From Kudoa neothunni (Eukaryota; Animalia; Cnidaria), in contig OZ199839.1 of the NCBI GenBank assembly GCA_964304625.1, positions 7,959,166 through 8,023,165 of the forward strand: DNA of 64,000 nucleotides, written 5' to 3'. The notes below the pieces were generated by a model that was not told the origin of the DNA, ran no database searches, and saw nothing but the letters and a program-made list of their open reading frames with translations. Made by a program: the position numbers and the translations under genes. This document shows positions 1 through 64,000 of the stretch, one piece after another. Position 1 is the stretch's first letter. The number at the start of each line of letters is the position of its first letter.

Positions 1-860
1 GGACAACTAATGGACAACAACCACAGAACGTACCGCCTTCAAATAAAAAAACCGGAATCACCTCATGCACACAACCTCCATTGTGCACTGATATTATATT
101 CAATGAAGGATACGAAGCAGACAAGGAATATGATGTTTTAGTTACGGCTGTTGGCAGATCTGTAGAAACTACCGTCGAAATACCCATAAGTAATAAAACA
201 CCTTATTCTAAATTAGTTAAATTTATATTTTAATTACGTTTTCAAAATTATTAAAAATATGTACAATAATTCTAGTTATACTAAATTTTAATGTAGATCC
301 ACAACCTACCCCCACTAATAATCCAATCAAATTAACCGTGGTGTTTACAAGAGAAGACAAAAACATAATAATTAAAACTTCTCTTCCTACTGGTGTCGAT
401 GAACAGTCGTTATGCAAATGGGAATTGAAAAATTGGGATGATCCATCAAAACCAATCGTCCAAAAATGCATGGCAACTGGTGAACAAGGTTGTTCTGTTT
501 TTCCATCGTGCAAGGAATTTACAATTTCCAATGTGGATAACACCAACAATTACCGTTTGATGTTGTATCATAGTACCAATAACAATATCTCTGGTTTTGT
601 CGAGATCCAGAAAGGTAATTGATTAAATATTATTGGTCATTATTTCTGATATTTTGATTAGATGATGAATCAAACAAATCCATGTAACATCAAGTTGTTA
701 AATTATAATTGATTTACTTTAGGTCAAAAAATACAATGTACTTATTGATGGAGATATCTTGTTAATCAATTATTTTAGAATTATTGCTGTAGTAGTTCCT
801 GCGCTCATCATTGTCGTTGGTGTGGGATTCTATTTCGGATATTGGAAAAATAAAAACTAG
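1..860 (+). CDS. Family A Cys-rich FN3-like type I membrane protein, copy A1 (3' part only)
   Basis: Exons <1-189, 297-614, 662-683 (22 nt), 723-737 (15 nt), 779-860 with GT-AG introns. The spliced end reads ...EIQKDDESNKSMSKNTIIIAVVVPALIIVVGVGFYFGYWKNKN*. Collinear with copies A2-A5. Confidence 0.88.
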
Positions 861-1982
861 ATTTTTATTTATGAAGAATTCTTTCACAAATTGATGTTCG
901 ATTTAGAGACAGGATTAATATTATATCATATGCATTAGTTATTTATCAGATTTCTTCATTACATACTTTTAACAGCATAATTATTTAGTTTAATGCAAAT
1001 TTATTTATTCGAAAATTGTATTTCTGTCTTGATTTTTTATTTATTTGGAAAAACTAAAACATAATTTTTTCAACGGTGTATTAATTGTTATTAGAAAATG
1101 ATAATAAATTTTTGTTATAAATTACTTCTTTTATCTTATGACAATTAGTAGAGCATGGTGCCTATTAAAACGGGTAAAATTTTTTGAAATAATATATTGA
1201 AGTACTTTTGATTGTAAATTAATTGTTTTGATCATAAAACCTAATAATTTATAATAAATTAATCATCAATTTATGAGCTAACCTAGAAATCCTATATTAT
1301 TTGTGTCATTTATAATTTAAATGATGTACTAAATAAATAGTTTGATGTAGAATGTATTTTTCATCGTATTGCCAAACAAACAAACAAATTAATTAGTAAA
1401 CATGAATACTCTCAATTGATTTTTGGTTTTTTGAATAAGCCTTTTAATTCCGAATATCATTATGGTTGGAAAATACGTTTAAACCTAGTTAATAATAAAT
1501 GTAGAATCCACCTGAAACGAGGCTAAATAATTTTTTTCATGATGCATTTTAATAAATATAACGAAACACGTTAGTATTATCAATACATATCAGGCAGTGC
1601 TTATTGCTACGGGAGGGAATAAATCCTAATCTAAGAACCCAGTTAAAGTTTGAAATTCACATTTGTAATTAATGATTTTTGTCCTAATATAATTAATTGT
1701 TTTGGAAAAAATTTGAGTTACTGATATTTCTAATATTATGACTATAAATTTCGTGCTTTATGTTTTGTTATGAGTAATGTTAAATACATATTTTAATTTG
1801 TTCCTAATAAAAATTTCGTTAACTAAAAAACCAAATATTAGACAATGTGTTTTAGGTATAAAAACGCCCATCCCATTACCTCTGATTGAACCTAATATGT
1901 TTAATCTAGCTCAGCTAATGTAATCTGTTAAAATATGTTTATCTATGTTTTTATAAAATGAAATAATTGTATTAGTTATATA

Positions 1983-2030
1983 CAGTAAGGTCTCGATATT
2001 ACGAGGTTCGATATAGGATAGTCGATATTT
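1983..2030. mobile_element. pogo/Tigger-like terminal relic
   Basis: TA|CAGTAAGGTCTCGATATTACGAGGTTCGATATAGG resembles pogo-type TIRs. Related ends occur at about 4540-4610 (reverse) and 32650-32690. No transposase is seen. Confidence 0.35.
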
Positions 2031-2562
2031 TTTACAAATTTCTGTAACCAACATTGTAACATTTTCGATGTATATAGTCTTTTACTCTAGCGCCGCTATA
2101 CTCGAAAATACGAAATAATATTTAAAAGCGAATTTTTTGTAAAATTCAGGGTCTTGCTATTGGGCAGTGATTCTTCAAATTTGAATACAATTAATCCACT
2201 AAATTACTCATTCAAACGTTCGGTATTGTGAAAGAAGAAAGAAATGTTGGTAAAAAATTGAAACTATTCAATATTATGATTCAATTACCTCAATCTGAAA
2301 TGCCCAAAAATGGCTCTATTGTGCCAGAGAATATCATAAATTCTGTTATTGTGAATTTTATTCAAATTTAAATTAGTTATCCTTTCCTGAATAGAATTTT
2401 GTCTGATAGATCTGATATAATGTATTCCAATGTTGTTCTCTCAGTAAAGGAATTATAAATAAAAAATACATCCAACTTTAAATTGCGTTATATAACCGGA
2501 TTGTATCAGAACACCAAAAAACAAATATTCTGGAGTTTTTATCATTGATAGGGCAAAACTAC

Positions 2563-3000
2563 GCCAATGACTGATAGCACATGGGTGAGACACTTGGACT
2601 CAGAACCATGAGGAAATCGTTCGAATCCACCGGTGGTCAGACTACTGCTTCCGTTTCGATGGGTCTCCGTCCCATATTTGGGAGTTGTGGTTAAAGTGTA
2701 GGCTCACTGTGAAGTGGGGTGAGCGTGAATAGGAGTTTGAATCTCCGGAACCCATCGAAAGGCAAGTAATTTGCAGTCCTCACAGAGCCAACGTCCTTGA
2801 AGGGATAAGGTTTGGAGTGGTGGTCGTCCAGAGACGAGGATATTTAATGGTTAAAGTCCCACATTACCGCATAAAGATAAGGGACGGGGTTTCATGTTAC
2901 ATCCTGCGGTGCCTAAAGCGTTAATGGAGGAGGTTTGACCAACCAGAATTCCACACCCTAATAAGTTGCGCCAGTGGTTTTACCTTGTAAACAAAAAAAA
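2563..3000 (+). mobile_element. tRNA-headed SINE-like element
   Basis: GC-richer island. The head has an A-box-like TAGCACATGGG and a B-box GTTCGAATCC, closed by TGACT...GGTCA. The body has an inverted repeat (TTTCGATGGGT / ACCCATCGAAA), and the element ends in an A-rich tail. Confidence 0.55.
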
Positions 3001-4779
3001 ATTACCTTATTCGTAAATATTTTATTCTATTTTTGGTAATACTACCATACATGACTAAATATGATAAATATTTTACTATTTTTTGGACTTTTTCATTGAG
3101 AAAATGTCTCTCAGATCATTAATTATTAATTTACTTTTTTGGAAAAATCATCATAAATTATATCTGTAATAATTATGTATAAGTCTTACAGCGATTAACT
3201 AAATAAGAAAAACTTAAAAAACCTTTATTATAATTCTACAACATTTTATCTTAATATTTACAAAAAATTTTCCAAAAATGTAAGTTCTAAATAAGGAAGA
3301 GATACATAAATGATTTTAATGCCTTGTGACCGTTGAAATTTGGACAACCTTAAAGTTGGCTACCAATCTGGATAAGTCTGGCCATCCGCTGATATATATA
3401 ATAGATCAAGGATCAATCTCTTTCTGCATGAAATAATTAAAATAATATTTTTTAGACGTATTAATTTTAATTAAGGGATTTCGCAAGCATAGTCGCAAAA
3501 AAGAGGCTAAAATTTCTGGGGTCAAAAATCACCCCAACGTTCCCGGTGGAATTTTCCCGAGCACCGTTCTTCGGGGGTTCAAATTAAGAAAGAATTTAAT
3601 GGTACACAAATAAAATAAAACATATTTTAACTGAAAACAAAGTAATTTGCCAAAATTACAATCAATTCAAAAGAAGAAATCATAAGTGAAATTGATCCGA
3701 GCAGGCAGCAACAGCGGCAGCATGATCGTATAAAATCGGAGATAACAAATTAACAATAAACGGATTAAGATGAATAAAGATGTCTTGGCTCTAATTTGTA
3801 ATTTGCCGTAATTTTTAAGTTATATATAAAATTCACAGTTCAAATTAACTCTTGATATTTGATTTATACGTTCTTTTTTTCAGGCCTAATTTGTTATTAG
3901 CAAATTAAATTAGTTGTGTTATTTCTGTTTCGTAATTTTTAATTTTCATTGCATTTCTCTGTTTTAATAAATTTCCCCTTATAAGTTGAATAATATAAGA
4001 AGTAGATTTCCATAGTTACAAAGTTAAGAAAACAAAAAAAATCCGCTATATTTAAACAACTTTATTGATTCTCCTTAAAAATCATTACAATTAAAAGTAT
4101 AACGAAGGAACTACTTACATCCTTCTAGCGACAAGCGTAGAGTAACGAAAAGTAAATATGAAATTAGATAAGTTATTTTGGGATTAAGACTCGGTAATCC
4201 GCGATGAAATTCCATAATAAGCAAAGTTTCATCAGTTACTCAATTAAATATTACATTCTAAATCATTAAATCTACAATTATAAGAGAAAAATAAATTTTC
4301 TCAGTACTTGTGTGTTTTCTTTAAAAACGAAACATATTTTTGTCACTAAAGACAAAAAAAAATCATTAAAATTAGCCGATAATAATTTTTTAAAATGAAT
4401 TTTCTTTATGCCATTGCGAGTGGTGTACATTTTTAAAAGAATTCCGAAATTTGAGGGTGGTTTATATTTGTATATCGAAGATTAGGTTCAAATTAGTTGG
4501 ATTTGGGTCCATGCGGATCCCACTCCGGACAAGGATGGTTAACCGGAACCTCGCTATCCGGAAAGAAAATCGTCGGTCCAAAATTTTCCGGATAATCGAG
4601 GTTTGACTGTATATAATAGATAGTTGGTTAGAACCAATATCGACAACTAAATACTTTTTTAGTTCGTCGTAAATCTCTGTCAAAAAATTATGAATCCTCA
4701 AGGATTAACGAAATATTCAGCTATAAACAATTTTATTGGATTTTCCAAAAATTTTAGTACAGCGATGTTAGCTAAAATT

Positions 4780-5358
4780 GTCTGTGCCCTATTTGTAAAT
4801 ATTCTGATAGGTTGATCTTAAATTGTTTATCAGTAACACTCTAAGAGAAGATAAGTTTTACATTTCTTAAGAAAATAAAAAAATAAATAAACCACAAATT
4901 GGGTTATTCTATAATCTAATGAAACCTATACTTTATAATGGACAATAAATTGTTTTACGTAAACAAAACCTGTTGAAATTTATTAAAAATCTTACCCCAG
5001 ATTTCATAATTTAATAAAATGATCAATGCCATGAGAATCATACAACCTCTTATATTTTTGATTGTAAATATGTGAATGGGTATTATGTTGTGAGAATTGT
5101 TTACATTTGATTCCCTTCTGATTATTTAGAATCTATCTAATTTCTGTGATATTTCTTTCAATTAATATTCATGTAATAAATCACTGTCCATCAAAATATT
5201 TGTTAAGATGAATTAATATTTCCGAAATATTTGTATTTATGCTTCATTAAGTTTAAGTCGAACAATAATTCTGTGTATATATACGAATTATAATCTGATC
5301 AAATTTTTGATTTTCATATTGAACGACAATTATCGTTCAATATCTTGAGCAAAATATA
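4780..5358 (+). promoter_or_regulatory. Conserved upstream block of family A genes (putative promoter/5'UTR)
   Basis: Alignable with 16118-16562, about 36467-37030 (minus strand) and about 46920-47509. It includes a TATA-like (TA)n tract and the inverted repeat TTGAACGA-N6-TCGTTCAA about 20 nt before the ATG. Confidence 0.55.
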
Positions 5359-8266
5359 ATGAAAAACTTTATCCACCTTTTGGGAATTTGTACTTTTCTG
5401 TCATGTATATACACATACGACTAAAAATATTACTAATAACGTATAGCCTACTTTTCTCTTATATACATGAAAACGGCCGGGGGAGGTGCTTCAAGTCCAG
5501 TTTCTACTGAAATCCCTTTAACTTATAAACTTGTAAAAGATACAAGTGGATTGAAACTTAATTTGGTACTAAGTGGAGCGGATTATACTGGAGATAATAA
5601 TTGTCATATTAAACAATCCAACAAAGATGACACAGATCTTAATGAAATTAATGCATGTGCTGGTCGTGTTGAAGGCGGAGATAATGCCAAATGTGTTTGG
5701 ACATGCTCAGGACGTGAAAATAAATTAAATTTTGACAAGTCTTCTTCTAGTGCAAAGTATATTGCCGTTTTCACACATACTGCTGCAACGACTGCTGCAG
5801 ATAAAAATAAAGGTGGAATTGTATTTGGATTAGAGCTGCGTAATTAAAGCATCAGATATTTACAGTAAATTTCACTTAGCATTATTGGTCGATCCGCAAG
5901 TTACAATAACGACAAACGGCCAAAAACTAAAACTGAGTACAAAAACTTGTAAACCGGTGAACTGTCCCATATTTTATAAGGGTGTTCAATATAAGACCGG
6001 AACAGTTAAAACAAGTTGCACTGAAAATAATGAAAGCGAAATGGAGTTTAATTTGATGATTCCACATTATGAAATGAAATGTGATAATTATCCCAGTTTC
6101 TTTTACAAACTGCAAAATAAATATACTCTACTAAACATTGGTATTTATCAACCATTATATTATGTGACCTCTATTTCGAGTGCTACAACGAAATATATGC
6201 TAAATTTTACAAATAAATTTCCTTTCGAAATATGTCTTTTCAAAATAAAAGAGGTGCCAACAACTGGCGCTAACAATGTCTACACATCAAAATGTGGTTC
6301 AACAAATAAATGCTATGCACCTTGTAATAACGTAGAACTTGAACTCACCACTCCCACGTCTATTGTTGAAATATTGATTCAAACCAGGCACGTACCAATG
6401 ACCATCAATGGCGCCGAATATCCTGGGTATATTCAGAAAAAATTCGGTAATCCAAAAACATTTTAACTTTGATAAACTTCTTATAGTTGTCACAGGAACT
6501 ACTGCTCCTACCTTATTGTCAGAACACTCATCTACTGGTGTTACGCTAAATGTTCCGTTGTTCAAGCCAGAGAAGGATCATAAATTTGAGGGATGTACAG
6601 TAAAGTATTACGAAGCAGATAAACCTGAACCAACTTCTCCTGAAGATGCGAAATGTGGGGCAACCGGTGGAGGATGTGGAACAGGATGCACTGCTTCTCT
6701 AGAGATTACAGGGCTTGGTGGTGGAAAACCATATATTCTTGAAATTGCAGCAGGCAATACCGATAGTCCTCTTAGCGGCTTAGTAGAACATATATTCTTT
6801 CGAACAGGTAATATGATACAAATAAATATTTTTTTCTTAATAAATATATAGCAAAGAAATCTGATTCTACCTTTTCTGAAACAAATCCAACAGTAACGGA
6901 TACAACTGCATCAATTAAAGCAATAGAGGATAGCGAAACACTTAACGCACAAGACAAGACTTGTGCTTACTATATAAGCCCTCATGGAAAGGATGTATAT
7001 GTGCGTGCCATATGTGAAGATAGTTATCCTTGCAGGGGTTTTTGCAAGGATTCTCAAAAAATTATTGGGTTAATGCCCGGAACTGATTATGACCTAAAGG
7101 TAGTTGCACATGAGGATTATGGAGAAAAAGAATATAAAATTACAACGAGTATATAAATAATTGACCTCGAATTATATAATTAACTTTCTTTTAAGCATTT
7201 TCAACGCTTACACTCCAATCTCAATTTTTGGAAAAAGGCTTCAAAGTGACAGGTGTACTTTCAACACCATATCCTACAGCTGTTTGTCACTATAAAGTAA
7301 ACGTAAAAAAAGGGAATGAATCAAAGTTGGTCTACCAATGCCCACCATTGGCTTCTACAACAAACATTGGCCCATCCTCTAATGCATCCAAGACTTCTAA
7401 AATAGCGATATCTAGGGCAACTAATGGACAACAACCACAGAACGTGCCGCCTCCAAATAAAAAACCAGAAATCACTCCATGCACACAACCACCATTATGC
7501 ACTGAAATTATATTCAGTGAAGGATACGAAGCAGACAAGGAATATGAAGTGTTAGTTACGGCTGTCGGCAGATCTGCAGAAACTACCATCAAAATACCCA
7601 TAAGTAATAAAAAATCTAATTCTAAATTCGTATCGTTTATATTTTAATTACATTTTTAAAATTATATACATTAATTTTTATTATACTAAACTTTAATTTA
7701 GGCCCACAGTCCATCCCCACTAATAATCCAATCAAATTAACTGTGGTGTTTACAAGAGAAGGCGAAACCATAAAAGTTAAAACTTCTCTTCCTACAGGCG
7801 TTGATGAGCAGTCGTTATGCAAATGGGAATTGAAAAATTGGGATGATCCATCCAAACCAATCGTCCAAAAATGCATGGCAACTGGTGAACAAGGTTGTTC
7901 TGTTTTTCCATCGTGCAAGGAATTTACAATTTCAAAATGTGGATAATACTAACAATTATCGTTTGATGTTGTATCATAGTACAGATAGCAATATCTCTGG
8001 TTTTGTTGAAATCCAGAAAGGTACTTGAAAAAATGTTACTGGTCATTATTTCTGATAATTTGATTAGATGATGAATCAAACAAATCCATGTAACATCAAG
8101 TTATTAAATTATAATTGATTTATTTTAGGTCAAAAAATACAATGTACTTATTGATGGAGATATCTTGTTAATCAATTATTTTAGAATTATTGCTGTAGTA
8201 GTTCCAGTGCTCATCATTGTTGTTGGTGTGGGATTCTATTTCGGATACTGGAAAAATAAAAACTAG
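5359..8266 (+). CDS. Family A type I membrane protein, copy A2 (+1 frameshift in exon 7; pseudogene or sequence error)
   Basis: Exons 5359-5404, 5447-5839, 5880-6446, 6487-6807, 6852-7148, 7196-7603, 7702-8020, 8068-8089, 8129-8143, 8185-8266; all introns GT-AG. Signal peptide MKNFIHLLGICTFLSSYFSLIYM. Exon 7 is 319 nt instead of 318 (extra A at 7934-7937). Confidence 0.87.
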
Positions 8267-9254
8267 ATTTTTATTTATGAAGAATGCTTTCACAAATTGA
8301 CGTTCGATTTAGCGACAGTATTAATATTATATCTTACGTATTAGATATCTATCAGATTTCATCATTACTTACTTTTAAATGCATAATTATTTAATTTCAT
8401 GCAAATTTATTTTTTTGGAAATTGTATTTCTATCTTTATTTTATCTCATTTAATATGGAAAAATTATAACATAATTTTTTCAATACTGCAATAATTGTAA
8501 TTCGAAATATAGTAAACTAGCGCAAACCCTGGTTCACGCTCAGGGTCTTAGCACAATTTTTTATGTAACCAATTTTTTTGTAATTTGTAGCATTTTACTA
8601 AAATATAAAGGAAAAAAAATATAGGGAGGAAAGGTTCCTTTTATTCAGTAAAATATCACAACATGAAAAAGGATCTAATTTAGTAAAGTCATTTTGATAG
8701 CGCATAAATCAGATTAATAAAAATTAGATTATCCAAGTGTAAATGCATAATGGTTCGCTCGACTATGAACTTTGAAGCTGTTGTCTCCATCAAATTCTTT
8801 TCAAAAATTTAAATTAAACGTTGTTTCATGATGTTAATACATTGGTGTATGTAATGGGACGTATTTATATTATTTCAATGTTTAATCAGAATATCAAAAT
8901 CGAATAATCAGATTATTTTATTTAATTAATTATCACATGAATCCTTAAAATTTGTTCACTTTATTTTTCCATAAGAAAAAAGAATGGGTTTATGAAAAAT
9001 ATGATTAGTCATTAACGACGCTACAAAAAATAAACCAAAATACCGTCCCCACAAAAGAATAATAGTAATCATCTAAATATAACATCATGAAATCTCATGC
9101 ACTTTGTTATGGCATATATTGAATATGACCCCGATATTATGCAGAAAAATAAAAAATAATAAATATTGGATAAGTAAATATAATTCGTTTTCATTTCAAA
9201 TGTTATTAAAATAGCCAGATAACTTTTTGTGATAAAAAATTAATTTTTACTTAA

Positions 9255-11474
9255 CCTTCCGAGCGTCTTTGGGGTCCATTGGACCCCAAGGGATGTTTGA
9301 ACCCATTTTAGAGAACCTTATAACGCATCAATAAATTTTAGATCTCAATTATTCTTCTAAAAATGTGCTAAATTAAAATATTACAAAAAGATTTAATTCG
9401 TACTTTTAATTTAGAAAATAATAAAAATACTTACACATTCCTTCTTTTGGGGTCTAATGGACCCTACTTTTTTTCCACTAAAATACGAAGAAAAATAATT
9501 TCAAGCAATTTTGAGGATTAAGAAAAAATTTATCGAGAAGAAACAGCGATAAATTCAAAAAACCGTCTGGCGATAAATGAGGATCATTGTTAACAAGCAA
9601 AGCGTTGCCATGAGTGGTTCTGAGCGTGATATTTCGAATGAATTTGAGTCTGATGTGAGTGAAATTTATGATAACCTTGTAGAATTTGATTATTCGCACA
9701 ATTCTGATATTTCTGACGATAATAAATATTATCGAAACATATACGAGGATAAGAATGGTGTTATTTGGTCTACTGATAAACCTCAAATAACTATAAACAC
9801 AAAAGAAAATATTATTCGAAAATCTCCGGGTATAACTGCTGACGCTTCAAGCAGAATCACCTCGTTGGTTGATACATTCCTCATATTTTTTGGTGAGGCC
9901 TTATTCTCAACTGTAATTTTGAATACTAATAAGTTCAACAATTTTCATTATCAACATTCTTGGAAGGATTTAAAAAGCCAAGAATTATTGGCATGTGTAG
10001 GAATTCCTGTGTATATGTCAATTTTTAAAGCTAAATTAGAATTACTCAAACTGCTATGGAGTGTTGAAAAGGGAAGGAATATTTTTCGAAAGATAATGCC
10101 ATTAAAAATGTTTATTCAAATTTCGAGAGCTATTCATTTTGATGATTTTGAAACGAGAGAAACTCGAAGTATCCTGGATAAATTCTGTCCCATTCGTGAT
10201 GTTTTTTAATGATTGGAAAGATATTCTTTCCAAACTTGTTGTCCCCCAGAAGAATTTGACAATTGACGAACAACTAGTTGCTTTTAGGGGAAAATGCACT
10301 TTTAATCAATATATGCCGTCAAAACCAGCATTGTATGGAATAAAGTTTTTTCTCCTTACCGATCCAGAGACCAAGTACACTCATAATATTTCGGTATATT
10401 TGGGTAAAAACAACAATGAAAGGTCAAAAAATGTTGGAGAAAACATTTTTATAAATCTTATTTCAGAATTAAAGGAAAGTGGGAGAAATATCATCTGCGA
10501 CAATTTCTTTACCTCCGTTCCCCTTGCCCAAAAACTCCTAACATGGGAAATGAGAATGACAATAACTGGAACAATCAGTAATAATAAACGAGATATTCCG
10601 GATTATCTAAAAAAGAATTCAAAGCGGGAGGTTTTTATTGTGAACGCAAGAGAGAGAGACACCACAAAGTAACAATAACAACAACAATAATAATTGCGCC
10701 CCCTATCTAATGGTTTTTTAATCTCCTGTATTAATCTACCAACATAACAGTTTTCAGCACACGTATTTTGTTTGATCAAAAACTAATGCTAACCTCCTAT
10801 GTTATTAAAAAATATAAAGCAATTATTCTTCTAACATCCCCTGTTTCGATACAGATGTTGAAGATAGTAAACGAAAAAAAACCCATGGTTATCTTGGAAT
10901 ATAATCGTTATAAAGGAGGGATGGACACGGTTGATCTTATTATTGCAACAACAAGTGTAAAAAGATATATCAATCGACGGCCGACGCCAATATTCTTCAA
11001 TATGGTTGATCTTAGCTTGATAAATGCGTTTTATCTTTATAAAATTATTTTCTGCGACTATAATTGCCAGAGGGTTAAGTTTCTAGAAGAGCTTGTGGAT
11101 AGTTTGATGAAGGATGATATTCAGAGACACATATCGCGTTGATCAAAGTTCTACTTGTATCCAAGAATTTCGTCGTCGCAATAATATTTGTTTTTGTTCA
11201 AGATCGCGTGATAAAAAACGAGGACTATTTGTTATGTTTATGGGACCAACTGCTGTGAAAACCATTCAGAAATTACTGGCGTGTTGTGTTCTAATAAGAA
11301 AAACTAAAATATAAATATCTCATATATTGTCTATTTCGAAATTTTATATATTGCGGTTTTTATTGAGCGCCAATATTAAGAAATTAATTGTGAGGGAAAC
11401 CTTTTATACTATTTTATTAATAAAGAATTAAATTTTTATTTATTATAACAACATTAGATTCAAAAGGTCGTTAA
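9255..11474 (+). mobile_element. piggyBac element with frameshifted transposase
   Basis: Left end TTAA|CCTTCC with a GGGGTCC..GGACCCC subterminal motif. ORF pieces 9577-10209, 10139-10672 and 10768-11142 carry LTIDEQLVAFRG, CDNFFTS and YNRYKGGMD motifs. An insertion of about 120 bp lies at about 10635-10754. The right end is uncertain. Confidence 0.85.
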
Positions 11475-11501
11475 AATGTTCGAATTTTATGTTGATTTTA
11501 A

Positions 11502-13197
11502 GGCAGTGGCTATTCACATGGATCCATTTAATCCCCTCTCGGGACTGGCTATTCTCGTGGAAACGAATAACTCCACCGTTATAGGCGATATTTCAAATCT
11601 GATTTCATATTTGAATTGAGCTGTTTTTAATCCAATTTTTTATGTAAAAATTGTTTGAAATTTAAAGAATAGAAATTCAACACTTTGTCTGCCCTATTTA
11701 CACTGTTCACTAATAGTACACTCACGTTTTTGAGTCAATCATTATGTAATATAAATATTATAATTGAAATGAAAGGTAAAGTAAACATATCTAATGGTGG
11801 TTAGAAACCTTTAGTTTGATACGTCTCAACGCACACAGTTTAATTTAGAATAAGTCATCTCCAATCATTTACGAAACATGTACGTTTCTATCTAAACATT
11901 TTTAATATAAATTTAACAAGATTATCGTTAATTAATGGATATTAATTGTATTCGAACTATTTTACATCAATGTAAACCACTTTTCATATGTTTCTGTAAG
12001 ATTGTACCATAATTTCGGGGAATTTTCGTTGTTTTATCCCTACAAAATTTATTTATTTTAATCAAAAGCATGAGAAAGGTTTTCATGGTGCCGATTCGTG
12101 AATACAGAACCTATAAATACTGAAACCTACGAGGTTAACTTAAAAAGTAAACCTATACTTCTCGATTTAAACTCATTTATCAATTTTTAACAAGTAGGGT
12201 AATTCTGAATTTTCTGCATTAATTCCTCTGGTAGTTTCTCAATGGGTAAATTTATAAAATGAAAATTTTTGAATGATGATTTTTGGGATACGTTTGTTTG
12301 ACTATCGTAACGCGAGCCAATGAAGTAATGTAGTAAGTATTATAATAAACAACGTTGGAGTTAAAATAACGGTTAATTCGTCCTTGAGCATTTTGAATTG
12401 TTCTGAAAAATTTCATTTTAATATTGTAAACATTTGTTTCCTGATACTGAGGGATGTGTAATTGTTATAGTTCAGAAAAATCAATTTTCACTCCAATGAA
12501 GAATCGATCAACTTAACCACTAGCCATGGTTGTTTAGCTGTGAGCCCAAAAAATTTCCCCAAAATAACCACATTTGAAATTTTAACAGTACAATAATATT
12601 TTTTAATAATAGATATAGGGTTGAGCTAGTCAATTTAAAAGCGCTTCATAAGAAGCAATAATGACACCACATTTCAGACTTATTCCATGCAATTGGTATT
12701 TTCTACCATATAAAAGCTTAAATTTCTCTTCTACAATATAATTTTATATATAAACTTAATCTACAAATTTCAATTAATTTAAAGTTCTTTAGTATTTAGA
12801 AATAGTCTCACGAAGTAGAACGCCTTACAACCAAATAGGATTCACGCGCATATTCAGACATGGTGGGTGACACAAGAATACACGAACAGAACAGTTTCTA
12901 CTTATTAGTAAATGTCGTTACTTTTCATTTCAAGTATAATGTTTATATTACATAATATTAGACTCAAAAAAAGTGAGTGTACTATTAGTGAACAGTGTAA
13001 ATAGGACAAACAAAGTGTTGAATTTTCATTCTTTAAATTTTCAAACCATTTTTACATAATAAATTATATTAAAAATAGTTGAATTAAAATATGAAGTCAG
13101 ATTTGAAATATCGCCTATGACTGAGGATTCATTCGTTTCCATGAGAATAGCCAGTCCCGAGAGGAGATTAAATGGATCCATGAGAATAGCCACTGCC
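11502..13197. mobile_element. Foldback/non-autonomous element with about 290 bp terminal inverted repeats
   Basis: 11502-~11790 is the imperfect reverse complement of ~12905-13197. Termini are GGCAGTGGCTATTC / GAATAGCCACTGCC, and related single ends occur at about 1593 and 32820-32836. No clear TSD. Confidence 0.8.
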
Positions 13198-13769
13198 TAT
13201 AAGAAAAGCCGACCTCAAACAAATTCCTTTCGATATACAATTATACACACCCAATTTTCAAAATTATTTGAGTTTAATACATGCTATATTCACTTTTTAT
13301 GATATATTGTTTTATTTCTACCTGCTCTAATTTAAAAAACAAAACAATTTTATCTTTTTAATGCTGTCAGTTACAAACAGCGTGTTGTTTATTTTGTGTG
13401 CAATTTGTTGACGGACTTTGTTTAAAAGTAAAAGAAAACTTCTTGTCATTAACAATTTTTGATGATTCGTTTTAATATACATAATATGTTATAATTTTTT
13501 CCGATGGTTTTAAAAACATGAATTTTTGTACTTGTCATAAATTTTTTAATAATTTCGTTTCGCTCTATTAAATCTTAGAAATGATTAAATTAACTAAATT
13601 TTGTATAGGATTTCTTTTTACTTTAAGGAGAAAGAATGCGTCAAAAAGATGTTTATGTTAAAGTATTTGTCAATATTTTAACGAAAATCTACTACAAAAC
13701 GGCGTGTCAGTTTAACAACCAAATATACCTTTTTATAAATTTAATTTATTTAGCATTATAATGATTATA

Positions 13770-16117
13770 ATAGATGACAACAATAAACTATCCAAAGAAG
13801 TGACAATATAACAAAGAATATATTTCATTTGGTTCTACATATATTACCGAAAAGGATGACACGCATAATCCACAATGTTTCGCATATGGAAAAATTTTAT
13901 CAAATATTACTCTAAAACCGTCAAAACTAAAGGAACATTTCAATTTATTCAATCCAAATCTCATTAATTGTGTTATCGATCACCTTTATAAAAATAAAAT
14001 ATTTCGAAAAGTCAAAACCTTTAGATATGCTTGGATTTATAAACTCAACAAAACGATGTCCAAAGGCGTCATATAAAATTGCTTACAACATAGAAAAAAA
14101 AAAGGATCACAAAATTGCTGAAACATTGATAAAACCGTTTGCGTTGGAAATGATGGAGTTAGTCTGTTGGGAAGAACAAAATAAACTAATTTAAACCTTC
14201 CCTTTATTAAATAACACAATTAAAAATAGAATAGTTGATATGTCTCAAAACATTTTGAGTCAAGTGATCAAGGAATCACAGAACACTCCGTTTACGTCTA
14301 GTTCACAACTTAATGAATCCATCGATGTATCTCAGTGCAGCCAACTTATAGTTTTTTCCCCTGCGTTCACGATGATAAACTCAAAGATGAGTCTTTATTT
14401 TATCAGTCATTGCTAAAACGAGTGAAAGCCTCAGATATTTTTTATTTGTTGGATGATTTTTTTAAGAAACAAAATTTTGAGTGGACTAAGAAATTATGTA
14501 ACATATGTACAGATGGGGTACCTTTGTTACTTAAAAAAAAGTCTGATTTTAATGCACTTGTTAAATAAAAAGTACCAGACCTTTTGGTAACACGTTATTT
14601 TCTTTCATAGATATGCACTAGCTTCGAAAACTCTCCCATCGACATTAAAAAATTTTACTAACATTGCAATGAAGGTGGCGAATAAAATTAAATCCAAGGC
14701 ATATAACCATCGACTTTTAAAATTCTATGTCAAGAAATGAACAAAGATTATGTTGTACTACTCTACCATACCGAACCTCGTTGGTTATCTAAAGATCAGT
14801 GCCCCAAACGATTATTTATTCTCGAAGACGAGGTTTCCATGTTTCTTAGAGGAAGAAATAATGATCTTTATAAATATGTTGACTACAAAATATTCATTTA
14901 TGGAATGACATACCTATCTGATATCTTCAAGCACATCAATAACTTAAATTTGTCTCTCCGGCGGAAAACGGTTATTTTAATTGTCGTTTCTAAAAATATG
15001 CGTTGTGTCACGGCAAATTTAACGCTCTGAAAGGATAGGATTTTATCCGGGAATTATGTGAACTTTTCACAACTTGAATATTTACTACAAACTGATGCCA
15101 TTAAATTGCCAATAATAGTGTCAGAAGAAATTTCAAACCACCTTACAGTATTAAAATCATCAGTTGAACGTTATTTTCCAAACACCAGAAATCTTCACCT
15201 TGATTCATGGATTCGAATCCAATTATACACGAAATCAGCACCATGGCCGATAACGATCCTTTGAAAGAAGAACTGATTGACCTGCAATCAATGGAAATCC
15301 TGTATTATGAATTTAAACTAAAAAATGTTAGAAGATTTTGATTCTACGTTGGAAAACTTTTCCCAAAATTCACAGGAAAGGTATTAAAAAATAATACCAT
15401 TCACAATAAAATACTTTTGCGAAGCTGGATTTTCCACGCTGTTTTATATAACACAAATTCCGCAATAGACTAAATCGAAAACATGATATGAAAGTTTCTA
15501 TTTCAAAAACATTCCTCATTTTGAATTACTCGTCGAAATTAAACAAAACCAAGTCTCATTAATTGTAAGTTTTTTTTATAAAATTAGTAAATCACTCGTT
15601 CGTTTTAGTCATAAAGTTGATGATATCACGGAGTTCTTTAAAAATGAACACCAGTTTGGTATATTATTAATTTAAAACATTAATTTGTTTTTTCAATAGC
15701 AAACACTACACTTCAAGAAAAAAACATTCTTTTCATTAATTTCTTTGTTATTTTGTTTATTACTGTAATTGGATTTCAACGAAGTTATAAAAAGTCATTT
15801 CAGTATTAATCAAGATATACTTGTAGGTTTCTTATTTCTAAAATCGCTATTACATTTCTAATGCTTATTGAAATAAACATTTTGTTTTAAGATATTTACC
15901 TCAAGAACATTTTTTTTTAAATTCGCTTTTACTGAAAATTATTTTTTAAATAGAGCAAAAACTTGTGAATGTATATGAAAATTTAGCACATAAAACCATA
16001 TTATTTTAAAAAAAATATTACTAGAAAAAATTAACATGAAATGAAATTCATAGGGGTCCGTATTCGTTTAGCTTAGCCAATAGGGGGTCCGCGAGTCAAA
16101 AAGGTTGGGAGCCATTG
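13770..16117 (+). mobile_element. Decayed hAT (Buster/Charlie, ZBED5/SCAND3-like) transposon
   Basis: Fragments include HKIAETLIKP, ICTDG, LLYHTEPRWLSK and YFCEAGFS. The right TIR GGTTGGGAGCCATTG ends at 16117 and is followed by ATCTAATG (central TA). The left end was not found. Confidence 0.85.
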
Positions 16118-16562
16118 ATCTAATGGATCTCATACTTTAGATATGAAAATAATTTGTTTTACGTATACAAAATCTGTTGAACTTTATCTAAAATATTAAC
16201 TTATACAACGTAATTTTATAAAACGATCAATGCCATGAGAATCATACATCCTTGTATCATTTTGATTGTAAATACGTGGACGGGTATTATGCTGTGAAAA
16301 ATTGTTTACATTTGATTCCCTTCTGATTATTTAGAATCTATCTAATTTCCGTGATATTTCTTTCAATTAATGTTCATGGTAATAAATTACTGCCCGTCAA
16401 AATATTTGAAGGATGAATTAATACTTCCGAAATATTTGTATTTATGCTTCATTAAGTTTAAGTCGAACAATAATTCTGTGTATATATACGAATTATAATC
16501 CGATCAAATTTTGATTTTCATATTGAACGACAACTATCGTTCAATATCTTTTGCAAAATATA

Positions 16563-19478
16563 ATGAAAACCTTTATCCACCTTTGGGGAATTTTTATCTT
16601 TCTGCCGTGTATATATACGCATACAACAACCAACATTACTAATAATATATAGCTTACGTATCGCTTATAGACGCGCAACCGGCCCAGGGAGTTGCCTCAA
16701 ATACAGTTTCTACTGAAGGCCCTTTAACTTACAAACTTGTAAAAGAGACAAGTGGATTGAAGATTAATTTTATATTAAGTGGAACCGATTATACTGGAGG
16801 GAAATATTGTCATATTAAACAATCCAACAAAGATGACACAGATCTTGCCGAAATTACATCATGTCCTGGTAGTGCTGCAGATGTATCTAGTAGTAAATGT
16901 GTTTGGACATGCGATGGAATTGAAAATAAATTAACTTTTGACAAGTCTTTTTCGAGTGCAAAGTACATTGCTGTTTTTACGAATACTGCTGCTACCACCG
17001 CTGAAACGAAAAATAATAATGGGGCTGTATTTGGATTGGAATTTCGTAACTAACGCATATAATATTTTCCATCATTTTCTTTTAGCGTTGTTGGTCAATC
17101 CGCAGATTACAATAACGAAACACGACAAAAAACTAAAATTGAGCACAAAAACTTGTACACCGGTGAAATGTCCGATATTTTACAAGGATGTAAAATACCA
17201 GGAGGGAACAGTTAGGGGAAGTTGCACTGAAAATATTGAAAGTGAATTGGAGTTTAATTTGATGATTCCACATTATGAAATGAAATGCGATAATTATCCT
17301 AGTTTCTTTTATACCCTGCAAAATAAATATACTCTATTAAACATTGATATTTATCAACCACAATATTACGTGACCTCTATTTCGAGTGCTACAACGAAAT
17401 ATATGCTAAAGTTTACAAACAAATTTCCCTTCGAAATGTGTCTTTTCAGTATAAGAGATAAGTCAACGACCGAAAGTAACAATGAATACGAATCGAAATG
17501 TGGATCGGAAGGGAAAAAATGTCATGCACCTTGTAATAATGTAGAACTGGAATATACGGCTTCTAAGTCTGTTGTTGAAATATTAATTCAAACTAGGCAT
17601 GTATCGTTGGCTAAAAGTGCTAACAAATATGATGGATATATTCAGAAAAAATTCGGTATTTTATGGATATTTACTCATTTATAACCTTCTCCTAGTTGTC
17701 ACAGAAACTACCGCCACTCCATTATTGTCAACATACTCGCCTACTGGCGTTACATTAAATGTTCAGTTGTTTAAGCCAGATAGTGCACCTAGTTTTTCGA
17801 GTTGTACTTTAACTTATTATGAAGCAGACAAACCTAAACCTGCTTCTCCTGAAATCCGAAATGTGAAGATGACAGTCAAACCTGTAGAACAGAGTGCACT
17901 ACTGCTCTAAAGATTACCGAGCTTTCTAATGGAAAACCATATATTCTTGAAATTGCAGCAGGAAATGGTAATGATATTCCTGCTAATTTTAAAGAACATA
18001 TATTTTTTCGAACAGGTAATATAATATAAAAAAAAATTTTTTAATAAATATATAGAAAAGAAACCTGGTTTTATCTATTCAACGACAACTCCGACAGTAA
18101 CGGATACAACTGCATCAATTAGAGCAATAGATAATAGCGAAGCACTCAACGCACAAGACAAGACTTGTGCTTACTATATAAGCCCTCATGGAAAGGATGT
18201 ATATGTATGTGCCATGTGCGAAGATAGTTATCCTTGCAGAGGTTTTTGCAAGGATTCTCAAAAAATTATTGGGTTAATGCCTGGAACTGATTATGACCTA
18301 AAGATAGTTGCACATGAGGATTATGGAGAAAAAAAACACAAAATTACAACGAGTATATAAATAATTGACCTCGAATTATATAATTAACTTTCTTTTAAGC
18401 ATTTTCAACGCTCACACTAAAATCGGAATTTATAGACAAAGGCTTTAAGGTGATAGGTGTACTGTCAACACCATATTCTACAGCTGTTTGTCACTATAAA
18501 GTAAACGTAAAAAAAGGGAATGAATCCAAGTTGGTCTACCAATGCCCACCATTGGCTTCTACAACAAACACTGGCCCATCCTCTAATGCACCCAAGACTT
18601 CTAAAATAGCGATATCTAGGGCAACTAATGGGCAACGACCACAGAATGTGCCTCCTCCAAATAAAAAAACAGAAATCACTCCATGCGCACAACCACCATT
18701 ATGCACTGAAATTATATTCAGTGAAGGATACGAAGCAGACAAGGAATATGAAGTTTTAGTTACTGCCGTCGGTAGATCGGCAGAAACTACCATCGAAATA
18801 CCCATAAGTAATAAAACATCTAATTCTAAATTCATATCTTTTATATTTTAATTAAATTTTTAAAATTATTAAAAATATGTACATTAATTCTTATTATACT
18901 AAATTTTAATTTAGATCCACAACCTTCCTCCAATAAGAATCCAATCAAATTAACTGTGGTGTTTACAAGAGAAGGCGATAACATAAAAGTTAAAACTTCT
19001 CTTCCTACAGGCGTTGATGAACAGTCGTTATGCAAATGGGAATTGAAAAATTGGGATAATCCATCCAAACCAATCGTCCAAAAATGCATGGCAACTGGTG
19101 AACAAGGTTGTTCTGTTTTTCCATCGTGCAAGGAATTTACAATTTCCAATGTGGATAATACCAACAATTACCGTTTGATGTTATACCATAGTACCAATAA
19201 CAATATCTCTGGTTTTGTCGAGATCCAGAAAGGTAATTGATTAAATATTATTTGTCATTATTTCTTATATTTTGATTAGATGATGAATCAAACAAATCCA
19301 TGTAAACTAAAATTGTTAAATTCTAATTTATTTATTTTAGGTCGAAAAATACTATGTACTTATTGATGGAGATATTTTATTAATCAACTATTTTAGAATT
19401 ATTGCTGTAGTAGTTCCAGTTCTCATCATCGTTGTGGGTGCGGGATTCTATTTCGGATACTGGAAAAATAAAAACTAG
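16563..19478 (+). pseudogene. Family A type I membrane protein, copy A3 (-1 frameshift in exon 4)
   Basis: Exons 16563-16608, 16653-17045, 17086-17655, 17696-18015, 18056-18352, 18400-18807, 18915-19232, 19280-19301, 19341-19355, 19397-19478. Exon 4 is 320 nt instead of 321 (GAA-ATCCG at about 17853). The gene is otherwise intact, so this may be a sequence error. Confidence 0.8.
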
Positions 19479-19777
19479 ATTTTTATTTATGAATAATGCT
19501 TTCACAAATTGACTTACTGTTTAGCGACAGTACTAATATTATATCATATGTATTAGTAATCCATCAGATTTCTTCATTACTTACTTTTAAATTCATAATT
19601 ATTTAGTTTCATGAAAATTTATTTATTCGGAAATTGTATTTCTCTATTTTTTAATAAGGGAAATTAATATGATTTTTTCATGATATGAATACTTTATTTA
19701 ATAGTAATAATCAACCTTTTTGGATGTATTATTTTATCTTATTACTAGTTAGTTGCAAATCCTGATATCCGTTAACC

Positions 19778-21142
19778 CAGGGATTCTCAACCGGGGCAAA
19801 ATATAAATGATATGGGGTAAATTAAATGACATCAAAATTAGGCAGGGTGAATTTTTGCATTATGGATTTGTGACGTATTTCCAGACTTCTCACGAATTAT
19901 ATTATTCAGGGAAATTAAACTCAATAAGAATTGGGAAAAAATTCTTAAATTATTTTTAGGAATAAGTTCTTAACATTTATTTATAAAATTATTCCCAGTC
20001 CTTTTTAACGCCTCGTTTATCTTTTAGTGGTGTAGCTTAATAATAATACTTAAAATGACTATTCTCATGATAAATAATATTCAAGTGTCGTTAGTTTTGA
20101 CTATTTTTAATTATTTCTAGTCCGTAAGAGCGAAGGATTGGGGAATAATTAATTTGATTTAGCAATATCTAAAGAATAAAATCTGTATACAGATTGTGGG
20201 TGAGTTGATGGGATTAAAAATTGTCATTATGCAAGCATACGTGTTTTTTAGGACCAGAATTTACCCCTCAAATAAACTCTGTTGTATCTGAACGAGTACA
20301 AAACCTCAAGGCGGCGTTTCTCAATTTTTTTATCGCGCCCCACTTCTTAAAAAGAAGTTAAGCATCTAATCTCTTTCAAAAGTATTGATTTTTTACTTAA
20401 ACTGACGATAATTTTGAATAAAACTTCCAACCACATAAAAATTTGAAAGCAATTAATATTTACATCTTATCTCATTAAAATTAAAATGTATTCGATCAGA
20501 TCTGATTTAATTTATCGATGGACCTAATAAATGAACATCTTTAGTTGTTCATTCCGTCCAAAACAGCATCAAGTGAGACTCGTGGAAATCCAACCTTCAT
20601 TAAGAAATACTTTGGTGTATACAGAGCTAATGGGCCGAAAATAAATAGTATAAATACAAAATCAATCAATATTATATAGGTTTAATCAAAAAAATGGATA
20701 TATGATTCTAAATGAGACAAGATTGAGGTTTAAACCATTCTGATTCTATTCGGATAAGAGCACGTTAAATATTTTTATTCATTTGTATATAATTGATCAT
20801 TGCATTTCATATTTTTTATGATATTAATCGCCACTCAATAATCAGCAATATCGAAAATCGCGATATTGGCTTTAAAGTACGTCATACTGCCAAATTATCT
20901 CACCACTATCCATGTCACACCAATACTCAGGATTTTCCGCGTTACAGCAGAGTGGTTCATTAAACATTCAAAAATTTCGATGTCACACCAAAATTTTTTC
21001 ATACCCACCGGTAGGGCGTGGAAATCACGTTGGGGAACATTGCTTTAAGGTAAATAAGGATTGAGCTTTCAAGTTAGAGGGTAATTTTAGATTTTTCATC
21101 AGACTCAAGGGGTAAATTTGAATAAATGGTTGAGAACCCCTG
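19778..21142. mobile_element. Non-autonomous hAT element
   Basis: TIRs CAGGGATTCTCAACC / GGTTGAGAACCCCTG; imperfect 8-bp TSD CGTTAACC / CCTTAACT. Confidence 0.8.
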
Positions 21143-21148
21143 CCTTAA

Positions 21149-23425
21149 CTCATTCCGGGTTTTCATCCCCCTTTCGGTCCTTCATTATTGCCTCTCCAAT
21201 AATGGTAATAATTCGTCAATGAATATTATTTCAATATATCACGTAATTATCCATTAGGAATGTAATTAAAAATTAAGATCCAATTATAAATTTATATCTT
21301 TCGAGATTACGTACTATACAATAATTATGGTATACTGGGGTAGAAAAAGAAGACTAATTACTTAAAAATAGAAAATTTAGAATTAAAAAGATTAAATAAA
21401 TGATATTGTTTCAAAATTTGTCAAATCGTCATTGGAGGAAAAGAAACATAAGCAACATAGTGCGGTGCCCGAAAGGGAACGAAGAACCACCAGCGTGCAA
21501 AATTTCAATTAGTCTGTTACTCAGCTTTGTACTTACAACGCTATAATGAGATACACAAATTTAATTGATGTCATCTATGATAATTAAAATGATGATGATT
21601 TTCTAAACCCATTTGATATGGTGACGTTACCTCCAGAAATGTTGATATTTTGGCTGATGAAGAAGGTCCCTTTGTTTCAAAAGATTGTGACAACATTGAC
21701 ATTGGAACCGTTCCAGAAATATGCGGTACAATAGAACTTTCTCGTATATTCATAATGAACCATTAAATGATAATGTTTGTGCCACATGGTGTAAAATATC
21801 TCAATCAGATGATTCATCTGTAATTATCACTGAATGCCTACCAGTTCCTCAAAATAAATATACTATTATGCACGATGACTCAGTCATTAGATATGAATCC
21901 TACGAAACATTCTTAAAATTTTTCGATGAAAATTTTCTCTTACATATTGTTAGAGGCATAATTACGCACAACAAAAGAATGATCACACGTTTCACTTAAC
22001 CATAAAAGAACTTCAATTTTTTATTAGTATTTTATTATTATCGGGCTACAATCAATTATCTCAGCAACATATGTACTGGGAACTTCAGTGGATTCTGGGG
22101 TTGAAATCGTAAAATGGTTGATGACCTATAAAAGATTCTAGTTGATAAAACGACATCTCCACTTTAATTATAATTCAAAACACGATACAGACGATAAGCT
22201 GTTCAAGACCAATAATTCGAAAATTGAACGAAAATTTGGATATTTCCACGACAATTTGTCTGTTGATGAACAGATGGTTCCATATACTGGTCACCATTCC
22301 TGAAAAATGTAAATAAAGGGAAAACCCATCCGTTTCGGTTTCAAGAAGTGGGTTTGGCATCTTCTGATGGATATGTGAATAGTTTTAGTGTATACACAGG
22401 TAAGAATGAAATATACAACAAGAATTTTGGCCTAAGTAGAAGCATCGTATTAAATTTTGTCGATGAGCTAGAGGATAGAGGTATTTCCCGTGTCTACTTC
22501 GACAATTTCTACACCTCTTACAAATAATTGGCTGAATTGAATAGAATAGAAGAGTTGTTAATGCTATTGGAACAGTGAGGTTGAACCGAGCATCGAACGG
22601 TCCCTTGACGACTCCGTAATTAATGAGTAAAAACCACCGAGGCTACCATGAATATTTCAAAGATTCTACAAATGAATCAAGTGTATTCAATGGAAGGATA
22701 CGAACACTGCTACTCTTCTTAATAACTTTCTTACTATTGAACCAATCCAAAATGTGAAGCGTTACTGCAGAACAAAAAAGCGCCATGTATCGATCGTGCA
22801 GCCTCAAATTCGTCGTATGTACAACAAGTACATGGGTGGTATTGATACCGTAGACAATTACTTATCTTGCTACAGAATAAGAATTCGCTCGAAAAATTAA
22901 TTCATGAAGAATGTTTAATTATAAAAGCCAAGAGAAAATCATCTTATTAAATCACGTTAGATACATCGCAGCTAATTTGATCAGTATAGATGATTCTGAA
23001 AAACAAACCCCTCGATCATCCATCGTAAATATTCATGTGCGTCATTGTGCAGTCGACCTATGATGAGTACTAATGCTGAGAAAAAGAGACGATGTGTTGC
23101 ATATAAAAAAGAAGACCATCTACTTTTGTCAAGATTATCAAAATTATATTCGTGCTAAATGTTCGATAGATTTTCATAATCAACAATAATTTGCTCTCTT
23201 ATCGATATGAAACCGTTTATTTTTCGCACGTTTTGTGACACAACGTTTATTCAGAAAATCGCACGCCTGTGGGTTTTCGTTCCCTTTACGGCCTCTTGGT
23301 AATTTTACCGTTTTCCTATAAAAATTTAATTTTTAATTAATAATACTTTAACGTAGCAATTAAAAGATTATTTTAAACGTTTATTTCCAATTTTAAGGAA
23401 ATTAAAATATTGAACCCGGAGTGGG
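21149..23425 (+). mobile_element. Decayed piggyBac element
   Basis: TTAA|CTCATTCCGGG...CCCGGAGTGGG|TTAA. Broken transposase with LSVDEQMVPY, KPIRFGFKKW, VYFDNFYTS and YNKYMGGID motifs. Confidence 0.85.
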
Positions 23426-24621
23426 TTAACCCTTCCTGCCCCTGGTGGGGTATTTGCCATACCCGATAGAAATATTTTTTGTTTTACTCAGAGCACGAGA
23501 ATTTTTTCTCTGTAGAATTTTTAGAATGCTCCTACAAACTTATAAGGCTTTCATTTAAGAAAAAAATTTGTATTCGAAATTTTATAAACTAAAAATTATA
23601 CATTTTTGCAAATCGAGAAATAATTATTTCTTGTATAATGTACAATGTACCGCAAATTTGTATTTGTATTTAATATATACTTTAACATCATTTAATAATT
23701 AAGACTCTTATATTAATGACCGGAAAAAACATGTTTTCATCAAAGTAAAACTGATTGGGTATTTACCAAAGTTAATTCGATAATACTTTACTAATGTGAT
23801 GACTTGCACGCAGTCTCAATTTGTATAAATTTTACATTCGTTGAGGTAACTTCTTGTTTTGAATTGATTAAAAAAACTTTTTAAAAATTAAGGAAACTTT
23901 TGGGATCACATTTAGTATAAGCTCCTAATCCTCAAATACATAATGGGGATTATTGTTTATTACGCCGTCATGTATGAGACTAGACCAAAAATTTGTCCTT
24001 ACAATTTTTGAGGAAATTTTGATTCGTTACAGATGATGAGAGCAAATAAGATTTTTCGAGACCATTTTTGACAAAAGAAATTGAAAAAAAGCGTTAAAAT
24101 TGGGGGCCACAAGCTCCACAATTACCCGTAACTTCAGCCAATTGTTGTTGTTATTATTATCGCGCGTTTAACCCTCCTTCATTTTCAAATAGATATCTAT
24201 TCTTTAATTTAAACCAACTCGATTTCTGCAATTATCTATAATACTCACGCACAAGTGGATCCAAACCAGGGGGAGACTTAATCCATTTATTCCGATAAAA
24301 TAAAAAGGGCCAGGAACTTGTGATGTTTCTCATGAGCAACAATGTTTGCTAATAATTATGTATTCTTATGTTACGACCATATTGATTGATTCATTCATTC
24401 ATGTGGTTTAAATCATTGTTTGGTTGAAAAATAGGGGGATTGGTTGGTTGTACGCTCTTGTAGCTGCACTTTATTGTAGTTGCAATATTATCGTTTTATT
24501 TATTACAAAGGATAGAACAATTTCTCAATGTTAACGTCTATTAATATATATGTTCATGATAGTTTACATTATGTAGGCTCCGAAGGATTTAAAATTGACT
24601 AAGGCATATTTTTGCTGGGGT

Positions 24622-25708
24622 GGCTAACGTTTACCACATCCCAACACTCGGGTTTTTTGGTTACCTAGGTCATTTGGCTCTCAATAAACCACGAATGCTT
24701 CCCGCTATTTATTCAACTGATAATCTAGATGAACTAAACTTTGAAGAAATAATAAATTTCAAAGATAGGAAGGATGAACTGTTGAAAATTTTAATTGAAA
24801 TTGGACTTTTTATTAGAGAAGGAATATAAAATTGTGGATGTAGCATGATCATGGCGATTCGACCACGATATTCAGATGGATACAGTTTCAGATGTCATAA
24901 TCGTGGTTGCCTAAAAGAACTATCTGTCAGATATAATAATTTCTTGTACCAATCGAAACTCTCATATCGCATTTTAAAAATTATATATCTGTGGTGAAAT
25001 GAAATGCAGAGCCAACGTAACCTCATGAAAGAATGCAGACTAGAGTCCACCAGGGCAAGATACGACTGGAAAAATTTCATGCGAGGCTTATATCTGAGCT
25101 ATTATATCATGAACCCCACTAAAATAGGCGGACCCGGAATAAAGATGCAAATTGTCGAAAGTCAAATTTGCAAAAGAAAGTTTCATGTTGGAAAGATTTT
25201 GCAAATTCAAAGTGTATGGATTGTCGGAGGTGTTGATGAAAACGGAGAGGTTTCCATGGTTCAAACTGAAATTAGAGATCAGCGGACATTAGAAGGGATT
25301 ATTCTTCAATATGTTAATCAGTGTTCAATAATACACACCGATGGATGGCCAACCTACGAAAACTTAGAATAGATTGGATACCAGCATGACGTAGTGATTC
25401 GTAAGTATGAATTCGTCAATGCCACTGGCATTCACATTAACAGAATTGGAAGTTTGTCGGTAGCTTTAAACGTAAGTGTAGGAGTATAACAAACAAGAAA
25501 AAAGAGATGATTTCATCCTATATTTCTGAGTGGTGTTTTAAGAGAGGGCACAAAAATTAAATATTTTCTGAATTTATAAATGTAACAAAATTAGTTTTTA
25601 ATTTTGAGGGTTAAAATGTACAGTTTTCAGTCTTTATGTTTTGCGTGGCATTTTGTTGATATTCGAGAACGAACAATCCAAGTGTTGCGGATGTGGTAAA
25701 CTTTAGCC
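24622..25708 (+). mobile_element. Merlin (IS1595/ISXO2-like DDE) transposon, inactivated
   Basis: About 30-bp TIRs GGCTAACGTTTACCACATCC / GGATGTGGTAAACTTTAGCC. The transposase has KIGGPG..QI.ES, VWIVGGVD and SIIHTDGWPTY motifs, interrupted by stops. Confidence 0.88.
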
Positions 25709-26709
25709 TGAAGGGTCGTAAGCATTAAGCTTAAGAATAATATTGTCCAAATGATGGGTCGGGGACATTTGGAGAGAATCAAGAATTTTCATTCTTTGAA
25801 AGATAAAATGGATATCACGTCATATTGTAAAAGAATGTTCAATGGGAAAAACAGATAACCTAAAATCCTCAATTATTATAGCTGGACATCTCCATCCTCC
25901 TTAATATGATTTTGGGTAATGAAGAATCCATTATGATGGCTCATAATGAAATGAGAACTACAAATAACCACAAAACATTAAAAAATTAAAGTAAGGCCTC
26001 GATATAGCGGAATTAATGATTTTTCGGTGCTTTCCAACATAAAAAATTCAACAAATAACGTTAACTAGTGCGAACGGTAATGCAGGAATATCCACCTCTA
26101 AAAATCCGTCTTTTGTGCGCGCCCCCTTCTGATTTTATAATAAATCGTCTGTTTACAATTTTTAAATATGGGATGATCACAAATATCAGTTTAAAAATAT
26201 CAGTTTAAAAAATCAACCAAAATACAGCTTCGGCCATTATTGTAGCACGCGCTCAACTTTGCGCGTCCTCTTTTTTTGTTGTATTTCCCTAAGTTTCCAC
26301 ATATATAAACAACTTTGAGATGATTATTATCTCCTATCTAGTCCTGTTATAGTATTTTTGTGTAAAACCCATATCTAACTCAGTAGTAATAGATTTAGAT
26401 AATTTGTTTGAATTTAAATTAACTTTTTCCCGGACAGAATTCTAAATATTAAAAGTTTTGTTGATTAGAAATGTCAAAACCAACTAACTTTAGTTTATCT
26501 AATCTTCTTAGTAGTTTATTTTTTAATGGTGCGAGATATTGTGATATTACTATGACCATAATATTTCCTATATTTGTAATACATTAGAAACTTATGAATT
26601 ATTTAATAAATTATTGTACATGGAAAATACAATAACTGGAATGATACGTTTGTAATTGTAATAATTGCTTTTGTATAAGAAAGTTATACCATGATCTTTA
26701 GTTCTAGAC

Positions 26710-28202
26710 CAGTGCGTTCCCTACAGAGGATGCGAAAAGCCATCGTTAGGGGTGTGGGAGTTATTCAAGAATAAATTTAAAAATTAATCTTAGTTTATTC
26801 AATTAGTATTGTTCGTTAGTCCCCGATTAAATCATGTAAGGACGTAATGCGTATAGTAATATTTTTGGTTGTATTGGTATCAATCAGTATCGGTTCAAAT
26901 ATGGGATTTGATAATTTATTTAATTTATAATTCATTCTGTTTGGTTCTACGAAATAGCGCAGTAAGGTAACAGTTTATATTAGGCCTGTTCAGCGTATAA
27001 AATCTAACTATCGCTATTTTCATGTAAAATAGTTACTTTGTTATCTTTCAAAATAACATATTTATACGCTCTAGCTGTACTTAGGTTGTCAGCATTTTTA
27101 TCTACTTAGGAATAAACTATATCCATAAAAATAAAACCACGATGTAGTTATAACTTTGTCTCCTGTCTAAATTTGAGATCTATCATTTAATTACGTTGTT
27201 TTTATTGTTACATTTTAAGTTTTACTTTAAAATTTTTACCTTGCTTCTGATATAAATATAAGTTAAATTGTTCTTGAAAGTATAGGTAAAACAAGGATCA
27301 AAGCATTCATTTATATACATAAATAAACGAAAACCAATTTTAACAATATATTAGTTATTTTATTCGAGTATATTTGAAGGCTTATTTTTTGAATTTTCGG
27401 AATTTTTCTTAACCCACTGCCCCAAAATTTAAATTAAAATATGACTCAATATAGAATAAGGAATTTGCTAGGTTTTTCTGTAGAAGATAGTATATGAAGC
27501 AAGTTTATCGACTTCATTATATACAAATAATAAGTATCGGAATTCATTAAACCTCGGCAACGATTTTCATGTTTCATATTCCTACAAAATGTCCTGCTTT
27601 GAATTACTTATGATTCTCTAGCGGGGGCAAGAGAACCGCTAGATAAAATAAATACTGAATAAGAATTTATTTTGAAATAATGTATCTTGTGAACTATACG
27701 AATTGGCTATTTTTATTTGACTCATTTCATTTTTCACTTTTATGTATAGAATTTAATTATGGGACCATACCTTTCATAGTTTATTATTACGTTTATATTT
27801 ATTTTTTAAGTCTAATATTCTGCAATAATTTTAATAACATTATTTATTACTTTACATAAAAATAGTATATATAAGCAGGAATGAATAAAAGCTCCAATCA
27901 TTGGGTGTTAAATCATGAGGAGCGAAAAGATAACGTCATCCTTTTTCAATTATACATAGCAAATTGAGTTAACCAAAATGTTTTGGTTTTAATTTATTTT
28001 AGAAGTAAACGAGAAAATTTGAGGTTAAATCTAAACTAAAATAGCAAAAATTTTAATTTGAAGACATTTTTCATTGGTATTATTATTTTCGTATTTAAAT
28101 AAAAAGTATAATTGAGTCTTGACATTCATATGGAGGAGGGGATACGAAGTGAACGTGGAATTTAGGATGGGGGTACGAGTGTAAAATTTGTAGGAAACAC
28201 TG
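26710..28202. mobile_element. Non-autonomous hAT element
   Basis: TIRs CAGTGCGTTCCCTAC / GTAGGAAACACTG; imperfect 8-bp TSD TTCTAGAC / TTTTAGAG with central TA. Confidence 0.7.
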
Positions 28203-28208
28203 TTTTAG

Positions 28209-28555
28209 AGTCTCTATTTAAGAAGGTGGAACTTGAGTATAAATGGACTGGCAATGATTTGAAAATAACAATAAAAATGCGGGTCAGGAGTGATAGAATT
28301 TGCGATGTTACCTTTGTGGAAAAAACCTAAGGAAAGGAAACAAAACTATTTGTTGTACACGACCAAACAAACAGCTGGAGTGAGTCATGAAACTCTATAA
28401 TCATCCATTTTGATGGTCCTGAGTACAAATCAGCCATAGTGATTGTCTAACGCAGATATGACGGTGAGACAGTTGAGTTGGAACTCTTTATTACAGAGCC
28501 GGAAGCTGTCACAGCATTGACAACTGAAATAACTGCTACCGCCACAAGCACCTAG
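28209..28555 (+). pseudogene. Decayed exon of a diverged family-B paralogue
   Basis: After TTTTAG one frame reads SLFKKVELEYKWTGNDLKITIKMRVRSDRICDVTFVEKT*GKETKLFVVHDQTNSWSES*NSIIIHFDGPEYKSAIVIV*RRYDGETVELELF. This aligns to B exon 6 (TWNNTDLIVTTTM..DQICDFTF..DKTTGW..CN..SY..VQARYVSE). Confidence 0.7.
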
Positions 28556-29231
28556 AAATACTTCTTAAAACTTAATTAGTTTTCAAATATCTTTCTCTTT
28601 GACTATCAACTAAATAGTTGACACGTTTTTTTAATTTTTCTTTCGTATTTATGAGAGTGTCTCTTTTTGTCCATAGAATATTATTTTTTATACTAATATA
28701 AAAAATTAAATTAATGTTTGACTGAATATTAATGGAAGTTATTAATTTCTTACATTATAAGTTGTTTTTTCTATTAAACTAAATATTTTTATGAAATAGA
28801 AATTAATATTATTATATTAAAACTAAGAAAATATAAAATATGTTTAAAATAAACTACTTTTAGAACAAAATATAATAATGATCTTAATTAGTAGTTCTAG
28901 AATTTTTAAAGGATTATTAAGTTTACATTTGATTTCTTAATATGTTAATGAAAGAGAAATCTATCATAAATTTAGGAAAAACATCTTTTGTTATCCAAGT
29001 GAAGCGTTCTCACTTTAAAATAATTAATTTTATGACATTAATTATGAGGCAGAAATGGATTTAATTTCGGATTTATTGCCATTTATCGACTCTCAATTGT
29101 ATTGTTGAAATGCTATTCAGTCTCGTAGTTCGTACTTCAATTGTCTTGTTTCGTTCCTATTGTCATCTAGAGTTATTCATTTGTATAATTATTATTAAAA
29201 TTAATAACGCCGTTATAATTAAGAACCAAAA

Positions 29232-31494
29232 ATGTTGGTCATTGCATTGTTAATCATTTCCCTCTGCTATAATGGTAAAATAAGCTGGAAGTGGGATTAT
29301 CTATAATAGATATATTTAGTCCACTCACACAAATACTACGTTCAACGAGATCAAACCGAATTAGAGGATACAATCCATTTAAAACTTGAAGGAGTTTCTG
29401 GAAGTAAATGCAACGTTCAATTGTTGGAAAGAAACGAATTTTTCTATCACTATATTGGCAGTGAATCTGAAGGAAAACAGCTTAAGGATGTCCCTTGTGT
29501 CGGGAAATACACTATTCCAACTGGAGCTGCGTTTCCATTTTATTATGTACAGATAAGATCCGAATATGCAACTGAAACTCTTAAAATAATCCATAGTAAT
29601 TCTATTTTTTGAATATTTTTTCTTAATTTTCTTGTAGTCACTGACAGTATTCCTCAAACTCAATTTAAAGTAAACGAAACCTCATCGAATTCACCACTAA
29701 AAATGTCTGCAGTCATCCTCAAACTTGTAAACTAACAAGTGGTGACAAAGTCCTGGATGAGTTCACTCCAACCGCTGACACCGAATGCAACGCTGAAACC
29801 AAGCTCACGGGTTTTTTTGATTCAATCGGTGATTCAGTCGAACTCTCTTGTGGTATCAACCAGCCAGAAATACACATGTATAGAAAAAATAACAAGGCTA
29901 TGGAATTCAGTCCATTGGACAAACTTCCCTATCACATCGAAAAGATCGGTACTGGAAACGATAAAATAAAAATTGCTTTTGATGAAGATATGAGAGATGA
30001 AATATGCAGATTTGAAATTAAAAATAAAGATGATAATGATTATACATCAAGTTGTTCTGTCTCTACGGATACCACCAATTGCTATCAACTTTGCACAGAC
30101 GTTGTAATGGATTTAAGTACTAGTGATACTTCAAAAAAAGATTTTAAAGTTAGAGTATCGACTAGAAATCATACGGGAGCAGAGAAAACTCTAAGAAGTA
30201 AAATCCTTGTTTAAATAATTTTATTTAAATATCAATTAGTTGACAAAAGTAACCTAAGCGTAGCATCAAAAGAAACCAATGTAACTCTTTCTATCAATGC
30301 TCTTATAGATGATTTTGGGACTGCAACTTGTGCCATTGAGTTGAGAAAGAAGGAATTCCCTAAATTCAATATTGGCGTGAAATGCAATGCCGATTCAACT
30401 AAAGCATGCCCAACTGATTGTTCTAATGCTACTATTCTTGATCTTGAGCCAAATACAAAATATATCGTCAAAGTGACTTACACAAAAAACGATGACAATT
30501 CTAAAACATATATTGCAGAAAAGTTATTTAAAACAGGTAATAAATAAAAATTAATTTATCTAAAATTTAATTAAGCTGACTACAATATAACGCAATTGCC
30601 TGAGATAAAAGCATATTACGAGCACGTAAAAATGACTGTAGCACCGAACGTGGCTCTGTTTGACAGAGGTATACTGTAAAATTCAACAAAAAATGGTGGG
30701 CGAAACTGCTTTCAGTCCATCTGAATGCGAAGAATCGGTTGATTGTTCAGGTTTGTGTGGACAACCACTCACTATTAAAAACCTTTTTCACGATACTGAA
30801 TACGAATTTAAATATTTATTCGGAAAGTACGTTAGTGACCTTGATAAAAACAAGGTGACAGTATCGACAAGTAATGTACAATATTAATTTCTCGATAACA
30901 TTTATTAAGTTGCAACACTTCAAAAAATCAATGTTACCCACACGTGGAATAACACCGATTTGATAGTCACAACAACAATGGAGCAGATGGACCCAGACCA
31001 AATTTGTGATTTTACATTCGCCCAAATAGTGGATGGAGTTGTCAAATACACTTACGGATTATATGATAAAACCACTGGATGGAAGGGAAAATGCAACCAA
31101 GAAATAACCTTTTACAACGCTGCTTCCTACAGAAGGGGCTCAATGAAAGTACAGGCCAGATACGTTAGTGAGCCGATCGTTGTGAGCCTTTGGGCTGGAG
31201 GAAATGAGGATAATTTTGATCCAAACTTTCCAGAAACTGGTAAACAAGGTAAATTGTATTAAATAACCATTAATAATAATCCTTTTTAGGCACTTCGAAT
31301 AGGTAGGATAGTTTTATGTTAGAGTATTCAATTAACTATTAACTTTAATTTAGCGCTAATGTTGGTGGAACCAAAATTCTGTACTATTATCTGTTCCCAT
31401 ACAGCTCTAATGATGATTTAGGTTGATTGTTGGTGGCGTTTTAATGGCACTGATGGTTTTCGCTATTGTTTTCTTGGTTTTGACAAAGAAATAA
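29232..31494 (+). pseudogene. Family B Cys-rich FN3-like type I membrane protein, copy B1 (two 1-nt frameshifts)
   Basis: Exons 29232-29274, 29320-29595, 29638-30197, 30240-30536, 30576-30870, 30910-31248, 31290-31302, 31354-31380, 31422-31494. Relative to B2 it has -1 A at about 29684 and +1 G at about 30668. Confidence 0.8.
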
Positions 31495-33599
31495 ATCATA
31501 TCTCATTATTCCATTGAATGAAATATTATTTGAATTTTTAGTATAATTAGCTAAGAATGAGATTTATGTTTGTGTTAAAATGATACATATTGGGTAATAA
31601 ATGTTCATCGCATTTTATATAAAGACGCGCATCAATTACAATGGTAAATTTTAGTATATTATCAAATATTTGTACCATTTGAATAAAGATAAGAATAAAA
31701 TTAGTGTCACACAAGATTTAATAAATTACATTAGTTTTGTACTATTTCTTTTCTTAAAAATGAAAAATAGAGTTATTTATTAGATAAATAAACACAAATA
31801 TAATTTTTTTGTCATTAAATCTTATAGTTTTTAAAAATTTTAAGAGTATTTTATAGGTATGCTAGTAAATAGGAGGAAACAAATGTTTTTTAATACTTTA
31901 ATTGAAACTAATATTTTACTATTATAAATTTGTTCATGTGATGTAATATTGATAAAATGAAATAAATTGATAACAGTTATTTATATTAATCGTTTGATTT
32001 CCTGGAGTTTTGTAGTACTCAGATTACTTTTTATTAAATGAAGAATTAAAATAAATTTGCATTAAGATAAAAATTCGCGACAAATTTTTATATGTAATAA
32101 ATTAATGGGGATAATTAAAAAAACACCAATATCAATAAAAGTTAATTTTATTGGGCTTGTGCAAGAAATATTACTTGGAATTTATGAAGTTGAATAATAA
32201 AGTTATTATATTTGACTGTGATTACTTTTTACTTAATAAATATTTAATTAATTATCTACAATTTATGGTTAATAATTCTTGATTTTATTTTTGGATATTG
32301 GACCACTAAATTTGAACCTAAATCAAAAATATATATTCATAATATATCAAATAGCCATTATGATCTTAAATAATTATCCCATCAGATAAAAAGAAATAAC
32401 AACGTTCACTATTGGTTTGAGTCACTTTATATATAATGATGTATGAATAGTTGGGTAGATACAAGTTATTTCCTGTTATTACCCACAATAAAACGCAAAT
32501 TATCCCCGCAAAACTACATATGTAAAATCATTCCTATCGCATCATAAAAAGATTATGCATATTTTTGTTAATCAACTTTTTAATTGGTACATGAATTAAT
32601 GATACTTAATTTAGTATTTATATGTATGGAATATTCTCATTTTTATATACAGTCGAACTCCGTTTATCCGAAAATCGCGCTATCCGAATGATTTTTTAAA
32701 ATTTAATATAAAAAAATGTTTAAGTGGTAATGAAAGTTATAGGTCTAAGAAATCAAAATATTAGGAGAAATTCGCTTTCGTGGCAATTGACAGCCTCGAC
32801 ATGGGATTATTCGCTAGCGTGGTAATAGCCACTGCCTAAATTAAATGGGATTAATTTTGAAGAGAAAAATGAGTTAATAATGTATAATGATAGTGCATTG
32901 AACGATACATGCATGCTATATAAAGTATGTGATATAATTATTTAGTTTCATTTTGAATGAATAAAATATTAATTATTAATCCGGTTTTAATGTTATTCCC
33001 AAATCTAAAAATGTTTCTAACTATAGAATTTATCCAGAAACTTAAAAATCAATTGAGAGTGCTTATATTGATAAATTTATCTATTTACTCATTTTAAGAC
33101 ACACGTGTACTACATGAAAATAATATTCGATACAACACTTGAATTTTAAATGACAATAAAAAGATTTAATGTTAGCCCATAAATTGTTGGTTTTCATAAC
33201 ATCAATTATTACGGCTTTGTAAACTTATCGCCTAGTTTAAAAACGATAAATATTTTAACGTATCTAAAAATTACTTTGAATATTAAATATGTGTAGTTTT
33301 AACTGATAAAATGATTTTCAACCTATAATCAGATAAAACAACCTAAACAAATAAGATTTATTATTACATTTAAATATAATTAATCGAATATTGAAAAAAT
33401 TGGATTTTAGTTTTCCCATAATAAATGATATAGAATAAAGACAGAAACAATTTTCGAAATAATAAATATGCATGAAAATACATATTCAGATTTTAAAAGT
33501 TATAGCTGAAGAAATACAATAGATAATTAATATCTATGATATTAATACTGTCTTTAAATCGAACGTCAGCTTGTGAAAGCATTCTTCTAAAATAAAAAT

Positions 33600-36466
33600 C
33601 TAGTTTTTATTTTTCCAGTATCCGAAATAGAATCCCACACCAACAACAATGATGAGCACTGGAACTACTACAGCAATAATTCTAAAATAGTTGATTAACA
33701 AGATATCATTATCAATAAGTACATTGTATTTTTCGACCTAAAATAAATAAATAAGCATTCAAAAATTTTATTTTACATGGATTTATTTGATTCATCATCT
33801 AATCGAAATATCAGAAATAATGACCAATAATATTCATTCAATTACCTTTCTGGATCTCGACAAAACCAGTGATATTGTTATCCGTGCTATGATACAACAT
33901 TAAACGGTAATTGTTGGTGTTATCCACATTTGAAATTGTAAATTCCTTGCATGATGGAAAAACAGAACAACCTTGTTCACCAGTTGCCATGCATTTTTGG
34001 ACGATTGGTTTGGTTGGATCATCCCAATTTTTCAATTCCCATTTGCATAACGACTGTTCATCAACGCCTGTAGGAAGAGAAGTTTTAACTTTTATGTTAT
34101 CGCCTTCTCTTGTAAACACCACAGTTAATTTGATTGGATTATTAGTGGCGGTAGGCTGTGGATCTAAATTAAAATTTAATTAAAATATGAACGATATGAA
34201 TTTAGAATTAGATGTTTTATTACTTATGGGTACTTGGATGGTAGTTTCTGCAGATCTGCCAACAGCCGTAACTAAAACTTCATATTCCTTGTCTGCTTCG
34301 TATCCTTCCTTGAATATAATTTCAGTGCATAATGGCGGTTGTGCACATGGAGTGATTTCTTTTTTTTTATTTGAAGATGGCACATTCTGTGGTTGCTGTC
34401 TATTAGTTGCCCTAGATACCGTTATTTTAGATGGTTTAGATACGGAAGAAGGTGTCCCAATCTTTGTTGTAGAAGTCGGTGGTGGGCACTGATAGACCAA
34501 TTCGGATTCTTGCCCTTTTTTTACGTTTACTTTATAGTGACAAAAAGCTGTAGGATATGGTGTTGACAGTACACCTGTCACTTTGAAGCCTTTTTCTATA
34601 AATTCCGATTGTAGTGTGAGCGTTGACAAAGCTTGGAACAATATTAGATATATAATTCGAGATCAATTATTTATATACTCGTTGTAATTTTGTATTCTTT
34701 TTCTCCATAATCCTTATGTGCAACAACCTTTAGGTCATATTCAGTTCCAGGCATTAACCCAATAATTTTTTGAGAATCCTTGCAAAAACCCCTGCAAGGA
34801 TAACTATCTTCGCACATTGCACACACATATCCATCCTTTCCATGAGGGCTTATGTAGTAAGCACAAGTTTTGTCGGATTTTGTGATTGTTCCGCTTTCTC
34901 CTATTGCTTTAATTGATGCAGTTGTATCCGTTACTGTTGGAGTTGTTTCAGAAAAGGTTGGACCAGATTTCTTTGCTATATATTTATTTTAAACAATATT
35001 TTTTTCGATTATATTACCTGTTCGAAAGAATATATGTTCTTTAAAATCATTAGACATACCATTCGAATTCGGGGCTGCAATTTTAAGAATATATGGTTTT
35101 CCACTATCCAATCCTGTAATCGTAAATGCAGCACCACAATTCGCCTCACAGTCTATTTGGCCAGTTCCGCATTTTGCCTTTGCATCAACTGCAGGTTTAG
35201 GTTTGTCTGCCTCATAAAAAGTTACAGTACAAGTAGCAAATCTAGGTTCATTTTCTGGTTGAAAAAACGGAACATGTAGCTTAACACCAGTAAGTGAGTG
35301 TGTTGACAATAAGGTAGGATCGGCAGATTCTGTGATAACTATAAGAAGAATATAAATAAATAAAGCTTCATGTAATACCAAATTTTTTCTGAACATATCC
35401 GTCAAACGTGACGTCATTGATGGTCAATGGTAGATGTCTAGTTTGAATCAATATTTCAACAATAGATTTGGAGTCTTCAAATACGAGCTCAACATTATTA
35501 CAAGGTGCATAACATTTATTCGTCGATCCACACACTGATTTGTATTCATTGTTACTTGCGGATGCTAACACTTCTCTTACACTGAAAAGACATATTTCAA
35601 ACGGAAATTTGTTTGTAAACTTTAGCATATACTTTGTCTTCACATTCGAACTATAGGTCACGTAATATTGTGGCTGATAAACATCAAAATTTAATAGGGT
35701 GTATTTATTTTGTAGGTTGTAAAAGAAGCTGGGATAATTATCGCATTTCATTTCGTAATGTGGAATCATCAAGTTAAACTCCATTTCACTTTCAATATTT
35801 GTAATGCCACTTCCCCCAGTTGTTCCCTCATCATATTTCACGCCCTTGTAAAATATGGGACATTTCACCGAGTTACAAGTTTTGGTGCTAAATTTCAGTT
35901 TTTGGTCTTTTTTTGTTATTGTAACTTCCGGATTGACCAATAATGCTAAGTGAAATTTACTGTAAATATCTGATGCTTCAATTACGCAACTCTAATCCAA
36001 ATACAACCCCACGATTATTTTTTGCTGCAGCGGTTGCTGCTGTATTATCCGTAAAAACGGCAATATACTTTGTTTTCGGAGAAAACTTGTCAAAACCAAG
36101 CTTATTTCCACTTCTTGAGCATGCCCAAACACATTGGTTAGTATTTGTTCCTTCAACATCACCAGGGCATTCGTTAATTTCAACAAGGTCAGTGTTTTCA
36201 GTATTAGATTTTTTGATATGGCAATTTTTCCCCGAAACATAATTATTTCCACCTAATATCAAATTAACCTCTAATTGATTATTCTGTTTCAAAAGTTTGT
36301 ATTTTAAAGTATTTTCAGTATCAGCTGAATTTGGAGCATCTCGTTGGGCCACTTCTGTACTCATGAGCGGAGTGGAGGCTATATATAATTAGTTATATTT
36401 TTTGTGATTTTTATATATACATGAGAGGAAAGTGAAAATTCCTAAAAGGTAGACAAAGTCTTTCAT
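33600..36466 (-). CDS. Family A type I membrane protein, copy A4 (intact, about 822 aa)
   Basis: Minus-strand exons 36466-36421, 36378-35986, 35945-35379, 35338-35018, 34975-34679, 34631-34224, 34163-33846, 33798-33777, 33737-33723, 33681-33600. These give an open 2469-nt frame from signal peptide to TM and WKNKN*. Confidence 0.9.
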
Positions 36467-37145
36467 TATATTTTGCAAAAGATAAAAACGATAGCTGTCG
36501 TTCAATATGAAACTCAAAAAGTTGATCGGATTATAATTCATATATTATATGTATACCCAGAATTAATGTTCGTCTTTAAACCAATGAAGCATCAATGCAA
36601 ATATTCCGGAAATACTAATTCATCTTAACAATTATTTTGACGGACAGTAATTTATTATCCTGAATATTAATTTAAAGTAATATTACGAAAATGAGAAACA
36701 TTCATAATATCAGAAGGAAATCCAACCTCAACTTTATCCCACACCATATATATCCATTCACACATTTCCAATAAAAAAGAAGAGAGGATATAATGTTTCC
36801 ATGAAATTGATAATTTTATTAAGTTTCGTAATCTTGGGAAATATTTTAAACAAAGTTCGATTGTTTTTGTGTACGTAAAAAATGTCTTGTCAATTCCAAC
36901 GTATAGGCTCCATTAGATTATAAAGTAACTCAAACGTTAAATTCTACAAAATTTATTTTCTTAAAAAGGGTAAAATTAATCTTCCTTTTATGTATAACCG
37001 GTAAGACAATTTTATATAAATCTATTAGAATATTCATAAAAAGCGTACTAAAAATTTGAACAAATATCTGTCCCCGAGCTTTTTTGAATATCTTATGAAA
37101 TATTTTGTAGCATAATAATTTTTTACTTGTTGATGATTATTAATT

Positions 37146-37505
37146 ACTAGCGCAAAAGTCCCGCTTCTCTCGGGCTTCTTTGCCCAACCCAGTTAGGCTA
37201 TGGTCTTTTAGAGTTCAAATTTAATGAAGTGTGCTTAGATAAATGGCACAAATATTACACCAAAAAATTAAATCTAATAGATTAACAAATGAACATAATC
37301 TTATTTTGTAGCGTTATAATAAACTTTTAGGAATTTTACATATGGTATACCATAAAATAATCCCTATTTAAATAGCACAAAAGTTACTCCAGACTTTATA
37401 TAATATTAGTTTGATTCTATCAATATGATGCAGTCTTATTGATATAAGTATTAAATGTACATACACCTAAGGACACAAGAACTATATATATATATATATA
37501 TATAG
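37146..37505 (+). mobile_element. Non-autonomous Helitron-like (Lep1-type ends) element
   Basis: Starts ACTAGCGC...CCCG...CGGG hairpin and ends GGACAC...(TA)nG. A similar start occurs at 8516. Confidence 0.45.
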
Positions 37506-39698
37506 TCGATAGCATTAATACTGAGCTTTTCTCAGGGTTAGAATAACAGTTTACAGAGGCTCAATATTTTAGTTTTTAGGCGACATAATTTTATTAGAAT
37601 TAAGGCAGGCAAAACGCTAAAAATTGTAATAATAACAACAACATTGAATAGTAACACAGAAGTATAAGGGTTTTTATATAAAAAAGTAGTTTCGAAAAAA
37701 TTTGTTTAGGTTTCCTTTAAATAATTTGAGGGTAGGATATGAAAAATCATTTGAATATGAAATATGATGAAGAATAAGTTGATTGTAAGGTATAATGCAT
37801 ATATTTATTGTGGAATATGAAGAATACGTAGATTGTAGAATACGAATGAAAAATCAATTGGATTTCGCGTAATACGTTAATCGAATGTGAAGGAGGGAGG
37901 GGAGGAGGATGAAGAAAGAAGGGATTTGCAAATTATGAAGAATTCAGTATAAATAATATTAAAAAAACAGATTACAAAATTAAAAACAACACTCAAAGAA
38001 ACACGTAAGAAGAATGACAGCACTTAAAAGTAGCCATGATAAATCATTAGGTCAAACGTACCAAAAAAAGAGAGAGCAAAGGAAAGTAGATAGAAGAAAA
38101 ATATGCTACGCCAACTGTATCGAACATCCAGAAAAACAGCGTCGAAAGACACCGAAAAGTTGATGGAAACACATTACGTCATTAGAATATCAGTTCCATC
38201 AAAAAGAAAACAAATGAAACGTTTGGTAGAATAAAATGTGCCATGTCTAGAATTCTACCATAAAGAATGTTATTAAAGTAGCGCTAGTGGTAAAAATACT
38301 CATGACGTTGAATGTTTATAAACATGAGAAGAGTTAAGGTTTCTTGAGTTTTCATGAAAATTTGTCGGCTATACGAATCCCAGCTTGAAAGAGACATAAC
38401 ATGAAATGATACCAGTATTTTGAACAAGCATAACGGTTATTTAGGCTCTAAAATATAATTATTCAGTTGCATATTTCAAAAAGATCTTATCTTAAGAATG
38501 TTTCGGTTAGTATCCACGTCTACCGAATAAATTATACCGAAAAATAGAAGTCAGTAGTTATTCAGATTGAAAAAATTATCTGAAAAAGTAAAAAGTTAGT
38601 AAGCATGTTTGTCCGACCATTAAAGAAAGCTAATTGCATTAATGACCCTTTAAATTGAATTTGAGGACATATTTTGTATCAACTATACCTATATAATGAG
38701 TTAAAGAATAAATCAAGATTATGGCACATAATCACTCTCTTCGCTTAGGTAGTTGAAAGTCATTTTTACCTTTAAAATGAATTTAAATAGAGCTGAGTGA
38801 TAAGAAAAATATTGCTCAAAAAAGGAAAAACTATCAATATTCTACATGTATGTTTATTCTTCTTAAAATAAAGAAATCGAAGCCAATGAGGAATTGCTAG
38901 AATATTTTAAACATTAAACAATTAGGATAATAAGTAAAGTTAATTAATGCCAACATAATTTTTGTCAATCAAATGAGTTTAGCTCTACTCTTGAATTTAA
39001 CAGAATCGCAATTTGAAAAATTAAAGTGAACCTTATTCATTAAAATCTGCTCTTATCTTGTTACAAACAAGATTTCTCCTTAGGTTTCGCAGAAGAAACA
39101 TAACTTTATTTGTTAAAAGTCGTAAATTAAGAAAAATCTTTAAAAGCACGATTATTTTTTATATTTAAGTGAAACATTCGTAGCATGTCTTTTAAAAAAT
39201 ACATCCGTTAGTATTTATAAAACTCATAAAAGTAAATTAAGCTTAATATAATTAATTAATTATACATCATTATAAAAGTATACGACCAATTTATTCGCCA
39301 GTTTACAGGTGATCTACGAAAAATTCTAGTTCTATCACCCGCCTATCCTCAAAAATAAGAGTCTATTTGACCTTTATATTGAACCTCAATGGGCTAAATT
39401 ATTAATTTTTTATAATGTTAAACGTATTATAAGGAAAAGATGCGACATATATATAAGTTAGTAAAATTAACCAATCAAAGTTATTCCTATATGTATTGGT
39501 CGAGACAATTCACTAAAACACGTCTCGAATCTCTGTTTTAATGCGGATGACAAAATTAAATTAGCTATTGTGGGAACTCTTAAATATTAATGCTCTAATG
39601 AAGACACTTTTAATTGTAACTGTCCAACGTTTTATATGATAAGTAATTAATAGTCGTAATATATTATTACTCCCTTCATAGTATATAATGGAGGCTAA

Positions 39699-41986
39699 CC
39701 CTCTGGGACCATGGGGGATCTTTCGAGACCCAATTTTTCTTAAATCTGTGTTTTTACACATCAAAATTCTAAATTCTAGCTTATAGGTTCGTATGATCTC
39801 CTATAATTATGTCAAGTTTGTTTATATTAACTTTCGTAAAAAAGAGACGGCATATATTCTGGTAAAAAATGTGTTCAATGTGTCGTCGGTTTATTAACAC
39901 GCCTTAAAAACCATGCTTAAAGCGTAATATCAAATATTATCTTATTATATCGACATAAAGTAACTATAATGATACGAATGAATAAAAAATACAAGGATAA
40001 CGTTATAGTTTTGATTTCCCTCATGTTGTATAATAGGATTCCGATGATGTCAAAGGATAGTTCTAGGGATTCACGTTAATACTTACCAAAACGTGTTAAT
40101 TTTCAATAATTAAGGACGGTATCATATTTTTGATGTTTTTATAGCTTTAATAAATGTTATCATTAATTTAAATATGATTCTTCAATTTTTCCTAGAATGC
40201 CTGTACATATTTTCTTTCTATATGCAGTATTATCATAATGGATTAAATTATGCAATTTCGATTCAGTGTTGCAAACCGTGTCCGATATTTTCCATGTCGT
40301 ATTTTGTCCGATTTTTACTCTTGTTCTTCGAAAGACTGAATAATCGCAAAACAAAGTTTCAAAGATACGGAATTTTTGTAAATTCACAAAGAATGGAATC
40401 TAATCGTTGCTGATTTCATTACGAGAAATCTTCGAGCAGAAAATTTTATACTTGGAACAATGCTTTATTCCAAATTAAAATGTCTGCAATAGAAGTTCAC
40501 CAAGCACAAGATACAATTAAGAATTTTAATAATTCTTAAAGCTCACGTAATACAAAAATTGAGCTTAGAAAAACATGCCAAAAATTTATCAAAATGAACA
40601 CATTTCTAAGTTTTATATTCCTGTTAAGACCAATATTTTGGATTTTTTACCATTATTACCGGCAATACACAGTTTTATCATGACCATGAACCATTTTGGA
40701 ATTATTACGAAGAGATTTTTGTGCTTGAATTTAAAAAGGACTGATGATGGTGATGGTGATGGTGATATCCAATTGTAATTTATCATTACAAGTGTTTGTT
40801 ATCAATTTTCAAAAGATTCTAATTTTAGGTATTACCTAAAAAAATGAAAATTTAACTAAATATTAACTACTTGATTAATTTTTCTTTATTTTGATGAATG
40901 AATGGACGCACATAAAAATGAAAACTCATCTAGGTATAGTTGTTACGTAAAATTCAAATGTCGAACGATAGACTGTAATAGAATTGTTTGAAATTAAAGG
41001 GATTGAATAGGCTCAAAAACAAAGTTTGTTTGACTAAATCATTACCAATCGCCTTTTTCGCCATTGTTTATCGGCAAATAAATTTAGATTCTATCGGAAA
41101 ATACTGCACATCGTTATTTCCTCTAGCTCCGATTAACGGTTCTCCGGAAAAAGTATTTTCTCCTCTGGAATTATCGAAATTATCACGAAAAATTGAATAT
41201 TGTTCTTTACATTAGATAATCTTGTACTAATGAGGAATTTTCTCAACACATTGACAAAATGATGTCATAAATTTGAGGTTTCTGAGTTAATTATAAATTA
41301 ACGTAATATTTATACATATAATTAAATGTTAGTTCCTTCTTTACAAAAAACCTGATTTTGTCCGGCAAAAATTTTGCTGTATGTCCAATTTGGGTTGGCA
41401 ATGCTGTTTCGATTCATCTTAAAATATTTAATTAGTGTGGCGCAAAAGTAATTGAATGAAGAAAAGAATATATTAATTTTGAGTAAATATAACTTTATAA
41501 GAAAACCCCAAAAGTAAACATTAATTAAAACTTGGACTATAACATACATTTTTATTCCGTGCAGTGAATTAGATCAAATATAATCCATCAATCAACGTAG
41601 AGACTACCGAGGTCAACTGTGTGTATAACCCACGGGATGCATTATCGTTCGTGTTATTATTTGCGAAAAGAATATCCATGAAGCATTTATTTTATTTCCT
41701 ATCGATCTAAAAGAATTTTAAGTATTTGTGTCTATCTTGTAACTTAGCAATAAGATAGATTGTAAGATATTATGTTGGTAATTCTTATTGAAATGTTCTT
41801 GAAATTTCCTATTGATTCACTTATTAATTTTATTATTCGGATATCATTTTTAATAGTCATAAATATATTATTTAGAAATTTAAAAAATTAAGAGAAAATA
41901 CAATCGTTATCATAGAAAACTTCTGGGGTACCTGAGGTACCACCATGGTCACACGCGTAAGTTTTTTGAACACGGTCCTTCGAGGG
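39699..41986. mobile_element. Non-autonomous piggyBac-like element with nested relics
   Basis: CTAA|CCCTCTGGGACCATG ... CACGGTCCTTCGAGGG|TTAA imperfect TIRs. It contains a segment (about 41000-41406) similar to about 46340-46742. Confidence 0.55.
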
Positions 41987-42199
41987 TTAATGGATATAGG
42001 ATCCGTGACATTAGCTATATATCATAGAATAAAATGACTATAAATACATACAATGTGTAAGTTTAAATAAATTATTTTTTTACAGATATTAATATTATTA
42101 AAAATTTACATATAAGCTTCCATCAAGAAAAAAATTCTCCACCCATGCGTAATTGCCTAAACGAACAAACACACACACGGACATTATTACTTTATATAT

Positions 42200-43367
42200 A
42201 CTAGCCTGAACTGCCCAGCGTTGCTTGGGGAAGGTTTCGCCTAGAGGCGTTTTTTAATATCATTCAAAAAATATATTGAAATTTCGAATTAACCCATAGA
42301 GACAAAATAACTAAAAAATGTTCAGCAACATTAACGATTTGGATTTCGAAATTTAAATCATGATCATTTCTGTGCAGGAGTGTATCAATCCTGGTTTTTA
42401 ATTAACAATTTATTGTCCTGGCGTCAACGCTAAATAATTTATTGTCAGCGTCGTATTTTCTACATTTCAGAATTATTTAAATCTCGTTAAATGTTATCTA
42501 AAACGTTATTTTTTGGCCCAGGGGATTTTTAAAAGTAGAATTCTGGGCCTGCTCGGGAACTGTGTGCACCACTAAGTTTTTAAGAGATAATAAAATAGCA
42601 AAAGTAATAAAGATAGAAGATATCGTATGAAAATTAATTGATATTACTAAAATTAGCATCGTGTGGTCCGACATAAACATTAGTGCACTTTTACCGAACT
42701 GGCAGCTTAAAATCGCTTCAATATCGACAGGAATAATTTATATAATTAGAGAGAGTAAGCTTACAACCATCTTCATTGAATTTAATCATTGAAAGTACAA
42801 CATATCGGACGATTTCAATGAAATCTACGGACATCGTGCTTGTGTTATAAAGCTTCAATCTATCTGATTATAGAATTCCTTACCAAATCGCTGTTAATTA
42901 TGCATACATAGACTTATTCTCATATTTTAAACCATTAATAGAACTTCTAAAATATACTCAGAAAGTCAAATACGTTAAAACTCTACAAATAAAGAGTGTA
43001 TTTGCACAAAACCCCAAATATACACGCCAACATTATATAAAAAGTCAGATGATATCTCTTAATTTAAATTTGACATAGTATATAAGGAGGAAAGTTAACT
43101 TCAACCGACCATCAGTAGGTCATAAGCAGATGTTAATCTCGTTACTAGACTCAAGTAATCGAATAAACAAACTTTGAATCGACAAAATCATCATTTTTTA
43201 ACACTTTTAGGGGCATTTGGTAGTGTGAAAACGATTTAAAGATTTTTTGAAACATTGTGATTTTTAAAAAATTTTATAAATATCTCCCTATACGGAAAAA
43301 ATTTGGGTGCACATGCGTACTTGCTGGCACACACACGGACACTTCAGCTTTATATATATATATATAG
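42200..43367 (+). mobile_element. Non-autonomous Helitron-like (Lep1-type ends) element
   Basis: Starts ACTAGCC...CCCAGCGTTGCTTGGG hairpin and ends CACACACGGACAC...TTTA(TA)nG. It is preceded by a similar 3' end at 42160-42200. Confidence 0.5.
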
Positions 43368-43827
43368 TGGATAGTAGATAGATTAATGTTTTTTTAATAT
43401 AACAACAAGTATTTAAACATATAGTATGTTTATTTATTTGTAACAACTTTAGTACAAAAATTATACTTTTTAAAATATTCAACCTAAATATAAGAAAATC
43501 AATCATTTAATTCAGGGATAAAATAAAATATATCCACACTAGGATAATATATAGCACCAGTTAGAAAATTTATGTTTTTATTAAAATTTTTAAATGAGGC
43601 AAACATTATTACTTCGTTAAATTATTTTTGCTTATAATTGTTTCATTAATTTTGGAGGTTCTGACAATATATAAATTCATTATTTTCCATCGGTTGTCAT
43701 GAAGATCTAATTTTCTTAATTAAATACGTTACGCAAAGTCAAAAATATGCTCAAAACATGCAGATACAAATTTATGTGCAATTCTATGTTATTTAAAATT
43801 ATTCATTGACAACTTTTTTTTAAATTA

Positions 43828-46076
43828 CCCCTCCGATGACATGGGGTAGAATCTACCCCAATGCAATTTTAAAATTCATATATCTCCTTATGTTGGAAAT
43901 GTTGGAATTTAAAATTCTATGCATTCCTGTAACATACATTTATTTTTAATTTTAGTCGAAAATATTTTTTAAATACTATATATTAAAAAATTTATTACAG
44001 GTTTCTCTCCTAAAGTACTTTGGGTTAGAAATTACCCTATCTATTCTTTTACGTTTAAATTAAAAAAAAATATAAAAAACTCTTTTAATTCATATATATA
44101 TATATATATATATATAATGTTTTTATAGGCACAATTGAAATAAATTTACATATCTCACGTCAGTTCATTGTGGTTTAATCTGCTCCATTAATAATTCATT
44201 ATAAATCTGTATGACGTAATTGTATATCAGGGTTAGACGCATTCAAGTAATTAAATATAGTTTTCGGAAAAAACATTAATTTTGGGGAATATTTATTTTG
44301 AACAATCTAAATAACTGTTTGAAGAATGTATTGGACAATAAAATTTGTAGCATTTATGGCACTATCTTGTAATTTTTGTCATTCTCTCGAGGAAAAACCT
44401 AACATCGTGCACTTTTTATGTTTACAGGTGGTTCCAGATGGGAAATATTTGCTTTACTGAGATTCCTTTTTGCTGGTACATGGGTAGAATGTTTGGCCAA
44501 CAATAGTTTATATAGTTGCTCTGCAATCTCTCTTAAGAAGGTTCTTCCATTATTCGATTCACCAAATATTTCTTTATACAATGCAAAAACACCCACCAAT
44601 GACAAGTCGACTATGCTAAAGAATACGAATAGGAGCCATCTCCTTGTAAATCAACGAACAAAAACCGATGCAAGCATCCTGTCGACGTTATCTACGCCGC
44701 CCTTAGTTTTATTATAATCCAATATTAATTGAGGTTTGAACTTAAGGTATTCTCCAGCAACATGATAATTCTGTTGCTGGAAGTTAGAAGAATCACGAAT
44801 TTACCTTTTTTTCCACATATGATAACAACATATATTTATCGTGAAACAAAAAAATGATGGAATAAAGAGGCCTTTTTCTTGAAGGTTGAAGACAAGGTGG
44901 CACCTCATTTTTGTTTTTTCACACTGCTCCCAACAACTGCAACTTTCTTTCCAACAATTTCCCCGCAAGAGGCATCGATGTGAAGAAATTATCCGCGAGA
45001 ACATTTCGGCCGTAATCAAACAAATGAGTTGTAAGGTTGAGTACGATGTTTTTACCTATGTTAGTTTGTTTGTTTGTCTCAGAATTATTGTTTCCCAAGT
45101 AAACGCTGGCATTACAAACGTGATTGGCGATTGGATCAACCAGTAGAAAAAATTCTTACCATAGTTTGCCGGCATTATGGGCATATACTGTTGGAAACGA
45201 CATCTTCCCCGGAACGGAACCAATTGTTCATCGACGGTAACATCCTCGTTCGGAGAAAAATATTTAGGTAGCATTTCAACCCACTTCTCCCATATATCAC
45301 GAATGGCACAGAATTTGTCCAACTTTTTACATTCTACTCGTGTATTACAGTTATCGAAATGCATTGCTAGGGAAATATGTTTGAAGCGCCGAAGCGAAAA
45401 TGATTGCCGATAGATTTCTCTTCCTTCCTTCTAACTGAACAACTCACCTATATGCTCCTCTCTATCCTTATGGATAGGTATGAAAATTGACAATCGTAAA
45501 CATCCCCTAATTTCTATCAAATCAAGATCGTACCATTGGTCGCCGAAATGAAGTTTTCCAAACATATTTGTAAACAAAACGATTTCGTTACTTATTTCAT
45601 AATTTTAAAATAACAAAAAACGGTCCAGTATGCTTTTTATTTTTGTTTGAGCGTAAGCAGTAGGTCCTGGGAGTGGATACATTTTACTCTCCAAACCTTT
45701 CTTTGTTGGACGAGGCTTCGAAGCGCTCCATTGAATACTATCTTTACTCGTAAGAACGTCAATACCAATGTCGATTATTTCCATTTCGTCTGAAAATTTT
45801 TCATCTTCGGAAAGTGAGCGTGGAGGTCACTTTCCGAAGAACAGAATTCATCGTACAAATCATCCGAGCCGCTCATTGAAAAAATACACGCTCGCGCCAA
45901 CAATAAATATATCACTTTATCGTGTGGTTAAAACTAAATCTGCCGGCTTGAAATCTGTTAGATTCTAATTTATAAAACTTTGTAATATGTTTCGTATTTT
46001 AAACGAAAAAAGTAGTTGGCGTATTTTTTTCCCCAAAATACTTTACACGTACATTGTTTTTGTCATCATCAAAAGG
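43828..46076 (-). mobile_element. Decayed piggyBac element
   Basis: Minus-strand pieces 45056-45364 (DKFCAIRDIW..VTVDEQLVPFRGRC) and 44399-44605. Degenerate ends CCCCTCCGATGACA ... TGTCATCATCAAAAGG|TTAA. Confidence 0.82.
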
Positions 46077-46339
46077 TTAATGAACTCAGGATGATTGCAC
46101 TACCGAAAATTTATTCATCTTGAAACTTTTAAAAACTTACGAAAAATTAAGATAAGTAAATATCAGACAACACGTAAAATATGAATAAAATATAACCAGT
46201 AGTTTTAGAGATATTCATTCCTTGAGATATAGACACTTCCAAAAATAAAACCTCCTCATCTAGATACAGTCGTTTAGTTTTATTCATAAATCGATCGAAT
46301 AGGTTCAATCAAAATACTTTAAATTAAATGAATTGAACA

Positions 46340-46742
46340 GACTCAATGACAAACTTTGATTAAATAAATTATCACTAATCGACTTTTTGAGTATTGTTTG
46401 TCAGAAAAATAGTTTTCATTCCATCGGAAAACATACCGTATCTCTATTTTAACCAAATCTGATTAACGATTTCCGGAAAGAGTATTTTCTTTTGCTGGAA
46501 CTATCCAAACCATCAGATGAAATAGAAATTGTACTCTACATTAGGTGCCCTTATTCGAATGAGGAAATTTTTCAACACATCGACAAAATTTTTGTTATAA
46601 CTTTGAAGTTTTTGAGTCAATTATAAATTTAAATAATGTATATATAATTAAATATTATTTCGATTGTTGAAAAAAATTCTGATTTGTCCGATTTTGCCCG
46701 GCAAAAATTTGGCCGCATGTCCAATCTGGGTTGACAACGCTG
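46340..46742. repeat. Dispersed repeat, probable hAT-type element end
   Basis: Similar to about 41000-41406. Both end in GGGTTG(G/A)CAA(T/C)GCTG, the reverse complement of a CAGCGTTGCCAACC-like TIR. Confidence 0.5.
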
Positions 46743-47509
46743 TTAAATATGCCATATTAGCACCAATGTCATCAGTTAACTATTTAAATTCATCAAAAAT
46801 CTGCGTATACAAAATTATTATTCCTATGGGATTAATGAAATATTCAGCTGTAAAATATTTCATTGGATTATCAAAAGACAATGATGTAGTGATACTAGCC
46901 AAAATTTTTCTTTCCTTATTTATGAATATGTTAATAGATTGTTTTTAAATAGATTTATCAGTAAAATTTCAAGTGAAGTAAAATGTTATCCTTCTTAAGA
47001 AAATAAACTTTTTTAATTCAACATTTGAGTTATTTTGTACTCTAATGGATCCCATAATTTAGAGACGACAATGAATGGTTTTACGAGTCCAAAACCTGTT
47101 GAATTTTATTAAAAAGCTTACCAAAGATTACATAATTTAACAAAATTGTCAAGGTCAAGGAAAAAATGAATCCTCTTTTCTTTTTGTTTGAAAATAGGTG
47201 AATGGAAATATATGGTGTGGAATAAAGTTTAGGTCGGATTTCCTTCTGATTATTAAGAATGTATTTAATTTCCGTGATATTCCTTTAAATTAATATTCGG
47301 GGTAATAAATTACTATCCATCAAAACATTTGTTGAGATGAATTAATATTTCCGAAATATTTGTATTGATGCTTCATTAGGTTTAAGGCGAACATTAATTC
47401 ATATATATATATATATATATATAAATATACATATATGAATTATAATCCGATAAAATTTTTGAGTTTCATATTGAACGACAACTATCGTTTTTGTCTTTTG
47501 CAAAATATA

Positions 47510-50428
47510 ATGAAAGCTTTTGTCTACCTTATGGGAATTTGTTCTTTATTATCATGTATATATCCAACTTCCAAAGAAATATTAATAATAACTTATAGCC
47601 CCTTATTTGCTTATATACACTCAAGGAGGTCAGGAAGATTCTCAAAATCCAGTTATTACTGAAGACTCTCTAACTTACAAACTTGTAAAAGCAGATAGTG
47701 ATTTTAAGGTTAATTTAATATTAAATGGAAATGGCTATCGCCCGGAGAAAAAGTGTCATATCAAAAAATCTAATGATGAAGAAACGAATCTTGTTGAAAT
47801 AAGCGAATGCACTGGTAATAATCTCAGCACGGATAATAGCAAATGTGTTTGGACATGCTCAGTAAGTGAAAATAAGCTTGGTTTTGACAAGTTTCCTCCG
47901 AGGACAAAGTATGTTGCCGTCTTTACGGATAATGAAGCAGGAACTGCAGAAACAAAAAATAGTGGTGGGGCTGTATTTGGATTAGAGTTTCGTAATTAAA
48001 GCATCTAGTATATTCAGTAAATTTTCTCTAGCATTATTGATCAATCCGCGAGTTACAATAACAAAGGAGGACAAAAAACTGAAATTTAGCACAAAAACTC
48101 GTAACTCGGTGAAATGTCCCGTATTTTACAAGGATGTGGAATTTAAAGAAGGAACATCTGGAAATACCTGCAATCATAATTGTGAAAGGGAAATGGAGTT
48201 TAATTTGATGATTCCATATTATGAAATGAAATGCGATAATTATCCTAGTTTGTTTTACAACCTGCAAAATAAATACACCCTATTAAATTTTGATGTTTAT
48301 CAACCACAATATTACGTGACCTATAGTTCGAGTGAGCCAACGAAATATATGCTAAAGTTTACAAACAAATTTCCATTTGAAATGTGTCTTTTCAGTATAA
48401 GAGATCCGTTAACAGAAATTACAGAGGCAACTACCGACGATTACACATCTAAATGTGGTTCGACAGGGAAAAAATGTTATGCACCATGTAATAATGTTGA
48501 ACTTGAGTTTTCGGCTTCCATTTCTGTTGTTGAAATATTGATTCAAACCAGGCACGTATCGTTGGTTAAAAGTGGCATCAAATATAGTGGATATATTCAG
48601 AAAAAATATGGTAATCCAAAAACATTTTAACTATGATGATCTTCTTGTAGTTGTCATTGAAACTACTGCTCCTACCTTATTGTCGGAACATTCATCTACT
48701 GGTGTTAAGTTAAATGTTCCCTTGTTTCAATCACAAACTAGTGTTAAATTTTCTGGATGTACTGTAACTTATTATGAAGCAGATAAACCTAAACCTGCTT
48801 CTGCTCCAACGGCAAAATGCGGAGGCGCCAATCAAGATTGTGATGCAACGTGCACTCCCGCTCTAACGATTACAGAACTTGGAAGTGGAAAACCATATAT
48901 TCTTGAAATTGCAGCAGGCAATACCGCTAATCCTCCTCAAGATTTCAAAGAACATATATTCTTTCGAACAGGTAATTAATAGAAAACAAATATTTTTCAA
49001 AATAGGTGTATAGAGAAAAAAGGCACTTCTACCTTTTCGGAAACAAAACCAATTGTGAAGGATACAAATGCATCAATCAAAGCAATAGATGTAATTGGTA
49101 CAATTACACATGAAGACAAAACTTGTGCTTACTATATAAGCCCTCATGGAAAGGATGTATATGTGTGTGCCATATGTGAAGATAGTTATCCTTGTAGGGG
49201 TTTTTGTAAGGATTCTCAAAAAATTATTGGGTTAATGCCCGGAACCGAATATGACCTAAAGATAGTTGCACATGAGGATTATGGAGAAAAAAAACATAAA
49301 ATTACAACGAGTATATAAATAATTGACCTCGAATTAAATAACTAATTATGTTTCAAGCATTTTCAACGCTCATACTACAATCGGAATTTATAGAAAAGGG
49401 CTTCAAAGTGACAGGTGTACTTTCAACACCACATCCTACAGCTGTTTGTCAATATAAAGTAAAAGTAAAGAAAGGGCAAGAATCCAAATTGGTCTATCAG
49501 TGCCCACCACCAGCTTCTACAACAAACACTGGCCCATCCTCCAATGCACCAAAAACTTCTAAAATAGCACTAGCTAGGACAACTAATGGACAACAACCAC
49601 AGAACGTGCCGCCTTTAAATAAAAAAACCGGAATCACCCCATGCACACAACCTCCATTGTGCACTGATATTATATTCAATGAAGGATACGAAGAAGACAA
49701 GGAATATATAGTTTTGGTTACGGTTGTCGGCAGATCTGCAGAAACTACCATCAAAATACCCATAAGTAATAAAACATCTAATTCATATCGTCTTACTTTG
49801 GTTGAGTTTTTAAAATTATTAAAGATATGTACATTAATTATTATTATACTAAATTTTAATTTAGATCCACAACCTTCCTCCAATAAGAATCCAATCAAAT
49901 TAACTGTGGTGTTTACAAGAGAAGGCGAAAACATAAAAGTTAAAACTTCTCTTCCTACAGGCGTTGATGAACAGTCATTATGTAAATGGGAATTGAAAAA
50001 TTGGGATGATCCATCCAAACCAATCGTCCAAAAATGCATGGCAACTGGTGAACAAGGTTGTTCAGCTTTTCCATCATGCAAGGAATTTTCAATTTCAAAT
50101 GTGGATAATACCAACAATTACCGTTTGAAGTTATACCATAGTACCAATAACAATATCTCTGGTTTTGTCGAGATCCAGAAAGGTAATTGATTAAATATTA
50201 TTTGTCATTATTTCTTATATTTTGATTAGATGACGAATCAAACAAATCCATGTAACATCAACTTGTTAAATTATAATTGATTTATTTTAGGTCAAAAAAT
50301 ACTATGTAATTATTGATGGAGATATTTTATTAATCAACTATTTTAGAATTATTGCTGTAGTAGTTCCAGTTCTCATCATCGTTGTGGGTGCGGGATTCTA
50401 TTTCGGATACTGGAAAAATAAAAACTAG
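47510..50428 (+). CDS. Family A type I membrane protein, copy A5 (intact, about 826 aa)
   Basis: Exons 47510-47555, 47599-47991, 48032-48610, 48651-48971, 49014-49310, 49358-49765, 49865-50182, 50230-50251, 50291-50305, 50347-50428, giving an open 2481-nt frame. FN3-type motif GLMPGTEYDLKIVA; TM IIIAVVVPVLIIVVGAGFYFGYW. Confidence 0.9.
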
Positions 50429-50727
50429 CTTTTTATTTATGAAGAATGCTTTCACAAATTGACTTACTATTTAGAGACAGTACTAATATTATATCATATG
50501 TATTAGTAATCCATCAGATTTCTTCATTACTTACTTTTAAATTCATAATTATTTAGTTTCATGAAAATTTATTTATTCGGAAATTGTATTTCTCTATTTT
50601 TTAATAAGGGAAATTAATATGATTTTTTCATGATATGAATACTTTATTTAATAGTAATAATCAACCTTTTTGGATGTATTATTTTATCTTATTACTAGTT
50701 AGTTGCAAATCCTGATATCCGTTAACC

Positions 50728-52093
50728 CAGGGATTCTCAACCGGGGCAAAATATAAATGATATGGGGTAAATTAAATGACATCAAAATTAGGCAGGGTGA
50801 ATTTTTGCATTATGGATTTGTGACGTATTTCCAGACTTCTCACGAATTATATTATTCAGGGAAATTAAACTCAATAAGAATTGGGAAAAAATTCTTAAAT
50901 TATTTTTAGGAATAAGTTCTTAACATTTATTTATAAAATTATTCCCAGTCCTTTTTAACGCCTCGTTTATCTTTTAGTGGTGTAGCTTAATAATAATACT
51001 TAAAATGACTATTCTCATGATAAATAATATTCAAGTGTCGTTAGTTTTGACTATTTTTAATTATTTCTAGTCCGTAAGAGCGAAGGATTGGGGAATAATT
51101 AATTTGATTTAGCAATATCTAAAGAATAAAATCTGTATACAGATTGTGGGTGAGTTGATGGGATTAAAAATTGTCATTATGCAAGCATACGTGTTTTTTA
51201 GGACCAGAATTTACCCCTCAAATAAACTCTGTTGTATCTGAACGAGTACAAAACCTCAAGGCGGCGTTTCTCAATTTTTTTATCGCGCCCCACTTCTTAA
51301 AAAGAAGTTAAGCATCTAATCTCTTTCAAAAGTATTGATTTTTTACTTAAACTGACGATAATTTTGAATAAAACTTCCAACCACATAAAAATTTGAAAGC
51401 AATTAATATTTACATCTTATCTCATTAAAATTAAAATGTATTCGATCAGATCTGATTTAATTTATCGATGGACCTAATAAATGAACATCTTTAGTTGTTC
51501 ATTCCGTCCAAAACAGCATCAAGTGAGACTCGTGGAAATCCAACCTTCATTAAGAAATACTTTGGTGTATACAGAGCTAATGGGCCGAAAATAAATAGTA
51601 TAAATACAAAATCAATCAATATTATATAGGTTTAATCAAAAAAATGGATATATGATTCTAAATGAGACAAGATTGAGGTTTAAACCATTCTGATTCTATT
51701 CGGATAAGAGCACGTTAAATATTTTTATTCATTTGTATATAATTGATCATTGCATTTCATATTTTTTATGATATTAATCGCCACTCAATAATCAGCAATA
51801 TCGAAAATCGCGATATTGGCTTTAAAGTACGTCATACTGCCAAATTATCTCACCACTATCCATGTCACACCAATACTCAGGATTTTCCGCGTTTCGCCAG
51901 AGTGCTTCATTAAACATTCAAAAATTTCGATGCCACATCAAAATTTTTTCACGTCCCACCGGTAGGGCGTGGAACTCATGTTGAGAAACTCAGCTTTAAG
52001 GTAAATATGAATTTGGCTTTCAAGTTAGAGGGTAATTTTCGATTTTTCATCAGACTCAAGGGGTAAATTTGAAAAAATGGTTGAGAACCTCTG
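50728..52093. mobile_element. Non-autonomous hAT element (duplicate of 19778-21142)
   Basis: TIRs CAGGGATTCTCAACC / GGTTGAGAACCTCTG; TSD CGTTAACC / CCTTAACC. Confidence 0.8.
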
Positions 52094-52099
52094 CCTTAA

Positions 52100-54422
52100 C
52101 CCATTCCGGGTTTTCATCCCCTTTTCAGCCCCTCATTGTTGTCTCTCTAAGAATGGTAATAATTCGTCGATGAGTATTATTTCAGTATATATCACGTAAT
52201 TATCCATTAGGAATGTAATTAAAAATTAAGATCCAATTATAAATTTGTATCTTTCGAGATTACGTACTATACAATAATTATGGTATACTGGGGTAGAAAA
52301 AGAAGACTAATTACTTAAAAATAGAAAATTTATAATTCAAAAAGATTAGATAAATGATATTGTTTCAAAATTTGTCAAATCGTCATTGGGGGAAAGAAAC
52401 ATAAGCAATATATTGCAGTGCCCAAAAGGGAACGAAGAACCACCAGCGTGCAAGATTTCAATTAGTCTGTTACTCAGCCTTGTACTTACAACGTTATAAT
52501 GAGATACACAAATTTAATTAATTTCGTCCATGATAATTAAAATGATGATGGTTTTCTAAACTCCATTGATTTTGTGACGTTACCTCCAGATAATGTTGAT
52601 ATTTTGGCTGATGAAGAAGGTCCCTTTATTTCAAGAGATTGTGACAACATTGACATTAGAACCGTCCCAGAAATATGCGGTGCAATAGAACTTTCTCGTA
52701 TATTCATAATGAACCATTAAATGATAATATTTGTGCCACATAGTGTAAAATATCTCAATCAGATGATTCATCTGTAATTACCACTGAATGCCTACCAGTT
52801 CCTCAAAATAAATATACTATTATGCACGATGACTCAGTCATTAGATATGAATCCTACGAAACATTCTTAAAATTTTTCGATGAAAATTTGCTCTTACATA
52901 TTGTTAGAGACATATAATTACGCACAACAAAAGAATGATCACACGTTTCACTTAACCATAAAAGAACTTGAATCTTTTATTGGTATTTTATTATTATAGG
53001 GCTACAATCGATTATCTCAGCAACATATGTATTGGAGAGTGTTAATGGATTCTGGGGTTGAAATCGTAAAATGGTTGATGACCTATAAAAGATTCTAGTT
53101 GATAAAACGACATCTCCACTTTAATTATAATTCAAACACGATACAGACGATAAGCTGTTCAAGACCAATAATTCGAAAATTGAACGAAAATTTGGATATT
53201 TCCACGAAAACTTGTCTGTTGATGAACGTATGGTTCTATATAATGGTCACCATTCCTGAAAAATGTAAATAAAGGGAAAACCCGACCGTTTCGATTTCAA
53301 GCAGTGGGGTTTGCCACCTTCTGATGGATATGTGAATAGTTTTATTGTATATACAGGTATGCCTAAAATATACAACAAGAATTTTGGCCTAAGTGGAAGC
53401 ATCGTACTAAATTTTGTCGATGAGCTAAATGATAGAGGAATTTTCCATGTCTACTTCGACAATTTCTTCACCTCTTACAAATAATTTGTTGGATTAAAAA
53501 GAAGAGGTGTTAATGCTACTGGAACAGTGAGGATGAACCGAACGTCGAACCGTTCCTTGATGACTCCGTAATTAATAAGTAAAAACCACCGAGGCTATCA
53601 TGAATATTTCAAATATTCTATGACTGAATCAACTGTAGTCAATGGAAAGATACGAATCCTGTTACTCTTCTTAGTAACTCGCTTACTGTTGAAACAATCC
53701 AGAATGTGAAGCGTTTCTGCTGAACAAAAAGGCGCCATGTATCGATCGTGCAGCCTCAAATTTGTCGTACGTACAAGTATATGGATGGCGTTTATACCGT
53801 AGACAATTCCTTATTTTTCTACAGAATATGAATTCGCTTGAAAAATTGGTATTGGTCTCTTTTTACTAACATGATATCGCTCGCAGCAGTTAATTCATGA
53901 AGAATGTTTAATTACCAAAGACAAGAAAAAATCATCTTATTAAATAACGTTAGATACATCGCAGCTAATTTGATCAATATAGATGATTCTGAAAAAAACC
54001 CCCTCGATCATCCATCGTAAATACTCATGCTGCGTCATTGTGTAGTCGACCTATGATGAGCACTAATGCTGAGAAAAAGAGACGATGTGTTGCATATAAA
54101 AAGAAGACCATCTACTTTCGTCAAGATTATCAAAATTATATTCGTGTTAGATGCTCGATTGATTTTCATATTCAAAAGTAGTTTGCTCTCTTATCGATAT
54201 AACACCGCTGATTTTTCGCACGTTTTGTGACACAACGTTTAATCAGAAAATCGCACGTCGGTTGATTTCCATTCCCTTTTCGGCCTTTTGGTAATTTTGC
54301 AGTTTTCCAATAAAAATTTAATTTTTAATTAATAATAATTTAACATAACAATTAAAAAATTATTTTAAACGTATATTTCCAATTTTAAGGAAATTAAAAT
54401 ATTGGACCCGGCCCGGAATCGA
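52100..54422 (+). mobile_element. Decayed piggyBac element (duplicate of 21149-23425)
   Basis: TTAA|CCCATTCCGGG...CCCGGAATCGA|TTAA with the same broken transposase. Confidence 0.82.
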
Positions 54423-55609
54423 TTAATCCTTCCTGCCCGGGGTGGGGTATTTGCCATACCCCTAAAGAAATATTTTTTGTTTTACTCAAAGCACGAGAAT
54501 TTTTTCGCTGTAGAATTTTTAGAATGCTCCTACAAACTTATAAAGCTTTCATTTGAGCAAAAAGATTGTATTCGAAATTTTATAAACTAAAAATTATACA
54601 TTTCTAAAAATCGAGAGATAATTATTTCATATATATCACTAATTTATATTTCTATTTAATATACACTTTAACATCATTTAATAATTAAAATTCCTATATT
54701 ACTAACCGGAAAAACATGTTTTCATCAAAGTAAAACTGATTGGGTATTTACCAAAGTTAATTCGATAATACTTTACTAATCTGGCGGCTTGCGCGCAGTC
54801 CTAATTTGAATAAAGTTTTTACTTGTTGAGGTAACTTCTTTAATTGAATTAATTAAAAAAACTTTTCAAAAATTAAGGAAGCTTTTAGGATCACATTTAG
54901 TATAGGCCCCTCATCCTCAAATGCATAATGGGGATTATTGTTTATTACGCCATCACGTATGAGACTAGACGAAAAATTTGTTTTTAAAATTGTTGAGGAA
55001 ATTTTGATTCGCTACAGATGATGATAAAATATAAGATTATTCGAGACCATTTTTGACGAAAAAAAAATTGTAAAAAAACACTAAAATTGGGGTGCCACAC
55101 GCTCCACAAATACCCCTAAGTTCAGCCTATTGTTGTTGCTATTATTATCGCGTGTTTAACCCTCCTTCATTTTCAAATAGATATCAATTCTTTAATTTAA
55201 ACCAACTCGATTTCCGCAATTATCTATAATACTCACGCACAAGTGGATCCAAACCAGGGGGAGACTTAATCCATTTATTCCGATAAAATAGGAAGGGCCA
55301 GGAACTTGTGATGTTTCTCATGAGCAACAATGTTTGCTAATAATTATGTATTCTTATGTTACGACCATATTGATTGATTCATTCATTCATGTGGTTTAAA
55401 TCATTGCTTGGTTGAAAAATAGGGGGATTGGTTGGTTGTACGCTCTTGTAGCTGCACTTTATTGTATTTGCAATATTATCGTTTTATTTATTACAAAGGA
55501 TAGAACAATTTCTCAATGTTAACGTCTATTAATATATATGTTCATGATAGTTTACATTATGTAGGCTCCGAAGGATTTAAAATTGACTAAGGCATATTTT
55601 TGCTGGGGT

Positions 55610-56697
55610 GGCTAACGTTTACCACATCCCAACACTCGGGTTTTTTGGTTACCTAGGTCATTTGGCTCTCAATAAACCACGAATGCTTCCCGCTATTTAT
55701 TCAACTGATAATCTAGATGAACTAAACTTTGAAGAAATAATATATTTCAAAGATAGGAAGGATGAACTGTTGAAAATTTTAATTGAAATTGGACTTTTTA
55801 TTAGAGAGGGAATATAAAATTGTGGATGTAGCATGATCATGGCGATTCGACCACGATATTCAGATGGATACAGTTTCAGATGTCATAATCGTGGTTGCCT
55901 AAAAGAACTATCTGTCAGATATAATAATTTCTTGTACCAATCGAAACTCTCATATCGCATTTTAAAAATTATATATCTGTGGTGAAATGAAATGCAGAGC
56001 CAACGTAATCTCATGAAAGAATGCAGACTAGAGTCCACCAGGGCAAGATACGACTGGAAAAATTTCATGCGAGGCTTATATCTGAGCTATTATATCATGA
56101 ACCCCACTAAAATAGGCGGACCCGGAATAAAGGTGCAAATTGACGAACGTCAAATTTGCAAAAGAAAGTTTCATGTTGGAAAGATTTTGCAAATTCAAAG
56201 TGTATGGATTGTTGGAGGTGTTGATGAAAACGGAGAGGTTTCCATGGTTCAAACTGAAATTAGAGATCAGAGGACATTAGAAGGGATTATTCTTCAATAT
56301 GTTAATCAGTGTTCAATAATACACACCGATGGATGGCCAACCTACGAAAACTTAGAATAGATTGGATACCAGCATGACGTAGTGATTCGTAAGTATGAAT
56401 TCGTCAATGCCACTGGCATTCACATTAACAGAATTGGAAGTTTGTCGGTAGCTTTAAACGTAAGTGTAGGAGTATAACAAACAAGAAAAAAGAGATGATT
56501 TCATCCTATATTTCTGAGTGGTGTTTTAAGAGAGGGCACAAAAATTAAATATTTTCTGAATTTATAAATGTAACAAAATTAGTTTTTAATTTTGAGGGTT
56601 AAAATGTACAGTTTTCAGTCTTTATGTTTTGCGTGGCATTTTGTTGATATTCGAGAACGAACAATCCCAAGTGTTGCGGATGTGGTAAACTTTAGCC
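55610..56697 (+). mobile_element. Merlin (IS1595-like) transposon, inactivated (duplicate of 24622-25708)
   Basis: Same TIRs and the same stops; ORF 55992-56360 has KIGGPGIKVQIDE and SIIHTDGW. Confidence 0.88.
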
Positions 56698-57713
56698 TGA
56701 CGGGTCGTGAGCGCTAAGCTTAAGAATAATATTGCCCAAATGATGGGTCATGGACATTTGGAGAGAATCAAGAATTTTTGTTCTTTGAAAGATAGAATAG
56801 ATAAAACGTCATATTATGAAATAATGTCCAATGGGAAAAATAGATAACCTAAAATCCTCAATTATTTTAGCTGAAAATCTCCATCCTCCTTAATATGATT
56901 TTGGGTAATGAAGAATTCATTATGATGGCTCATAATGAAATGAGAACTACATATTATTGCAAAACATTAAAAAATTAAAGTAAGACCTCGATATAGCGTA
57001 ATTCATGATTTATCGGTGTTTTTCAACATAAAAAGTTCAACAAATAACGTTAACTATTGCGAACGGTGTTGGGGAAATATCCACCTCCAAAAATTCGTCT
57101 TTTTCGCGTGTGCAAACCTTCTGATTTTATAATGAATCTTCTGTTTACATTTTTTAAATAGGGAGTAATCACAAATATCTTTAAAAATATCAGTCTAAAA
57201 AAATCAACCAAAATACAGCGTTGGCCATTATCGTAGCGAGCGCGTAACTTTACTCGTTCTTTTTTTATGCTGTATTCCTCTAAGTTTCCACATATATATA
57301 CAACTTTGAGATTATTATTATTATCTCCTATCTAGTCTCGTTATAGCATTTGTGTGTAAAAACCATATCTAACTCAGTAGTCAGTAATAATAGATTTAGA
57401 TAATTTGTTTGAATTTAAATTAACTTGTACCCGGACAGGACTCTATATATTAAAGTTTCGTTGAACAGAAATGTCAAAACCAACAAACTTTAGTTTATTT
57501 AATTTTCTTGGTGGTTTATTTTTTTAATGGTGCAAGATATTGTGATATTACTATGACCATCATAATATTTTCCATATTTATAATACATTAGAAACTTATA
57601 AATTATTTAGTAAATTATTGTACATGGACAATACAAAAACTGGAACAATATATTTGTAAATGCAAGAATTACTTTTGTATAAGAAAGTTATATCATGATC
57701 CTTAGTTCTAGGC

Positions 57714-58979
57714 CAGTGTGTTCCCTACGGGGGATGCGAAGAGCCATCGTTAGGGGGGTGGGAGTCATTCAAGAATAAATTTAACAATTAATCTTAGTTT
57801 ATTCATTTCGTATTGTTCGTTAGCCCCCGTTTAAATCATGTAAGGACGTAATGCGTATGGTAATATTTCTGGTTGTTTCGATTCAAAATGGGATTTGATA
57901 ATTTATTTAATTTATAATTCATTCTGTTTGATTCTACGAAATAGCGCAGTAAGGTAATAGTTTATATTATGCATGTTCAGCGTACAAAATCTAACTATCG
58001 CTATTTTCATGTAAAATAGTTACTTTGATATCTTTCAAAATAACATATTTATACGCTCTAGCTGTACTTAGGTTGTCAGCATTTTTATCTACTTAGGAAT
58101 AAACTATATCCATAAAAATAAAACCACGATGTAGTTATAACTTTGTCTCCTGTCTAAATTTGAGATCTATCATTTAATTACGTTGTTTTTATTGTTACAT
58201 TTTAAGTTTTACTTTAAAATTTTTACCTTGCCTCTGATATAAATATAAGTTAAATTGTTCTTGAAAGTATAGGTAAAACAAGGATCAAAGCATTCATTTA
58301 TATACATCAATAAACGAAAACAAATTTTAACAATATATTAGTTATTTTATTCGAGTATATTTAGAAGGCATATTTTTTGAATTTTCGGAATTTTTCTTAA
58401 CCTACTGCCTCAAAATTTATATTAAAATATGATTCAATATAGAATAAGGAATTCGCTAGGTTTTTCTATACAAGATGGTATATGAGACAAGCTTATAGAC
58501 TTCATTATATGCAAATAATAATTATCGGAATTCATTAATCCCCGAAAACGATTTTCATGTTTCATATTCCTACAAAATGTCCTGCATTGAATTACTGATG
58601 AAAACTCAGCGGAAGTTAGAGAACCGCCCGATCAAATAAATGCTGAATAACAATTGATTTTGAAATAATGTTTCTTGTGAACAATACGAATCGGCTATTT
58701 TTATTTGACTCATTTCATTTTTACCTTTAAGCACAGGACTTATTTAAGCGACCATACTGTTTATAGTTCAGTATTACGTTTATATTTATTTTTGACGTCT
58801 AATATTTTGGAATAATTGTAATAACATTATTTATTACTTTACATAAAAATGGTATATATAAGCGGGAATGAATAATAGCTCCAATCATTGAGTGTTAAAT
58901 CATGAGGAGCGAAAAGATAATGTCGTCCATTTTCGATTATACATAGCAAGTTGAGTTAACCAAAACATTTTGGTTTTAA
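57714..58979. mobile_element. Truncated non-autonomous hAT (duplicate of 26710-28202)
   Basis: Left TIR CAGTGTGTTCCCTAC is present; the right end is removed by the deletion at about 58980. Confidence 0.65.
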
Positions 58980-59165
58980 AGTAGAAAAGTTTGTAGTTTT
59001 CGTTTTAATGCTATTTATCGGCTCTCAATTGTATTGTTGAAATGTTATTCAGTCTTATAGTTCGTGCTTCAATTACCTTGTTTCGTACCTATTGACATCT
59101 AGAGTCAAATTCATTATTATAATTTCTATTAAAATTAATAACGCCATTATAATTGAGAACCAAAA

Positions 59166-61427
59166 ATGTTGGTCATTGCATTGTTAATCCTTTCTCTCTG
59201 TTACAATGGTAAAATAAGCCGGGAGTGGGATTATCCATAATAGATATATTTAGCCCACTCACACAAATACTACGTTCAACGAGATCAAACCGAATTAGAG
59301 GATACAATCCATCTAAAACTTGAAGGAGTTTCTGGAAGTAAATGCAACGTTCAATTGTTGGAAAGAAACGAATTTTTCTATCACTATATTGGGAGTGAAT
59401 CTGAAGGAAAACAACTTAAGGATGTCCCTTGTGTCGGAAAATACACTATTCTAACTGGAGCTGCGTTCCCATTTTATTATGTACAGATAAGATCCGAATA
59501 TGCAACTGAAACTCTTAAAATAATCCATAGTAATTCAATTTTTTGAATATTTTTTCTTAATTTTCTTGTAGTCACTGACAGTATTCCTCAAACTCAATTT
59601 AAAGTAAACGAAACCTCAATCGAATTCACCACTAAAAATGTCTGCAGTCATCCTCAAACTTGTAAACTAACAAGTGGTGACAAAGTCCTGGATGAGTTCA
59701 CTCCAACCTCTGAAACCGAGTGCAACACTGAAACCAAGCTCACCGGATTTTTTGATTCAATTGGCGATTCAGTCGAACTCTCTTGTGGTATCAATCAGCC
59801 AAAAATACACATGTATAGAAAAAATAATATGGCCATGGAGTTCAGTCCATTGGACAAACTTCCCTATCACATTGTTAAAGGAGATGCGGATAATAAGATA
59901 AAAATTGTTTTCGACGAAGATATGCAAGATGAAATATGCAAATTTGAAATTAATAAAAAGGATGGTGGAGCTCTGATATCAAAGTGTTCTGCCCCAACGA
60001 GTGAAGATAATTGTTATCAACTCTGCACTGACGTTGTAATGGACTTAACATTTAATAAGGATTCGGAAAAAGATTTTAAAGTTAAAGTATCGACTAGAAA
60101 TCATACAGGAGTAGAGAAAACTTTAAGAAGTAAAATCCTTGTTTAAATAATTTTATTTAAACGTCAATTAGTTGACAAAAGTAACCTAGAAGTTACTCCG
60201 AAAGAAACTAATGCAACTCTTTCTATCGCGGCCCTTAAAGATACAGATTTGACCTCTGCATCTTGTTCCATCGAGTTGAGAAAGCAGGAATTCCCTAAAT
60301 TCAATATTGGCGTGAAATGCAATGCCGATTCGAAGACGCTATGCCCTACAAATTGTGAAAATGTTACCATTCTTGATCTCGAGCCAAACACAAAATATAT
60401 CGTGAAAGTAACTTATACTAAAAATAGTGAAAGTACTCCAACCTATATTTCAGAAAAGTTATTTAAAACAGGTAATAAATAAAAAGTAATTGATCTAAAA
60501 TTTAATTAAGCTGACTACAATATAACGCAATTGCCTGAGATTAAAGCATATTACGAGCACGTAAAAATGACTGTAGCACCGAACGTGGCTCTGTTTGACA
60601 GAGTATACTGTAAAATTCAACAAAAAATGGTGGGCGAAACTGCTTTCAGCCCATCTGAATGCGAAGAATCGGTTGATTGTTCAGGTTTATGTGGACAACC
60701 ACTCACTATTAAAAACCTTTTTCACGATACTGAATACGAATTTAAATATTTATTTGGAAAGTACGTTAGTGACCTTGATAAAAACAAGGTGACAGTATCG
60801 ACAAGTAATGTACAATATTAATCTCTCAATAACATTTATTAAGTTGCAACGCTTCAAAAAATCAATGTTACCCACACATGGAATAACACCGATTTGATAG
60901 TCACAACGACAATGGAGCAGATGGACCCAGACCAAATTTGTGATTTTACATTTGCCCAAATAGTAGATGGAGTTGTCAAATATACTTACGGATTATATGA
61001 TAAAACTACTGGATGGGAGGGGAAATGCAACCAAGAAATAACCTTTTACAACACTGCTTCCTACAGAAGGGGCTCAATGAAAGTACAGGCCAGATACGTT
61101 AGTGAGCCGATCGTTGTGAGCCTTTGGGCTGGAGGAAATGAGGATAATTTTGATCCAAACTTTCCAGAAACTGGTAAACAAGGTAAATAATATTATATAA
61201 ACATTAATTATAATCCATTTTAGGCACTTCGAATAGGTAAGATAGTTTATGTTAGAGTATTTAATTAACTACTAACTTTAATTTAGCGCTAATGTTGGTG
61301 GAACCAAAATTCTGTAATATTATCTGTTCCCATACAGCTCTAATGATGATTTAGGTTGATTGTTGGTGGCGTTTTAATGGCACTGATGGTTTTCGCTATT
61401 GTTTTCTTGGTTTTGACAAAGAAATAA
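59166..61427 (+). CDS. Family B Cys-rich FN3-like type I membrane protein, copy B2 (intact, about 640 aa)
   Basis: Exons 59166-59208, 59254-59529, 59572-60129, 60172-60471, 60511-60804, 60844-61182, 61224-61236 (13 nt), 61287-61313 (27 nt), 61355-61427, giving an open 1923-nt frame. Signal MLVIALLILSLCYNAHS; FN3 motif ILDLEPNTKYIVKV; ends KILLIVGGVLMALMVFAIVFLVLTKK*. Confidence 0.9.
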
Positions 61428-61828
61428 ATCATATCTCATTATTCCATTGAATGAAATATTATTTGAATTTTTAGTATAATTAGCTAAGAATGAGATTTAT
61501 GTTTGTGTTAAAATGATATATATTGGCTAATAAATGTTCGTCGCATTTTATATAAAGACGCGCATCAATTACAATAGTAAATTTTAGTATATTATCAAAT
61601 GTTTGTACCATTTGAATAAAGATAAGAATAAAATTAGTGTCACATAAGATTTAATAAATTACATTAGCTTTGTACTATTTCTTTTCTTAAAAATGAAAAA
61701 TAGAGTTATTTATGAGATAAATAAGCATAAATATAATTTTTTTGTCACATTAAATCTTATAGTTTTTAAAAATCTTAAGAGTATTTTATAGGTATGCTAG
61801 TAAATAGGAGGAATCAAATGTTTTTTAA

Positions 61829-64000
61829 CCTTCCAAGTAAAATGGGGTATTTTTATACCCCAGGCCTATTTAATATTTAATTTTTTACCTCAAATCTAAG
61901 TCTAAAATTTTTTATATTCCGTCTAACCTTTTGACGTTATATAATACATATTCTACCCGATACAATTTTTTTTTTGTAAAATAAAATATAACGCCAAAAT
62001 ACCCTCCAAGTAAAATTGGGGTATTTTTACACCCCACATTTTTATTGATCTAAATTATTCCAAATACAAAATAATATTTTTTGGGGAAATTTGATACAAT
62101 TTTATCAACAAATAGTACTGGTCATATTGTAACGCACATGCGCTTCAGGACGTTAGGAATATGGGCTCGAGTGAGTATGGCGGCAGCTGCTCTGATACTG
62201 ATTCTTCTGGCCTGGATTATTCCTTTACATGTGATACATCATCAGATAATTCGGAAGTTGAAACCAATGCTCCATCTGACTCTTTAATAGATAAGAATGG
62301 AACCTTATGGACAATTGAAAAACCCTCGACTTCTAGAACTGCGGCCGAAAATATTTTGACCAGTCGTGCTGGTGTTTCATCCTTCGTTTTGCAGAATGTA
62401 AATGAAATTCTTGATACGTTTAAAGTGTTTTTTTCGTCAGGAAATACATTATTTAATTTTAAAACATACAAATCAATACGGTAAACATTTTTTTGGTGAT
62501 GCTTGGAAGCAATTAGATAGTGTCGAATTCGATGGATTCATCGGATGTTTATTGTTAATGGGAATATTTGACGATAATCAACGACCAGTCAATGAATTGT
62601 TTGGGTTAGAAGAGGGAAGACAAGTTTATCGTGACCTATTTTCTTTAAATAGATTCCGACAAATCAAGAGAGCTCTTCATTTCGATGATTTCGAAACACG
62701 AGAGATAAGAAAAATGTCAGATAAATTCTGCCACATTCGTGAACTCTGGGATATCTGGGCCGACTCATTTATCCAGAGTTTTCGACCTTTTGAGGATCTT
62801 TGCGTCGATGAGCAACTCGTGGCTTTTAGAGGTCGTTGTAAATTCAAACAATATATGCCAAAAAAGCCTTCAAAATATGGCCTAAAGTTTTTTTTAATAA
62901 TTGACCCAAAGTCAACTTTTGTTTGCAATGCAATTGTCTATTTGGGAAAACGATCTCAAAATGATACGAGGGCTGTGAATGTTGGGAGGAATATTGTTTT
63001 AAAGTTAGTGGAACCATTTGAACGTTCTGGTCGAAATGTCGTATGTGACAATTTTTTCACGTCTATTGAGTTAGCGGATGAATTGTTACAAAAAAAACTT
63101 ACGATTGTTGGAACGATGCGTTCAAATAAGAGGGAGATACCACCATATTTGAGACCAGATAAAACGACTCCTCTTCATTCATCTCTTTTTGTTTTTAATA
63201 ACAAAAAAATGATGCTAAGATATCTGCCTCGCAGAAATAATCCCGTTTATATGCTTTGTTACTCCTCAACAAACACCCAAATATCAACAGAAAGGCCACT
63301 AAAACCCGATGTCATAATGCATTACAATGCAGTAAAAGGCGGAGTTGATACGATTTCCAGATTATTGGCAGCAATAAATGTGAGACGAATATCTTGTCGT
63401 TGGCCGTTAATTGTTTTCTTTAACATGGTTGATATCAGTCTGATTAATGCGTGTTGTATATACAAAAATTTATTCCCTTCCTCAAAATTATTCCGGAGGG
63501 AATTTTTGAAAATGATGGCAACCCAATTGACACATCGACTGCTTTTGAGACGGAAACAAAATATGACAGCTAGTGAAGATTCCTCTGTTATAATTGGACA
63601 AAATAGTTACGGGAGATGTCGATTTTGCGATAGGAAGTATGATAGAAAACCAAAATAAAATGCGACGTTTGTGCTTCATCTTGCCGCAAATTCCATTCCA
63701 ATCATATTTGTTTTATTTGTTTAAACCGATAATTATATGTCAATTTTTTCTTATTCTTATTCTTTTGTTCGTTCATTTAACAAAATAATTCCAATGCTGC
63801 TTAAAAGCTTTCCTAAAATAGAATCTTAAACGTATTGTCAATAAACACTCTACTTCTGCAATGTGATCAATTTTGATTTGTGCGCGTGCGCTATACATGC
63901 TTAGCTAGAAATATTGGTCTATGATTTCAAGTTTAATCGATAAAAATACTTCAAAATTTTCAAAAATAATTATTTTCAAATTCTTAATCGTTTGGTTTAA
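61829..64000 (+). mobile_element. Young piggyBac element (right end not seen in the window)
   Basis: TTAA|CCTTCCAAGTAAAATGGGGTAT...ATACCCC left end, with an internal repeat of it at about 62000. The empty TTAA site is present in the other duplicate at about 31890. Confidence 0.9.
62161..63732 (+). CDS. piggyBac DDD transposase, near-intact (two homopolymer frameshifts)
   Basis: ORFs 62161-62484 and 62402-63658 carry LCVDEQLVAFRGRC, VVCDNFFTS and YNAVKGGVD. Correcting a T-run at about 62430 and an A-run at about 63647 joins the acidic N-terminus, the core and the C-terminal Cys-rich domain (CRFC..KCDVC..HICFIC). Confidence 0.85.

What the first reader, a model, noticed from the sequence alone, without database searches (positions are those of the whole stretch)
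1..61427. Cluster of polymorphic Cys-bridged FN3-like surface proteins: candidate variant-antigen or recognition system
Seen: seven gene copies in two families, each complete model with a signal peptide, 6-7 extracellular domains of about 95-135 aa, one TM helix and a 2-5 aa tail. In family A the membrane-distal exons 2-4 are highly diverged while exons 7-10 are nearly identical. Known: a variable distal region, a conserved anchor and a minimal tail in tandem arrays is the layout of parasite variant surface proteins such as Giardia VSPs; clustered polymorphic Ig/FN3 proteins also underlie Hydractinia Alr allorecognition. Inference: this is a lineage-specific diversified surface coat or adhesin/recognition locus. 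I recognise no named homologue.
Basis: partly seen in the sequence, partly recalled or inferred. Interest (0 to 1): 0.9.

Follow-up and report, generated by a model that had tools for sequence, protein, structure and literature searches.

The report
Kudoa variable FN3 surface-protein repertoire
A parasitic cnidarian of fish (almost certainly Kudoa neothunni) carries roughly 300 copies of an undescribed surface-protein gene built from cysteine-rich fibronectin-type domains, whose outer loops are shuffled and under diversifying selection, the pattern expected of a variable coat or a host-binding repertoire.

Summary
Observation confirmed and enlarged. The window holds seven genes (A1-A5, B1-B2) with conserved GT-AG exon plans: signal peptide, 6-7 four-cysteine domains, micro-exon stalk, one TM helix, 2-4 aa basic tail. 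The genome matches the myxozoan Kudoa neothunni. One domain was modelled and has an FN3 fold (Z 7.5-8.6). A and B are old paralogues. The window is part of a 229-kb cluster of at least 22 A/B genes and of a superfamily of about 300 loci on all three chromosomes (hand count of capped lists). Copies are mosaics made by gene conversion; A exons 2 and 4 show positive selection beyond a recombination null. B varies in the middle, not distally. The frameshifts tested are assembly errors. Homologues occur only in unnamed contigs, one source shown to be a relative; no named family or paper was found. It is not a member of the VSP, Alr or cytokine-receptor families. Best reading: an immune-driven variant surface repertoire (0.5); rival: adhesin repertoire (0.25). 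Expression, switching, localisation and allelic polymorphism are untested (no RNA run). The scan noted this family before on other DNA of this genome.

The parts
1..860 (+). A1, 3' part (end of exon 6, exons 7-10); the 5' part lies upstream of the window
5359..8266 (+). A2, 10 exons; one single-base indel in exon 7 in the assembly
16563..19478 (+). A3, 10 exons; one single-base indel in exon 4 in the assembly
28203..28555 (+). Remnant of the last exon of a subfamily C gene (C normally sits just upstream of B)
29232..31494 (+). B1, 9 exons; single-base indels in exons 3 and 5 in the assembly
33600..36466 (-). A4, intact, 822 aa; exons 36466-36421, 36378-35986, 35945-35379, 35338-35018, 34975-34679, 34631-34224, 34163-33846, 33798-33777, 33737-33723, 33681-33600
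47510..50428 (+). A5, intact, 826 aa
48651..48971 (+). A5 exon 4: four-Cys FN3 domain, modelled at pLDDT 73, FN3 matches Z 7.5-8.6; exon under positive selection
50230..50305 (+). A5 micro-exons 8 (22 nt) and 9 (15 nt), the juxtamembrane stalk
59166..61427 (+). B2, intact, 640 aa; the variable block is the second half of exon 3 plus exon 4
16119..31893 (+). First copy of a segmental duplication (A3 ... B1) whose partner is 47041-61828 (A5 ... B2); spacer 5.8% diverged, variable exons 19-31%

Best explanation
The genes encode a large repertoire of single-pass surface proteins of the myxozoan Kudoa. A rod of 6-7 FN3-type domains is held on the cell by a conserved stalk and TM helix; the tail is too short for known signalling motifs. 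Copies spread by segmental duplication. Gene conversion homogenises the anchor (and, in B, the distal domain and introns) while it reshuffles divergent exon blocks, and selection favours new residues in exposed loops, above all the loop between Cys2 and Cys3. The most likely driver is the fish immune system, so the family would work as a variant antigen coat, perhaps with subsets expressed by stage or clone. SHOWN: gene structure, rough family size, FN3 fold of one domain, mosaicism, positive selection in A e2/e4. INFERRED: surface location, disulfides, immune driver, any switching.
For: At least 150 matches to the exon-3 profile (cap reached, weakest E 6.5e-51, 401 candidates) on all three chromosomes, nearly all without stops; further subfamilies bring a hand count to about 300, against 5,316 predicted proteins in K. 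neothunni (PMC12239612). No nonsense substitution in 22 genes; 7 of 9 A9 frameshifts are absent from contigs of same-sample runs. AU tests reject every cross-exon tree in A; PHI z = -43. M2a vs M1a 2dL 51.0 (e2) and 46.3 (e4), omega2 about 4, not significant in e5-e7; maximum 24.2 in 56 neutral simulations with recombination. Tree-free pN/pS in the Cys2-Cys3 loops of distal A domains 1.40 [1.07-1.88] against 0.68 elsewhere. In B, four-fold sites of e4 differ at 0.28 while intron 3 differs at 0.04 and e5 at 0.008. Short basic tail and micro-exon stalk conserved in a distant relative.
Against: No expression data: no RNA run holds the sequence, so switching or exclusive expression is untested. 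B keeps its outermost domain almost invariant (0.99), which fits a conserved binding function better than an antibody-exposed tip. Exon-wide dN/dS is below 1 everywhere (0.26-0.66 in the A domains). B loops do not pass the tree-free test (0.76 [0.43-1.37]). Subfamilies A and B are older than the split from a distant relative, which suggests distinct retained functions. No shared upstream motif between A, B and C was found. Many Kudoa stages are intracellular, which may limit antibody exposure.
Confidence: 0.5

Rival explanations
1. A repertoire of adhesins or host-receptor-binding ligands. FN3 loops serve as variable binding surfaces, as in monobodies, and different subfamilies bind different tissues of the fish or annelid host; selection comes from host receptor evolution and copies are co-expressed by stage.
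For: FN3 fold with variable loops; no signalling tail; invariant distal domain in B; old subfamilies kept across species; fixed C-B gene pairs.
Against: Intense shuffling among 15 near-equivalent A paralogues is more than distinct ligand specificities need; no RGD motif. Not exclusive of the best explanation.
Confidence: 0.25
2. Parasite self/non-self recognition: matching homophilic or paired-gene binding between parasite cells, as with Hydractinia Alr, Dictyostelium TgrB1/TgrC1 or chelicerate sDscam.
For: Cnidarian ancestry; one domain per exon as in Alr (PMC9546547); all 11 C hits lie 2.2-5.2 kb upstream of a B gene on the same strand; the top structural match is an sDscam FN3, but tied with generic FN3.
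Against: No V/I-set Ig domain seen, no ITAM/ITIM tail; about 300 dispersed converting paralogues rather than a few highly allelic loci; allelic variation not measured.
Confidence: 0.12
3. Host-receptor mimics or decoys (for example cytokine-receptor-like) that damp fish immunity.
For: Weak Foldseek matches of the exon-3 tandem to cytokine-receptor ectodomains (E about 1e-3, TM about 0.3); subfamily C may be secreted.
Against: These matches are generic tandem FN3 from a pLDDT 55 model; no WSxWS.
Confidence: 0.06
4. Neutral birth-and-death expansion carried by transposon-rich segmental duplications, with variable loops merely unconstrained.
For: Genes sit among piggyBac- and ISXO2-type transposase remnants; exon-wide dN/dS below 1; some dispersed copies have stops.
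Against: No nonsense change in 22 cluster genes; selection signal above the recombination null; variable exons 3-5 times more diverged than the co-duplicated spacer.
Confidence: 0.07

Closest known systems
Variant surface antigen multigene families of protist parasites (Giardia VSP, trypanosome VSG, Plasmodium RIFIN/STEVOR)
   Same: Hundreds of paralogues, variable ectodomain, conserved anchor, minimal tail, diversification by recombination (own knowledge of those families; here).
   Different: FN3 scaffold, multi-exon genes in an animal, copies spread along the chromosomes; no sequence match; exclusive expression unproven.
Sphaerospora molnari VSP-like, RIFIN/STEVOR-like and ETRAMP-like genes (bioRxiv 10.64898/2026.02.11.705288)
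   Same: Myxozoan, expanded membrane proteins proposed for immune evasion; short basic C-terminus.
   Different: 18, 27 and 10 genes there; >10% Cys, >5 CXC/CXXC and a [KR]X[KR]XK[KR] end define those VSPs and are not met here; that paper never mentions fibronectin.
Hydractinia Alr family (PMC9546547)
   Same: Cnidarian, clustered single-pass proteins, one domain per exon, an FN3-like domain with unusual cysteines.
   Different: Alr has V/I-set Ig domains, one FN3-like domain with Cys in strands B and E that lacks the EF leucine and F-strand tyrosine, and often ITAM/ITIM tails. Here 6-7 FN3-like domains, several of which keep the Leu...Tyr motif, and no tail.
Fibronectin type III superfamily (fibronectin, LAR, contactin, sDscam)
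   Same: Beta-sandwich of FN3 type (Z 7.5-8.6, rmsd 2.5-3.5 A for most rows); E-F strand motif.
   Different: Below the Pfam cut-off; no B-strand Trp; a four-Cys pattern C-x16/22-C-x5/11-C-x3/5-C; no full-length match.

Membership tests
FN3 fold | Beta-sandwich of FN3 topology | tested here: met
   A exon 4 model pLDDT 73; the top 50 VIA rows are FN3-containing chains; Atlas TM 0.57-0.68. Exon 3 model weaker; other domains inferred from profile similarity only.
FN3 fold | Pfam fn3 gathering score | tested here: not met
   15 of 25 domains hit fn3 weakly, best E 3.6e-4; 13.4 bits against a cut-off of 25 for A2 exon 5.
Diplomonad / S. molnari VSP | >10% cysteine and >5 CXC/CXXC motifs | tested here: not met
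   3.3-3.6% Cys, 0-1 CXXC, 0 CXC (criteria).
Diplomonad / S. molnari VSP | Signal peptide, single TM, short conserved tail | tested here: met
   (signal peptide by inspection only)
Diplomonad / S. molnari VSP | C-terminal [KR]X[KR]XK[KR] motif | tested here: not met
Variant surface antigen system (functional class) | Large paralogue repertoire diversified by recombination and positive selection | tested here: met
Variant surface antigen system (functional class) | Mutually exclusive or switching expression at the cell surface | not testable with these tools
   No RNA run holds the sequence; the runs laid are contigs with no spliced joints.
Hydractinia Alr | V-set/I-set Ig domains plus one ECS FN3-like domain | tested here: inconclusive
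   Both modelled exons match FN3; the distal exon-2 domain was not modelled and has no Pfam or PDB match.
Hydractinia Alr | Cytoplasmic tail, often with ITAM/ITIM | tested here: not met
   Tail of 2-4 residues; three Alr tails are also under 14 aa.
Hydractinia Alr | Extreme allelic polymorphism and allele-specific homophilic binding | not testable with these tools
   One sample only.
Class I cytokine receptor | WSxWS motif and signalling tail | tested here: not met

The most novel reading that the evidence does not exclude
Kudoa and related myxozoans run true antigenic variation, with clonal switching among about 300 FN3-scaffold genes diversified by exon-block gene conversion: a VSG/VSP-like system built by an animal from its own adhesion-domain toolkit.
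Probability: 0.25. Interest if true: 0.9.

Novelty: new variant of a known kind. Interest (0 to 1): 0.72.

Why it matters
The molecular basis of antigenic change in myxozoans is described as unknown, and the Kudoa genome paper does not mention this family. About 300 loci in a genome with 5,316 predicted proteins is a major part of a very reduced animal gene set. The family gives named candidates for surface antigens and host-binding proteins, makes the question of antigenic variation in an animal parasite directly testable, and offers conserved parts (A exon 7, B exons 2 and 5) as possible diagnostic or vaccine targets for fish disease.

Tried and rejected
Sphaerospora molnari as the source: 40 contigs, 7 chromosomes and another telomere motif; rejected for K. 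neothunni. Pseudogene graveyard: rejected by the lack of nonsense changes and by the reads. Haplotype duplication as the cause of the array: copies differ by 10-20% with rearranged neighbours, although two B copies 15.6 kb apart score identically and may be an assembly duplicate. Named homologues: none by profile search (the one named hit is a repetitive bacterial protein, a chance match), word search, Atlas features, Pfam or PDB. Paper searches for Kudoa/myxozoan fibronectin proteins and for the homologue sample accessions gave nothing relevant. A positional orthologue beside SNF5/S14 was not shown. Positive selection in A exon 3 (2dL 19.8) lies within the recombination null, and B exon 3 (28.7) rests on a gappy loop; neither is counted. 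Broken copies were read with X at each break. No SignalP or DeepTMHMM was available.
Full report
SOURCE. The window is C2:7959166-8023165 of a 40.26-Mb genome in 4 contigs, about 30% GC, with introns mostly of 39-51 nt. C2 is 12,040,071 bases and ends in the genome's only (TAAACC)n array. PMC12239612 gives for Kudoa neothunni 40.2 Mb, N50 12.0 Mb, three chromosomes plus a mitochondrial circle, 30.41% GC, 49-nt introns, one TAAACC telomere, 5,316 predicted proteins and about 7-fold k-mer coverage. I take the genome to be this myxozoan, a parasitic cnidarian of tuna. This is an inference from matching statistics.

OBSERVATION. Seven genes lie in the window as described (coordinates under parts). 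I rebuilt 229 kb of the cluster (C2:7955500-8184499) and found 15 A and 7 B genes. Splice sites are GT-AG at the same places in all copies. A: signal exon, six domain exons (exon 3 holds two domains), micro-exons of 22 and 15 nt, TM exon, tail KNKN. B: signal exon, five domain exons (six domains), micro-exons of 13 and 27 nt, TM exon, tail TKK. Intact models are 822-826 and 639-641 aa with 3.3-3.6% Cys and one C-terminal hydrophobic segment. The signal peptide is judged by eye. A and B are paralogues: profile matches e3b-e3b about 1e-8, e4-e4 3e-6, e5-e5 8e-6.

ARE THE GENES ALIVE? Fifteen of 22 copies have frameshifts, almost all single bases and mostly in homopolymer runs, but none has a nonsense substitution. 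For A9 (nine breaks), contigs from four runs of one sample lack seven of them, including breaks in exons 2-3, where the nearest known paralogue is 13-18% different and the contigs match A9 with no other letters. These are consensus errors of a low-coverage assembly. The breaks in A1, A2, A3 and B1 were not tested directly. The runs show no spliced joints and none is on record as RNA, so expression is not shown.

FAMILY SIZE. An A+B exon-3 profile gave 150 matches, the cap, out of 401 candidates, the weakest at E 6.5e-51, on all three chromosomes and nearly all stop-free. A distant homologue retrieved about 66 further loci at 50-61% identity, and B exon 3 retrieved a subfamily C and other groups. 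A hand union of the three lists is about 300 loci; it is a rough lower bound on loci, not a count of intact genes.

FOLD. The A exon-4 domain modelled at pLDDT 73; the top 50 structural matches are FN3-containing chains, Z 7.5-8.6 over 80-93 residues, and Atlas agrees. Exon 3 modelled as all-beta at pLDDT 55 with weak tandem-FN3 matches. Sequence support is limited to the E-F strand motif. Most domains carry C-x16/22-C-x5/11-C-x3/5-C. Disulfide pairing was not tested, and the distal exon-2 domain was not modelled.

HOW DIVERSITY IS MADE. In A, amino-acid identity rises from 0.58 (e2) to 0.92 (e7), but dS (0.53 to 0.15) and intron divergence (0.39 to 0.13) fall along the same gradient, so the 3' half is homogenised by conversion as well as constrained. 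The nearest paralogue changes from exon to exon; AU tests reject all cross-exon trees in A and PHI gives z = -43, with significant recombination inside each exon. B has an invariant distal domain (0.99), a variable middle (0.81-0.83) and an invariant base (0.97-0.98). Four-fold sites in B exon 4 differ at 0.28 while the neighbouring intron 3 differs at 0.04 and exon 5 at 0.008: old variant blocks survive in a homogenised gene. Within the window's segmental duplication the spacer differs by 5.8%, but A3/A5 exons 2 and 4 by 31% and 26%, and B1/B2 exon 3b and 4 by 23% and 19%.

SELECTION. Exon-wide dN/dS is below 1. Site models (own code) give 2dL 51.0 for A e2 and 46.3 for A e4 with 10-14% of sites at omega about 4, and nothing in e5-e7. 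Neutral simulations with frequent tree switches reached at most 24.2 in 56 runs, so e2 and e4 stand while e3 (19.8) does not. A tree-free test on loops defined by cysteine landmarks gave pN/pS 1.40 [1.07-1.88] for the Cys2-Cys3 loops of distal A domains against 0.68 for the rest (23 codons). I chose that loop after seeing the alignments, so it is supporting, not independent. B loops did not pass.

RANGE. A profile search of 1.84 billion representatives found 21 proteins. All 20 looked up are singletons, 19 unnamed Logan/ENA ones and one chance bacterial repeat protein. The contigs read come from five samples and those long enough show the same exon order. In SRR31175926 (17-23% GC) an A-like and a B-like gene end in micro-exons, TM and a short basic tail, and the B-like one groups with B and C (99/94, long branch). 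That organism's SNF5 and S14 genes are 44% and 51% identical to the single matches in this genome and are neighbours in both, so it is a distant relative, probably another myxozoan. No named protein was hit; whether freshwater myxozoans lack the family is not settled.

MECHANISM. Shown: a very large, mostly intact, recombining family of FN3-type membrane proteins without signalling tails and with positively selected loops. Inferred: surface display and a host-driven arms race. I favour an immune-driven variant coat (0.5) over a co-expressed adhesin repertoire (0.25), parasite self-recognition (0.12), neutral expansion (0.07) and receptor decoys (0.06). The first two can both hold, for instance A as variant antigen and B, with its fixed tip and C partner, as adhesin.

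COMPARISON. It works like protist variant surface antigen families in size, layout and recombination, but fails VSP membership. It shares cnidarian origin and exon-per-domain design with Alr but not the tail or, as far as tested, the domain types. No paper in the searchable library describes it. Other first-stage notes of this scan flagged the same family elsewhere in this genome; they are not independent support.

LEFT OUT. 

VERDICT. Interest 0.72; 0.9 if switching is shown (probability about 0.25).

Noticed in passing
G000 C1, C2, C3 (e.g. L011 near C2:8099.9k-8101.9k; L017 near C2:8152.5k-8154.5k): Subfamily C: six B-like domains ending in a Thr-rich stretch and a stop, with no TM exon seen, so possibly secreted. 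All 11 C hits lie 2.2-5.2 kb upstream of a B gene on the same strand.
   Followed up: partly
L002 (A6) and L008 (A10): Intron 1 and the start of exon 2 are removed by an in-frame deletion between short direct repeats, leaving a fused signal-peptide exon.
   Followed up: partly
A exon 3, first domain (window 48032-48610 and paralogues): A5 and A8 lost one cysteine and gained another nearby, a possible compensating disulfide swap; A4, A6 and A10 lost a different one.
   Followed up: no
A exon 6 (window 7196-7603 and paralogues): The Cys2-Cys3 loop carries a 46-residue Pro/Ser/Thr-rich insert, against 5-11 residues in other domains.
   Followed up: no
window 62402-63658; 9577-11142; 45056-45364: piggyBac-type transposase (PF13843): one 418-aa open frame and two broken copies.
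   Followed up: partly
window 25004-25372 and 55992-56360: ISXO2/IS1595-like transposase remnants, weak Pfam matches, inside the duplicated spacer.
   Followed up: no
window 11501-11779 and 12918-13198: 280-bp inverted repeat, 89% identical, probably the ends of a DNA transposon.
   Followed up: no
L030; L025: In two outside contigs an exon-3-type double domain follows other domains instead of lying near the start, so longer, multi-unit members exist.
   Followed up: no
L021; L022: Homologues in SRR33849685 have several domains in one open frame, so some introns are missing there.
   Followed up: no
G000:C2:8180580-8182872 and 8196168-8198460: Two B copies (with their C partners) score identically against the queries; recent duplication or assembly duplicate.
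   Followed up: no

What the first reader, a model, noticed from the sequence alone, without database searches (positions are those of the whole stretch)
5447..48971. Family A paralogues are patchworks of each other (segmental gene conversion)
The nearest neighbour switches every 50-200 bp. Exon 2 core: A2+A3 (HIKQSNKDDTDL) vs A4+A5 (HIKKSN, LGFDKF). Intron 2: A2 is almost identical to A4, while A3 differs. Mid exon 3: A2+A3 (TSISSATTKY) vs A4+A5 (NFDVYQPQYYVTYSS). Late exon 3: A2+A4 (CGSTNKCY, P[ML]TIN) vs A3+A5 (MCLFSIRD, GKKC, HVSL.KS). Intron 3 and start of exon 4: A2+A5 (GTAATCCAAAAACATTTTAACT; TTAPTLLSEHSSTGV). Exon 6: A2+A3 vs A1+A5 (KTGIT, CTDIIFNEG). A single duplication tree cannot produce this. 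Inference: short-tract conversion shuffles variable loops combinatorially, even with the inverted copy A4.
Basis: partly seen in the sequence, partly recalled or inferred. Interest (0 to 1): 0.85.

Follow-up and report, generated by a model that had tools for sequence, protein, structure and literature searches.

The report
Patchwork surface-protein genes in Kudoa
Five neighbouring copies of an undescribed membrane-protein gene, in what is almost certainly the tuna-muscle parasite Kudoa neothunni, are real patchworks made by repeated copying of short stretches between sister genes of one 220-kb cluster; the process is well known, but this gene family and animal lineage are new for it.

Summary
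A single tree is rejected by three tests: PHI with 0 of 1000 permutations, AU tests, and split-support heterogeneity with 0 of 5000 permutations.

The cause is non-allelic gene conversion.
- Introns and synonymous sites carry the same mosaic.
- 83-91% of the bases that differ between young duplicates also occur in other copies.
- A5 and its duplication partner show 1 difference in 3.6 kb upstream but about 450 inside the family unit.
- Identical runs of 80 bp or more occur 93 times among cluster copies and never with dispersed copies.
- Inverted copies take part.

- Donors are mostly the ten other cluster copies outside the window, several of them pseudogenes.
- Recent tracts (median about 100 bp, longest 645 bp in a gene) lie mainly in the conserved membrane-proximal half.
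- Flanking DNA is converted too, so nothing targets the loops.

The genome matches the published K. neothunni assembly. The family has at least 150 exon-3 matches and appears in no paper I found. The scan reported the same pattern on other DNA of this genome (s1-682530, s1-682521). Single-read confirmation was not possible.

The parts
1..1100 (+). Family A copy A1, 3' part only: end of exon 6, exons 7-9 at 297-614, 662-683 and 723-860. The rest lies upstream of the window in L002.
   Evidence: Exon 5, outside the window, has a 1-bp insertion in a T run.
4914..8516 (+). Family A copy A2. Exons: 5359-5404, 5447-5839, 5880-6446, 6487-6807, 6852-7148, 7196-7603, 7702-8020, 8068-8089, 8129-8266. 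Introns are 40-98 bp with GT..AG. All domain exons are phase 1-1. Exon 7 has a 1-bp insertion at 7934.
   Evidence: The model encodes a signal peptide, six ectodomain exons, a transmembrane helix and a 6-residue tail.
16118..19775 (+). Family A copy A3. The coding sequence spans 16563-19478. Exon 4 has a 1-bp deletion at about 17854.
33299..37145 (-). Family A copy A4, inverted. The coding sequence spans 36466-33600. Exons 2-7 are open.
47041..50725 (+). Family A copy A5. The coding sequence spans 47510-50428. Exons 2-7 are open.
49079..49723 (+). 645-bp tract of A5 (exon 5, intron 5, exon 6) identical to copy L016, which lies 43.5 kb away. It is flanked on both sides by sequence that differs by 7-37 bases per 100.
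   Evidence: It spans 296 consecutive concordant polymorphic sites, with global permutation P = 0.
48758..49078 (+). Tract of A5 covering the variable part of exon 4, intron 4 and the start of exon 5. It is 98% identical to copy L010 (136 kb away), and 48864-48966 is identical.
33646..33986 (-). Two tracts of the inverted copy A4 (188 and 151 bp) identical to the plus-strand copy L008.
   Evidence: This is exchange between copies in opposite orientation.
34592..34691 (-). 100-bp tract of A4 identical to the plus-strand copy L007. Within 87 bp of it (A2 co-ordinates 7135-7221) A4's closest relative L017 differs at 9 sites.
18938..19057 (+). 120-bp tract of A3 identical to the inverted copy A4 (window 34021-34140).
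19526..20943 (+). 1418-bp block just downstream of A3, identical to 50476-51893 downstream of A5. It lies inside a 15.7-kb duplicated cassette that is otherwise 70-99% identical.
43541..47152 (+). 3.6 kb upstream of A5 with a single difference from its duplication partner, which lies 43.5 kb downstream outside the window. Differences start 112 bp inside the family-A homology unit.
16119..32058 (+). The A3 cassette: the A gene, about 10 kb of spacer and a family-B gene. It is duplicated at 47041-61828 and again about 82 kb downstream, outside the window.

Best explanation
Family A is a lineage-specific family of type I membrane proteins. Each gene has a signal peptide, six ectodomain exons (all phase 1-1), a Ser/Thr/Pro-rich stalk, one transmembrane helix and a 6-residue tail. 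The genome matches the published Kudoa neothunni (Myxozoa) assembly.

Fifteen copies lie in a 220-kb cluster built by nested segmental duplications. Within that cluster, short stretches of DNA are repeatedly copied from one paralogue into another by non-allelic, homology-dependent, mostly non-crossover gene conversion. This happens in either orientation and includes pseudogene copies.

Supported tracts are tens to hundreds of bp long in the genes and kilobase-scale in the flanks. Conversion is frequent enough to account for almost all differences between young duplicates.

Its net effect is twofold. It homogenises the membrane-proximal half. In the distal half it reassorts old variants, where divergence and probably selection keep tracts short and rare.

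Shown: the mosaic, its restriction to the cluster, its presence at silent sites, the templated nature of the differences, and the participation of inverted and broken copies.

Inferred: the molecular pathway, the direction of each event, and any role of the diversity in the parasite's dealings with its host.
For: 1. Conflicting genealogy along the gene.
- PHI test on the five copies: 343 informative sites, observed 0.473 against 0.500 +/- 0.003, 0 of 1000 permutations.
- PHI on 20 copies: z = -23. Exon 2 alone: z = -5.4.
- AU tests and split counts agree.
- The correlation between distance matrices of 100-bp windows falls from 0.30 to 0.00 over 2 kb. It stays near 0.33 in 20 alignments simulated on the ML tree with site rates kept in place.

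2. Bounded identical tracts.
- 37 of 190 pairs have a globally significant run of concordant polymorphic sites.
- The same statistic on tree-only simulations gives 0.2 pairs on average, and a maximum score of 24 against the observed 76.

3. Exchange at the DNA level.
- Within one pair, silent divergence swings between neighbouring introns and exons.
- A4/L017: intron 1 0.00, intron 2 0.33, intron 3 0.03.
- A5/L016: exon 6 pS 0.00, exon 4 pS 0.38, intron 3 0.40.

4. Young duplicates.
- A4/L017 have 175 of 182 differences in nine patches of 37-318 bp. The remaining 1827 bp hold 7 differences.
- A5 and its partner show 1 difference in 3.6 kb upstream and about 450 in 3.45 kb inside the family unit. 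The change begins 112 bp inside the unit shared by all copies.

5. Templated differences. At 83-91% of the sites that differ between such partners, both bases occur in other copies.

6. Locality control.
- Identical runs of 80 bp or more: 93 among 103 in-cluster pairs, 0 among 85 pairs with a dispersed copy. Mean identity is similar (0.83 against 0.80). Mann-Whitney P = 5e-17.
- PHI on the eight dispersed copies is weak (z = -2.2).

7. Orientation. Tracts join A4 (minus strand) with L008, L007 and A3 (plus strand). Same and opposite orientation do not differ (P = 0.49).
Against: - No independent molecule-level check. The only run holding the stretch is the low-coverage source sample, stored as short unitigs. 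Other runs with the same species label held no reads.
- For the two large divergent patches between A4 and L017 in the variable half (window 35676-35993 and 35131-35281), no copy in the assembly is closer than 86-88%. They may be composites of shorter tracts, unconverted remnants, or copies from donors absent from this assembly.
- A copying-model path switches donor as often on recombination-free simulations. The bare number of switches therefore proves nothing.
- No GC3 gradient suggests GC-biased conversion.
- Crossover-based exchange cannot be separated from conversion for copies in direct orientation.
Confidence: 0.85

Rival explanations
1. Assembly artefact. The mosaics would be chimeras made when about 7x HiFi reads of a diploid, possibly mixed parasite population were assembled and purged. 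Some 'paralogues' would then be uncollapsed haplotypes.
For: - The matching published assembly was built from reads with k-mer coverage of about seven and needed haplotig purging (PMC12239612).
- Word depth of unique stretches in run X1 is 6-10.
- Multi-kb blocks are 100% identical between units 43-50 kb apart.
- No independent reads could be laid.
Against: - The patches are 40-650 bp, far below HiFi read length, so they must be present within single reads.
- The unitigs of the source run cover all 30 bins of 46900-52400 with one difference.
- The stated assembly QV is 48.5.
- The partner units are only 89-97% identical overall and differ by indels, unlike haplotypes of a genome described as having low diversity.
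- Chimeras would not be restricted to the family unit, nor be templated at 83-91% of sites.
Confidence: 0.04
2. Birth-and-death evolution with unequal crossing-over only. Hybrid genes would arise from duplications and deletions whose breakpoints fall inside the genes, with no non-reciprocal conversion.
For: - The cluster is built of nested segmental duplications with different boundaries and offsets: 7.4, 11.2, 31, 43.5, 49.5 and 82 kb.
- Direct repeats can cross over unequally.
Against: - Tracts are bounded on both sides within otherwise collinear duplicates.
- There are nine patches in one 3-kb pair.
- Exchange occurs with inverted copies, where a crossover would invert the interval.
- The flanks of A5 and its partner are identical while the gene body is replaced.
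Confidence: 0.07
3. No exchange. Shared motifs would arise by convergent selection on loops, or by untemplated hypermutation targeted at the gene.
For: - Local dN/dS reaches 1.0-1.3 in three windows: 5629-5718, 7582-7742 and 7713-7772. It is 0.95 at 5449-5508.
- About 14% of the differences between young duplicates are private to one copy.
Against: - Introns and synonymous sites show the same block pattern.
- 83-91% of differences are found in other copies.
- Non-coding flanks also show bounded identical blocks.
- Overall dN/dS is 0.26-0.62.
Confidence: 0.02

Closest known systems
Interlocus (non-allelic) gene conversion in clustered multigene families of animals, such as MHC, KIR, globin, opsin and olfactory-receptor clusters (from general knowledge)
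   Same: - Short bounded tracts between paralogues in one cluster.
- Discordant trees along the gene.
- Silent sites are affected.
- Exchange is stronger between nearby copies.
- Pseudogenes can take part.
- Homogenised and diversified parts lie side by side.
   Different: - The family is undescribed and has no Pfam domain above threshold.
- The host organism is a highly reduced cnidarian parasite.
- The rate is extreme relative to point mutation: 96% of the differences in one young pair lie in nine patches.
Segmental gene conversion in variant-antigen archives of parasites and bacteria: Trypanosoma brucei VSG mosaics, Babesia bovis ves1, Anaplasma msp2, Borrelia vlsE, Pneumocystis msg (from general knowledge)
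   Same: - A large family of surface-protein genes with many pseudogenes.
- Clustered copies.
- Mosaic genes assembled from several donors.
- A conserved membrane-anchoring end and a variable distal end.
   Different: - No expression site, no single-copy expression and no somatic switching has been shown here.
- What is seen is germline, evolutionary exchange.
- Recent tracts lie mostly in the conserved half.
- Kudoa grows inside muscle fibres, where exposure to antibody is unclear.
Trypanosoma cruzi MASP family. Only the abstract of PMC5636173 was seen, in the listing.
   Same: - A large family of genes and pseudogenes.
- Conserved ends and a mosaic variable centre built from a repertoire of short motifs.
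   Different: - The protein is unrelated and belongs to a protist.
- MASP variable motifs are much shorter.
- Family A has a multi-exon domain architecture.
VSP-like and RIFIN/STEVOR-like surface families proposed in the myxozoan Sphaerospora molnari (bioRxiv 10.64898/2026.02.11.705288)
   Same: - Lineage-specific candidate surface families of a myxozoan, discussed as a possible basis of antigenic variation. That preprint says the mechanism is unknown.
   Different: - Family A does not look Cys-rich in the exon translations and lacks the [KR]X[KR]XK[KR] C-terminal motif: its tail is YWKNKN (by eye, not counted).
- 'Gene conversion' does not occur in that preprint's text.

Membership tests
Interlocus gene conversion between paralogues | The genealogy changes along the aligned copies, and a single tree is rejected. 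| tested here: met
   PHI gave 0 of 1000 permutations. AU tests rejected the global tree in 6 of 19 windows. Split heterogeneity gave 0 of 5000. Distance-matrix correlation decays with separation, unlike in simulations.
Interlocus gene conversion between paralogues | Tracts of identity are bounded on both sides by diverged sequence, beyond what rate variation gives. | tested here: met
   37 of 190 pairs are significant, against 0.2 pairs on average in tree-only simulations. Examples are the 645-bp A5/L016 tract and the 1418-bp flank block.
Interlocus gene conversion between paralogues | Silent sites (introns and synonymous positions) share the mosaic. | tested here: met
Interlocus gene conversion between paralogues | New variants in the recipient are templated, that is, present in other copies. 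| tested here: met
   Both bases occur in other copies at 83-91% of differing sites in four pairs.
Interlocus gene conversion between paralogues | Transfer is non-reciprocal and does not rearrange the flanks. | tested here: inconclusive
   Collinear, identical flanks around replaced gene bodies and exchange with inverted copies argue for it. Donor and recipient states before the event are not observable.
Interlocus gene conversion between paralogues | The mosaics are present on single DNA molecules. | not testable with these tools
   Only short unitigs of the source run were available. They reproduce 46900-52400 with one difference.
Variant-antigen archive with segmental conversion (VSG, vls, msp2, ves1 type) | A large repertoire of surface-protein genes that includes pseudogene donors. 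| tested here: met
   At least 150 scored exon-3 matches out of 348 candidates. Of 23 close copies, 9 are open in exons 2-7, 7 have one broken exon, and 7 are broken in two or more exons. Broken copies share significant tracts with open ones.
Variant-antigen archive with segmental conversion (VSG, vls, msp2, ves1 type) | A dedicated expression site, or expression of one copy at a time. | not testable with these tools
   No RNA run held the stretch. The genome paper reports that very few transcriptome reads mapped.
Variant-antigen archive with segmental conversion (VSG, vls, msp2, ves1 type) | Conversion happens somatically during infection and changes the expressed antigen. | not testable with these tools
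   This needs long reads from several parasite clones or time points.
Fibronectin type III domain proteins | A match to Pfam fn3 or a related model above the curated threshold, or a confident FN3 fold. | tested here: not met
   Exon 5 scores 15 bits against fn3 (cut-off 25) and 21 bits against FN3_DSCAM-DSCAML_C (cut-off 39). A profile search of the PDB gives titin and fibronectin only at E = 0.02-0.5. AlphaFold models have pLDDT 54 and 43 and are all-beta but unreliable.
Giardia-type VSPs (as proposed for S. molnari) | More than 10% Cys with many CXXC or CXC motifs, and a conserved basic C-terminal motif. | tested here: not met
   By eye, the exon translations carry few Cys and I saw only one CXXC. 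This was not counted. The tail reads YWKNKN.

The most novel reading that the evidence does not exclude
The family of at least 150 members would be the variant-antigen repertoire of a metazoan parasite. It would be a germline archive of intact genes and pseudogenes from which mosaic surface proteins are assembled by segmental gene conversion. That conversion might also occur somatically during growth in the fish, giving myxozoans a VSG/vls-like system that has not been described in any animal.
Probability: 0.1. Interest if true: 0.85.

Novelty: new member of a known kind. Interest (0 to 1): 0.5.

Why it matters
Myxozoans are extremely reduced cnidarian parasites. The matching genome paper reports 5,316 predicted proteins. 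Within the library I searched, no paper describes this family. The genome paper contains no text on gene families, paralogues or surface proteins.

A family with at least 150 exon-3 matches would be one of the parasite's largest. Its annotation rested on homology hints, and 46% of the genome was called repetitive, so the family may have been under-annotated.

A 2026 preprint states that antigenic variation has been observed in some myxozoans but that its molecular basis is unknown. A clustered surface-protein family that is rich in pseudogenes and undergoing conversion is a concrete candidate to test.

For genome evolution, the cluster offers an unusually clean measurement. Conversion swamps point mutation here: 175 of 182 differences between the closest pair lie in nine patches.

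In itself, though, conversion between tandem paralogues is textbook biology. The scan has already reported the same pattern elsewhere in this genome.

Tried and rejected
Reads
- Reads were laid on 46900-52400 from two independent Illumina DNA runs and one RNA run that carry the same species label. No read was laid. The label is evidently the host fish, so this is no test.
- The source run is stored only as short unitigs, so single-read confirmation failed.
- A loose end of that run, checked in the genome, matched another paralogue and was uninformative.

Homology of the protein
- A word-index search with exon 3 alone found nothing, but that search is limited by query length.
- The Atlas look-up gave no usable hit.
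- A profile search of 1.84 billion representatives gave 15 hits. The best 14 are 123-398 aa. The six checked are unnamed singletons from ENA or Logan assemblies. The weakest hit is a bacterial hypothetical protein.

Fold
- Two AlphaFold models (exons 3 and 5) were too poor to search with.

Statistics that did not discriminate
- The number of donor switches in a copying-model path is equally high without recombination.
- GC3 per exon shows no gradient that would indicate GC-biased conversion.

Identifying the organism
- A cox1 fragment search gave only unnamed relatives at 70-74% identity.
- Identity was instead inferred from matches to PMC12239612:
  - genome size 40.26 Mb against 40.2 Mb;
  - three chromosomes plus a circular mitochondrial genome;
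  - GC about 30%;
  - introns of about 45 bp;
  - read depth of about 7.
- The mitochondrial genome looks myxozoan: 18.2 kb, no tRNA genes found, TGA inside cox1.
- Nuclear-receptor genes are present and nematode cuticle-collagen and fungal Zn-cluster domains are absent.
- These rest.

Spliced model
- No spliced, joined gene model was given to any search tool. All searches were exon by exon, by reference.
- In one script the A2 exons were concatenated only to check length and frame. The sequence was neither printed nor saved.

Full report
WHAT IS THERE

The window is G000:C2:7959166-8023165 of a 40.26-Mb genome with three chromosomes and an 18.2-kb fourth contig. It holds five copies of a 3.5-kb unit:
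- A1: the tail only, window 1 to about 1100. The rest was fetched as L002.
- A2: 4914-8516.
- A3: 16118-19775.
- A4: 33299-37145, inverted.
- A5: 47041-50725.

I derived a nine-exon model for A2 from stop-free frames, conserved GT..AG sites in 23 aligned copies, and a relative in another sample in which exons 2 and 3 are continuous (P0003). These rest.
- Exons: 5359-5404, 5447-5839, 5880-6446, 6487-6807, 6852-7148, 7196-7603, 7702-8020, 8068-8089, 8129-8266.
- Introns are 40-98 bp.
- The six ectodomain exons are all phase 1-1 and multiples of three.

The product is a type I membrane protein: a signal peptide, six exon-sized modules, a Ser/Thr/Pro-rich stretch, one transmembrane helix and a six-residue tail.

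The fold is unresolved.
- Pfam gives only sub-threshold FN3 matches for exon 5.
- A PDB profile search gives titin and fibronectin at E = 0.02-0.5.
- Two AlphaFold models are all-beta but unreliable, with pLDDT 54 and 43.

I therefore do not file the protein under FN3.

No spliced, joined model was handed to any search tool. All searches were made exon by exon, by reference. One script concatenated the A2 exons only to check length and frame.

THE ORGANISM

The genome is metazoan: it has three nuclear-receptor zinc-finger hits. It lacks nematode cuticle collagen and fungal Zn-cluster domains.

The small contig is mitochondrial.
- It encodes a very divergent cox1 with eight in-frame TGA codons.
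- ARAGORN and Rfam find no tRNA genes on it.

Several figures match the Kudoa neothunni assembly of PMC12239612:
- Size, three chromosomes and a circular mitochondrial genome.
- GC of about 30% and introns of about 45 bp.
- Unique-sequence depth of 6-10 in the only run that holds the stretch.

That assembly is described as 40.2 Mb, three chromosome scaffolds, GC 30.41%, median intron 49 bp, HiFi k-mer coverage about seven, recovered from yellowfin-tuna reads. The identification is an inference from these matches, not a sequence identity test.

It also explains why other runs with the same species label hold no read of the stretch: the label is that of the host.

THE OBSERVATION

The intron statements hold as well.

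In 100-bp windows the closest pair among the five keeps changing:
- A1-A3 are 94-96% identical at A2 positions 6660-6960.
- A1-A5 are 98% identical at 7359-7459.
- A3-A5 are 98-100% identical at the 3' end.

They are strongly heterogeneous among segments: chi-square 496 against 217 +/- 20 in permutations, 0 of 5000. Each half is also significant on its own.

PHI is significant in every cluster subset tested:
- Five copies: z = -8 and z = -17.
- The 5' half: z = -10.
- The 3' half: z = -12.
- Twenty copies: z = -23.
- Exon 2 alone: z = -5.4.

With the 15 possible five-taxon trees, the overall best tree is rejected by the AU test in 6 of 19 overlapping 300-bp windows. Seven topologies are best somewhere. 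The refutation criterion 'one topology fits all windows' therefore fails.

WIDENING THE SET

The genome holds many more copies. I aligned 23 copies with at least 74% identity. Fifteen of them lie in one cluster at C2:7.955-8.170 Mb.

For most segments of A1-A5 the nearest relative is a cluster copy outside the window. Examples:
- A4 is 100% identical to L017 over several stretches, but closest to L008, L006 or L007 in others.
- A5 is 100% identical to L016 over 645 bp, 99% to L010 just upstream of that, and closest to A3 at the 3' end.

The ML tree of the 23 copies is star-like with weak internal support.

A GENECONV-type test scores the longest run of concordant polymorphic sites, weighted by pair divergence, against site permutation. 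It finds 37 of 190 pairs globally significant.

The same statistic was applied to 20 alignments simulated on the ML tree with the site rates kept in place. It gives 0.2 significant pairs on average, and a maximum score of 24 against the observed 76.

The correlation between pairwise-distance matrices of 100-bp windows decays from 0.30 at 100 bp to 0.15 at 0.7-1 kb and 0.00 at 2 kb. It is flat at 0.33 in the simulations.

The number of donor switches in a copying-model path is not informative, because simulations switch as often. The significant perfect tracts range from 55 to 643 bp, most of them between about 90 and 260 bp. The identical runs of 80 bp or more have a median of 103 bp.

WHY GENE CONVERSION

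1. Silent sites carry the mosaic.
   - A4/L017: intron differences of 0.00, 0.33, 0.03 and 0.00 in introns 1-4.
   - A5/L016: exon 6 pS 0.00 against exon 4 pS 0.38 and intron 3 0.40.

2. Young duplicates differ almost only in patches.
   - A4/L017 have 175 of 182 differences in nine patches of 37-318 bp, and 7 differences in the other 1827 bp.

3. A5 and its duplication partner, 43.5 kb downstream, differ at one position in 3.6 kb upstream (43541-47152).
   - They differ at about 450 positions inside the family unit.
   - The change begins 112 bp inside the unit shared by all copies.
   - Only sequence that has other templates in the genome has been replaced.

4. At 83-91% of the sites that differ in four such pairs, both bases occur in other copies. 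This argues against untemplated mutation.

5. Locality.
   - Identical runs of 80 bp or more occur 93 times among 103 in-cluster pairs.
   - They never occur among 85 pairs that include a dispersed copy, although mean identity is similar at 0.83 and 0.80.
   - Purifying selection on conserved parts would act on dispersed copies too.
   - PHI among the dispersed copies alone is weak, at z = -2.2.

6. Orientation does not matter.
   - The minus-strand copy A4 shares identical tracts with the plus-strand copies L008 (188 and 151 bp), L007 (100 bp) and A3 (120 bp).
   - This favours non-crossover transfer.

7. Non-genic DNA of the duplicated cassettes is affected too.
   - The 15.7-kb A3 and A5 cassettes vary between 70% and 100% identity in blocks.
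   - One identical block of 1418 bp starts 48 bp after the stop codons.

Recent tracts are concentrated in the conserved, membrane-proximal half.
- Positions 6955-8340 have 4-17 pairs per position in an identical run.
- Positions 5900-6950 have about 0.4-1.
- Exon 2 has none.

The dominant recent effect is therefore homogenisation of the stalk. This agrees with the fall of silent divergence from dS about 0.5 in exons 2-5 to about 0.2 in exon 7.

A few recent tracts do cover variable stretches:
- A5/L010 at window 48758-49078.
- L010/L018, 352 bp across late exon 3, intron 3 and early exon 4.
- A5/L018, 55 bp in exon 2.

The 5' half is significantly mosaic overall. Reassortment of variable segments is thus real, but older or rarer than homogenisation.

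For the two large divergent patches between A4 and L017 in the variable half, no copy in the assembly is closer than 86-88%. They may be composites, unconverted remnants, or copies from donors missing in this assembly.

dN/dS is 0.26-0.62 per exon, with three short windows at 1.0-1.3 and one at 0.95. This is compatible with relaxed or weakly diversifying selection, not with strong positive selection.

PSEUDOGENES

Of the 23 close copies:
- Nine are open in exons 2-7. A4 and A5 are among them.
- Seven have one broken exon.
- Seven are broken in two or more exons. L003, L005, L014 and L018 are broken in five or six exons. L020 is broken in three. L006 and L008 are broken in two.

A1, A2 and A3 each carry one 1-bp length change in a short homopolymer. 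These lie in A1 exon 5 (outside the window), A2 at 7934, and A3 near 17854. Given a stated assembly QV of 48.5 they are probably real, but low read depth leaves some doubt.

Broken copies share significant tracts with open ones, for example L010 with L018, and L003, L005, L006 and L008 with A1-A4.

SIZE AND DISTRIBUTION OF THE FAMILY

A profile of exon 3 matches at least 150 places (all that were scored, of 348 candidates) at E below 1e-40, in clusters on all three chromosomes.

Outside this genome, a search of 1.84 billion representative proteins finds 15 hits.
- The best 14 are 123-398 aa long.
- The six I checked are unnamed singletons from ENA or Logan assemblies, presumably other infected samples.
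- The weakest hit is a bacterial hypothetical protein.

The genome paper has no text on gene families, paralogues or surface proteins. My literature searches found no description of this family.

A 2026 preprint on Sphaerospora molnari proposes other candidate surface families. It states that the mechanism of myxozoan antigenic variation is unknown.

LIMITS

The decisive read-level test was not possible.
- The source run is available only as short unitigs. These reproduce 46900-52400 with one difference but are not independent of the assembly.
- The other runs do not contain the parasite.

I rate assembly chimerism as unlikely because the patches are far shorter than HiFi reads, are confined to the family unit, and are templated.

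The direction of individual events, the share of crossover-based exchange between direct copies, expression of the copies, and any role in host interaction remain unknown.

EARLIER NOTES OF THE SCAN

Several first-stage notes, and two follow-up reports on other pieces of this genome (s1-682530, s1-682521), describe the same kind of patchwork and name Kudoa neothunni. They agree with the present result but are not independent evidence.

VERDICT

The interpretation, segmental gene conversion including the inverted copy, is supported with the corrections above. It is a new member of a well-known kind of process, in an undescribed and very large gene family of a myxozoan.

Noticed in passing
window 7934; window about 17854; L002:3140: A2 (exon 7), A3 (exon 4) and A1 (exon 5) each carry one 1-bp length change in a short A or T run that breaks the frame. 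A4 and A5 are open in exons 2-7. The changes could be real recent inactivations or low-coverage HiFi homopolymer errors.
   Followed up: partly
window 25004-25372: A 122-aa ORF lies inside the duplicated cassette, in a block that is 98-99.6% identical between the A3 and A5 cassettes. From memory it resembles an IS1595/Merlin-type DDE transposase. No family search was run.
   Followed up: no
window 11501-11779 and 12918-13198: An inverted repeat of about 280 bp at 87-89% identity with 1.1-1.3 kb between the arms lies between A2 and A3. It may be the ends of a transposon or foldback element.
   Followed up: no
G000, all three chromosomes: The exon-3 module of family A matches at least 150 places (348 candidates) at E below 1e-40. 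They lie in many clusters, for example C3:0.86-0.95 Mb, C3:4.57-4.93 Mb, C2:9.80-9.87 Mb and C1:16.3-16.9 Mb. This is a superfamily far larger than the A and B families of this window.
   Followed up: partly
L023:67-1068 (Logan contig of another sample): A relative from another sequencing sample encodes the exon 2 and exon 3 modules in one open frame. Intron 2 is therefore absent there.
   Followed up: no
G000:C4 (L024-L026): The 18.2-kb mitochondrial contig has no tRNA gene detectable by ARAGORN and no Rfam match. Its cox1 has eight in-frame TGA codons. A 4.2-kb piece of it has 42% GC, above the nuclear 30%. The nearest cox1 fragments in public data are only 70-74% identical.
   Followed up: partly
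window 64672 onward into L027-L033 (C2:8.023-8.093 Mb): The cluster has a higher-order period of about 49.5 kb: 32849-76066 corresponds to 82227-125675 in extended window co-ordinates. It includes a 3.7-kb block at 100% identity upstream of copies L008 and L006. One 200-N gap lies in this stretch.
   Followed up: partly
window 40914-41408 and 46241-46744: A weak direct repeat of about 500 bp (73% identity) lies upstream of A5. It was not examined.
   Followed up: no
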